Assembly: GCA_964016885.1 (NCBI GenBank)
Contig: OZ024746.1
Span: 38,254,001 to 38,318,000 of the forward strand
From: Eledone cirrhosa
Lineage: Eukaryota
Length of the DNA: 64,000 bases
Direction of reading: 5' to 3'
The notes below the pieces were generated by a model that was given only the letters and a program-made list of their open reading frames with translations, ran no database searches and was not told the origin of the DNA. Positions 1-64,000 of this stretch are shown piece after piece. Position numbers and translations under genes: made by a program. Each line of letters opens with the position of its first letter. Position 1 is the first letter of the stretch.

Positions 1-598
1 TGTTCAGCAACACTCCATTTCAGAATTCCCCTACTGTACCTAATAATAAACACAGCTCGGGGATTCACTGCACTTATGGCATTCCTACTATGTAGATGTA
101 ATTTTAATACGCTCCTTATTCTCCGAATGTACTCAGATCTTATCAATTCCTTCATGATTTGGTTATTGATGTCATCTGATTCCAGAACACCTAAATACTT
201 GTATCCTTCTTCAGTGTCAATTTCCTTTATCATCACACCTGTTGGTACCTGGATTCCGTTGCTTCTGCTCAATTTACCCCTCTTCATCACTAGGACTCCA
301 CAATTATTAATACCAAATCGCGTACATATATCATAACGAACAGTGTCAACAAGTACATCCAATTCCTTCTCACTCTTCCCAAAGAGTTTAAGATTGTCCA
401 TTAAGAGGAGGTGATTGATGGTAAGCTCTCCCTTTCCCAACTTGTATCCTGCTCTCACTTTTCGCAGTATAATGGTCAGGAGTATCAGGGCAAGGACAAA
501 CAACAGAGAGGACAAACTATCTCCCTGGAAGATACCTCTCTTGATCTTCACGCCTCCCAAGGATTCTCCACCCGATGTTAACTCTGTTTCCCAGGACT
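1..598 (-). mobile_element. R4/Dong-clade LINE RT fragment (family 1, diverged copy), runs off the window start
   Basis: Reverse complement aligns with ~53500-54110 of the R4-type ORF ([16 protein letters not shown] and YKYLG regions). It is joined directly to the Tx1 copy at ~600. Confidence 0.85.
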
Positions 599-601
599 TT
601 C

Positions 602-3600
602 CTCAGAGTCACACCTTCCTCACAAACTAACACCTCACACCGACACCATCATTGTAAATATTACTACGTTTGCCAACACTAAAAATATAAGCAGTAGCAA
701 TATTTTTAATTTGTCTCAGCCAGACATTCATTTCCCGCCATTACCAATGACTGCAGGTGTTAAAGCCCCCCCCCCCCCACCACCACCACCACCACCACCA
801 CCACCACCACCACAGCGTCAAGCCCCGCCACCACCACCACAGCGATAACAGAAGCAAAAGAAAAAAATAAATTAACTCGTGATATCGAAATGAATTAAAC
901 CAAAATGAACTCTTCCATATCGAACACCACTGATGCCACCACCACCACAACTGAAACTAAGATTAACAATAACAAAAATAACGATAACAACAACAGCAAC
1001 AATGAAATTAAGAAAACTACCCTGAGTTTTGCCAGAGTAGCAAAAACGTACGAAGCGATCCAGGTAACTCAGGAGGAATTAGAAGAAGCCAAAAGAATGG
1101 TAAAGAAAGATGGGTACAGGGTCAGCCCCCCCCCCCCCCCACACACACACACCTAATACATTGTCTTATCGGACAATTAACATTAAATCGCGGCGAGTGG
1201 AACGGGAATCCGAGTCCCAAATCCAAAAATGTTTGGGACATGTGTGGGCAAGAAAACCCCACATCAAACTTGGGCAGAAATATGGAACCGTGGACGTGTT
1301 TTTGAAACACCACAGAAGGCCAGAAAACACTCCATGGCCCCATTAAGAAGTGACGACTTCACACTCGTCCCAAGCTATTGTGGCCAGAGACTTGTGAAGA
1401 TCAGGGTCACCCACGTTCCACCGGCCATCGAAATTCCTTGGCTAATAGCGGCCGTCCTCGCCGGCATTGAAGCCAACACAAAGATAATAGCAATAGCGAA
1501 AGAAAAGCAGGAGAACTGGGCCGCATCTGGGATGGAGCTCCTGATCCAAGCGGACCAAAAAAGCAATGAGGAGATCCCAGAGGTAATAGACCTCACTGAC
1601 GGTAGCCACCTCACTGACGGTAGCCACCTCACCGTAATCGTCGAGGGCAGAAGGCCTAGGTGTGTCGTTTGTGGTGAAGGAACCCACCTAAGGACTTTCT
1701 GTCTCAGGCTAAAAAGTTGAGGCCACCTCTCTTACCCGCCCCAGTGACTCAACCATCAACACCACCAGCAGCAGAAATAGCAGCAACAACCGTAGCAGCA
1801 ACAACAGAAGCAACTGTAACAGCAACAACCCCTGCAACAGTAGCAAAACCAACACCACCACCACCCAACGCGCCAGAACTAGCACCAGCGCCTACATCAT
1901 GCACCACGCCACAATCAAAACCAACGCCTGTGGAGCATTTTCCACTGCCCGGCTTATCGCAACTGGAGACAGATTGTGACGACGAGGAGTGGGAAACGGT
2001 ATCAGGAAAAAAGAAAAAAAGAAACCAAAAAAGAAAAGAAATTCTCTTCCTTCACCCTCCAAAAACAAAATACAGAGGGAAGCAAATAAATTATCCAACA
2101 AAAAGTTAGGACAGATATGCCACCATCCACACCAGCATCACCAACCTCATCACCACAAACACCAACACCATCACCATCATTAACCCCAACACCACCATCA
2201 CCAACACCACAAAAGTCATCAAAAAGCGTAACAGGGCCACCTGCTCAACGACCTCAGGTCACTAAACATAGATGTAGTGGCCATCAGCGAGAGCAGAATC
2301 TCCGAAGCACGGGCCTTCGCATCGATCTTCGGCGGCTACAATGTGTACGCATCTCCCAGCCGTCCGGGATCGGGGGGAGGAGTTGCTGTGCTATTTCGGG
2401 GAGGTTTGGATCTCGCCATACGGGCCATCTACCTAGACCCAGAGGGTAAGTTGGTGGTGCTGGACGTGACCAGCGGAGACGGGCAAGCTTTCAGGCTAGT
2501 GCCCGTCTATGCCCCGATAGGAGCAGGGCGGCCTGATTTCTTCTGGCGTATGGAGACCTTTCTTGGAACGTCCCGCTCTTTAGTGTTAGTGGGCGACTGG
2601 AACGGGATCTTAGATGCACAGTGGGACTGTGTGGGATTAGCGGATAGGGGAGGAGGATGCAAGAGCCTCACCAACCTGCTCAGGTGTTTTGAACTGTCTG
2701 ACAGGTACCGATTGGATTTCCCGAATGTGCCAATTTGGACTTGGACAAATCCATAGGGTCATCCAGATCATATCTAGATAGAGTATTTTGTAGGGAAATA
2801 GATAGGTCTAGCATAGGCTGTCCACAATTCAAGATAGTCAGCTACACGGATTAAGGAAATAGTTAAGCGGGCGTTGACGGGGGCCATCGTCAACAACGGT
2901 GGTGGTTAGCTCTGAAAAGAGCGATTAGAACAGAGTCCATTAGGTTTAGTAAGGCTTTAGCAATAGAGAAAATTAGAGTAGACGGAGAACTAGTTAGAAA
3001 ATTAGACGAGGCGCTTAGCAAAGGCATCGCGACCGACGTACTTGCGGCGAAATTGGCCCTTGGCCAATTCTTCAATGCAAAGCACGAAGGCTGCGTTGTC
3101 AGAGCTAGGGTGCGTGCTCTCAGATACGAGGGGAAGAAAGCCGTTCAATGGGCCCGAGTGGCGGAGGCGCGCGGTGGCAACAAAACCGCGATCCGTTCTT
3201 TGGTGGACCACGACGGGCACATGCTACTCGATGCCGGGCAAATGTGTGAAGCTTTTCAGCGACACTTCGCTCAGCTGTTCGGGGGCAGTGGTGGGCCGGG
3301 TCGAGGGATGGTCTTTAGTGTCTACCTCGACGGACTGCCACGGCTCTCGGCCACTGAGGCGGAGTGTTGTGAAAAGCCGATAACAGCCGCTGAAGTACGG
3401 GAGACAATGACTGGCTGCACAAGGGGTAAATCGCCTGGTTTGGATGGTCTGCCCTATGAACTTTACGTACAGATGCCAGACTTGTTCGGAGGCCTCTTGG
3501 CGGACGTCTACTGCAACTGGCAACAGAACGGCAAAATTACCAGCTCTGTGAGCCGAGGAGCGGTGGCACTGCTGAGAAAGGATCCGAACCAGGGGGATAA

Positions 3601-5501
3601 CATAGATAATTTCAGGTCCATAACTCTGCTAAACACAGAGTTCAAGATTTTGGCCAAGGTGCTAGCAAAGAGGTTGGCGCTTGTCGTTTGTGGTCTGGTG
3701 GGAGAGGCGCAGGCATGCGCCATTCCCGAAAGATCCATCCACGACAACCTCCACCTCATGCGATCCATCGTAGTGAGGGTAGCTAGGGAACCTGGCACGG
3801 GTGGGTCCTTGATCAATTTAGATCAGTCGAAAGCTTTCGATAGGGTCGACCTAGCGGCAGACCTGAGGGCGGCTGGCTTTGGGCCCGTCTTCAGAGGCTG
3901 GATCGCTGCCATGCACAGCGACATCTGCTCTGTGGTGAGAGTGAACGGTCACCTTTCGGAACCGTTCAACATCAAGCGCTGGGTCCGCCAAGAATGTCCC
4001 CTCTCGTCCCTCTTGTACGTATTGACTCTCGAGCCATTACTGCACAAACTGGAGACGTTAGGAGGCGTCCCGCGCGAACAAGGATACGGAAGATCCGTGT
4101 CAGCATATGCGCACGATGTCACCGTAGTGGTGTCGAACGCCAAACCCATCGAGGCGATCGGCACTACACTAAGAGAATACGAAGCGGTGACAGGAGCAAT
4201 GATCAACCAGGAAAAGTCAGTGGGCATGCAGCTCGGCACCTGGAGAGACAGGTCCATGCCGTCCAACAGCGTCGTCGGACGCTGGACGGACGGACCGGTT
4301 AAATTGCTAGGGGTCTGGTTCGGTCCGGACCTCCAGACGGACAAAAACTGGGACGAGGTGACGAGCAGGGTGGCTTCTCTCACCCAGAAATAGGCCGAGA
4401 GGAAGCTATCCCTGAAAGTTCGAGCGGAGGTGGCTAACGCGTACATAGCGTCTGTCATCTGCTACCTCCTGACCGTCGTACCTTGTCCTAAGACCCGCCT
4501 GACTGTGCTGGAGCGTTTGCTCTTTCGCTTTTTGTGGAAGGGACGTGCTCCCATGGTCAGGCTGTCCATCTGTTGTCGTGGAGGGCTGGGCATGCCGTGG
4601 CTGGTGATGCGCAGATACGAGCTCAGGCTACGACATCTCCACCTCTTCCTCGACGGTGATCAGGTGTGGTCACAGTTTGCTAGACACGTATTTCCCCAAT
4701 CTCTTCGGAAGAACTTTCGGGCCGGGAACTATGGACAACTTCCAGAAATTTCTGGCCTGGCAGTGCTACCGAGGAGCCTTGCCAGTTCGGGATAAACTCT
4801 ACAGGCATGGACGTGCCGTCAGCCGGGCTTGTCTGAGATGCGCGCAGGGCGACGAAACCGTCCTTCACGCACTCGTCCAGTGTCCGAAAATTGCTGACTT
4901 GTGGGTTTATGTTGAACACCTGCTGTCGCGTGTAGGACGGATCCGGCTATCATCTGAGCCATCGTGAGGATTGCCCCGCCCTCCTTTAGCCGGGAAGGGC
5001 AGGCAGTTTTTATCTGTCTAGTGGCCATGGTGAAAGAGATAGTATGGTGGACACGTTTGAAAGGGCTGAAGACGAGCACTTACCTCTTCGGTGATGCCCT
5101 GATTGACTTTTTCAAATTTCATTTGAAAAGGAATATAAGAGTAGAGAGGGAAGTGCTCTTTTCCCAGCATTTTGTTGAAAGATGAGTGAGAGAAGAAAGA
5201 ATGGCCCGAGTGAATGGGCCTACTCTGAGTATGTATCTGTAAATTAAAGGTGGAAAACTGGGAGAAGGCAGTTGCCTTGTTGGTCAGGGTCACTGTGGCC
5301 TTTTACTGGGCTTACTCCACAAATTTCCCTCCGAAGTCTCCCCCCTATTAGGAAATGTTTCATTGTTATTTTTTGTTACATCCTATGTTTTTGTTTTTTA
5401 CACGCAGAAATGCCCATTTGTACCGTCCTGTATTGTCCTGCACTGTCCTTAATGTCTACTTTATGTAAACCCTTGTGATTAATAAAGAAATCATTATTAT
5501 A

Positions 5502-5545
<44 letters not shown>

Positions 5546-5555
5546 GATTATTATT
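602..5555 (+). mobile_element. L1/Tx1-clade LINE, subfamily A copy 1 (5'UTR missing, frameshifted, internally deleted)
   Basis: ORF1 pieces with zinc knuckle CVVCGEGTHLRTFC (1229-1720); APE endonuclease with VGDWN (2277-2756); RT with KSPGLDG, DQSKAFDRV and degenerate YAHD (3053-4393); C-terminal CLRC..ETVLHALVQC; AATAAA at 5481 followed by a (TTA)n tail. Confidence 0.93.
5493..5555. repeat. (TTA)n tract: tail of Tx1-A1 and 5' flank of Tx1-B
   Basis: Direct inspection. Confidence 0.95.
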
Positions 5556-5790
5556 AATTCTTTGGCCGCACATGTGTGAAGACAGACAAGTCTGCGGGGG
5601 AAAAGGTTCGTAGCTTTAAGCTGTTTTAAAGTGTCTTTTTTTTGTATTTTTTCTTGTCATTAACGAAACTTAAGGTACACATCTTGATTTAAAGAGAGGG
5701 ATACCTCTCAATATTCGGGCTTTAAGCCCGAATATTCAGATTTATTTTTAAAATCTTCGAAAAAAATCGCTTCCCCACCAAAAGAAAATT

Positions 5791-7741
5791 ATGGAAATTT
5801 TCGAACTTGAAACGGTAAACAACGTTCAGGTCAAAAGTTTAAAGGCAGCCACTGCAGATTTCACCACGACTACGACGGCTACAGTCATGCCTGTCATCCA
5901 CTCTACTGAATGTGAAGGCAAAACTAAAAAGCTACCATCACAACCTTCTGGCATAGCAGCAGTATCATCTGAAAACGACATCACCACCACCGCCACCACC
6001 ACAACAACAACAACAACTCAGAGCAATAACGACAAAAACACCGACAGCTTCAATGTAAACAAGGATGGCGGTGGCATCAGCAAGAATGACAACAACAACA
6101 ATAAGAGCATCAGAAACACCACATTTGCTGCAGCAGCAGCAGCAAAAACAAAGCGCTTATTGAATATCGATATTGATATTAGCGATAAAGACGAACAGTT
6201 GGCCAAAGCGTGGAGGCTAATTAAACGGGAGAAGTCCTGGGCAAACCTGACCATCCCGGACGAGGCAATAGCGGCCATGCAAAGGAGGACGGTGCAGACA
6301 CGAAAAGTGGAACTTGCGAGCCAAGCAGAGGTAGAGGCTGCTTTGGAGTACATCGGAAGTAACATAGAGTACAAAGCAAGAGGCAAACAGTTCGGTACCA
6401 TCTCGGTACTGTTCAAATCCGAGGCCCCCGCTATTAAGCACTCGGTGCTCCCCTTCAGAACGGAACGCATTATCATGCATCCGTCCTATATGGGTAAAAG
6501 GACAGTGAAGGTACGCATTCCCAGCATCCCACCAGGAATGAACATATGGTGGCTGCTGGGATGCGTAATCGAGGAGGGGACAGACACCACCCTCCTGGAC
6601 ATCAAAAGGACAGAGAGAGAAGACTGGTCCGGAATGGATTTGGAGATTCTTCTCCAAATGAAACCGGAGGATATAAATAACATCCCAGATTTTGCCCGCC
6701 TGCAGGACGGGACAACAATCCAACTAATGATTGACGGAAGAAGGCCAGGTTGCTTCGTTTGCGGGGAAGCCACGCATCTTCAAGCTTTCTGCCCTCAGCG
6801 CAAAAATGCAGGGGGTCGCAAACCTCCGTTATTGCCAACGCCAGTGTCAGCACGGAAAGCTGCACCACCACCACCACCAAAAACAACATCAAACAAAACA
6901 CGGACACCAACATCAAAAACAGCCGGATCACCACCAACACCAAAACCAATCCAAGGAGAAAACTAGGAAAGCTCTCCCACTCCCCCTACCCCCCAACTAT
7001 ATACATAGACAAAAAAAAAATAAACGCACACACAGACACAGAGACACTCACAGACACAGACCCTTTGTCTTCCAGCAGCGAAGATGAAGGAAAACCCAAA
7101 AGTGCAAAAAAACAGAGAAAACTCACAAAAAGAAAAAGCCCCTACAAAACACAAAAACACACACAACAAAAAATACAGACACCACTAACGTAGACACTTC
7201 CCCAATAACATCAGCACCATCAGCAACATCGACACCACCTCCACAATCCCCGAAACGCAAACAACCTAAACAAACACAAGTACAAATAAACACACAAATA
7301 CTTGAAATTGCAGACACCACACCTACAACAAACATAGACATACCCGAAACAACACCACCAAAACCATCGCCACCACCTTCACCAAAACGAAAACAAATAA
7401 AACCACACCAACAAAATGTTAAAAACTTCGTGCTTGTCAGAAGGGCCAACGATAAACTGATGGCCCTCTTAGCGCGAAGCGAGGACATTCAAACAGAGGG
7501 GGAGATTTTTGAAATGAGCACATTTTGCGTGCCAGAAGATTTGCTTCTGGTCCGAATGTCACTCAATTCCTTCAAAGAAATTCGAGAGAGCTTTCCTCAA
7601 GACGTGGGAAACCCGAATGTGAAACCCACATCAAGACTTTTAAAGGGGTTCCCAAAAGAAACCCCACCAACCATGGAGGTCGAACCACCCGACCTTCACA
7701 AGACCCGGGAGGTAAGTAAACCTTCCCTCTCTCTCTCTTAG
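5791..7741 (+). pseudogene. Tx1-B ORF1 (gag-like nucleic-acid-binding protein), disrupted after 6966
   Basis: 391-aa ORF with Thr/Asn-rich N-terminus and CX2CX4HX4C knuckle CFVCGEATHLQAFC. The Pro/Lys/Thr-rich continuation and the C-terminal ORF 7430-7741 are homologous to other copies' ORF1 ends (FPQDVG vs FPKDIG). Confidence 0.8.
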
Positions 7742-7750
7742 CTTACCAAT

Positions 7751-10700
7751 ATAGCCATATTAAGAGTAGGAAGTTTAAATGTTCGCGGCCTGGGGTCACC
7801 CTGGAAGCAGGGTCGCCTGCTCAACGACCTCCGGTCGCTGGAAATGGATGTGATTGCCGTAAGCGAGACCAGAATTTCCGACACGCGTGCACTAGCCCCC
7901 ATTTTCGACGACTATCAGACCTTCGCATCTGTTAGCAGGCCGGGAATGGGGGGTGGGGTGGCAGTGCTGCTTAGGAAAGGACTGGATCTCGAGGTAAGGT
8001 CGATCTTCCGGGACCCGGACGGTAAGTTGGTGGTCTTGGATGTGAGCAGTAGCGAAGGTGGTGCCTTTAGACTGCTGGCCGCCTACGCCCCTACAGGGGC
8101 CGGACGACCTGACTTCTTTAGGCGCCTGGAGACCTTTCTGGGTACGTCTCGCCCTTTACTGTTAGCGGGGGACTGGAATGGCATCTTAGACGCACGCTGG
8201 GATTGTGTGGGAGTAGCCGATAGGAGCGGGGGGTACAAAAGCCTCAAGCACCTACTCAGCCAGTTCCAACTGTCTGACAGGTATCGACTAGATTTCCCCA
8301 ATGTGCCAGTATGGACATGGACCAACCGAATGGGGTCATCTAGATCGTTATAGACAGAATCTTCATTAGGAAAATAGATAGAAATAGTGAGGGCTGTCCA
8401 CTTTTTAAAACGGTCGCCTATTCAGATCACAAATTTGTGATCTGTACGGTCGACCTAAATAAAACGCGTAGGTTAGGACCGAGTTACTGGAAGCTGAACA
8501 TGTCATTTCCGGCACGTAAGGCTTACAGGGACCGAGTCAATAAGTTAGTTAAGCAAAAGTTGAAAGGGGGGATCATCAACAACAGATGGTGGGGGGCTCT
8601 CAAAAGAGAGATTAGAGTAACTTCGATAGAGTTCAGCAAAGAACTAGCGTTAGAGAAAAATAGAAAGGAGGGGGAGCTGGTAGATAAGTTAGACGAGGCT
8701 ATTTGTAGTGGCATCGCAACTGACGTGCTAGCGGCGAGAATGGCATTAGACCATTTCTTCAATGCCAAACACGAAGGTTGCATTGTCAGAGCTAAGGCGC
8801 GTGCGCTGAGAAACGAGGGAACTAAAGCTGTTCGATGGGCCCGCGTGGCGGAGGCGCAGCGTGGTAATAAAACCACAATTCGGTCTTTGGCGGACCGAGA
8901 CGGACACGAGATAAGCGATTCCAAGCGGATGTGTGAGGCCTTTCCCCAGCACTTTGCTCGGTTGTTCGAGTGGCGAGTCAGATAGAGTAGCGGATTTCAG
9001 TCCCTGCCTTGACGGCGTGCCGCGCATCTCGACGGTCGACGCTGAGCGCTGCGAAAGGCCGATTACTTCAGCCGAAATTCAGGACGCCCTTGTCGGCTGC
9101 ATGAGGCGCAAGTCACCCGGCTTGGATGGCCTGCCCTACGAGCTTTACGTAAATATGCCAGACTTGTTCTCCGAACTCCTCGAAGCACTCTACTGTAACT
9201 GGCAGCAGAATGGGAGTATTCCCAGTTTTGTGAGCAGGGGAGTGGTGACGCTGATAAGGAAAGACGAGAACAAGAGGGATACATTAGACAACTTCAGGCC
9301 CATAACTCTGCTCAACACAGAGTTTAAGATTTTGGCCAAGGTGTTAGCAAAGAGATTGGCGCTTGTCGTCGAGGATTTGGTTGGGGAGGCGCAAACTTGC
9401 GCAATCCCAGCCAGGTCCATACACGACAATCTCCACCTCATGCGATACATCATAGAGTGGGTAGGGTGTAAACCTAGCTTCGGTGGGGCACTGATCAATT
9501 TAGATCAATCGAAAGCATTCGATAGGGTCGACCATCGGTATCTGGAGTTTGTCCTCAAAGCAGCTGGCTTCGGCCCTGTCTTTAGAAGCTGGATCGTTGC
9601 AATGTACAGCGGCACACGCTCGGTGGTCAAGGTTAATGGCCACCTCTCGGAACCATTTCCGCTCTCCCGATCGGTCCGTCAAGGGTGCCCTCTCTCTTCC
9701 CTTCTGTACGTATTGAGTCTCGAGCCTTTACTGCGGAAGCTGGAGCTGTTGCAGGGCATCCCGCTCGAACCGGGACGTGGAAAGGCGGTGTCGGCTTATG
9801 CGGACGACATCACCGTGATGGTGTCGAACACCTCAGAAATCGAGGTGGTCGGCACCTTATTGAAGGAATATGAAAGGTTGACAGGAGCCAAACTTAACTC
9901 GGAAAAGTCGGTGGGCTTGCAGCTCGGAACCTGGAGAGGCAAGCCCATGCCGTCCAACAGCGTCGTGGGGCACTGGACGGACGGACCAGTAAAGTTGCTC
10001 GATGTTTGGTTCGGACCAGACCTCCAGGTGGAAAAGAATTGGGACGAGGTAACGAGCAGAGTAGCCAGTCTCACCCAAAAATGGGCTGGGAGGAAGCTAT
10101 CACTGAAAGATCGCGCGGAGGTGGCGAATGCGTACATCGCGTCCGTCATCTATTACCGCCTAACCGTCGTGCCTTGCCCCCGTCCGCGCCTCGTCAAGTT
10201 GGAACGGCTCCTCTTCAAATTCTTGTGGAGGGGACAAGTTCCGTTGGTGAGGCGGTCCATCTGCTGCCAGCACCCTCTACGCGGAGGGCTGGGCATGCCG
10301 TGGCTAATGATGCGCAGACATGCGTTGAGGCTGCGACATCTCCAGATATTCTGCCTCAATGGTGAACAGGTGTGGTCACCGTTTATCAGACGGGCCTTTC
10401 CGCAGCTCATTTCTTTGACTGAGCTGCAGTCCTGGGTCAAGAAGAGACCGAGACTGGGTGACTGGCACCTGGAATGTTGCCAGGCACTCACTGCCCTCTA
10501 CCAAGCGGGCAATGCGATCTGTGGAACTTCCACTCTCAAGTTCTATAGAGGATTAGTGGTGGGCAAGTGCGATGACGCACTCGGAGAAGCTTTGGGCCTC
10601 GACGAAGTCGAACTGACCAGTCTGTACCGGAGGACTTTTGAGCCGGGGACGATAGACAATTTCCAGAAATCCCTCGCTTGGCACTGTTACCGGGGGGCAC

Positions 10701-11176
10701 TGCCGGTTCGGGATAAACTCTACAGGCACGGAAGTGCTGTCAGACAGACCTGCCCAAGATGCGCACAGAACGACGAAACCGTTCTGCACGCACTTGTCCA
10801 ATGTCCGTGCATTACTGACTTGTGGAGTTATGTCGAACAGCTACTGTCGCGTGTGGAACGAATCCAGTTATCGGCCGAGTCCATAGTGAAGATCGAGCCG
10901 CCACCTTCCTTAGGTCAGGAAGAGCAGGACATTTTCCTCTGTCTGGTGGCAGTTGCGAAAGAGATTATATGGTGGACCAGGTTGAAAGGACTAAAGACAG
11001 ACTCTTTTCTCTTCGGCCAATCCCTCATCAATTTCTTCAAGTTTCACCTGGAAAGGAGGGTGAGGGTGGAGAGAGAAGTGCTGCCCCCCCCCCCCCCCAG
11101 TACATTTGCTAAAAGGTGGGTGAATGTGGCGAGAATGGCTCGTGTGAATGGGCCTACTCTGACGATGCGCCTATAG
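7751..11176 (+). pseudogene. Tx1-B ORF2 (APE endonuclease, reverse transcriptase, C-terminal zinc finger) with two frameshifts
   Basis: ORFs 7844-8353 (SETR, AGDWN), 8437-8985 and 8933-11176 (747 aa: KSPGLDG, FRPITLLN, QGCPLS, YADD, CPRC..ETVLHALVQC). Start codon appears mutated to ATA. Confidence 0.92.
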
Positions 11177-13464
11177 GCTAGCTAACTTGAGGAGAGGGGT
11201 GCTCTCCTGGGTGCCCTAGAAGCGCAGGGTGGTTCAGGATTGGTGGGGTACCCGAATCACCCCAGGGTCGTCCACCCCCTATCGGGGAATTTATTTTGTT
11301 ATATTTTGCATAGTTTATTTTATATTTTATATTTTCATTGTTAAATTAGTCTTGCCATTGTGCACTTTTACTCGACCTTCTTGTAAACCCCCACTGTCCC
11401 TGTCTTTGTATTGTCCCCTACATGTCGGCCATTGTGGCTAATAAATGAAATCATTATTATTATTATTATTATTACAAATAATAGTAGAATCATCATCAAC
11501 AGCATCAAATGAACAAATACTGTAACACTACTATCAAATTATCATAAACACCACCATAACCCACATTTAATCTGATTACAGACAGCGTATTGTCTGTTTA
11601 AAAAGCAATAAAACATAGCAAGGCTAAGTGACGTGTGAAACGTTGCTTTAAACGTCAGAATTATATCGTAAGTCACGTGGGAAAGCAAAATAACAAAACG
11701 AAATAATAGATACAATAATGCCTCAAGTATTGCTCTATACAGAATGTAGTAAGCGGAACTGTGTTCATTATATGTAACACAAATGCACTGGTGTGTTACA
11801 AATGTTACTGACCATAACTGTATAGAATGATGTCATGTATGTATGGTTAAGAGGTTCAAATTATAGCTAGGTGTTTCTAGGTTCCTTTCGAACTGCACGC
11901 TTCCATAGCAAATGCCTTCAACTACAGACTGAAGCTGACCCAATATTCTGGAAACGGAATTAGGTAGGCGAATACTGTACGGATGTCCATAGAATAAACA
12001 CACATAAACACACACCCACACATACTTACACACGCGCGCGCACACACATCACACACACATATATATATATACAAATATATTTGGAGGTCGAAAGACAATG
12101 TAAATGTATGAAAATGTAAATGTAAATGTATGAAAATGTGGGTTTTGGGTTTATAGCTTAATGTTGTCTGCAATAAACAATTAAAGAATCAAGAAGAAAA
12201 TTAAGGGCATCAATTTCATCCGTCTCGGGTGAGAAGGGTTTGACCACCCACAAATCTGCCAGGCCAAAACTTTTTGAAAAATCAAAAACTCTATATATAA
12301 TTTCTTATCCCACACGCTATTAATTTACAGTAGACATGTATTGGCTTAGGTGGTTTATTTAAGTTAGAGTATGATGAACCTAACATTTCCGGGCTTGATA
12401 TTCTTCCATAAGTGAAGAAAAAGAGAAACTGGTGACGTCGCGGTTGCTGAGGATTGAAATGAATTAGTTAAATACGTGAGGCTACGAAAAAGGCTCAAAT
12501 ACCTGTAAATGCTAATTATTGGAGACAGAAGGCCGAAATAGTCAGAGCCTAAATCAATATACAAAATAGATAAGATGTTAGGAGTAAAAATTGGTAAGTT
12601 GGAAACACATCAGCAGCTCGGCTAAAACATCAATAACTGAATTTTAGATGTATAGTGTATGTATTCATAACTTTCAGGAAAGGTAAGAAGAAAGAAGGAA
12701 ATATTTAGCCATTTATGTTTCTTGATACCCTCAGTTTCAAGCATCCTCATCATTTTGTATAGAAATTAATAAACTATAATTTTATTTCAATACACAATGC
12801 AAATGGAAGAACCTATCAAATATCTCTCCTTTACTTTTCTTCATTGTTGGAATTCAACGGCATTTATCCTTAATAATTAGCAACTTATTAATTTCAGCTG
12901 ATGCCACAATTGTGGCGTGTTGAGTTAATAGACTGCCAGCGTAATTAATGATACACATTAAATATGGTGTCATATGAAAGACAATTGAGGATCGAACTAA
13001 ATATCTAGATGTATTTGATTGCGTTTATCAGCATTCTTATTTTAAATATTACAGGTCTCGGTTTTGCTTTTCGCACAACCGATCTAAGTGTATTTTATCT
13101 ATTATCCCACAGGATACCCAATATATAGCATTGTTTTAAATTTAAGAATAATTGTTGCCATAAAATGTTCAAAGTAATAATGATACTGAATCAAAAACAG
13201 TTGACGATTAAAGAAAGCGGTAGCGTATTTTACTTTCGCTTGATCACAGCTACAATTACCGAAAGCCATATATTGAAAGATTATGTATTTTAAGGATTAG
13301 AAATAGTATTTGTATCTCCTAGTCAGGAGGAGGTGCAGTTAAAGGTGTCCAATACTAGTGGAAGACAAGCGAGAAGGTATCCACAAACTAAAAATGAAGG
13401 CCGATTGCTTGCAAAAGAGTAGACATCGCTAAAGACACCTAGCTGGTCGTGTTTAACTAGACAA

Positions 13465-13680
13465 TAGATTAAATCTACCGCCAAACTAAGCCACGGCCAG
13501 ATTTGAACTCAGAACGAAAAGACCTAGAACAAATACTGCATAAATCCCATCCGGTGCCCCAAAACTTCCGACATTCCACTACTGCTTAATTTATTAATCA
13601 CCAAAGCAAGAAAGGCAAAATTGACCAAGCTGGATTGGAAATAAGTGAGTAAGGGACCGGAATAAATACCGATAAGATAA
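13465..13680 (-). mobile_element. Two degraded copies of the tRNA-derived SINE seen at 56360
   Basis: 'atttgaactcagaacg' (B-box complement) and 'gaaaggcaaaattgacc' match the intact SINE. Confidence 0.5.
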
Positions 13681-15359
13681 ACTATTTTAAGTTTTCTCTG
13701 GATACTTCCAGCATTTTCCTTGTGTTGCTACTCGTTAATATGTGATAATGTTTCAATATTCAAATTTATAAAAGACAAACAGACACTATTGCAACAGCTC
13801 TCTGATTGAAGATGTGTACAGAAATGCAATTGAATATGCAAACATACAAACAACGACGGCATAAAACAGCAAATAATAGGCATTATCACACCGATATTAA
13901 TCAGCACTCAAACATTTCTTCTGACACATATATACCTGAATCTACTCAAATCAATATTCAATTTTTGAAAGAGAAAATATTGAATTTTGCGTATTTATGA
14001 AATTGTTTAAATTGAGTTCTAATAATATTTGGGAATTTTTCTACAATATTCCTTTTTTTATAGTATATTTATTTTTGACGTAATGGATGATCCGGAATAT
14101 TTTTTAAGGCACTATGTTCGCGGGATATTTGTAGAGTTAATTCATATTTGGTAAAAAGGATGTTTCAACATATAATTATGAAGAGTGTGTAAATAGAAGC
14201 AAAATGAAATCTTCGATTGATGATTTTAATTCATATTTTAATTTGCTAGAAGCAATGTAAATGTATTACAGGAAGGTTTACGATTAAAAATTATCGACCA
14301 ACTCGTTATTTGCCTTTAAATAGAAATACGATATTTGGGGCTACCCCAATCAATGGAGCATTTCCAAACATGCCACATATTCTAAATGCATATATATATA
14401 TATTTAATTGTTGATTCTTTGGGAAGCATGAGTATCATACGTTTACGAAGAACAGAAATGAAAAACTTGTAACTGAAATATTTTTATCAATTAAAAGAAA
14501 TATAAATATCGTCATAGCTTTATTAGTAAATTGATTTTAAAACCTCAAAATGTAAACAGATTTATATCTTGGTAATTTAATTATCCCGTGTAACGCAAAT
14601 ATTGTTACTGCCTTGGTTAATCAGAACTATTATCGAAATCCATTTTACGGTGCTAACTCATGTGTTTACTTTCAGATATATTATATCTATAACTATCTAA
14701 CCTAATGTGTCGTACTTTATCCCTGCAATTTTTAGTCTAGTGAATGACAATGCTCCCACAATAAGTGGATTATTTACTGATGAATAAGTTCATTTGTCCG
14801 TGGATTGATATTACACCCAGAAGCTTTGAAACCTTGCTAGGCTTCGGTATAACTAAATGAACATCATCATAATGAACCCTCTGTATTAATGGAAATAGCC
14901 AATCCTCAAAGAATGTAATAGCTTGCTTTGTATACTGTGTGTCAAATACAAATACCAAATGATACACGTGGTTATGTAGTCTAAGATGCAATATGTTACC
15001 AAGGAAATACTGGATAATCAGAGTTTTGTTGATTCTGATCATGGAACGTGTGTTTAATCTACAACAATAATATCAACGATGATATGAATGACAACAACAA
15101 AAACAGAATGAGTGACACCACTTCTAAGAAAATCAACACACACTGCACCGTTTCCACGATAAGTAACTATAAATAAAATTGCCGCAAAATCTCGTTTGAA
15201 TTAAGCGCTAACGTTCTAATGAAATGAATAATTAGAAAATGAAACTCTAGATGAAATGGAATGCATTGATCAAGGCTGACATGTGTATATAGGGATACAA
15301 TGAAAACCAACAAGAACATCAAAACATCTAAACGAATAATGCTACGCCGGTAACACTAG

Positions 15360-15377
15360 GGAATGAAACACTAAGCG

Positions 15378-15408
<31 letters not shown>

Positions 15409-16230
15409 CTTCTTCTTCTTCTTCTTCTTCTTCTTCTTCTTCTTCTTCTTCTTCTTTTTCTTCTTCTTCTTCTTCTTCTTCTTCTTCTTCTTCTTCTTCT
15501 TCTTCTTCTTCTTCTTCTTCTTCTTCTTCTTCTTCTTCTTCCTATAGAGTAACGTTATTACAAAGATCTTTCGGAGGAACATCATTTCTGCCGCTTGTAT
15601 TCGCTATGATATTCTTTCGGTCATTACTCAAGACGCTCGTCCATAGGTTAGAGATTGGCTTTTATACCTATCTCCCTTCTTCTGATGACCGAATCCTGAA
15701 GCTGGTACATTAGTGCACCAACTCCTGCAATGTTTTCACTTGAGAGGCGACGGTTTCATTCTTTGCGCCCCAGATTACCATTCCCGGCCGACAGAACGCG
15801 GAGAATGCCTATCACGTGCATGTCGGAAATCACCCTTTGCACACGTCATTCTTCATAACGCATCGAACATGGTTACCCATGTCAATATTATTCGTGAAGA
15901 TTGTGAACAGGACAGGTGACAGTAGCACACTTGGTGGAGGCCGACTCTCACATTGAATCGTTTCAATTTAGCACCATTTCTCCGACCACGCATACAATGG
16001 GATTCCAATAGGTACATCAAGGTAATAAAAAGCTGTCCATCGATCGCATACTCCTGCAGAACCCTCCCTACCCATAATGTGTCCCGTAGAAAAAAAATAT
16101 ATGCTTTTCCCATTGCTAATAAATTAGCAATGTTAGGTATCGCTCCCAGATGCATCTGGTGTACATAAAAAAATACTATTGTGATCGGGAATAGATCAAC
16201 AGAATATTCTCTGAGGAGCAAAGAACTCCA
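15360..16230 (-). mobile_element. Highly degenerate RTE-clade LINE fragment
   Basis: Minus-strand translations FNVRVGLHQ.C..(SP.LF) and LTYG....MTER..IQAAEMMFLRKI are typical of the RTE RT and thumb regions. Many stops and frameshifts. Confidence 0.65.
15379..15541. repeat. (TTC)n microsatellite, ~54 units
   Basis: Direct inspection; one ttt interruption. Confidence 0.97.
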
Positions 16231-18210
16231 GACGCGCTCCTGTTAGCAGGCGTGGTTTGAGGACTTTTAATATGATGTCAGTACGTTGTAATGTCTTACA
16301 TTTGTGTATTTTGTAGAATGTCTATTTGGAAAAGCTGCACCCTCCATATATGTGATCAGTACATCTATATAATACACGCTTGGGGACTACAAATTACTCA
16401 TTGGCTTTTAGGAACATTCCAACACGGATTACAAAATCTTCGATATTTTTAAACATTGTTTCCCCACGAATATATTTTTCAAATATTTATTTCCAAATCT
16501 CGATGTACCATATATTCATTGTTTTGGTTCGATTTCCGTAGTGGTAAGATAATTTTTAAATAACCCCAAGCTGGTAGCTTCTACCAAGAGAGAACTGTCA
16601 ATGTTAGCAATGTAAACCAAAGGATTATTGACTTCTTCCTAATCTAATGTATGTATCAGAAGAGAACTAATGAGGGATCCTTATATGGTTGTTTGAGAAT
16701 TTCAAAATAGTAAACACATCTTCATTAAATTACCGCATGCAACATTATGAAATAGGAACACATACAAGGTGATATAAACATAAAACTGTGTATCTTAACT
16801 TACCCAGGGTTAAATTGCAAGAACGCGAGACTGCACAAGCCAATGATCATCTACGTGATCCTTCGCCCTGCTGGAATTAGCGGTCACATCTTTTTGACGC
16901 TCTCTACTATTTTTTAAATGGAAGGAGAGAGATATCGGTAATTGTAATCCTTGATACAATATTTTTTAATAAACGATGAGAAGATCGTAGCTGAAACACG
17001 TTTGATTATATATCTCCTCGATCACAGCTGAGCGGAAAGTACGCAACAACGACAATAACATAGCCGGAATGGTCTGTTGATATCTTAATGTTTTCTCCGC
17101 GGACGCAACAAAGCACTGTCAATGACTGGCAATGAACCAATAAACGCTAAGCTGATTGTCGGGTATCCTGTCTAGACGGTCATCCACGCCCGCTAGTCAT
17201 AAATAAGATTGTTTAATTATGAATAAATGTACAAAGTTTGGCTATCACTATCTGGTAAAGATGGTTAGCTTTACTGCAAAACAGTATAACATGATATTTA
17301 GACAATATAGTATAATATAAAATAGCTACATCAGCAATAACATAAATACCTATCCATTCAAAGCTAAGTGCTTCACAAAGAACAGCAGGATGTACTACGA
17401 TCGGAAGTTACTCCAAAATAATTTTGAAAGCTGATAGTCGCAATACAATAGATCTTTTCGTCATATAAACATGTGAAATGAACAATCTTTATTCAAATGT
17501 ATTGAGGTATTAATAAAGAATGTCGCCAGCAATATCTTGATAAATGTGTCTACTATAGAATTTGAAAATGCTTAGAGCGAAGATGGAAAACAATGCTTAG
17601 CAGAATAGGTTAAAAACAATATTTAGCAGACAAATGAAACAAATCTTTCTCCAAGAATGAACATTTTGTCTGGTCACTCAACCTGTTAAAAAACGGCAAA
17701 TTTTGTCTGGAACTACACTGCAGCCTCGTTAAAAAGGATCGTGAGCTTACATACTCTTTATTGAGAATTCTGTTTTAATGATAATGTATTTGTGGATGCA
17801 TCGGTTTATATCATAGATGTGCACTATCAAAGTTATTCTTGGAATTAAAAGAAAAGGATCTATTATTATGACTCAAACAGCCCTCAGGGTATCGCCACAA
17901 TGAACAAACAGCAATAAAAAATGTTGCAGTCAAGTTTAAGAATTTGAATGATGTGCTGAGCTATGTAAAATAAACAAGAACCTCATAGAAGTATCAAAAC
18001 GCTAAAGAGCTTTAGAAGATTTTGGGTTTATTTTCTTGTAAAATTAAGGTTATGAGCGACTTTTTTTCTTTTTGTTAAAAACAAGGAACACAGAATTTTA
18101 AATATAGCTTGCGAAGATATTCGCATACAAAATATCGAATACAAAACTTTTCTAGTCAGATCCTGTCGCTTCAATAGATTAGTTAATTAAATAATATATA
18201 AGACTAAGAA

Positions 18211-18450
<240 letters not shown>

Positions 18451-19085
18451 CAGGTCACCAGTTGATGCTACTGGTAACATGTATCCCAGTACAACCTGTC
18501 TCATGGTCGGGTCGTTGGCGACTAAAGTGGCAACCCCAACAAGGTTTCTTGGCGAGGAGGGTGACTTTGGACATCCTGCAGGACTAAAAACAAAACCTGT
18601 CAAAGGGCAAAGGGCAAAGGAGCTCTTAAGAGTCAATGGCCATCCAAAATCACCGGGAGAGATGACCCCTTAGCTTTTGTCAAGGCAGAATTCAAGGAGA
18701 AGGAAAACTCTGATATAACACCTGCAACCCTGATGGTATCCAATGATGTTGACATGTTCTTCTTTTTGGTAAATATCATCTTGGTTAAGAGAGTGGGACT
18801 GGCTTTGTGCACTGCCTTTGCTCACTATAAAAGCTTCACAGCACAGGCATTGCTTTATATCTGGAGATCTCTCTGCACTTGTCGTCACATGGTACCATGG
18901 GCCCAGCACTATGTGTCAATGATTGTCACAAGTGTAGTGTTTGTACCAGAGCTTTCAAGTCGCTGGCTGGACTAAAAAGTCACACTCGTTCAACGCATCG
19001 GTAGGGGTTCTCCTACATGGATATAAAGTAGTGGCCGTACTCGAAAACGAGTTGGCAGCCACCATGTATGTATGTATGTATGTAT
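18451..19085 (+). mobile_element. Short bipartite RTE-derived non-autonomous retroelement inserted in (TATG)n
   Basis: RTE-5'UTR-like motif ggagaaggaaaactctga (~18696); terminal C2H2 finger CSVCTRAFKSLAGLKSHTRSTH* (18933-19004); 3' stem-loop at 19034-19056; (ATGT)n tail. No EN or RT. Confidence 0.65.
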
Positions 19086-19202
19086 ATGTATATATATTAG
19101 AGTAAGGGGTTAACGGAAGAGGGATGCCATGGTCTGTCTGTTGTGAAGCTGCTAAAAAGAAGCGCTCAACGACCTGTATAAAGACGGAGCATTATATAGA
19201 GA

Positions 19203-19640
19203 AAAAAAATCGGAGACCATATTCAGTGGATTCGGATTTATTTAAAACCCCGTTATAAATCTTTCACTGAGGACTATCAATTAAGATAGCCCAATCCCTT
19301 CAGACTGCAAAACCAAATAAACATTGAAAGTTCCTAAGAAACCATGAAAATTTGAAAAATCTAATAATTTCCAGAAGAAAGATTTTCTTTTCATGATACT
19401 GGCCTAACACGTGGCGTTGTTTCTGCGACAGCCGGCCCATGTATCATGAAAAGAAAATCTCTCTTCGGGGAAATTATTAGATTTTTTCCTAATTTTAAAG
19501 GTATCTTAGGAACTATAAATGTTTATTTTAGGTTTTGCCGTCTGAAGAGCTCAGGCTATCATAATTGATAGTCCTCAGTAAAATATATAAAACGGCGATT
19601 TAAATACATCTGAATCACTAAATATGGCATCCGATCTTTT
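19203..19640. repeat. Long imperfect inverted repeat (~195-bp arms, ~40-nt loop), Penelope-terminal-repeat-like
   Basis: e.g. gattttcttttcatgatac / gtatcatgaaaagaaaatc and actgaggactatcaatta / taattgatagtcctcagt. Confidence 0.9.
19537..19596 (+). ncRNA. Degenerate minimal type I hammerhead ribozyme (mirror copy on the - strand at 19249-19308)
   Basis: gccgt-CTGAAGA-[stem II]-aAAA-tatata-aa-acggc. The other arm keeps GAAA and the AUA site but has CTGAAGG. Confidence 0.65.
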
Positions 19641-19837
19641 ATGAATATATATTTATATATATATATATAGTTTCATCGTAGTGATGTATATGAAAAGATA
19701 TGATAGACATAGGAGAGTGTCATTAGGAAATTTTTTAAAACTTGTGATCATGTCTTGTGATCATGTCTCAGTTGTGTTGAGAATTCTTATCCGGCATCGG
19801 TGATATTTACTCACTCTCTGCTTAGTTTTCATGGTTT

Positions 19838-22835
19838 TTTCAATTAAATTCAATTCAATATATTTGGCAGAAATTAAAACATAGATGCTTCAGATGCCAT
19901 GTAAGGAGGGAAGGGGGCAACATTTACACAGTCCGAAACACAGTGGTCCAACACCGGTCAAATTTCGCCTTGAATTGTTGCGTGGTTAACGCGTTGACTA
20001 CTTCTTCTGGAAGCCGATTCCAGGGTCCAGAGATGCGGATAGAGAAAGCAGCTTTCCGTCTATTTAGGCAAAAGCGGCGGCGAAACAGTTTTTTGTCATG
20101 TCCACGTAGACCCCTTTCAAGTGCCGGAGTGAATAGGAGATCTTGAGGGAGATCGTAATGGCCATTGAAGAGATTGTAAGCCAAAATGAGATCGCTTCTT
20201 AGCCGTCGACGCTCCAAGGAGAAGAGGTTCAGCTTCTGCAGCCGGCTTTCGTAGGGCAGCTCATGAAGACCCTGTACCATTCGAGTCGCTAGTCTTTGAG
20301 CTCTCTCCAAGTAATGGATATCCCGGATGAGACATGGGTTTGATGCTTGGATGCGATATTCTAGGTGCGGTCTCACGAGGGCGACATAGAGAGTCCTGAA
20401 AATTTCTGGAGTAAGTTTGGCAAAGGAGCGTCGAACAAGAAAAAAGAGGGTTCCTTGCCTTGTTTGCGGCTTGAATGCAATGTTTTGATGGATTAAAGGG
20501 CGAGTCGACTAGCAGACCAAGATCTTTAGTCTCCTCAACCTCCTGCAAAGGAGCAGTGCCACCGTTGAAGGTAAGAGCTGAGTTATAAGGTATACACTTA
20601 TCGACATTGAGGCAACACCTATTGACATTGAGGTATAAATCCCAGTCAATCGACCAACTCCAGGCGCGCTGGAGGCTGGACTTGAGATTGTCGATCTCGC
20701 TCCTACGGGCTACCATTTTCACATCATCTGCAAATAGAAGCAAGTTTCCACCAATCACGTCCGGCATGTCGTTGATGTATAGAAGGAAGGGAATTGGGCC
20801 CAACACAGAGCCCTGGAGAACGCCGCTGCCTACACCCACCCCCGATGACAGACTGTCATTGATCCGAGCTCTGCAAGTAGGACCCTCAAGAAATGATCCA
20901 ATCCACTTTATAATCGAATCATGGAGACCGTAGTTGCTGAGCTTATGCAGGAGCAGGCGGTGGTAGACAGAGTCAAAGGCTTTTGCGAAGTCGAGAAAGA
21001 TAATATCGGCTGCATCTCCATCGTCTATTATCCTCGTCACCCATTCTTCCACCACGAGTAGGTTTGTAAGACAGGAACGTTTCGGGATGAAACCGTGTTG
21101 AGATGGAGAGATGGCAGTGAAGGACGCAATATGAGCCATAATTGCCCACTTGATGAGAGATTCTAAGACTTTACAGATGATTGAGGTGAGACTCACGGCT
21201 CTGTAGTTCCCCGGATCTTCTTTGTCGCCTTTTTTAAAGATAGGGAAAATTATAGCTACTTTCCAGTCGGCAGGAACAACTCCGGTAGCCAATGATAGGT
21301 TGAATAGTGTGGCTAGAGGTTTAGCTGGATGTAGACCGTCTGGATCATGCCCCTTATTCACATCTAAGGACAAAAGCAACTTTTCCACCTCGTCCGGTCT
21401 GACGGTGGTTGGCTGCATGGGTGGGGAGATCATGTTTAGATTTAGATTTGGAGGTTCTCTGCCACCGTCCTCTTTGAAGATATTTGCGAAAACATCGCAA
21501 AAAAGAGAACCTTGATGGTCAGCGTGTTCAATAACTGTACCTTCGGAGTTTCGGAGAGTGACAATTTGGTTATTCAGTTTTTGATTTCTCTGCACGTGAG
21601 CATAAAAGCGCTTTGGATTACAACCGGCATCACTTGCAAGTTCCCTTTCAAAACGTTGCCTTCCAATTCCTGAAATATGCTCGACATGATTTTGCTGCTT
21701 TCTGTAGACTTCAAATGCCGCCGCAGACATGGTCTCGTGATAGTGCCCCAAGCAGCGTTTCGTAACTTCTGTTCGCGGATAATTGTCTTTGTTATCCAGC
21801 GTTTGTGTTTCTTGCGTTTTGGCGTTCTCAGCGACACTGCCATCTCTGTTAACCCAAGTAGAATTTCCTTTATTTCTCGCCACAAAGTTTCAACAGACTG
21901 ATTTTTGGTTAGGCTGCGCACATTTATCTCGTCGGAGGCCATTTTGATAAGATAATGATTCAGAGCAGCAAATATTCTTCTCGGCTGATTCGAAACGGGA
22001 GGCGGTGCAAGCGAAGTATGCATGCTAAAGCTCAGTACTGCATGGTCGCTTTTCCAAAGTGGAGACAGAACTTGCAGAGACGATACGGATCTAGGATAAC
22101 AGGAGAAGATAAGGTCTAGTAACGACGGTCGTTGACCACTTCGAGCCCTTGTCGGTTTTGTAACATGCTGGCAGATGAAACATTCTTCCGTCGTATCGAG
22201 CAATAGTTGGTCGAAGTTATTGTTGGACGTGCACACATTTGAGTTCCAGTCTATAGTCGGGGCATTAAAATCCCCGAGTATAAGACAATCATTTGGACAT
22301 CTTGAGACAGCTTTCATTGCATTAATGAGACTCTGATTTTCATCTGTTGTAGAACTAGGACTGCGATAGATGGAAAGAACGGGAATAGTTTCTCCACCCA
22401 CATTAAGATTGCAAAGAACAGCATCAAAGTTCTCCGAAAGTACGGTGTTCGGTGCTAGAGGTTGACGGGATGGTTTGAGTGATGATCTTGCATAAACGAT
22501 AACTCCTCCACCTCTTCTTTGATATCTGTCACATCGGAATGTAGTAAAGTCATGAATGTGAATCTCTGAATCCTTGACTTCTGAATTTAACCAGGTTTCG
22601 GTTATGACTATGAGGTCTACCTTCTCGTCTGGAGATCATCAAGTTCGGACAGAAGAGAGCAAGCGTTGGTTAAAATAACTTAGAAATGAGTGATCAAGGG
22701 ACGGCGATTTGGGCTTTAATCTCTTTTTGGGGATCTTCGGGAAGAAGTTGAAGAGCTTCTTGCACACCTTCTCATCTGAGATGGATGTTTGTTCTGCCAG
22801 GGAAGTTTGGAACTTTTGCCGGACACGCACAAATT
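19838..22835 (-). mobile_element. CR1-group LINE, 5'-truncated, frameshifted ORF2 (APE plus RT)
   Basis: TNACSLLSELDDL..DLIVITETWL; IYRSP, GDFN, SDH (21574-22401); DFAKAFDSV, QGSVLGP, FADD (20261-21883); RPHLEY..LERAQR..LFSLERRRLRSDLI..WNRLP (19924-20376); short (ATTGA)n tail. Confidence 0.9.
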
Positions 22836-22861
22836 GTATACACACATGTATGTATGTATTT

Positions 22862-23093
22862 ACCGCTGTGATCGATTGACAAAATTCCAGACCTCATTAG
22901 CTTGCTGGATCTCGTGAAAGCGAACTAAGTTCTTTCCATTGCTGATACTCTCTACCGGTCGTAACTCCTGGCCGAGGGAGCAACGTCAAATAAAGTGGCT
23001 TGCTCTGGGACCCGATGCATCACTCGGTCGGAGAATTGAACTCGCAACTTCACAATTGCGAATCCAACTCTCTAACCAAAAAACCACGCGCCT
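22862..23093 (-). mobile_element. tRNA-derived SINE (second family) with CORE-like central segment
   Basis: Minus strand has an A-box-like tggttttttggttag and B-box gagttcaattc, followed by gtcccagagcaagccactttatt, which resembles CORE-type SINE bodies. Confidence 0.6.
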
Positions 23094-23117
23094 TTATATA
23101 TATATAGAGAGAGAGAG

Positions 23118-23168
23118 AGTTTCAGAAGATCCCGTTAAGGGTGAAAGCACCCATTCTGTGCTTAAACT
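23118..23168 (+). ncRNA. Hammerhead ribozyme relic (core U4 changed to A)
   Basis: agttt-CaGAAGA-tccc/gttaa/gggt-GAAA-gcac/ccattct/gtgc-TT-aaact. All three stems pair; AATAAA lies ~15 nt downstream. Confidence 0.6.
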
Positions 23169-23352
23169 TTAATCTGTTATTTTAATAAATATATATATAT
23201 ATATATTTATTAAAATAACAGATATATATATTTATTAAAATAACAGATTAAAGTTTTAATAAATATTTGCTCTACGGTTCTTATATATTTGATATATATT
23301 TATCCTTATCGAGCTATCTTTGGATTTTAGTCTTCTAATTTATTATTATTAC

Positions 23353-23492
23353 TATATATATATATATATATTTATTTATTATATATATATGTATGTATAT
23401 ATATATACATATATATATAGATAGAGAGAGAAAGAGAGAGAGAGAGAGGGAGAGAGAGAGAGGGAGAGAGAGGGGGAGAGAGAGAGAGAGAA
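23353..23492. repeat. (TA)n/(GA)n microsatellite
   Basis: Direct inspection. Confidence 0.9.
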
Positions 23493-24069
23493 AGAAACAA
23501 TGGGAGAGTTGGAGGGTGGGAGGGAGGCAGGAAATTCATTTTAATAATGGAGTCTAGACAAACAACACAACGTTGATAAATATTGCACAGAACAGGAATC
23601 CAGAATAGAATAATTGCCAGTTCCTTCCGAAAACAATAGTAGTAAATTATGACATCTAGCTATACCGTCTCGCTTCTGCACTTTTTTTTAATAAAATTTA
23701 AATTTATCTTCTCTTAGTGTTGCTCTGAAATAATCAACTACCAATTAAACAAGGCGAAATACCACTGATTTGTTTTTGTACGCGTATATGTCTTTCTTAT
23801 ACGTTTACATTTATGTGTGTGTATGTACATATGTGTATGATTTATTAATGTTTATTTGTATTTGTATTTGTAAATTTTTCTGTGTGTATATTTGTGTAGA
23901 GGGGTTGGTCAAGGAATTGACACACATTTCAATTTAGCATATTAACAGCTAATAATTTATTATTTCAAACTAATTGAACAAAACGGGACAGCTGTCTGGT
24001 TATTAACATCTTTAAATATCTGTAAGATTCTTATCACTCGATTTCCTTCACACATACATACGGACAATA

Positions 24070-24072
<3 letters not shown>

Positions 24073-24138
<66 letters not shown>

Positions 24139-24147
24139 ATATACATG

Positions 24148-24178
<31 letters not shown>

Positions 24179-24270
24179 ATGTGTGTGGACATATATATAT
24201 ATATATACATATGTATGTATGTGTGTGTGCGTGGACATACATATATATATGTACATATAGATACACATGT

Positions 24271-24315
<45 letters not shown>
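24073..24315. repeat. Interrupted (TA)n/(TATG)n microsatellite
   Basis: Direct inspection. Confidence 0.92.
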
Positions 24316-24319
<4 letters not shown>

Positions 24320-24370
24320 GTATATATTGAGTTAGGAACTCAAAATAGTCTCTTACAATAAAATAGCTCT

Positions 24371-24600
24371 ATATTATAATTGAATATAAAAGAAAAACGA
24401 ACACTGATGTATGTTCAAATCGCAAGGTGAAAAGAATACTAATTATAGACAATAGGGTTTGCCTGTCTCAATTTAAGAAAAAATCAAGAAAATAAATACA
24501 ACCGGAATACCACAATTCCGGTTTGTATGTATTTTCTTGATTTTTTCCACATATATCTGTATATATCTGTGTTCGTTTTTCTTTTTTATTCAATTATAAT

Positions 24601-24603
<3 letters not shown>
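24371..24603. repeat. Interrupted AT-rich inverted repeat
   Basis: Inner arms aaaaaatcaagaaaata..caaccggaat / attccggtttg..tattttcttgattttttt; outer arms atattataattgaat..agaaaaacgaacac / gtgttcgtttttct..attcaattataatat. Confidence 0.8.
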
Positions 24604-24638
<35 letters not shown>

Positions 24639-25044
24639 CAACTAGTGTTAATGTTTATGTTGGCATTGTAGTATAGATGACTTTGTTAGTATGTTTAGTT
24701 AGTTAATTAGTAGCGTTAGTAAAATTAAATGTGTATGTTTGTTTATGGTTGTCTAGGTGTGTCTATGTACATGTGTGAGTTAGGGTGTCTGTGGGTGCTG
24801 GGAGCGTGGTCTGTTTGAATAATTAATTAGTTCATTAGTGAAATTTAACATGTGTCTATAGTCGTGTTGGTGTAATAAATTAATTAGTTCTCTTGGTGTG
24901 TGTATTTTTTCAGATATATATGTGTTAGAGTGTTAGCATGCGTGTTAGCGTTTGTGTTGCTGACTTGGTAGTGCAAGTGCGTTGGCAGGAGAGAGTATGT
25001 GGTGTGTGTGCCAGAAAAGAACAGGCTAACGGAAGAGGTGAGTG

Positions 25045-25435
25045 GGGTTTAGCCCATGTTCAGTAAATGTTTAGAGAGAAAATATAGGGTAACGTTTTAA
25101 GCACAGGCGTGAGTCCGCGGTTTTGAGGCTAGCAACGAGGCCGATGTGAGATGGCAGTTGAAGTGTCCAGCGGAACAGAATTATCAGTCTACCGGAGAGT
25201 GGTTGCTGAGCTGGATGTCTCTGATGGGCTCGGAAAGCATATCCATGAACAGTCATGCGTTTCAAAATCATAGTTTCGATTATACCGAAGGTGGAGAAGG
25301 TGGAATTGAGAGTTCGCGATGTAGTGTTTTGTATGTATGTGGAGCTAAAGTCGAGATAGGAGTGAGAGTCGGTTAAATAGAGCATTATACAGCATTTGTT
25401 AGATAAACTGAAATGCAAGTTATATATTTTGATAA
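25045..25435 (-). mobile_element. Penelope-like element GIY-YIG endonuclease relic
   Basis: Frameshifted minus-strand motifs TCIS.VYLT..C..LY, FRAH, GHFN.PSH and IFSL*TFTEHGLN appear in the order expected for the PLE C-terminus. Confidence 0.55.
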
Positions 25436-25839
25436 ACATAAGCTACTATCGCTATGCTAAGTAAATATAATAGTTACTTCTCAGCTTGTATATACCCGTG
25501 AGCAGAATAAAGCGATTAACATAACTGTGTGTGCACTGACAATGTGCATTCATTGATTTATTTTTCATTTGTTCACTAGATAGTGTATATTTTAATAATC
25601 TGAAATATAATTTGTCTATTTTTCCTTCTTTTCACGGCATCCGCAGATGAAGATATATAATATCCCTTACGATTAAGAAATAAATTCAAAAGCGAAACAG
25701 AATCAGAGAGAAAAAAGAAATGCAAGATGACAACAGGAAGCAAAAGAAATATAAATAAGAAATAAAACGATTGAAACTAAGACAACTATAAAGCAACCAG
25801 AGGTTTCTGTTGTTGAATCTTTTCCTAGCCTTCATATAC

Positions 25840-26500
25840 TGAACGATATTGTTAATGGTTTTTAGATCTTTGAAAATATATTGCGCCTCCAATCTTCGTA
25901 GATTTTTAAGACCAGCTTTAAATATCTTCTTTCTCAGACTGGTAATTTTTTTTACATTGAATAATAAATACTGTCATAGAGTTTCTGGGTAATCTCCACA
26001 AGAACGAAGATGTGATATTATGCGACCTGATCGTGATAAAATATAGTTCAGCGGTATATGGCCCACATGAAGCCAGCATTGTCTTTATTAATATTCCTCA
26101 GTGTCTGATACTTTTCAAATGTTGACAGATCTGGCTTAGTCAGTGGAGGATTGATATTTGAGAGCTTATCTCTAGATTCTTACCAACAATGTTTCCATAT
26201 TGGACTAATTATGGTTTTTCTGAATGATTTGACTTGCGATAGATGTGGAAAGTAATCTGTATCTATTTTCCCTTGTGCTCCCTGTACTAATCAATCTGCT
26301 TTCCAATGTCCTCTCATACCACGATGACTTAGTATGCAAGTCATTTTTATGTATTCATTATTTTCTGATAGATAGTTATCTATTCTTACCAGAACACACT
26401 CAATATCTCTAACACGACCTCATTTTTCTTGGCTGAAGTAGATCTAGGTTCAATAAACTATTAGCAAATCGAAGACGTTAGTTCCCATGGTAGTTTCTGA
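25840..26500 (-). mobile_element. Possible second Penelope-like relic
   Basis: Weak motifs TTMGT..FAN (cf. RT GTAMGT..YAN), SHLRSCG and RRLEAQYIFKDLKTIN. Confidence 0.3.
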
Positions 26501-26841
26501 GGCGAGTCAATAGTTAAAATCATTCCCCACCACCACTCTGCAGCAAATAATATGAAATCCTATTGTAATGTGAAGCTCATATCTCTATTATTATTTTCTA
26601 AAGACTAACATCTTACTTAATTGTCTGAATGTCTCCAATCTATATAACTGACCCTGTTGTTAAAACAATTTGACTGTGTCATAATGTTATGGTATTCATT
26701 TCTTTACTCTTTAGGGTTTTCAGCTGTTGTTTTGTACTACCCAGGGAAGACTCCACATATAATTGTATTTGGAATACAATGTTTCTATATGCGTATCTGA
26801 GCATATATATTGGAATGCAATGTTTCTATATGCGTATGTGA

Positions 26842-26842
<1 letters not shown>

Positions 26843-26905
<63 letters not shown>
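26843..26905. repeat. (TA)n(TG)n microsatellite
   Basis: Direct inspection. Confidence 0.95.
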
Positions 26906-26907
<2 letters not shown>

Positions 26908-27268
26908 CAATGTAAACCACAACTACTCACTAACTTTGTATCGTTCCAATACATTCTCGTATTTCTCATTTGTTTTTTTACTCTATTTTGATAACGGTTT
27001 CAACAAAAATCATTAAATCTCTCACTTTCTATTCGGCGTAAATATTTCCACTGTTCTTATTTTTCTGCATATATTTCGTCACCCACGTGTCTTCTTTCTT
27101 TCACTTCTTCGCATTGTTTACTCTGTAATTAAATCTTACATTCACCCACCCTTTTGTGAAGACCTTGCCTACTGTATAGAAAAACTCTTAGATAGATAGA
27201 AAGAGAGAGGCATAGGTATATAGACAGGTAGAGAGGTATAAACGGAGAGAGAGAGGGAGAAAGATAGT

Positions 27269-27273
<5 letters not shown>

Positions 27274-27346
<73 letters not shown>
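27274..27346. repeat. (TA)n(GA)n microsatellite
   Basis: Direct inspection. Confidence 0.95.
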
Positions 27347-27349
<3 letters not shown>

Positions 27350-29439
27350 GCACTCCGCATGTTGCCCCTTGGTAATTCTTCACTCTAGAGATGATGTGAT
27401 AAGTAACAACAATGCACTCAGTTCAATTGACTCGATTATATCCCTCCTAAAAAATATATGATAGTTTGCCAATATATGATTGTTATCATTACTGTTTAAT
27501 TAACAGAAATTATTACTTTCCATAGAAGAAACCGAGATGCCTCGCCTATTTGATAGGAATAAATGTTTGAGGCAAATGTATTGTTGTATGCGTCGATATG
27601 ATTCTTCCTACCTCACATTTTATTAACTACTGCGTGCTTTATCATTAGTTTGTTGTTTTTTGTTCTGTTTCCTTCTGTGAATTAATGAACATCCTTCTAT
27701 TTTGTCTCACCCCACAAGCTCCTAAACAGATGGTATCACATTTCACTCTGCCTGAGTCTATAATACACAAACATCATCTACTCATAGATTTCGCAGTCAA
27801 CAAAAGCGCGTCTAAGTAGTTAGTGGCAATGCTAGAAATGACAGCTAAATCACATGCAAATTTTAATCGGTTGATTATTTATAAAAGAAAGCTCTCAATG
27901 GACAATTCAGTACTTTACTGTTTGGGAGCGGCTCTGGAGCGGGTCGCGAGGTGGATTTTACTACCTACCTTATAGTCGCCCATTATCTCTCTCATATCGC
28001 ATGTACCAATTCTTCATTCACCAGTTACCCATTCTATCAAGAATTGTTATTCTAAATTTGATCACATTTTACATCAATTTAAAGAATTTCAAACCGACCA
28101 TTATCAACATAGATGCAAAACTCTGAAAAGTTATGCAAAGATCACGACCTCTCTAAATTGTTTGAAGTTTATAATGCTTTGCAGCTTTTCACTTTCATTT
28201 CTCTGTAAAATTACATTTCGAAGCCACAGCTGTTGACTTCGTCTTACCAATCACCAGAGACTATACAATGAGATCTAGTTCAGTAGTTGGACGATTATAA
28301 AACGATCATTGCAACGTATAGTCTTTGTAAAATATACCAAATTATTATTCCTTGTTACAGGAAGCGAAAGATAGCTCGAAATGTTAGGCTTCGACAATAA
28401 ATGTGTCGCCAAATCTTGTTTTATCTTTTTATGGTTATGATGAAATCCCAGAGAGATGTACAAATTCGATAAGATCTATTGGGCAAATCGTGTACCTTGA
28501 AATCCTTCACTTGGAATATTTACTGGAATCTAGAATAAAACGATGGTATATATTTATTTACATATATGATGACGAATAAACACAGCAGACATAACGTATT
28601 TTAACATAAGCATACATTGAGTTCGGTAGTATATAGGTACATAAACAACATATATCTAATGCTCTCTCTCTCTCATGTTCATTAAATATATGTGTGTATA
28701 AATGTATATATCCCTATAGGTAGCTAGATGCAGAGATAAAAGTGTAGCGGGAAAAATATTAGAATTGATAAATTAAATCAACTGTAAAATGTTACACAAC
28801 TTTAATCACACTGTGGAATGAAAATCTTAAACCACAATATAAATACTACTCAGGCTAATATCCCAGAAGATGTATTAGGATTAATATTAGATGAGGATTA
28901 AGCTAAGAACTTATATGATCATATATTCCTGGGGAGTATTAATATATATTTTCGTATATGCAACGTCGGATATCTGCCTTACATATATATTTTATTATTC
29001 CAATCTGTATTTTTATTGTACAAAATATCAAAAATTGTGTATGTATTATATATATTGACACGTAGCCAGAGAAGGAGAGAAAGAGAAATATATGTGTATA
29101 ATCAGGATTGGAGCATAATGTCCAATGATTTTACTAGTGCATGTGAATGTGTCTATGTATACAATCAGATGGCCATATTATTACTATTGGCTCCTCAAAT
29201 CATAGTTACGCATACTTTTGCTCTGTAAGCTTTGTTGATTTTCACTTATTTGCACAACGTTCTTCGTTAAGGATTTTATTATAAAATGTAAATAGAGTGT
29301 CATATATTCGCCCTGAAAAGGTAACCACACACTATTTCGGTCTTGCAAGTACATTTCCAAATTACGCTCCTAAAATTCTAAAACAAAAATGAAGGAAACA
29401 CCTTCTACACTCTCGCAACAGAGTACAAAAGTATTTCGC

Positions 29440-30023
29440 AAGGGCAAGCCTTGACCCTTTGCCTCTGTGGCTGCGAAAATATTCCTGTTGTTGCTGCTGT
29501 TGTTGTCGTACTTTATGGTGCGACTGTTTTGCTGATTTTCGTTGTTGCTGATAGTCTTGTCCTTATTTATGTTGTTGGCGATGTCGTTGATGCTGTTGTT
29601 GTTGGTGTTGTCATTGTTTCTGCTGGGTTTTGTGTTGTCGTTTTTCTTCTCGTTAGTGTTTTCACTATTGTTGGTGTTGGTATTCTCGTTGTTTTTGTTG
29701 TTGGTACTGCTGTTGGCCATACTGCCCAGTGTGGTTCTGGTGTTTGCAAAGGTTGTGGGAGGTGAGGTGTTAATCGCTTTCAATTGACAGCTAATTTAAC
29801 GGATGGGGGTATATCTCGTTCATGTTTTTTAGCAAAAGAAATTAAAAAGTAAAATTCGAACATTTGGGCAAGTGCCCAAATATGATGGGGTCACATTTTA
29901 ACGGGGCAAACATGTGTGTCTTGTGACAACTTTTTACACGAAAATACAAGTAATTCAATGCAAAACTTGAAAATTAACCTGCTCACGGAGCTCACAAAAC
30001 TACGTCTTCATAGTCCGACAACC
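29440..30023 (-). mobile_element. 5'-only fragment of a Tx1-like element (subfamily E)
   Basis: Starts (ATT)n|GG..acgtagt..gtgagctccg, like subfamily A 5' ends. Asn/Thr-rich ORF with TTFANT and NIFAA resembles the ORF1 N-termini. Confidence 0.65.
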
Positions 30024-30056
<33 letters not shown>

Positions 30057-30057
<1 letters not shown>

Positions 30058-30995
30058 GAAATGGCAAGAAAAGCCTCTGTATGGAAAATACCCAGAGCGA
30101 GCTAACAATCCTGATGTTGACAAAACTTTAACCCATCAGTGGTTGGCATCCTCTGGACTGAAATCGGAGACTGAAGGACTGATTATATCAGCACAAGATC
30201 AGTGTCTGCCAACAAAACATTACCAAGCCAACATAATAAAAAATGGGTGCAGCCCATTATGCCGTGTATGCAAAAAACAACCAGAGACCATTGACCATAT
30301 AATTTCAATGTGCAGTCCTATAGCTCCAACCGAATACCTAAACAGGCATGACAGAGCTGCACAATACATACATTGGATAATGTGTAAGCATTTTGACCTG
30401 CCCCATCAAAAGAATTGGGGGGAGCATCAACCACCTCCCATACTTGAAAAAGATCACATCTCAATCTTGTGGAACTTTAGCATCCAAACAGCCCGAAAAA
30501 TAGATGCAAGTAGACCTGGTATAATATTGAAGGACTTTCAAAAGAGGGTATGCCTGCTAATTGATATGTCTGTTCCAATAGACAAGAATGTATCTATAAA
30601 AACATTTGAAAAATTGAGCAAGTATAAGGACCTGGAGATAGAAATTGGAAAAATGTGGAAATTGAGAACTAAAACAATACCAGTGGTTGTAGGCGCTCTG
30701 GGAATGATACCTAAGGGGTCTAATGATTACATATCGCAAATCCCAGGAAACCCGCGTATAGGAGAAATACAAAAGATAGTACTAATGGGAACTGCCCATA
30801 TACTAAAGAAGATTCTGTCAATATAAGTACATCACAAGTCTAAACACTAAAGATGCATGTGTGAATATGTATGTTCTTTCTTGAACATGGCGGACCTTGT
30901 TGTCTCTTGAGGTCACTGGTTGTGACTTGGTGATAACTCGTATGAACATAAAGCAAGATAAATGCAACTATAATAATAATAATAATAATAATAAT
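30057..30995 (+). mobile_element. R4/Dong-clade LINE family 2, 5'-truncated 3' end
   Basis: ORF 30143-30826: ETEG..AQDQ, CRVC..ETIDHIISMC, RHD, RP(D>G)..IDMSVP..K..KY (restriction-like endonuclease). Flanked on both sides by (AAT)n. Confidence 0.9.
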
Positions 30996-33900
30996 GATTT
31001 CTTTATTGGCCACAACGGCTGACATCAAGAAAAACATCACAGACGGAACAGGACGGTACGATGTGGGTTTTGTGCGTGTAAATATTTTTTATTATTTATA
31101 TAAGAAAAGAAAAAAAGACACTAGTCCTCTATAGAACGCCGAGATGGATGTTCCACCGATACTGGTGCCCAACTGGGAGAGGGCAGTGAGCGCCTGGAGA
31201 CATTCCAGTTTCCAAGCGCTATCCCTCGGTCTTTTTCTGACCCAGGACTGCAGCTCCGTCAAGGAGACGAGCTGTGGGAAAATGTGCCTGGCGAACGGCG
31301 ACCACACCCGTTCACCATCAAGGAAGCACCAGAGATGTCGCAGCCTCAGCGCATGTTTGCGCATCATCAGCCATAGCATGCCCTCCTCCCCGCAACGGGT
31401 GTTGACAGCAGATGGATCGTCTGACCATGGGAGCGCGTCCCCTCCACAAAAAGCGGAAGAGGAGGCGCTCCATTTTGGTGAGAGTTGGGCTGGAGCAAGG
31501 GACGACGGTGAGGCGGTAGCAGATGACGGATGCGATGTACGCATTCGCTACTTCCGCCCGGCCTTTTAGGGACAGCTTCCTGTCAGACCATTTCTGGGTG
31601 AGGGATGCCATCCTGCTCGTCATCTCGTTCCAGTTTTTCTCCATCTGGAGGTCCGGTCCGAACCAAACCCCGAGCAATTTAACCGGTCCGTCCGTCCAAC
31701 GCCCCACGACGCTGTCGGACGGCATGGACTTGCCTCTCCAGCTGCCTACGTGCAAGCCCACCAACTTTTCCTGGTTTATCTTTGCTCCTGTCACCGCTTC
31801 GTATTCCTTGAGAGCGGTGCCGAGAATCTGGACGTGTCTGGTGCTCGACACCACCACGGTGACGTCGTCAGTGTAAGCCGACTCGGATTTCCCGCATCCT
31901 AGTTCGCGTGGGACGCCCCTCATCGCCCCCAGTTTGTGCAGTAACGGCTCGAGAGCCAATACGTACAAGAGGGACGAGAAAGGACAACCCTGGCGGACTG
32001 AGCGCATGATGCTAAACGGCTGCGACAGGTGACCGTTCACCCTCACAACTGAGCAGATGTCGCTGTACATTGCTGCGATCCAACGCCTGAAAACGGGCCC
32101 GAAACCGGCGGCCTCTAGGACCGCCGCCAGGTATCGATGGTCGACCCTATCGAATGCTTTGGATTGATCCAAGTTGATCAGGGCCCCACCCTTGCCAGGT
32201 TCCTTAACTACCCTCTCTATGATGTATCGCATGAGGTGGTGGTTGTTGTGTATGGATCTGTCCGGAATGGCGCATATCTGCGCCTCTCCCACCAGACCCT
32301 GCACGACAAGCGCCAACCTCGTTGCTAACACCTTGGCCAAAATCTTGAACTCTGCGTTTAGCAGGGTTATGGGCCTGAAATTATCAATAACATCCCCCTT
32401 GTTCGGGTCTTTTCTCAGCAGCGCCACTGCCTCCCGGCTAACAAAACTGGGAATGCTCCCGGTCTGCTGCCAGTTGCAGTAGACGTCTGCCAAGAGATCA
32501 CCGAACAAGTCTGGCATAAATGCATAAAGCTCGTAGGGCAGACCATCTAAACCTGGCGATTTACCTCTTGTGCAGTTAGCCATCGCTTCCCGTATTTCAC
32601 CGGCTGTTATTGGCTTTTCGCAACACTGTGCTGCGGTCGTCGAGAGCCGAGGCAGTCCGTCGAGGTATGCACTGAAGTCTATGCCACGATCCGGGCCGCC
32701 GCCGCTCCCGAACAGTTCAGCAAAGTGCTGCTGAAAAGCTTCACACATCCGCTCGGGTTCGAGCATCACGCACCCGTTTTGGTCAGACAAAGACCGAATT
32801 GTGGCTTTATTGCCACGTCGCGCGTCTGCCACCCGGGCCCATTGGATGGGTTTTGTCCCCTCGTGTTTCAGATCACGCGCTCTAGTTCTGACAACGTAGC
32901 CTTCGTGTTTTGCGTTGAAGAATTGGTCGAGTGCCAATCTCGCCGCAAGCACGTCGGTTGCGATGCCTGTCCTAAACGCCTCTTCTAGCTTTCTGACTAG
33001 CTCTCCCTCTACTCTATTTTCCTCTATCACTACTCCTTTACTAAACCTAATCGACTCTACTTTAATTGCCCTTTTCAGGGCGAACCACCACCTATTGTTG
33101 ACGACCGCTGCCGTCAACGCCCGCTTAACTAATACGCTAATCCGGTCTCTGTAGGCCTTGCGCGCCGGGAAAGACGCGTTCAGCTTTCAGTAATCAGGCC
33201 CTTGTCTATGAAGTCTGTCTATGTCGATCTCACAGATCACAAATTTGTGGTCTGTGTAGTCGACTATTTTAAATTGTGGACAACTTATACTAGCCTTATC
33301 TAGTTCCCTGCAGAATACCCTATCTAGATACGATCTGGATGACCCTTGCCGTTTGTCCATGTCCACATTGGCACATTCGGGTGATCCAGTCGATACCTGT
33401 CAGACAGTTCAAAACGTCTGAGCAGGGTGGTGAGGCTCTTGTACCCTCCTCCCCTATCCACTAGTCCCACACGATCCCAGCGTGCATCCAAGATACCGTT
33501 CCAGTCGCCCACTAACACTAAAAAGCGGGACGTTCCAAGAAAGGTCTCTAGACGTCAGAAGAAATCTGGCCGTCCTGCCCCTGTTGGGGCGTAGACGGCT
33601 ACTAGCCTGAAAGCATTGCCTTCGCTTCCGGTCACGTCCAGCACCACCGACTTACCTTTTGGGTCCAGGAAGATGGCCCGTATCGCGAGATCCAAGCCTC
33701 TCCGAAAAAGGACGGCAACCCTTCCCCCGATCCTGGACGGCTAGGAGATGCGTATACATCGTAGCCGCCGAAGATCGGTGTGAAGGCCCGTGCCTCGGAG
33801 ATCTGGTTTCACTGATGGCCACCACATGTATGTTTAGTGACCTGAGGTCATTGAGCAGGATGACCCCAGGCCACGTGCATTTATACTGCCTATTCTAAGT

Positions 33901-36191
33901 ACAGCCATGTTGGATGAGAAACGGGGCAAATGAGAAAGGGTAACTTACCTTGTTCGTGTGGTGAAGGGACAGTAGAACCGTCCCTTTCGCTGGTCATGGG
34001 TGTTTCCAAGAGGATGTCAGTGTATATCCTCTTGGTAACCGTCCCTCTGAAGTCTCCAACTGCGTTGGGGAATTTTTGTTTTAAAGGTTTGTATTGTTCT
34101 ATTGAGATTTCGATGATGCTTATGTTTGTCGGGAGAGTTCTTGGTGTTGGTGGGGTGTAGTAGTTTTTTCCGTGTTGTCTGTGTGCTGCTTTATATATTT
34201 TATGAGTTCTTTTTTTGCTATGTTTATGGCTGTGTAATTTTTGGAGGGAGGGGTGATTTTGTTGCCGTTTTCTTCTTGTTGCTGTTTGGTGTGTGTGTCT
34301 TGTTGTGTTTGCGTTGTTGGTGTTTGTGGTGGTCTTGCTGCAAGTTTCCTTGCTGTCTTTACCCCTCTTTGTATGCCTTCGCTTTTGGAGGGTGAATTTA
34401 ACGGTTTTTTTGTTTTTGTTTTTTTGTGGCAGACTGTTTGCCACGTCACTCCCGCCTCAAACTCCGTGTCGGATTCTGTGGCGTCTGGGAGGGGTATGTG
34501 CTCCACGGCTGTTGGTGGTGGTAGTGGAGCCCTCTTCGGCAATGTTGTTGCTGGTGTTGCTATTTCAAATTTAGCTATTGGTGTTGCCGCTACTGATGAT
34601 GCTGCTTTAGTTATCCGTGGTCTTGGTACGGGTGCTACGGACGTTGCCCTCCTACTCACCGTCGAAGGGGCTTCTTCGTTTGTTGCCTGTCCTGCTCTTG
34701 GTAGCAGCAGACCAGGTATTGGAAGGAGAGGGGCCCTCTTCGGTGTTATCTGCAGGCAAAAGGCCCTGAGGTGACCTTTCGACCCACAGAGATAACATTT
34801 TGGCCGTCTTCCTTCTACACTTATAGGGAGTTGGAGTCCTTCCTCGAAGTCTATGATATCGGGGATAGCCTCGATACATTCCTGGTCAGTTTGTATAAGC
34901 AATGTCATGCCTATACCTGAGCAGTTCTCTCTCCCTATTTTTTCTACTTGCAGCATGGTCGCCCTGTTCTCAATTCCAGCAAGGACAGACGCGGCAAGCC
35001 AAGGTATGGGCACGTAGGGTGGGACCTGGGTCACTTTGACCCTCACAATTTTCTGCCCGCAGTAGACTAACTCCTCACTCTTTAGGGTTTCCAAAGAGTG
35101 AGACTTTGCTTTCTGGGAGGTGGCGAAAAGTACGTCTACTGTGGCGTACTTTCTGCCTCGGGTGATGTGGGTTTTGCGTGCACAGACGCACCCCAAGGCC
35201 TTTTGGATTTGAGCCTCCGTGGCTCTCTCCACTCGATGTGAGATTTTGCTTACGGTGCGGTAAGTCACCGTCCGTAGCTGCTGGTCCTTGAAAAAATCGT
35301 ATGGAGGTTTCAGGGAAAATCTATTTGCGCTTCTTGTCACCATGGCCCTTGCGACTGCCATCTCCTCCTCTGTGACTAACACTGTCTCGATATTTCGGGC
35401 GACACCTGCAAAAGAAGTGGTCCCTTTTTCAGCAGCACCACTATTGCTGCCGCTACTGGGCTTACTGGTGTGCTGAGGTCGCTATTACAGGTATCCGTGT
35501 CATTGTTGTTCTTTTCGCTGGTGCAGTTGTTTGTTGTTGTTTTCGTTGATACTGTTGCTGCTGTTACTGTTATTGTGGCTGTTGTTATTATTGTTGTTTT
35601 TGTTGATACTGTTCCTACTATTATTGTTGTTGTGGCTGTTGTTATTGTTATTGTTATTGTCGTTCTCGACCTTACCGCTGTTATTTTTGTTATTGTCGTT
35701 CTCGACCTTACCACTGTTATTTTTGTTATTGTCGTTCTCCACTTTACCGCTGTTATTTTTGGTGTTGTTGTTGGTGATGTTGTTGGTGTTATTGTTGGTG
35801 TTGTTTGTGTTAGAAATATTTGGTAATTTTAAATCTGTAACAATCTGTTTTTACTTTGTAATATTTTCGTTTATATTTACTTCCGCTGGAACGCTGCCTT
35901 GTTGAAATGCTGATAAAGTCTCCCTCTCTCTGTGTTGTCTGACAGCGCTCTCTCTCTCTTTGTGTTATCCATGTTGAAATTTTTCAAAAAAAAAATATTT
36001 TTACACAAATACGAATACGACACCCCGTAAAGGGGTGCCGTATTATTTACTAGTGAACCCCTGTATTAGGTGGGTGACTTCTTCTAAACTTTTATCAAAT
36101 TTAAAACTTGAATAAAAGGTTTAGAACGGTTGAAAAAGAGGTAAAACGTTGAAAAAGACTGGAGGCGATAAGAAGCGTGGCTTCACCAACC
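30996..36191 (-). mobile_element. L1/Tx1-clade LINE subfamily C, both ends present, ORF2 C-terminus deleted
   Basis: ORF1 (~35972-33890) with CYLCGSKGHLRAFC; ORF2 ATG at 33908, VGDWN, RT 33117-31318 (QGCP, YTDD); AATAAA then (ATT)n; 5' end GG abuts (ATT)n. Confidence 0.92.
35650..35762. repeat. 30-bp tandem repeat (~3 copies) in the Tx1-C ORF1 N-terminus
   Basis: ttgttattgtcgttctcgaccttaccgctgttattt repeated; encodes (KVENDNNKNNSG)-like units. Confidence 0.85.
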
Positions 36192-36247
36192 AATAATAAT
36201 AATAATAATAACAATAATAATAATAATAATAACAATAATAATAATAA

Positions 36248-39200
36248 TGATTTCTTTATTAACCACAAAGGTTTACATAAAGTAGACATTAAGGACAGTG
36301 CAGGACAATACAGGACGGTACAAATGGGCATTTCTGCGTGTAAAAAAAAAAAAACAGAGGATGTAACAAAAAATAACAATGAAAAATTCCCCGATAGGGG
36401 GAGACATCGGAGGGACATTTGTTGAGAAAGCCCAGTATAAGGCCACAGTGACCCTGACCACCAAGGCAAGTGCCCTCTCCCAGTTTTCCACCTTTAATTT
36501 ACAGATATATACTCAGAGTAGGCCTATTCACTCGGGCCATTCTTGCTTCTCTCCCCATCTTTCAACAAAATGCTGGGAAGAGAGCACTTCCCTCTCTACT
36601 CTGATTTTCCTGTTCAAATGAAATTCGAAAAAGTCAATCAGTGCATCACCGAAGAGGTAAGTGCTCGTCTTCAGCCCTTTCAAACGTGTCCACCATACTA
36701 TCTCTTTCGCCATGGCCACCAGACAGATAAAAACTGCCTGCCCTTCCCGGCTAAAGGAGGAGGGCGGGGAAATCCTCACGATGGACTCATATAATAGCTG
36801 GATCCGTCCTACACGTGGCAGCAGGTGTTCGACATAAACCCACAAGTCAGCAATGCTCGGACACTGGACGAGTCCGTGCAGGACGGTTTCGTCGCCCTGC
36901 GCGCATCTCGGACATGCCCGGCTGACGGCACCTCCATGCCTGTAGAGTTTATCCCGAACTGGCAAGGCTCCTCGGTAGCACTGCCAGGCCATAGATTTCT
37001 GGAAGTTGTCCATAGGCCCTGGCCCGAAAGTTCTTCCGAAGAGATTGGCTAGTTGATTTTCGTCGACGCCTAGAGTTTCCCCAAGTACGTCGTCGCTCTT
37101 TCCCTCCACTAATCCTCTATAGAACGCCGAGGTGGAGTTTCCACCGATCACATTGCCCGATTGGTCGAGGGCTGTGAGCGCCTGAAGACATTCCAGTCTC
37201 CAGGCGCTCCCTCTCGGTCTTCGCTTGACCCAGGACTGCAGCTCCGTCAAGGAAACGAGCTGGGGAAAGACTTGTCTAGCAAACGGCGACCACACCTGAT
37301 CACCGTCGAGGAAGAGGTGGAGATGTCGTAGCCTGAGCGCGTGCCTGCGCATCATCAGCCACGGCATGCCCAGCCCTCCACGTAGCGGGTGTTGACAACA
37401 GATGGGCCGCCTGACCATCGGAGCGCGTCCCTTCCACAAAAAGCGAAAGAGCAAACGCTCCAGCGCAGTCAGGCGAGGCTTAGGACAAGGTACGACGGTC
37501 AGGCGGTAGCATATGACAGACGCGATGTACGCGTTAGCCACCTCCGCTCGACCTTTCAGGGATAGCTTCCTCTCCGCCCATTTCTGGGTGAGAGAAGCCA
37601 CCCTGCTCGTCACCTCGTCCCAGTTTTTGTCCGTCTGGAGGTCCGGACCGAACCAGACCCCTAGCAATTTAACCGGTCCGTCCGTCCAGCGTCCGACGAC
37701 GCTGTTGGACGGCATGGACCTGCCTCTCCAGGTGCCGAGCTGCAGGCCCACTGACTTTTCCTGGTTGATCATTGCCCCTGTCACCGCTTCGTAATCTCTT
37801 AGTGTAGTGCCGATCGCCTCGATTTGTTTGGCGTTCAACACCACTACTGTGACATCGTCCGCATATGCTGACACGGATCTTCCGCATCCTAGTTCGCGCG
37901 GGAACCCCCTCAACGTCTCCAGTTTGTGCAGTAATGGCTCGCGAGACATTAAGTACAAGAGGGACGAGAGGGGACATCCTTGGCGGACCGAGCGCATGAT
38001 GTTGAACGGTTCCGAAAGGTGACCGTTCACTCTCACCACAGAGCAGATGTCGCTGTGCATGGCAGCGATCCAGCCTCTGAAGACGGGCCCAAAGCCAGCC
38101 GCCCTCAGGACTGCCGCTAGATAACGATGGTCGACCCTATCGAAAGCTTTCGACTGTTCTAAATTGATCAAGGACCCACCCGTGCAAGGTTCCCTAGCTA
38201 CGCTCTCTACGATGTATCGCATGAGGTGGAGGTTGTCGTGGATGGATCTGTCGGGAATGGCGCACGTCTGCGCCTCTCCCACCAGACCACCAACGACAAG
38301 CGCCAACCTCTTTGCTAGCACCTTGGACAAAATCTTGAAGTCTGTATTTAGCAGAGTTATGGGCCTGAAATTATCTGTTATCCGCCTTGTTCGGATCCTT
38401 TCTCAGCATCCCCACAGATCCTCGGCTCACAGAGCTGGGAATTCTCCCGTTCTGTTGCCAGTTGCAATAGACGTCCGCCAAGAGGCCTCCGAACAAGTCT
38501 GGCATATGTACGTTAAGTTCATAGGGTAGACTAGCCAAACCAGGCGATTTACCCATTGTGCAGCCAGTCATTGCCTCCCGTACTTCAGCGGCTGTTATCG
38601 GCTTTTCGCAACACTCCGCCTCTGTGGCCGAGAGCCGCGAAAGTCCGTCGAGGTAGACACTAAAGTCCATCCCTCGATTCGGCCCGCCGCTGCCCCCGAA
38701 CAGCTGGGCGAAGTGTCGGTGAAAAGCTTTACACATTTGCCCGAGATCGAGTAGCATGCGCCGGTCGTGGTACACCAAAGACCGGATCGTGGCTTTGTTG
38801 CCACGACGCGCCTCCGCCACTCGGGCACATTGATCGGCTTAAGTCTCCTCGTGTCTGAGAGCACGCACCCTAGCTCTGACAACGCAGCCTTCGTGCTTTG
38901 CATTGAAGAATTGGTCAAGGGCCAATTTCGCCGCAAGTACGTCGGTTGCGATGCCTTTGCTAAGCGCCTCGTCTAATTTTCTAACTAATTCTCCCTCTGC
39001 TCTATTTCTTTCTATTGCTAAAGCCTTACTAAACCTAATGGACTCTATTCTAATTGCTCTTTTCAGAGCAAGCCACCACTTGTTGTTGACGATGGCCCCC
39101 GTCGACGCCCGCTTAACTAGTTCGCTAATCCGATCTCTGTAGGCCTTGCGCGCTGGTAAGGACGCGTTTAGCTTCCAGTAGACGTGTCCTCGACTATGAA

Positions 39201-40468
39201 GCCTATCTAAGTCATGCACAAAGATCAGGAATTTATGGTCCGTGTAGCTGACTATCTTGAATTGTGGACAGCCTATGCTAGACCTATCTATTTCCCTACA
39301 AAATACTCTATCTAGATATGATCTGGATGACCATATGCTTTTTGTCCAAGTCCACATTGGCACATTCGGGAAATCCAATCGGTACCTCTCAGACAGTTCA
39401 AAACGCCTGAGCAGGTTGGTGAGGCTCTTGCACCCTCCTCCCCTATCCGCTAACCCCACACAGTCCCAGCGTGCATCTATAATCTCGTTCCAGTCGCCCA
39501 CTAACACTAAAGAGCGGGACCTTCCAAAGAAGGTCTCCAGACGCCGGAAGAAATCTGGTCGCCCTGCTCCTGTCGGGGCATAGACGGCCACTAGCCTGAA
39601 AGCTTGCCCGTCTCCGCTGGTCACGTCTAGCACCACCAACTTACCTTCTGGGTCCAGGAAGATGGCCCGTATGGCGAGATCCAAACCTCTCCGAAAAAGC
39701 ACAGCAACTCCTCCTCCCGATCCCGGACGGCTGGGAGATGCGTACACATCGTAGCCGCCGAAGATCGGTGCGAAGGCTCGTGCTTTGGAGATTCTGGTCT
39801 CGCTGATGGCCACTACATCTATGATTAGTGACCTTAGGTCGTTGAGCAGGTAGCCCTGCTTCCATGATGACCCCAAGCCACGCACATTTATGCTGCCTAT
39901 TCTGAGTGAGGTCATGTTGAAATGGAGTAGAAAAGATGGGAAAGACCACTTATCTTACTTCTCGTAGAGGAAGGATGGTTTGTCCATCCGTTTCACTGCT
40001 TTTGACCTCCTCCGGAAGTATGTCCTTATAAATCCTCCTGGAGAGTGTTTGTCGGAAGTCTCCGATGTCTTTGGGGAATTTTTCTTTTAGTGTCGTGTAC
40101 GTTTTCTGTGTGATGCGAGTGATTTGTATGTGTGGAGGTAGTGTGAACTTCTGAGTTGTTGTGTAGTCTTTTTCTGTGATGCTGGTGTTGTGTTGCATGT
40201 AGTGTAATAATTGGTTGTTGTTCAAATTTAATGCTGTGTAGTGTGTATCCAATTCCTCCTGAGTTACCTGGATACCTTTGATAATTATAAAAAGTTTAAA
40301 TTTTGGGCTCAAGGCCCCAATATTTTTGAGTGTCCTTTTCAGAAATCAATGTATGTGCACTTATATACAGTTAACAATAAACATTTTCCATAAATGGCAA
40401 TTTTAAACAACTGAAAATAACAAACCTTTGTGGAGCTCACGATGATACGATTTACTACGTAGGTCGCC
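36248..40468 (-). mobile_element. Tx1 subfamily A copy 2: near-complete ORF2, ORF1 mostly deleted
   Basis: ORF2 pieces 39915-38839 (MTSLRIGSINVRG, GDWN, TDH), 38820-38371 and 38330-36528 (QGCPLS, YADD, CPRC). Bounded by (AAT)n at 36192-36247 and 40469-40492. Confidence 0.93.
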
Positions 40469-40492
40469 AATAATTATAATAATAATAATAAT

Positions 40493-43400
40493 GTTTTCTT
40501 TATTAACCACAAGGGTTTACATAAAGTAGACATTAAGGACAGTACAGGACAACACAGGACGGTACAAATGGGCATTTCTGCGTGTAAAAAAAAACAGAGG
40601 ATGAAATAAAATAACAAAGAAAAATTCCCCAATAGAGGGGAGAGTTCCGAGGGACATTTGTAGAGAAAGCCCATTAAAAGACCACAGTGGACCAGACCAC
40701 CAGGGCAAGTGCCCTCTCCCAGTTTTCCACCTTTAATTTACAGACACATACTCAGAGAAGGCCCATTCATTCGGGCCATACTTGCTTCTCTCACCCATCT
40801 TTCAACAAATTGCTGGGAATAGAGCACTTCCCTCTCTACCCTGATTTTCCTTTACAGATGAAATTTGAAAAAGTTAATCAGGGCATCACCGAAGAGGTAA
40901 GTCCTCGTCTTCAGCCTTTTCAAACGTGTCCACCATACTATCTCTTTCGCCATGGCCATCAGACAGATAAAACCTGCCTACCCTTCCCGGCTAAAGGAAG
41001 AGGGCGGGACAATCCTCACGATGGACTCAGCTGATAGCTGGATCCGTCCTACACGTGACAGCAGGTGTTCGACATAAACCCACAAGTCAGCAATGCTCGG
41101 ACACTGGACGAGTGCGTGCAGGACGGTTTCGTCGCCCTGTGCGCATCTCGGACATGCCCGGCTGACGGCACCTCCATGCCTGTAAAGTTTATCCCAAACT
41201 GGCAAAGCACCGCGGTAGCACTGCCAGGCCAGGGATTTCTGGATGTTGTCCATAGGCCCCGGCCCGAAAGTCCTTCCGAAGAGATTGTCTATTTGATTTT
41301 CGTCAACGCCTAGAGTTTCTCTAAGTACGTCGTCGCTCTTCCCCTCCACTAATCCCCTATAGAACGCCAAGGTGCAGTTTCCACCGATCACATTGCCCGA
41401 TTGGTCGAGGGCTGTGAGCGCCTGAAGACATTCCTGTCTCCAAGCGCTCCCTCTCGGTCTTCGCTTGACCCAGGACTGCAGCTCCGTCAAGGAGACGAGC
41501 TTCGGGAAAAACGTGTCTAGCAAACGGCGACCACACCTGATCACCGTCGAGGAAGAGGTGGAGATCTCGTAGCCTGAGCGCGTGTAGATGACGGACGCGA
41601 TGACGGACGCGATGTACGCGTTAGCCACCTCCGCTCGACCTTTCAGGGATGGCTTCCTCTCGGCCCATTTCTGGGTGAGAGAAGCCACCCTGCTCGTCAC
41701 CTCGTACCAGTTTTTGTCCGTCTGGAGGTCTGAACCGAACCAGACCCCTAGCAATTTAACCGGTCCGTCTGTCTAGCGCCCGACGACGCTGTTGGACGGC
41801 ATGGACCTGCCTCTCCAGGTGCCGAGCTGCAGGCCCACTGACTTTTCCTGGTTGATCATTGCTCCTGTCACCGCTTCGTATTCCCTTAGTGTAGTGCCGA
41901 TCGCCTCGATGTGTTTGGCGTTCGACACCACTACGGTGACATCGTCGGCATATGCTGACACGGATCTTCCGCATCCTAGTTGGCGCGGGATCCCCCTCAA
42001 CGTCTCCAGTTTGTGCAGTAATGGCTCGAGAGTCAATACGTACAATAGGGACGAGAGGGGATATTCTTGGCGGACCGAGCGCATGATGTTGAACGGTTCC
42101 GAAAGGTGACCGTTCACTCTCACTACAGAGCAGTTGTTGCTGTGCATGGCAGCGATCCAGCCTCTGAAGACGGGCCCAAAGCCAGCCGCCCTCAGGACAG
42201 CCTCTAGGTAACGATGGTCGACCCTAACGAAGGCTTTCGACTGATCTAAATTGATCAAAGACCCACCCGTGCCAGGTTCCCTAGCTACCCTCTCTACGAT
42301 GGATCGCATGAGGTGGAGGTTGTCGTGGATGGATCTGTCGGGAATGGCGCATGTCTGTGTCTCTCCCACCAGACCACCAACGACAAGCGCCAACCTCTTT
42401 GCTAGCACCTTGGCCAAAATCTTGAACTCTGTGTTTAGCAGAGTTATGGGCCTAAAATTATCTATGTTATCCCCCTTGTTCGGATCCTTTCTCAGCAGCG
42501 CCACCGCTCCTCGGCTCACAGAGCTGGGAATTCTCCCGTTCTGTTGCCAGTTGCAGTAGACGTCCGCCAAGAGGCCTCCGAACAAGTTTGGCATTTGTAC
42601 GTAAAGTTCATAGGCAGACCATCCAAACCAGGCGATTTACCCCTTGTGCAACTAGTCATTGCATCCCGTACTTCAGCGGTTGTTATCGGCTTTTCGCAAC
42701 ACTCCGCCTCAGTGGCCGAAAGCCGCGGCAGTCCGTCGAGGTAGACACTAAAGTCCATCCCTCAATCCGGCAGGCCACTGCCCCCGAACAGTTGAGCGAA
42801 TTGTCGCTGAAAAGCTTCACACATTTGCCCGGGATCGAGACGCATGCGCCCGTCGTTGTCCACCAAAGACCGGATCGTGGCTTTGTTGCCACGACGCGCC
42901 TCCGCCACTCGGGCCCATTGTACGCCTTTCGTCCCCTCGTGTCTGAGAGCACGCACCCTAGCTCTGACAACGCAGACTTCGTGCTTTGCATTGAAGAATT
43001 GGTCAAGGGCCAATTTTGCCGCAAGTACGTCGTTCGTGGAAAATCCTCCACAGGCGTTAGTTTTGGTTGTTGCGTGGTGGATGGTGTAGGCGCTGGTGCT
43101 AGTTCTGAAGCGTTGGGTGGTGGTGGTGTTGGTTTTGCTGGTGGTGGTGGTGGTGTTGGTTTTGCTACTGTTGCTGGGGTTGTTACTGTTATAGTTGCTT
43201 CTGTTGCTGCTGCTACAGTTGTTGCTGCCATCTCTGCTACTGGTGGTGTTGATGGTTGTGTCACTGGGGTGGGTAGGAGAGGTGGCCTCAACCTTTTAGC
43301 CTGAGGGCAGAAAGCCCTTAGGTGGGTTCCTTCACCACAAACGACACACCTAGGTCTTCTGCCCTCGACAATTACCGTGAGGTGGCTGCCGTCAGTGAGG

Positions 43401-44610
43401 TCTATTACCTCTGGGATCTCCTCAATGCTTTTTTGGTCCGCTTGGATCAGGAGCTCCATGCCAGATCCGGACCAGTTCTCCTGCTTTTCTTTTGCTATTG
43501 TTATTATTTTTGTGTTGTCTTCGATGCCGGCGAGGACGGCCGCTATTAGCCAGGGAATTTCGATGGCCGGTGTAACGTGGGTCACCCTGATCTTTACGAG
43601 TCTCTGGCCACAATAGCTTGGGACGAGTGTGAAGTCGTCACTTCTTAATGGGGCCATGGAGTGTTCTCTAGCCTCCTCTGGTGTTTCAAAGAACACGTCC
43701 ACGGTTCCATACTTCTGCCCACTTCTGATGTGGGTTTTTCTTGCCCACACATGTCCCAAAGCTTTTGGGATTTGGGACTCGGATGCTCGTTCCACTCGGC
43801 GCGATTTTACATATATTATTCGATTCGACACTGTGCATAGGCGCCGATGCTCCATTTTATTAGGTGGGGGGTGAGGCTGACCCTGTACCCATCTTTCTTT
43901 ACCATTTGTTTGGCATTTTCTAAATCCTCCTGAGTTACCGTAAATGCTTCGAACTGCTTTGCTACCCTGGCGAAACTGAGGGGGGGGGTTATAATGTTGT
44001 TGTTGTTGTTGTTGCTATCGTTATTTGTGTTAATATTAATTTTTGTTTCAGTTGTGGTGGTGGTGACGTCAGTCGTCTTTGGTGGGGAAGAGTCCATTTT
44101 GCTTGATTTCATTTCGACATCACGAGTTAATTTATTTTTTTCTTCTTTTGTTTCTGTTGTCGCGGTGGTGGTGGGGGTGGTGGTTGTCGCGGTGGTGGTG
44201 GTGGTGGAGGCTTTAACATCTGCAGTCATTGGTAATGGCGGGAAATGAATGTCTGCCTGAGACAAATTTAAAATATTGCTACTGCTTATATTTTTTTTTG
44301 TGTTGGCAAACGTAGTAACATTTACAATGGTGGTGTCGGTGTGAGGTGTTATTTTGTGAGGAAGGCTTTTAGCTGCTTCGTGCAGAGGTGAATTAGCCAT
44401 TTTTTTTTTCAAAGAAATTTTTTGATAATAATAAAAGTTAAAATTTTGGGCGCAAGGCCCCAATCTTTTTGGGTGTCCTTTTCGGAAAACAATGTATGTG
44501 TGCTTATAAACAGTTAACAATAAAATTTTCCATAAATGGCAATTTTTAACAAACGGAAATAACAAACCTTTGCGGAGCTCACGATGATACGATTTACTAC
44601 GTAGGTCGCC
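40493..44610 (-). mobile_element. Tx1 subfamily A copy 3: ORF1 C-terminus and whole endonuclease deleted
   Basis: ORF1 44400-43035 with CVVCGEGTHLRAFC is fused at ~43034 to the ORF2 linker; RT 42594-41773 (YADD); (AAT)n on both sides. Confidence 0.92.
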
Positions 44611-44640
44611 AATAATAATAATAATAATAATAATAATAAT

Positions 44641-44787
44641 TGTTTCTGCATGTGGCACAAGGCCAGCAATTATCCCAGTGTATAACTAATAATAATAATT
44701 GTTTCTACTTTTGGCACAAGGCCAGCAATTATTCAGTGCATTACTCGTACTTTATTTCATCGACTCCGTAAGGATGAAAGGCAAATT
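44641..44787 (-). mobile_element. Two tandem 5'-truncated SINE 3' fragments separated by (AAT)n
   Basis: Both begin tgtttct...ggcacaaggccagcaatt on the + strand, matching 56360 onward. Confidence 0.85.
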
Positions 44788-44797
44788 TAATAATAAT

Positions 44798-47700
44798 GCT
44801 TTCTTTATTAACCACAAGGGTTTACACAAAGTAAACATACAGGCCAATACAGGATGGTACAAGAGGGCATTTCTGCGTGGAAAAAATAAAAACAGAGGAT
44901 ATAAACAAAAAAGAAACAATGAAAAATTCCTCACTAGGGGGGAAATTTCCGAGGGCCATCGTGGAGAAAGCCCATTAAAAAATAAACCGTGACCCTGACC
45001 ACTAGGACAAGTGCCCTCTCCCAGTTTTCCACTTCAATTTACAGGCGCATACTCAGAGACGCCATGCATGCCACTCTCACCCGTCTTTCAACAAAATGCT
45101 TGGAAGAGTGTACTTCCATTCTCTACCATGATTTTCCTTTTCAAATGAAATTTGAAAATGTTAATCAAGGTATCACCGAAGAGGTAAGTGTTCGTCTTCA
45201 GCCCCTTCAAACGCGACCACCACACTATCTCTTTCGCCATGGCCACCAGAGAGATAAAAACTGCTTGCCCTTCCCGGCTAAAGGAAGAAGGTGGGGCAAT
45301 CTTCACGATGGACTCAGCTGATAGACGGATCCGTCCTACACGCGACAGCAGGTGGTCGACATAAACACGAATCAGCAATGCTCTGACACTGGACGAGTGC
45401 GTGCAGGAAGGCTTTTCGCAACAGTCCGCTTCAGTGGCCGAGAGCCGCGGAAGTCAGTCGAAGTAGGCACTAAAGTCCATCCCACGATCCGGCCCGCTAC
45501 TGCTCCCGTACAACTGGGCGAAGTGTCGCTGAAACGCTTCACACATTTGCCCAGGATCGAGTAGCATGCGGCCGTCGTGGTCCACCAAAGACCGGGTCGT
45601 GGCTTTGTCGCCACGACGGGCCTCCGCCATTCGGGCCCATTGAACAGCTTTCGTCCCCTCGTGTCTGAGAGCACGTACCCCAGCTCTGACAACGCAGCCT
45701 TCGTGCTTTGCATTGAAGAATTGGTCGAGAGTCAATTTCGCCGCAAGCTTCCAGTAGCCGGGTCCCTCTCTATGAAGCCTATCTAAGTCAACCACACAGA
45801 TCACCAATTTGTGGTCCGTGTAGTCGACTATTTTTAATCGTGGACAGCCTATGCTAGACCTATCTATTTTCCCTGCAAAATACCCTATCTAGATATGATC
45901 TGGATAACCCGATGCGGTTTGTCGATGTCCACATTGACACATTCCGGACTTCCAGACGGTACCTATGAGACAGTTAAAACAGTCTGAGCAGGTTTGCGAG
46001 GCTTTTACACCCTCCTCCCCTATCCGCTAATCCCACACAGTCCCGGCGTGCATCTAAGATCCCGTTCCAGTGGCCCACTAACACTAAAGAGCGGGACCTT
46101 CCAAGAACTGTCTCCAAACGCCCGAAGAAATCAGGCCGCTCTGCTCCTGTCGGGGCATAGACGGCCACTAGCCTGAAAGCTTGCCCGTCTCCGCTGGTCA
46201 CGTCAAGCACCACCAACTTACCTTCTGGGTCCAGGAAGATGGCCGGTATGGCGAGATCCAAGCCTCTACGAAAAAGCACAGCAACTCCTCCTCCCGATCC
46301 TGGACGGCTGGGAGATGCGTATACATCGTAGACGCCTCAGTAATTCTGGTTTCGCTGATGGCCACCACATGTATGCTTAGTGACCTGAGGTCGTTGAGCA
46401 GGTGGCCCTGCTTCCATGACGACCCTAGACCACGCGCATTTATGCTGCCTATTCTGAGTAAGGTCATGTTGAAAAGGGGTGGAAAAAGATGGGAAAGACC
46501 ACTTGCCTCACTTTTTGTGGAGGAAAGATTGTTTTTCCGCCCTTCTCACTGTTTGTGCCCCCCTGGAAGGATGTCCTTATAAATCCTCCTGGAGAGTGTT
46601 TGTCGGAAGTCTCCGCTGTCCTTGGGGAATTTTAAATTTAGTGTCGTGTACGTTTTCTGTGTGATGCGAGTGATTTGCATGTGAGGGGTGGTGTGATTTT
46701 TTGGGGTGTTTTATAGTCTTTTTCTGTGATGCTGGTGTTGTCTTGGATGTAGTGTAATAATTGGTTTTTGTTCAAATTTAATGCTGTGTAGTGTGTATCG
46801 TTTTGGTTGCTTTGTTTTGTTTGCGTTTGTTGTGGGTTTGTGTCTGTTTCGCTTGTTGGTGATTTTTGTGGTGTTGGTGATTGTGGTGTTGGGGTTAATG
46901 ATGGTGATGGTGTTGGTGTTTGTGGTGATGGGGCTGGTGATGCTGGTATGGGTGGTGACATACCTGTCTTAACTTTTTTGTTAGTTTATTTGTTTGTTTT
47001 ACCCTGCATTTTGATTTTGGATGGCAAAGGAAATTGATTTTTTTCTTTAGTGGTTTCTTTTTATTTCTATTTTCCAGATACAGTTTTCCACTCATCCTCG
47101 TCGTCACAATCTATCTCCAGTTGCGATAGGTCGGGGAGTGAAAAATCCTCCACAGGCTTTGTTTTGGTTGTGGCGCGGTGGATGCTGGAGGCGCTGGTGC
47201 TAATTCTGGCGTTGTGGGTGGCGGTGGTGTTGGTTTTGCTACTGTTGCTGCTACAGTTGTTGGGGTTGTTGCTGCTACAGTTGCTTATTTTATTGCTGCT
47301 ACAGTTGTTGCTGCTATTTCTGGTGCTGGTTTTGATGGTTAAGTCAGTGGGGTGGGCAGGGGAGGTGGCCTCAACTTTTTAGCCTGAGGGCTGAATGCCT
47401 TTAGGTGGGTTCCTTCGCCACAAACGACACACCTATGCCTCTAACCTCAACAATTACGGTGAGGTGGCTGCCGTCATTGAGGTCTATCACCTCTGGAATT
47501 TCCTGTATGTTTTTTGGGTCCGCTTGGATCAGGAGCTCCATTCCACATCCGGACCAGTTTTCCTGCTTTACTTTTATCACCTCAATTACTTTAGTGTCGG
47601 CCTAGATGTCGGCGAGGACGGCAGCCATTAGCCAGGGAATTTCAATGGCCGGCGGAACCTCGGTCACTCTACTCCTTACCAGCTTCTGACCACAATAGAT

Positions 47701-48634
47701 AGGGACGAGTGTGAACTCGTCACTTTTTAATGGGCCCATGGAGTGCTCTCTGACTTCCTGTGGGATTCCAAAGAACACGTCCATATTTTTCCCACGTCTG
47801 ATGTGGCTTTTTGAGCCCACACATGTCCCAAAGCCTTTTGTATCTGGGACTCAGATGCTCGTTCCACTCGGCGCGTTTTAATATTTATCGTCTGATATGA
47901 CACGATGAATAGGCGCCGATGCTCCATGGTATTAGATGGGATGGGGGTGAGGCTGACCCTGTAACCATATTTGTTTACCATTCGCCTGGCTTCATTCAAA
48001 TTCTTCCTGACTTACCTTAACCGTTTCATTTTTGTAACCTCTTTAGCAAACGACACATTTGGTTTTGCGCTGGTGTTGATGTTGTTGTTATTGTTATTTT
48101 TGTTATTATTATTTTTAGTTTCAGTTGTGGTGGTGGTGATATCAGTGGTGTTGGTTGTTCTCTTTGACATTGTGGTGGTGGGGATGGAGGCTTTAACACC
48201 TTTAGACATTGGTAATGGCGGGAAATCCATGTATGTATGTGACAAATCTAAATAATTGCCATTGCTATTACTTATATTTTCAGTGTTGGCATTTTGTTCT
48301 GTTGTCTGTATTTTGGTTGTCACTGTTATTGTTGTAGTGTTCTCAGTGTTGTTGTCATTGTTCACATTGTTTGTGGTGGTGTTTGTTGTATGAGTTTCTG
48401 CAACCCTCCTCTCAACTTCTACGTCGTTGTCACACGACAGCAAACATTTTGCTGAGGCGCCTGGCTCAGCCGGATTTTTATTTTTATTTTTAAAAGTAAA
48501 ATGTTCAAATATTATACTTTCCCTTTCACAGGGCAAAGTCCAAGGGATTATATCCCTTACACAAGAAGAAGAATTAAACAATAAATAATTATAACAGGTA
48601 AATAAAGCGACTTACTGGGAGCGAGCAAAAAGAC
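44798..48634 (-). mobile_element. Tx1 subfamily F (A-related), entire RT domain deleted
   Basis: Degenerate ORF1 (48400-46500); endonuclease from 46467 (MTLLRIGSINARG); junction at ~45408 joins the pre-RT region to the C-terminal zinc finger; AATAAA then (ATT)n. Confidence 0.88.
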
Positions 48635-48777
48635 GTTTCTACATTTTGCACAAGGCCAGCAATTATCCCAGTGTATAACTGGTGCTTTATTTTATCGACC
48701 CCGTAAGGATGAAAGGCAAAGTTAACCTCGGCGGGATTTGAGGTTAACTTTGCCTTTCATCCTTACAGGGTCGATAA
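48635..48777 (-). mobile_element. SINE fragment with inverted duplication
   Basis: Matches the 56360 SINE up to the B-box, then folds back (arms 48692-48729 and 48740-48777). Confidence 0.85.
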
Positions 48778-48798
48778 TAATAATAATAATAGTAATAA

Positions 48799-50830
48799 TA
48801 TGGAAACTGTTGACGAGCATTGTGTCTGAGGAAATCTACCATCACCTCCACACAAACAACTTGTTGCCGGACGAACAGAAAGGATGCCGAAAGAAGTCAC
48901 GTGGTACAAAGGACCAGTTGCTTATTGATAAGATGGTAATGGGGAATTGCAGGAGGAGACACACTGATCTTGCCATGGGATGGATAGACTACAGAAAGGC
49001 ATTTGACATGGTGCCTCATTCCTGGATCACCAAAAGCCTGGAGATCTTCAGGGTGGCAGATAACATCAGACAGTTGCTGGGCAGGAGTATGGGGTCCTGG
49101 GAGACAGAGTTCACATCAACTGGAGTATCCTTGGGAAGCGTGAAGATCAAGAGAGGTATCTTCCAGGGAGATAGCCTGTCCCCTCTGTTGTTTGTCCTTG
49201 CCCTGATGCCCTTGACCATTATGCTGCGAAAAGTGAGAGCAGGATACAAGTTGGGAAGGGGAGAGCTTACCATCAATCACCTCCTCTTCATGGACGATCT
49301 TAAGCTCTTCGGGAAAAGTGAGAAGGAGTTGGATGTGCTTGTTGACACTGTCCGTATTTTCAGCAGTGATATATGTATGCAGTTTGGTATTGGTAAATGT
49401 GGAGTCATTGTGATGAGGAGGGGTAGGTTGAGCAGAAGTAACGGGATCCAGATACCAACAGGTGAGATGATAAAGGAAATTGACTCTGAGGAAGGATACA
49501 AGTATTTGGGCGTTCTGGAGGCTGATGGCATAAAGAACAAAAAAATGAAGGAATTGTTAAGAACTGAATACATTCGGAGAGTAAGGAGCGTATTGAAGTC
49601 ACATCTGAACAGCAGAAATGCCATAAGCGCAGTAAATTCCCGAGCTGTGTCTATTATTAGGTACAGTGCGGGAATTCTGAGATAGAATGTTGCTGAACAA
49701 AAAGAAATGGATAGGAAGACTAGGAAGCTATTGACTATCTACAACATGTTCCACAAGAGGAGTGATGTCGATAGACTCTACCTAAGGAGATCTGAGGGTG
49801 GAAGAGGTCTTATCAGCATAGAGGACTGTGTTCAGATGGAGAAAAACAACCTATACAAATACGTGACCTATAGTAAGGAGCTCAGAGCTGTACTGAAGGA
49901 GGGGACAGTAGGCCAGGGGATATCCAAGGAGGAAATAACATCAAGGAGGAAGAGCAGCCTTAAGGGAAAACCCCTTCATAGTACCTTCTTTGAGAAAACT
50001 GAATTTAGAGATCCACAGACATGGAACTGGTTGAGAAGAGGAGACCTCAAAAAGGCTACAGAAGGAATGCTAATGGCTGCGCAGGAGCAGGCCCTCAAAA
50101 CGAAGTGGTTGAAGCACCATATCTACAAGGAGGAGGCTAGCCCACTGTGCAGGATCTGTGGAGAGAGAGAGGAGACTGTGGCTCACATTGTGTCCGAGTG
50201 TAAACACCTAGCCCAGACCCACTATAAGGGCTGGAGACACGATGTGATGGGCAGGGTGATCCACTGGCACCTGTGCAAAGTAAACAATCTACCACATTCT
50301 GAGAAATGGTATGAGCATAGGCCAGAGGCGGTGATGGAGAACAGTCAGGTGAAGGTGCTGTGGGATTTTAGGATACAGACGGACTAAAAACTGGAACACA
50401 ATAGACCTGACCTGGTGGTTGTGGACAAAGAAAAAAGATCGTGCCTGATTGTGGATGTGGCCTGCCCGTTCGACACGAGAGTGCAAGAGAAGGAGAGGGA
50501 GAAAATTAACCGATACCAGGACCTAAAGTGGGAGGTGAAAAGGATTTGGAACTGCCATGAAGTCAAAGTGATCCCGATTGTCATAGGCGCACTGGGGACT
50601 ATCTCCAAAGGTTTCCAGGGATGGTTAAAGAAAATCGGCCCTTCACGCTTTTTGGAACGCTTCAAAAGGCATGCTTGCTTGGAACGGCAAGAACCCTCCG
50701 ATACGTCCTGAATATCTGAGGCTGCAAGTAGTGGCTTGATATTCAATCCAACGGACTTTCCAGTTAACCAACATCAATGACTGAGATTCAAGGAATAACA
50801 ATAACAAAAATAATAATAATAATAATAATA
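48799..50830 (+). mobile_element. R4/Dong-clade LINE family 1, 5'-truncated
   Basis: RT ([26 protein letters not shown]), CRIC..ETVAHIVSEC, RHD, RPD..DVACP..EK..KY-type endonuclease; a few stops; (AAT)n on both sides. Confidence 0.93.
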
Positions 50831-51660
50831 AGGGAAGAAGACGCACGAGGTGACGGAGGTCATGAAATCGCCCCCGTAAGTTTTGAATTTTTAACATATT
50901 TAAATCATTTGTGAAATAACAACTCTTAGTACAAATGCTACGTAAAGCACCCGGCTTGAGCCCAAAAAAATTCGGTCCCAAAATATATTGTTATAAGGCT
51001 CAAATATTCAAATATTCAACTTTGTATTGTACACTGTATATGCAAAAAAGAAAATGGCTATAAATGGAAGAAGAACCCCCCCCCCCTCCTCCTCTGTCTA
51101 CACTATATAGAACAGCCAAACTCACCAACACCAGAAACTAGATACACCACCCACCCCATCACCTGTGTACACTAAACCACCACCGCTCACTACGGCCATC
51201 ATTACAACCATTATCCCATCACTGCCGCCACCACTCCTTCACTCCTTCACTGCTACCACCGCTACAGCACCATCACTACAGTAATACGGTCACATCACCG
51301 CCACCACTGCCTCGGTATCGACATCACCACCACCACTGTCTCAGTATCGCTACCGCCGCCAGTCTCCCACTTCTTTTAGCTGGCTGCTGCCACCACATTA
51401 TAGAATCCCTACTGCTAAAAAAGAGGAAGGCATCAAAATATATAGATAGACTCAAAAGAAAAAAGAAAAAACAAACAACAAAACCAAAGCAGCACAGCAA
51501 CAACAGCAAAAAACGAGAAAAAAAAAAAAAAAAAAAAAAACCAAAAACGTAAAGAAAATAAGAATGAAGAGAGAAGCAGGCGGACGGACAGAGAAGAGGG
51601 GGGAAAAACTAAAACTTAAAAAACAAAAACTAAGTCAGACATTCGAACACTACATTACAA
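50831..51660 (+). mobile_element. Possible 5'UTR/ORF1 N-terminal fragment of another Tx1-like element
   Basis: ggcttgagcccaaaa motif as in the subfamily A 5'UTR, then ATG and ACC-rich low-complexity sequence. No diagnostic domain. Confidence 0.35.
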
Positions 51661-51664
51661 TGAA

Positions 51665-54600
51665 ACTTATGCTTATTCATTTTTGGGGCCCTTTCTGCCT
51701 GTGTGTTTGTTTGCTTATGTGTGTTCGTATACAGCGTGGTGATAATGCCACACAAGGGCCAAGTGGAATGGCGGATCCACAGATGGATATGTAACCATAC
51801 ATTCGCCAATCCTCGATAAGAGTGTTTAAATATCGAACATAAACAGTTCGAATAACGGTGAAATGGAGACTAGAACGTCATGTGACAGACTCTCACCCAA
51901 CAGGTGCCCCCTGGCTCAGCAGCAGGAACCTGACTGTCAACCAAATACTGCTGATGTTGGAGGAAGGAGAAGAAGGAAAGGGGCCAGAACCAACTGGACG
52001 AAAGAATTGAATAGAACTGTTATGCAATGTTACCTGAAAAGTAACCCCAAGGAGAGGGGCTACAGGAGACGGATGCATAACATCTGGAACGAGATTGGTT
52101 TATTTAAATTAGATGAACAAAAATTGGCCGGGCAGGCTCGGGTAATAAGAACTAATGGATAGATAAGCGAGCTGGAACTGGAGGAACTGAGCAGAGAGAA
52201 TGGCTTGGAGATGGCGGGTGTAGTATGCCAGACAAGCGAGCCAGTGGGAAATGAAGGTGAAGAGGTCCTGAGAACGGAGGAACCACCCGAAGCAGACAAT
52301 GATCTGAATACTGAGATAAATAATACCTGCAACAGAGATACGGCCACTGAGGAGATGAATGCTGACGGGCTAGGACAAGATTCGGTTGACATCCTAAATT
52401 TAGTGGTAGATGAATTGAACAATGATAGTGGGAGACCTATGAACCTAAGATTTGTAGACAGGAAAAAGTTAAAAGAAACAACAGCTAAGGTAAACAAAGT
52501 CATCCCATACCTTGAGGCGAGGAGACTTCACCAGTGCAACAATATCCTCAAAGCAACAGCAAATACGGTGAGGAAACTACATGGTATAAAAGCGAGAGGA
52601 AACAACAGACAAGAAAGAGCAGAGCCGTGGTGGAAGAAGCGACTGAGTGGGCAAATCGGGGAAATGAGAAATGACATAGGAAAGCTTGAGTCACTACTGA
52701 ATGGGACACTAAAAAACATAGGCACTAAAAATAGGCTGGAAATAAAATACAAAACTAGGAGGAAAAAGCTAAATACTATCATAGAGGAACTGAAGCAACG
52801 CATTGTAGCAAAGAGTGCAAAAATCAGGCGATACGAGAACAGAGTCAGTCAGTATAAACAGAACCGCATGTTCGACACAATGCCCAGGCAGGGTGGATTG
52901 AGACAGTACAGAGGGAGATCGGTGAGCAGGCACAACAACAAACTGATTTGAGTATCACAGTTGAAACTCTTAAGGGGCAGGCCAAAAAACTAACCAACTG
53001 GAAATCACCAGGCCCAGATGGTGTGCAGGGGTATTGGATTAAACATTTAACATCCCTCCACCCGAAGCTGACGGACATGTTCAATGACTGCTTGGTGTCG
53101 GGTGAGGTGCCAGAGTGGTTGACAAAAGGTACCACAGTTCTGATAATGAAAGACCGAATCAAGGGTAATGATGTTACCAACTATAGACCTATCACATGTC
53201 TGTCCGTAATGTGGAAACTGTTGACGAGCATTGTGTCTGAGGAAATCTACCATCACCTTCACACAAACAACTTGTTACCGGACGAACAGAAAGGATGCCG
53301 AAAGAAGTCACGTGGTACAAAGGACCAGTTACTTATTGATAAGATGGTAATGGGGAATTGCAGGAGGAGACACACTGATCTTGCCATGGGATGGATAGAC
53401 TACAGAAAGGCATTTGACATGGTGCCTCATTCCTGGATCACCAAAAGCCTGGAGATCTTCAGGGTGGCAGATAACATCAGACAGTTGCTAGGCAGGAGTA
53501 TGGGGTCCTGGGAGACAGAGTTGACATCAACTGGAGTATCCTTGGGAAGCGTGAAGATCAAGAGAGGTATCTTCCAGGGAGATAGCTTGTCCCCTCTGTT
53601 GTTTGTCCTTGCCCTGATGCCCTTGACCATTATGCTGCGAAAAGTGAGAGCAGGATACAAGTTGGGAAGGGGAGAGCTTACCATCAATCACCTCCTCTTC
53701 ATGGACGATCTTAAGCTCTTCGGGAAAAGTGAGAAGGAGTTGGATGTGCTTGTTGACACTGTCCGTATTTTCAGCAGTGATATATGTATGCAGTTTGGTA
53801 TTGGTAAATGTGGAGTCATTGTGATGAAGAGGGGTAGGTTGAGCAGAAGTAACGGGATCCAGATACCAACAGGTGAGATGATAAAGGAAATTGACTCTGA
53901 GGAAGGATACAAGTATTTGGGCGTTCTGAAGGCTGATGGCATAAAGAACAAAAAAATGAAGGAATTGTTAAGAACTGAATACATTCGGAGAGTAAGGAGC
54001 GTATTGAAGTCACATCTGAACAGCAGAAATGCCATAAGCGCAGTAAATTCCCGAGCTGTGTCTATTATTAGGTACAGTGCGGGAATTCTGAGATGGAATG
54101 TTGCTGAACAAAAAGAAATGGATAGGAAGACTAGGAAGCTATTGACTATCTACAACATGTTCCACAAGAGGAGTGATGTCGATAGACTCTACCTAAGGAG
54201 ATCTGAGGGTGGAAGAGGTCTTATCAGCATAGAGGACTGTGTTCAGATGGAGAAAAACAACCTATACAAATACGTGACCTATAGTAAGGAGCCAATGCTC
54301 AGAACTGTACTGAAGGAGGGGACAGTAGGCCAGGGGATGTCCAAGGAGGAAATAACATCAAGGAGGAAGAGCAGCCTTAAGGGAAAATCCCTTCATAGTA
54401 CCTTCTTTGAGAAAACTGAATTTAGAGATCCACAGACATGGAACTGGTTGAGAAGAGGAGACCTCAAAAAGGCTACAGAAGGAATGCTAATGGCTGTGCA
54501 GGAGCAGGCCCTCAAAACGAAGTGGTTGAAGCACCATATCTACAAGGAGGAGGCTAGCCCACTGTGCAGGATCTGTGGAGAGAGAGAGGAGACTGTGGCT

Positions 54601-55245
54601 CACATTGTGTCCGAGTGTAAACACCTAGCCCAGACCCACTATAAGGGCTGGAGACACGATGTGATGGGCAGGGTGATCCACTGGCACCTGTGCAAAGTAA
54701 ACAATTTACCACATTCTGAGAAATGGTATGAGCATAGGCCAGAGGCGGTGATGGAGAACAATCAGGTGAAGGTGCTGTGGGATTTTAGGATACAGACGGA
54801 CAAAAAACTGGAACACAATAGACCTGACCTGGTGGTTGTGGACAAAGAAAAAAGATCGTGTCTGATTGTGGATGTGGCCTGCCCGTTCGACACGAGAGTG
54901 CAAGAGAAGGAGAGGGAGAAAATTAACCGATACCAGGACCTAAAGTGGGAGGTGAAAAGGATTTGGAACTGCCATGAAGTCAAAGTGATCCCGATTGTCA
55001 TAGGCGCACTGGGGACTATCTCCAAAAGTTTCCAGGGATGGTTAAAGAAAATCGGCCCCTTCACGCTTTTTGGAACGCTTCAAAAGGCATGCTTGCTTGG
55101 AACAGCAAGAACCCTCCGATACGTCCTGAATATCTGAGGCTGCAGGTAGTGGCTTGATATTCAATCCAACGGACTTTCCAGTTAACCAACATCAATGACT
55201 GAGATTCAAGGAATAACAACAATAATAATAATAATAATAATAATA
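51665..55245 (+). mobile_element. R4/Dong-clade LINE family 1, near full length
   Basis: N-terminal WTKELN..CY..GYRRRMHNIW (Myb-like) region, PWWKKRL, an apparent short internal deletion near 52878, then the intact RT-RLE ORF, 3'UTR and (AAT)n tail. Confidence 0.93.
52948..55137 (+). CDS. R4/Dong-type reverse transcriptase with CCHC finger and restriction-like endonuclease (729-aa open segment of a disrupted ORF)
   Basis: [41 protein letters not shown]7-H-X4-C, RHD, RPDLVVVD..IVDVACP..EREKINRY. Confidence 0.9.
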   Translation: MSITVETLKGQAKKLTNWKSPGPDGVQGYWIKHLTSLHPKLTDMFNDCLVSGEVPEWLTKGTTVLIMKDRIKGNDVTNYRPITCLSVMWKLLTSIVSEEIYHHLHTNNLLPDEQKGCRKKSRGTKDQLLIDKMVMGNCRRRHTDLAMGWIDYRKAFDMVPHSWITKSLEIFRVADNIRQLLGRSMGSWETELTSTGVSLGSVKIKRGIFQGDSLSPLLFVLALMPLTIMLRKVRAGYKLGRGELTINHLLFMDDLKLFGKSEKELDVLVDTVRIFSSDICMQFGIGKCGVIVMKRGRLSRSNGIQIPTGEMIKEIDSEEGYKYLGVLKADGIKNKKMKELLRTEYIRRVRSVLKSHLNSRNAISAVNSRAVSIIRYSAGILRWNVAEQKEMDRKTRKLLTIYNMFHKRSDVDRLYLRRSEGGRGLISIEDCVQMEKNNLYKYVTYSKEPMLRTVLKEGTVGQGMSKEEITSRRKSSLKGKSLHSTFFEKTEFRDPQTWNWLRRGDLKKATEGMLMAVQEQALKTKWLKHHIYKEEASPLCRICGEREETVAHIVSECKHLAQTHYKGWRHDVMGRVIHWHLCKVNNLPHSEKWYEHRPEAVMENNQVKVLWDFRIQTDKKLEHNRPDLVVVDKEKRSCLIVDVACPFDTRVQEKEREKINRYQDLKWEVKRIWNCHEVKVIPIVIGALGTISKSFQGWLKKIGPFTLFGTLQKACLLGTARTLRYVLNI

Positions 55246-56359
55246 TTAATCGTTTTGAAACACGAAAGCATCAAAAGATCATATTCCATTACAAAAGATG
55301 CACAAAGATACAGTAATGGACTACAAATTTCAGAAGTCCCATTCACTGCTGAAATGGAAAACACAGAAAAAGCAAGGCAGGTAAAAGTAACTGCAAAGAA
55401 AGAACTGCTACAGAAACTGGCTAAGAAATGGCAACAAACGCCTCTGTATGGAAAATACCCAGAACGAGCTAACAATCCTGATGTTGACAAAACTTTAACC
55501 CATCAGTGGTTGGCATCCTCTGGACTGAAATCGGAGACTGAAGGACTGATTATATCGGCACAAGATCAGTGTCTGCCAACAAAAAATTACCAAGCCAACA
55601 TAATAAAAAATGGGTGCAGCCCATTATGCCGTGTATGCAAAAAACAACCAGAGACCATTGACCATATAATTTCAATGTGCAGTCCTATAGCTCCAACCGA
55701 ATACCTAAACAGGCATGACAGAGCTGCACAATACATACATTGGATAATGTGTAAGCATTTTGACCTGCCCCATCAAAAGAATTGGTGGGAGCATCAACCA
55801 CCTCCCATACTTGAAAAAGATCACATCTCAATCTAGTGGAACTTTAGCATCCAAACAGACCGAAAAATAGATGCAAACAGACCTGATATAATATTGAAAG
55901 ACTTTCAAAAGAGGGTATGCCTGCTAATTGATATGTCTGTTCCAATAGACAAGAATGTATCTATAAAAACATTTGAAAAATTGAGCAAGTATAAGGACCT
56001 GGAGATAGAAATTGGAAAAATGTGGAAATTGAGAACTAAAACAATACCAGTGGTTGTAGGCGCTCTGGGAATGATACCTAAGAGGTCTAATGATTACATA
56101 TCGCAAATCCCAGGAAACCCGCGTATAGGAGAAATACAAAAGATAGTATTAATGGGAACTGCCCATATACTAAGGAAGATTCTGTCAATATAAATACATC
56201 ACAAGTATAAACACTAAAGATGCATGTGTGAATATGTATGTTCTTTCTTGAACATGGCGGACCTTGTTGTCTCTTGAGGTCACTGGTTGTGACTTGGTGA
56301 TAACTCGTATGAACATAAAGCAAGATAAATGCAACTGTAATAATAATAATAATAATAAT
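55246..56359 (+). mobile_element. R4/Dong-clade LINE family 2, 5'-truncated 3' end
   Basis: Nearly identical to 30057-30995 where they overlap; RPD intact; (AAT)n on both sides. Confidence 0.92.
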
Positions 56360-56535
56360 TGTTTCTACTTTTGGCACAAGGCCAGCAATTACCCAGTGCA
56401 TTACTGGTACTTTATTTTATCGACCCCGTAAGGATGAAAGGCAAAGTCAACCTCGGCGGGATTTGAACTCAGATCGTAAAGGGACGTAACTATGCTGGAA
56501 AGCATGGCGTCCGACCCTCTACCGATACTGCCAAT
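56360..56535 (-). mobile_element. Full-length tRNA-derived SINE with (ATT)n tail
   Basis: Minus strand: A-box tggcagtatcggt, B-box gagttcaaatcc, 3' end ggccttgtgccaaaagtagaaaca(att)n. Flanked by (AAT)n. Confidence 0.85.
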
Positions 56536-56556
56536 CATAATAATAATAATAATAAT

Positions 56557-57018
56557 GCTTTCTTTATTAACCACAAGGCTTTACACAAAGTAGACATTAA
56601 GGACAGTACAGGACAATACAGGACGGTACAAATGGGCATTTCTGCGTGTAAAAAACAAAAAAACAGAGGATGTAATAAAAGAACAATGAAAAATTCCCCA
56701 ATACGGGCGAAACTTCCCAGGGCCATCGTGGAGAAAACCCATTAAAAAAACCACGGTGACCCTGACCACCAGGGCAATTGTCCTCTCCCAGTTTTCCACC
56801 TTCAATTTACAGGCATATACTCTAGTAGGTCCACTCACTCGGGCCATCTTGCCTCTTTCACCCATCTTTCATCAAAAACCTGGGAAGATAGCACCTCCCA
56901 CTCTACTCTGATTTTCCTTTTCAAATGAAATTGGAAAAAGTTAATCAGGCTTGACCGAAGAGGTAAGTGCTCGTCTTCCGCCCTTTCAGACGCGTCCACC
57001 ATACTATTTCTTTCGCCA
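56557..57018 (-). mobile_element. Tx1 subfamily A copy 4: 5'-truncated 3' end
   Basis: AKEIVWWTRLKG region plus 3'UTR; (AAT)n at both ends. Confidence 0.9.
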
Positions 57019-57384
57019 ATAATAATAATAATAATAATAATAAAAATAATTTCATTTAAGAATGATTTATAATAGTAATAATATCAACAATTACAATTCA
57101 GTAATATGATCAACTTTGTGGTGTAATGTAAATATTAGCATTTCGGTTTAGATAATTGACACTTTCGAAAATATTTTAAAATAATTTCGCAGTAAATTGT
57201 AATTATTCTCTCCATAAAACTTTTGTAATTATGACGTTTCTTTAATGAACATTATATGTGTGTGTATAGATATGTGTGTATGTGTGTGTGTGTGTGGGTC
57301 CACCATCGTGTATGTGGAAGTGTCTAATGTATATATATGAGACGAATAGGCAATTGGATAGAATGCTTTGCGATATTACCTCTC

Positions 57385-57465
57385 GCTCTCTATTCACTGG
57401 GTTCAAATCCCGATGGAGTCAAGTTTGCATTTCATCTTTTCGATGTCAATAAATCTAGTACAAGC
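57385..57465 (+). mobile_element. Degraded SINE copy
   Basis: ggttcaaatcccgatggagtcaagtttgcatttcatc matches the sense strand of the 56360 SINE. Confidence 0.6.
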
Positions 57466-57597
57466 GTCGGTAATTCTTGTATATCTTTTACTCTATATAT
57501 CACGCCAAACTTGAAATACATAAGGCATACCGTATGTGAATACAACTCCACCGAGAGATACATATGTAAGAAAGAAGATGTATATATATATATATAT

Positions 57598-57719
57598 ATA
57601 GGAAACAATATGACCCCGACGGCAGAGCTGAAGCCGTTTCGACGGCTATTTCTGGACTTAGTCCAGAAATAGCCGTCAAAATGGCTTGAGCTCTGCACTC
57701 GGGGTCATAATTTTCCTAT
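57598..57719. repeat. ~60-bp-arm palindrome
   Basis: atgaccccga..gcagagct..gacggctatttctggac / gtccagaaatagccgtc..agctctgc..tcggggtcat. Confidence 0.9.
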
Positions 57720-57763
57720 TTCCCACTCTACTACACTAAGTATTGATTACTCTGGTGCGTTAT

Positions 57764-57795
57764 GGTCAATCTGGTTCCTTACCACAATTCCTTTG

Positions 57796-57855
<60 letters not shown>

Positions 57856-57874
57856 CAAAGGAATTGTGGTAAGG
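57764..57874. repeat. Palindrome centred on a (TA)n tract
   Basis: caatctggttccttaccacaattcctttgt-(ta)n-acaaaggaattgtggtaaggaaccagattg. Confidence 0.92.
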
Positions 57875-57954
57875 AACCAGATTGTACTCGTCTCTACCAC
57901 ACTAATTCGGACTGCCAGAAGAGGTCACAGCCAAAGATGTATATATATATATAT

Positions 57955-58362
57955 AAAATAAAATAAAATAAATAAGTCAAATGTTTAAAATTTGGATTCG
58001 TTTATATATATTTCGGTGACAGCCATCTTTGGCTGTGACCTCTTCAGGCAGTCCGAATTAGTGTGGTAGAGACGAGTACACATGTTGTTGAGGTGTATAG
58101 CTTTGTCAATACTCTGATATGCCCAGTTCCTAGTTGGGTTGTTATTTCACTGAGGAACTGGAATAATAACCCAACCAGGAACTGGGCATATCAGAGTATT
58201 GACAAAGCTATACACCTCAACAACATGTGTACTCGTCTCTACCACACTAATTCGGACTGCCTGAAGAGGTCACAGCCAAAGATGGCTGTCACCGAAATAT
58301 ATATAGCAGTAATAAACGAAGCCAAATTTTAAACATTTGACTTATTTATTTTATTTTATTTT
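57955..58362. repeat. Near-perfect fold-back (~195-bp arms, 9-nt loop at ~58150-58158), Penelope-terminal-repeat-like
   Basis: Arms are reverse complements with few mismatches and one ~8-nt indel. Confidence 0.95.
58256..58310 (+). ncRNA. Minimal type I hammerhead ribozyme, intact core
   Basis: Stem I actgc/gcagt; CTGAAGA (58261-58267); stem II ggtcacagcca-aaga-tggctgtcacc; GAAA (58294-58297); palindromic short stem III tatata; AUA cleavage triplet (after 58305); AATAAA immediately downstream. Confidence 0.85.
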
Positions 58363-58602
58363 ACATTACTCCGGAGTAACTAAACCAACCTGCGCACTTC
58401 GTCGAGTGCGCCAATCTGCATACTGAGGTGTTGGTATACAACCAACATATACTCAGAATGTATATATATATATATATATATAGGACCCCGACGGCGAAGC
58501 GCCAGCCGTTTCGAAAACTATGTCCGAACTATTTCTACTACCCTAAGTATCGAGTACTCCGGTGCGTTATGGTCCACCTGGTTCCTTACCACACTTTCTT
58601 TG

Positions 58603-58637
<35 letters not shown>

Positions 58638-58757
58638 ATATATATATATATATATATATAAGGTGTGATAACTTGCTTGAAGAATTGTGGAATATGCACA
58701 TGAAAAGTGCGTGTAGGTCATTAGTAGGCCGTACCATGCAAGTGGATTATTATTATT

Positions 58758-61700
58758 GGCGACCTACGTAGTAAAACGTATCATCGTGAGCTCCGCAAAG
58801 GTTTGTTATTTTCAGTTGTTTAATATTGCTATTCATGGAAAATTTTTATTGTTAACTGTATATAAGTGCACATACAATGATTTCTGAAAAGGACACTCAA
58901 AAATATTGGGGCATTGAGCCCAAAATTTAAACTTTTTATAATTATCAAGCAAAAATGTTTCTTTGAAAAATAATGGATGACTCAGATTCACTCCTTCCTC
59001 ACAATCCAACACCTCACACCGACACCACCATTGTAAATATTGCTACGTTTGCCAACATTGGAATTGTAAGCAGTAGCAATATTTTAAATTTGTCTCAGGC
59101 AGACGTTCATTTCCCGCCATTACCAATGTCTGCAGGTGTTAAATCCGCCAGCACCACCACTATCACCCCGACAACCACCACCCACACCCCCACCACATCG
59201 ACAACAGAAACAAAAGAAAAAAATAAATTAACTCGTGATATCGAAATGAATTCAACCAAAATGAACTCTTCCACACCGAACACCACTGACGCCACCACTA
59301 CCACAAGTGAAATTAAAATTAACAATAGCAAAAATAACGATAACAACAACAGTAACAATGAAATTAAAAAAACTACCCTGAGGTTTGCCAGAGTAGCAAA
59401 AACCTGCGAAGCGATCCAGGTAACTCAGGAGGAATTAGAAGAAGCCAAAGGGATGGTAAAGAAAGATGGGAACAGGGTCAGCACCCCCCCCCCCTCACAG
59501 ACACACACACACCTAATAAAATGGAGCAACGTCGCCTATGAACCGTGTCCTATCGGACAATTAACATAAAGTCGCGCCGAGTGGAACGGGCATCCGAGTC
59601 CCAAATCCCAAAAGCTTTGGGACATGTGTGGGCAAAGAAAACACACATCAGACGTGGGCAGAAATATAGAACCTTGGACTTGTTTTTGAAACACCACAGG
59701 AGGCAAGAGAACACTCCATGGCCCCATTAAGAAGTGACGACTTCACACTCATCCCAAGCTATTGTGGCCAGAGACTTGTAAAGATCAGGGACACCCACGT
59801 TCCACCGCCCATCGAAATTCCCTGGCTAATGGCTGCCGTCCTCGCCGGCATCGAGGCCAACACCGAAATAATAGAAATAGCAAAAGAAAAGCAGGAGAAC
59901 TGATCCGGATCTGGGATGAAGCTCCTGATCCAAGCGGACCATAAAAGCATTGAGGAGATACCAGAGGTAATATACCTCAATGACGGCAGCCACCTGACCG
60001 TAATCGTCGAGGGCAGAAGACCTAGGTGTGTCGTTTGTGGTGTAGGAACCCACCTAAGGGATTTTTGCCCTCAGGCTAAAAGGTTGAGGCCACCTCTCTT
60101 ACCCACCCCAGTGACTCAACCATCAACACCGCCATCAGCAGAAATGGCAGCAACAACTGTAGCAGCAACAACAAAAGCAACTGTAACAGCAACAACCCCA
60201 GCAACAGTAGCAAAACCAACACCACCACCACCCAAACGCCCCAGAATTAGCACCAGCGCCTACACCATCCACCACGCCACAACCAATACCAACGCCTGTG
60301 GAGGATTTTCCACTCCCCGGCTTATCGCAACTGGAGACAGATTGTGATGACGAGGAGTGGGGAACGGTATCAGGAAAAAAGGAAAAAAGAAACCAAAAAA
60401 TAAAAATTCTCTTCCCTCCTCCTCCAAAAACAAAATACTGAGGGAAACAAATAAATTAGCAAACAAGAAAGTTAAGACAGATATGCCACCATCCACACCA
60501 GCATCACCAACTCCATCACCACAAACACCAACACCATCACCATCATTAACCCCAACACCACCATCACCATAACCACAATAGTCACCAACAAGCGTAACAG
60601 AAACAACCCACAGCAAACGCAAACAAAACAACCAAAACGATACACACTACACAGCATTAAATTTGAACAACAACCAATTATTACACTACATGCGACACAA
60701 CACGAGCATCACAGAAAAAGACTACACAACAACCCAAAATTCACACCACCTCCACACATACAAATCACTCGCATCACACAGAAAACGTACACGACACTGA
60801 AACAAAAATACCCCAAAGACATCGGAGACTTCCGACAAACACTCTCCAGGAGGATTTATAAGGACATCCTTCCGGAGGAGGCCACAAGCAGTGAAAAGGA
60901 TGGACAAACCATCCTTCGTCTACGAGAAGTAACGTAAGTGCTGTTTCCCATCTTTTACACTCCATTTCAACTTGACCTCACTCAGAATAGGCAGCATAAA
61001 TGCGCGTGGCTTGGGGTCGTCATGGAAGCAGGGCCACCTCCTCAACGACCTCAGGTCACTAAACGTAGATGTAGTGGCATTCAGCGAGACCAGAATCTCC
61101 GAAGCACGGGCCTTCGCACCGATCTTCGGCGGCTACAATGTGTACGTATCTCCCAGCCGTCCGGGATCGGGGGAGGAGTTGCTGTGCTTTTTCGGAGAGG
61201 TTTGGATCTCGCCATACGGGCCATCTTTCTGGACCCAGAAGGTAAGTTGATGGTGCTAGACGTAACCAGCGGAGACGGGCAAGCTTTCAGGCTAGTGGCT
61301 GTCTATGCCCCGACAGGAGCAGGGCCGCCTGATTTCTTCCGGCGTCTGGAGACCTTCCTTGGAACATCCCAATCTTTAGGTGTTAGTGGGCGACTGGAAC
61401 GGGATCTTAGATGTTGACGGGGGCCATCGTCAACAACAAGTGGTGGTTTGCTCTGAAAGGAGAAATTAGAATAGAGTCCATTAGGTTTAGTAAGGCTTTA
61501 GCAATAGAGAAAAATAGAGCAGAGGGAGAATTAGTTAGAAAATTAGACGATGCGCTTAGCAAAGGTATCGCGAACGACGTACTTGCGGCGAAATTGGCCC
61601 TTGACCAATTCTTCAATGCAAAGAACGAAGGCTGTGTTGTCAGAGCTAGGGTGCGTGCTCTCAGACACGAGGGAACGAAAGCGGTTCAATGGGTCCGAGT

Positions 61701-64000
61701 GGCGGAGGCGCGTCGTGGCAACAAAGCCACGATCCGGTCTTTGGTGGACCACGACGGGCGCATGCTACTCGATCCCGGGCAAATGTGTGAAGCTTTTCAG
61801 CGACACTTCGCTCAGTTGTTCGGGGGCAGCGGCGGGCCGGATCGAGGGATGGACTTTAGTGTCTACCTCAACGGACTGCCGCGGCTCTCGGCCACTGAGG
61901 CGGAGTGTTGCGAAAAGCGGATAACAGCAGCTGAAGTACGGGAGGCAATAACTAGCTGCACAAGGGGTAAATCGCCTGGTTTGGATGGTCTGCCCTATTA
62001 ACTTTAGGTACAGATGCCAGACTTGTTCGGAGGCCTCTTGGTGGACGTCTACTGCAACTGGCAACAGAACGGGAGGATTCCCACCTCTGTGAGCCGAGGA
62101 GCTGTGGCGCTGCTGAGAAAGGATCCGAACAAGGGGGATAGTATAGATAATTTTAGACCCATAACTCTGCTAAACACAGAGTTCAAGATTTTGGCCAAGG
62201 TGCTAGCAAAGAGTTTGGCGCTTGTCGTTGGTGGTCTGGTGGGAGAGGCGCAGACATGCGCCATTCCCGACAGATCCATCCACGACAACCTCCACCTCAT
62301 GCGATACATCGTAGAGAGGGTAGCTAGGGAATCTTGCACGGGTGGGTCCTTGATCAATTTAGATCAGTCGAAAGCTTCCGATAGGGTCGATCATCATTAC
62401 CTAGCGGCAGTCCTGAGGGCGGCTGGCTTTGGGCCCGTCTTCAGAGGCTGGATCGCTGCTATGCACAGCGACATCTGCTCTGTGGTGAGAGTGAACGGTC
62501 ACCTTTCGGAACCATTCAACATCATGCGCTCAGTCCGCCAAGGATGTCCACTCTCGTCCCTCTTGTACGTATTGCCTCTCGATCCATTACTGCACAAATT
62601 GGAGACGCTGAGGGGTTCCCGCGCGAACTAGGATGGGGAAGATCCGTGTCAGCATATGCGGACGATGTCACCGTAGTGGTGTCGAACGCCAAACACATCG
62701 AGGCGATCGGCACTACACTAAGAGAATACGAAACGGTGACATGGGCAATGATCAACCAGGAAAAGTCAGTGGGCCTGCAGCTCGGCCCCTGGACAGACGG
62801 ACCAGTTAAATTGCTCGGGGCCTGGTTCGGTCCGGATCTCCAGACGGACAAAAACTGGGACGAGGTGACGAGCAGGGTGGCATCTCTCATCCAGACATGG
62901 GCCGAGAGGAAGCTATCCCTGAAAGGTCGAGCGGAGGTGGATAACGCGTATATCGCGTCCGTCACCTACTACCGCCTAACCGTCGTACCTTGTCCTAAGC
63001 CCCGCCTGACTGCGCTGGAGCGTTTGCTCTTTCGCTTTTTGTGGAAGGGACGCGCTCCGATGGTCAGGCGATCCATCTGCTGTCAACTCCCGCAACGTGG
63101 AGGGCTGGGAATGCCGTGGCTGATGATGCGCAGACACGCGCTCAGTCTACGACATCTCCACCTCTTCCTCGACGGTGATCAGGTGTGGTCTGCGTTTGCT
63201 AGACGCGTCTTTCCCCAGCTGTCTCCTTGACGGAGCAGCAGTCATGGGTCAAGCGAAGACCCAGGGGGAGCGCTTGGAGACTGGAATGTCTTCAGGCGCT
63301 CACAGCCCTCGACCAATCGGGCAATGTGATCGGTGGAAACTCCACCTTTGCGTTCTATAGAGGATTATTGGAGAGGAAGAGCGACGACGTACTTGGGGAA
63401 ACTCTAGGCGTCGACGAAAATCAACTAACCAATCTCTTCGGAAGAACTTTCGGGCCGGGGCCTATGGACAACTTCCAGAAATCCCTGGCCTGGCAGTGCT
63501 ACCGAGGAGCTTTGCCAGTTCGGGATAAACTCTACAGTCATGGAGGTGCCGTCAGCCGGGCATGTCCGAGATGCGCGCAGGGCGACGAAACCGTCCTGCA
63601 CGCACTCGTCCAGTGTCCGAGCATTGCTGACTTGTGGGTTTATGTCGAACACCTGCTGTCGCGTGTGGGACGGAGCAAGCTATCAGCTGAGTCCTTAGTG
63701 AGGATTGACCCGCCCTCTTCCTTTAGCCGGGAAGGGCAAGCAGTTTTTATCTGTCTGGTGGCTATGGCGAAAGAGATAGTATGGTGGACACGTTTGAAAG
63801 GGCTGAAGACGAGCACTTACTTCTTTGATGATGCCCTTATTAACTTTTTCAAATTTCATTTGAAAAGGAAAATCAGCGTAGAAAGGAAAGTGCTCTCTTC
63901 CCAGCATTTTATTGAAACATGGGTGAGAGAGGCAAGAATGGCCCGAATGAAGTATGTGTCTGTATGTGTCTGAGTATGTGTCTGTAAATTAAAGGTGGAA
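58758..64000 (+). mobile_element. Tx1 subfamily A copy 5 (5' end present, frameshifted, runs off the window end)
   Basis: (ATT)4|GGCGACCTACG 5' end identical to copies 2 and 3; ORF1 with CVVCGVGTHLRDFC; endonuclease partly deleted at ~61412; RT QGCPLS and YADD; CPRC finger. Confidence 0.93.

What the first reader, a model, noticed from the sequence alone, without database searches (positions are those of the whole stretch)
29440..57050. 27-kb polarised array of three unrelated retroelement classes chained through (AAT)n landing pads
Seen: about 14 insertions (six Tx1, four R4/Dong, four SINE) abut each other with almost no host DNA, and nearly every junction is an (AAT)n tract (30024, 30970, 36192, 40469, 44611, 44687, 44788, 48778, 50795, 55213, 56338, 56536, 57019). 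Where the + strand reads (AAT)n, Tx1 and SINE copies lie on - and R4 copies on +. The 1-11.5 kb cluster shows the mirror arrangement, and the Tx1 at 58758 follows (ATT)4 on +. Known: Dong (R4 clade) targets TAA repeats, and some Tx1 families (Kibi, Koshi) target other microsatellites. Inference: an APE-type and an RLE-type LINE plus a SINE converged on one microsatellite, prime on opposite strands, and each insertion regenerates the target, giving self-extending arrays.
Basis: partly seen in the sequence, partly recalled or inferred. Interest (0 to 1): 0.8.

Follow-up and report, generated by a model that had tools for sequence, protein, structure and literature searches.

The report
Two LINEs chain through one microsatellite
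This 27.6-kb stretch is a chain of 14 jumping-gene copies joined by AAT repeats; across this animal's genome two unrelated retrotransposon types sit in such repeats facing opposite ways, likely because each insertion leaves fresh repeats that attract the next one.

Summary
The array is real: 14 copies cover 27,248 of 27,611 bases, with 14 pure (AAT)4+ runs and no (ATT) run. The rule holds genome-wide. ATTATT directly precedes 1,709 of 1,790 Tx1-like 5' ends. All 29 sampled R4/Dong-like 5' ends outside the window follow (AAT)n. Across the tract from a LINE end lies another LINE in 92 of 145 cases, 90 in the predicted orientation; only 10 of 64 random tracts touch one. Four more polarised arrays turned up, so this one is not unique. 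Two corrections. First, the SINE is no third microsatellite specialist: 69 of 76 random copies lack an upstream tract and sit at short ATTAT sites with ~17-bp duplications. Its tail and footprint match Tx1, its likely carrier. Second, equal-rate target renewal is too weak to give 10-LINE chains; long pure tracts or regional bias must add feedback. Dong on (TAA)n in molluscs and opposite-facing TRAS/SART on telomere repeats are in print. An (ATT)n-targeting Tx1 sharing Dong's target was not found in my searches; Repbase/Dfam could not be checked. New variant of a known kind.

The parts
29440..30023 (-). Tx1-like 5' remnant (subfamily d), 3' part lost; likely the oldest member
   Evidence: Shares the GTGAGCTCCG 5' motif with Tx1a; no hit of 400 bases or more among fetched loci; near single-copy depth, and contigs differing at 2 (X1) and 9 (X2, X3) letters span flank plus remnant. 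Assignment to Tx1 rests on the 5' motif, orientation and composition only
30024..30056 (+). (AAT)11 junction, head-to-head
30057..30969 (+). R4B, 5'-truncated RLE-type LINE
   Evidence: 98% to 55424-56359; C-terminal CCHC and nuclease region
30970..30995 (+). (AAT)8 junction, tail-to-tail
30996..36191 (-). Tx1b, near full length, broken frames
   Evidence: RVT_1 in 31321-33186; ORF1 with CCHC; best relative 94%
36192..36248 (+). (AAT)19 junction with two AAC interruptions 21 bases apart
36249..40468 (-). Tx1a with both ends; most of ORF1 deleted; APE domain at 38842-39954
   Evidence: Exo_endo_phos E 4e-13, RVT_1, zf-RVT; L1 endonuclease hits
40469..40492 (+). (AAT)8 imperfect junction
40493..44610 (-). 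Tx1a with both ends and internal deletions
44611..44640 (+). (AAT)10 junction
44641..44686 (-). SINE 3' piece
44699..44787 (-). SINE 3' half between (TAA)4 at 44687 and (TAA)3 at 44788
44797..48634 (-). Tx1e with large deletions; 5' tract lost
   Evidence: best relative 88%
48635..48773 (-). SINE 3' part plus a short fold-back piece on plus (48742-48773)
48774..48795 (+). (AAT)7 imperfect junction
48796..50793 (+). R4A, 5'-truncated, young
   Evidence: 99.8% to nearest fetched copy
50794..50831 (+). R4A tail plus (AAT)n junction
50832..55212 (+). R4A, full length, young, frame broken in this copy: N-terminal Myb-like region, RT, CCHC, PD-(D/E)xK nuclease
   Evidence: 99.5% to nearest fetched copy
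55213..55249 (+). R4A tail plus (AAT)n junction
55250..56337 (+). R4B, 5'-truncated
56338..56359 (+). (AAT)7 junction, tail-to-tail
56360..56536 (-). SINE, near full length, young; A-box-like and B-box-like motifs
   Evidence: 99.4% to nearest fetched copy; box consensus recalled
56537..56556 (+). (AAT)6 junction
56557..57017 (-). Tx1a-like 5'-truncated 3' end
   Evidence: best relative 92%
57018..57050 (+). (AAT)8 plus decayed repeats, right edge
1..11474 (.). Mirror cluster: R4A on minus (to 597), Tx1a (602-5492) and Tx1c (5557-11452) on plus, (ATT)n at 5493 and 11453
58746..64000 (+). (ATT)4 followed by full-length Tx1a; continues past the window into R4A on minus

Best explanation
The stretch is a chain of separate retrotransposon copies joined by (AAT)n/(ATT)n tracts, with R4/Dong-like LINEs reading along the AAT strand and Tx1-like LINEs and the SINE along the ATT strand; it likely grew because each insertion left repeats on both sides that later insertions reused. 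Shown: polarity, adjacency, repeats on both sides, different ages, empty paralogous tracts. Inferred from target-primed reverse transcription: the R4 nuclease nicks the ATT-reading strand and its (AAU)n RNA tail primes there. The Tx1 APE nicks the AAT-reading strand opposite C|ATT, primes from an (AUU)n tail, and cuts the second strand about 17 bases on. The SINE likely borrows the Tx1 proteins and needs only a short ATTAT site. Because each family's orientation is fixed by the tract strand, every new copy keeps the array polarised. Inferred: tracts beside these LINEs are longer and purer than typical genomic tracts, so they are better targets (rich-get-richer), helped by regional differences in retention.
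For: Tx1a heads: 1,709 of 1,790 exact matches preceded by ATTATT; 30 of 30 sampled incl. the window copy. R4A heads: 29 of 29 non-window samples have 4 or more pure AAT units within 40 bases; 432 of 607 reverse-strand heads have AATAAT within 5 bases, a strict lower bound. Truncated R4 5' junctions: 22 of 26 with a tract within 10 bases. A random position follows such a run 0.8% of the time. Across-tract neighbour: LINE in 92 of 145, 90 concordant; SINE in 11, 10 concordant. Random 990-kb sample: all 34 element ends at tracts concordant. Host-repeat experiment: 32 of 39 paralogous tracts empty, 7 SINE-filled, all on the ATT strand with repeats left on both sides. Other paralogues met in anchored loci hold Tx1a on the ATT strand or R4 on the opposite strand. 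Pure run 5' of R4A median 14 units, Tx1a 8, random tracts 5. Nearest-relative identity in the array ranges 88-99.8%. SINE 3' 30 nt resembles Tx1 ends (shuffle p 0.0004, 0.003, 0.025), not R4 ends (p about 0.8). ATT-initiated 13-18-base duplications flank truncated Tx1a copies L066, L071, L072 and SINEs (36 of 76 versus 4.4% in shuffled pairs; median 17 for the 23 complex ones).
Against: No enzyme was assayed; nick positions cannot be read in pure tracts. Truncated Tx1a copies follow a tract in only 6 of 12 by script, and two of those six are short-site cases by eye. 0 of 39 unbiased host-repeat tracts hold a LINE. 17 of 22 random tracts of 8 or more units touch no library LINE, so length alone does not guarantee use. 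No allele lacking the array was found. Anchored loci are the best-scoring hits, and some are duplicates of each other (L131-133/146, L147/148, L106/107, L083/084). Some arrays elsewhere include tandem duplications. The SINE-Tx1 tail match is short and AT-rich.
Confidence: 0.72

Rival explanations
1. Polarity comes only from RNA-tail/target pairing after loosely specific nicking, and long arrays come mainly from selection or low recombination keeping insertions that land beside older ones.
For: Tx1a and the SINE accept short ATT sites. Head density along C1 is uneven: 15 in the first 30 Mb against 34 in 80-92.3 Mb (counted by eye). 5 of 11 random C4 stretches carried these LINEs. Long empty tracts are common.
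Against: R4 5' junctions, including truncated ones, are almost always in tracts. Neighbours abut directly through the tract, which regional retention alone does not predict. In the two Bombyx telomere elements the endonuclease is reported as the primary determinant (PMC7265360, passages).
Confidence: 0.15
2. The repeats 5' of the LINEs are largely written by the elements themselves (a repeat leader on the RNA, or slippage by the reverse transcriptase) and were not pre-existing targets.
For: Full-length Tx1a nearly always follows ATT repeats while truncated copies often do not. R4A in host-repeat copy L292 has 8 units on one side and over 20 on the other, against about 10 interrupted units in most empty paralogues.
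Against: No full-length Tx1a showed a unique duplication outside its 5' repeats in 19 copies read by eye. Truncated R4 copies cannot carry a 5' leader yet have long tracts. One of 32 empty paralogues had expanded to 16 pure units by itself (L321). This process could act alongside the best explanation.
Confidence: 0.07
3. Arrays are copied as blocks by read-through transcripts, template jumping or unequal crossing-over.
For: A 5.27-kb R4B unit is repeated in tandem at C1:132.0 Mb and a 7.8-kb unit at C28:85.67 Mb.
Against: In this array every copy has its own truncation or deletions and its own divergence. Opposite-facing families alternate. The five arrays seen differ in order.
Confidence: 0.04
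4. The array is an assembly artefact made by joining reads at AAT repeats.
For: No contig of the laid runs spans the tracts; long reads were not available.
Against: Strict family-specific polarity, the same rule on many chromosomes, distinct copies, and contigs that join the unique left flank to the first element.
Confidence: 0.02

Closest known systems
Dong (R4 clade; Bombyx, Anopheles, Biomphalaria, Darwinula)
   Same: Single ORF with RT, CCHC and RLE nuclease; Myb/SANT-like N-terminal region; (TAA)n target with repeats upstream on the sense strand. (TAA)n is reported as the target in most insects, molluscs and cnidarians (PMC7998251, passages; PMC3812793, passages; PMC3774820, passages).
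   Different: Two families here, chained with a Tx1 on the other strand. An HDV-like 5' ribozyme, shown for Bombyx Dong, was not detected here (inconclusive).
Kibi, Koshi and crocodilian (TTCC)n/(TTTC)n Tx1 families
   Same: APE-type Tx1 elements with microsatellite targets (PMC4494074, passages).
   Different: Target here is (ATT)n, not a pyrimidine repeat, and it is the complement of Dong's target. Kinship to Kibi/Koshi not tested.
TRAS1 and SART1 of Bombyx mori
   Same: Two LINEs inserting into one simple repeat in opposite directions (PMC7265360, passages).
   Different: They are structurally alike elements confined to telomeric (TTAGG)n (R1 clade: recalled). Here an APE and an RLE element share an interstitial microsatellite spread over all large chromosomes.
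SINEU with Tx1-Mar (crocodilians)
   Same: SINE likely moved by a target-preferring Tx1; SINEU-1 and -2 show much weaker preference (23% and 13%) than SINEU-3, and copies are often in tandem (PMC4494074, passages).
   Different: Target there is a Mariner transposon and the heads are snRNA-derived.
R1 and R2 in 28S rDNA (recalled, no call)
   Same: An APE-type and an RLE-type LINE share one repeated locus.
   Different: Separate fixed sites, same orientation, and the target is not renewed as a free microsatellite.

Membership tests
R4/Dong clade | One long ORF with RT followed by CCHC and PD-(D/E)xK nuclease, no APE | tested here: met
   1,126-1,141-aa ORFs in 11 of 20 full-length copies; FMDD, CRIC..H..C and RPD..D..K motifs; best solved relatives are R2 proteins, including the nuclease stretch
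R4/Dong clade | N-terminal Myb/SANT-like domain without zinc fingers (PMC7998251) | tested here: inconclusive
   Four-helix model, pLDDT 80.6. VIA top rows include Zeste (Z 5.8, rmsd 2.3, 62 aligned), GT-1, ISWI, Tbf1 and TRF Myb domains, all Z under 6. Foldseek and Pfam gave nothing significant. Consistent but weak
R4/Dong clade | (TAA)n target, repeats read on the sense strand | tested here: met
R4/Dong clade | HDV-like ribozyme at the 5' end (PMC3774820) | tested here: inconclusive
   No Rfam match; a home-made descriptor with no positive control found none; a conserved 5' stem-loop exists
R4/Dong clade | RT phylogeny grouping with labelled Dong/R4 | not testable with these tools
   The 120 listed homologues carry no clade labels; atlas clusters unnamed
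Tx1 clade | Two ORFs; ORF1 with CCHC knuckle; ORF2 with APE, RT and C-terminal cysteine motif | tested here: met
   (knuckle match weak, E 0.28)
Tx1 clade | Sequence closest to Tx1 proteins | tested here: inconclusive
   Top atlas cluster is named 'Transposon TX1 uncharacterized 149 kDa protein family', score 0.97; a lead, no tree
Tx1 clade | Target-specific by the over-20%-of-flanks rule (PMC4494074) | tested here: met
   95.5% of exact Tx1a heads follow ATTATT
Tx1 clade | RT phylogeny relative to Kibi/Koshi/Keno | not testable with these tools
   No labelled reference sequences available
tRNA-derived SINE | Short, Pol III box motifs, target-site duplication, tail like a partner LINE | tested here: met
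   About 180 bases; box-like motifs read directly (consensus recalled); duplications; tail. ARAGORN and Rfam found no tRNA match, so the tRNA of origin is unknown
Microsatellite-specific element (SINE) | Over 20% of copies flanked by the microsatellite | tested here: not met
   7 of 76 with (ATT)4+ in 60 bases upstream; 5 of 76 with such a tail
Named SINE superfamilies (CORE, Deu, Ceph, Meta) | Shared central domain | not tested
   No reference domains fetched

The most novel reading that the evidence does not exclude
An octopod Tx1 lineage independently evolved to use the complementary strand of Dong's (TAA)n target, a Tx1 target not yet described. The two unrelated enzymes keep producing longer, purer tracts than they consume, so thousands of interstitial, strictly polarised, self-feeding LINE arrays build about 3% of the genome and may underlie reported octopus transposon hotspots.
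Probability: 0.45. Interest if true: 0.7.

Novelty: new variant of a known kind. Interest (0 to 1): 0.55.

Why it matters
These LINE families cover 2.9% of a 990-kb evenly spaced sample, roughly 90 Mb if that holds genome-wide. Their clustering has a concrete sequence cause. The O. vulgaris repeat paper lists Dong-R4 and L1-Tx1 as recently active and reports hotspots without proposing target sharing (PMC13282606, parts 1-2 of 3). The system gives a direct test of convergent target choice by APE and RLE nucleases on one duplex, and of the safe-harbour idea. Many R4A copies have intact ORFs, so the assay is feasible; the PDB sequence search returned only R2 and L1 proteins. Practical point: (AAT)n markers in such genomes may have repetitive, unstable flanks.

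Tried and rejected
Genome search with the SINE returned nothing because common words are skipped; an evenly spaced sample was used instead. Laying public runs gave no allele lacking the array and no contig across a tract; this is uninformative, not evidence of fixation. Ribozyme searches were negative or uncontrolled. Foldseek on the N-terminal model gave no match at E 0.001. The first truncation script mistook internal deletions for 5' ends and was redone with chained hits. One search's anchored counts include the anchors themselves, so one search is used for neighbours. In one search forward-strand matches are double-counted, so only the reverse count is used. The equal-rate renewal model was rejected: chance of 10 or more LINEs per cluster is 3e-9 to 1e-6 at occupancies of 11-22%. 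Two flank clusters first taken for new LINE ends proved to be one non-coding host repeat. Earlier scan findings: none by place, sequence or words. The original Dong paper was not held, and the SINEU paper's supplements, which may list further Tx1 targets, could not be read; its Figure 3 is not held either.
Full report
SETTING. The window is G000:C6:38254001-38318000 in a 3.0-Gb genome. The best named homologue of the Tx1-like ORF2 is from Argonauta hians (66% identity), with a cuttlefish protein further down, so the host is probably an octopod (inference).

OBSERVATION. Self-BLAST and a library of natural copies resolve 29440-57050 into six Tx1-like copies (minus), four RLE-type copies (plus) and four SINE pieces (minus). 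Elements cover 27,248 of 27,611 bases, and the gaps are AAT repeats: 14 pure runs of 4 or more units, none on the other strand, and none in 100 Markov resamples. One junction (48634/48635) has lost its tract, a 32-base SINE piece is folded back onto plus, and the left edge is a break in an old remnant. Nearest-relative identity among fetched loci runs from 88% (Tx1e) to 99.8% (R4A), and the Tx1d remnant has no long match. The array therefore accumulated over time.

THE ELEMENTS. R4A has one ORF with RT, a CCHC motif and an RPD..D..K nuclease; its best solved relatives are R2 proteins. Eleven of 20 full-length copies keep an ORF of 1,126-1,141 residues. Its N-terminal 91 residues fold into four helices whose best VIA matches include Myb/SANT domains at Z 5-5.8, weak but in line with the published R4/Dong domain (PMC7998251, passages). 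R4B is a second family, 38% identical over the C-terminal 250 residues. The Tx1-like elements have ORF1 with a CCHC knuckle and ORF2 with APE, RT and zf-RVT, and the top atlas cluster is named after Tx1. None of 19 full-span Tx1a copies had an intact ORF2; one more had no 3' end in the stretch.

GENOME-WIDE TARGET TEST. The query sequences excluded the repeats. All 30 sampled Tx1a heads follow (ATT)n, and 1,709 of 1,790 exact heads are preceded by ATTATT. All 29 non-window R4A heads have 4 or more pure AAT units within 40 bases; the strict pattern finds 432 of 607 on the reverse strand. Truncated R4 copies follow a tract in 22 of 26 junctions that fell inside the loci; the other 32 of 58 ran off the locus. 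A random position does so 0.8% of the time. Truncated Tx1a copies are looser: 6 of 12 by script, fewer by eye, with 17 of 29 running off. L066, L071 and L072 sit at short ATT sites inside 13-18-base duplications.

POLARITY AND CHAINING. Across the tract from an anchored LINE end lay another LINE in 92 of 145 loci, 90 in the predicted orientation, a SINE in 11 (10 concordant), and nothing from the library in 42. Some loci are duplicates, and the anchors are best-scoring hits. In 99 evenly spaced 10-kb stretches all 34 element ends at tracts were concordant, 10 of 64 tracts touched a LINE, and 4 of those had LINEs on both sides. Four of five regions extended because search hits clustered there held polarised arrays of about 16-36 kb; the fifth, a single 10-kb stretch, held a shorter chain. 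Two of them include tandem duplications. Among the first 100 Tx1a heads on C1, 9 of 99 gaps are under 10 kb, 8 in the same orientation, against about 1 expected at uniform density (counted by eye).

THE SINE. It covers 2.5% of the sample. Of 76 full-length copies, 60 are followed by ATTAT, 36 show a duplication of 12 or more bases (4.4% in shuffled pairs; median 17 for 23 complex cases), and 7 have (ATT)4+ upstream, close to the 7.8% of ATTAT sites that lie in tracts. Its last 30 bases resemble Tx1 ends (shuffle p 0.0004-0.025) and not R4 ends. Same strand, same motif, same duplication length and a similar tail point to Tx1 as carrier (inference). It is still drawn to tracts because they pack many sites.

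A NATURAL EXPERIMENT. A non-coding host repeat carries an internal (ATT)4-AAT-(ATT)5 tract. Of 39 paralogues chosen by the flank alone, 32 are empty, 7 hold a SINE on the ATT strand with repeats left on both sides, and none holds a LINE. That 18% compares with about 0.6% per 31 random bases (arithmetic). Paralogues met in anchored loci hold Tx1a on the ATT strand (L275, L086) or R4 on the other (L292, L122, L041, L099). So the tract can exist before insertion and survives it. In L292 the tract totals over 30 units against about 10 when empty, but one empty paralogue had expanded on its own, so whether R4 writes repeats is open.

MECHANISM. In target-primed reverse transcription the RNA tail pairs with the nicked strand (established knowledge). 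R4, reading AAT, must prime on the ATT strand; Tx1 and the SINE, reading ATT, on the AAT strand. Tail plus duplication leave a tract at each end, so targets multiply and orientation is inherited. With equal rates this gives only short clusters: 3e-9 to 1e-6 for ten LINEs at the observed occupancy. Extra feedback is needed. Pure runs 5' of R4A (median 14 units) and Tx1a (8) exceed random tracts (5), which fits better targets beside older insertions. Uneven density along C1 shows regional effects too, and 17 of 22 long random tracts are unused. I give the combined model 0.72.

ASSEMBLY AND POLYMORPHISM. Contigs from one sample join the unique left flank to the first element, with 2 differences in X1 and 9 in X2 and X3, suggesting both haplotypes carry it. 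No contig crosses a tract, so neither misassembly nor empty alleles could be tested directly.

COMPARISON WITH PRINT. Dong on (TAA)n, including in molluscs: PMC3812793 and PMC7998251 (passages). Dong 5' ribozyme: PMC3774820 (passages). Tx1 on (TC)n, (TTC)n, (TTCC)n, (TTTC)n, and weakly targeted SINEs moved by Tx1: PMC4494074 (passages; Figure 3 and supplements not seen and may list other targets). Opposite-direction insertion into one repeat: TRAS1/SART1, PMC7265360 (passages). General clade background: PMC4640811 (passages). Cephalopod surveys name Dong-R4 and L1-Tx1 but, in what I read, no shared target: PMC8967140 (passages), PMC13282606 (parts 1-2 of 3). Nine full-text searches listed no paper on an (ATT)n-targeting Tx1 or on such mixed arrays; most hits were seen only as listings. 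Kojima and Fujiwara 2004 was seen only as a citation, and Repbase and Dfam were not available.

VERDICT. Real, genome-wide and well supported as a two-LINE, opposite-strand use of one microsatellite with a hitch-hiking SINE. Each ingredient has precedent; the APE-plus-RLE pairing on an interstitial microsatellite and the long arrays appear undescribed within the limits above. New variant of a known kind; interest 0.55.

Noticed in passing
L264:5840-6075; L211, L013, L310-L348: Unnamed non-coding repeat, often as inverted pairs, with an internal (ATT)n tract that serves as an insertion site for the SINE and both LINE types
   Followed up: partly
G000:C1:131.997-132.013 Mb (L158-L159): Tandem 5.27-kb units of near-full R4B plus truncated R4B; array growth by local duplication as well as insertion
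   Followed up: partly
window 50832-50895 and L091-L120: R4A 5' ends start almost invariably at the same base and share a conserved stem-loop among 17 variants; no known ribozyme matched
   Followed up: partly
window 36192-36248: Junction tract with AAC interruptions exactly 21 bases apart, possibly slippage or remnants of duplications
   Followed up: no
window 19924-22635 (minus): Unrelated APE-type LINE (Exo_endo_phos_2 plus RT) with no AAT tract seen at its 3' side
   Followed up: partly
window 57540-58700: Nested palindromic, MITE-like high-copy elements inserted in (TA)n runs; a second microsatellite-associated cluster
   Followed up: no
L165, L166, L075, L116, L274: A further Tx1 subfamily (f) with its own 5' UTR that also follows (ATT)n; at least six different 5' UTRs on related ORF2s
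   Followed up: partly
L038, L060, L120, L147, L304: AAT tracts beside R4 copies often grade into (AAG)n; Tx1 tails sometimes grade into (AGT)n or (ACT)n
   Followed up: no
window 15379-15541 and 18216-18450: Long (CTT)54 and (TATG)59 tracts with none of these elements attached
   Followed up: no
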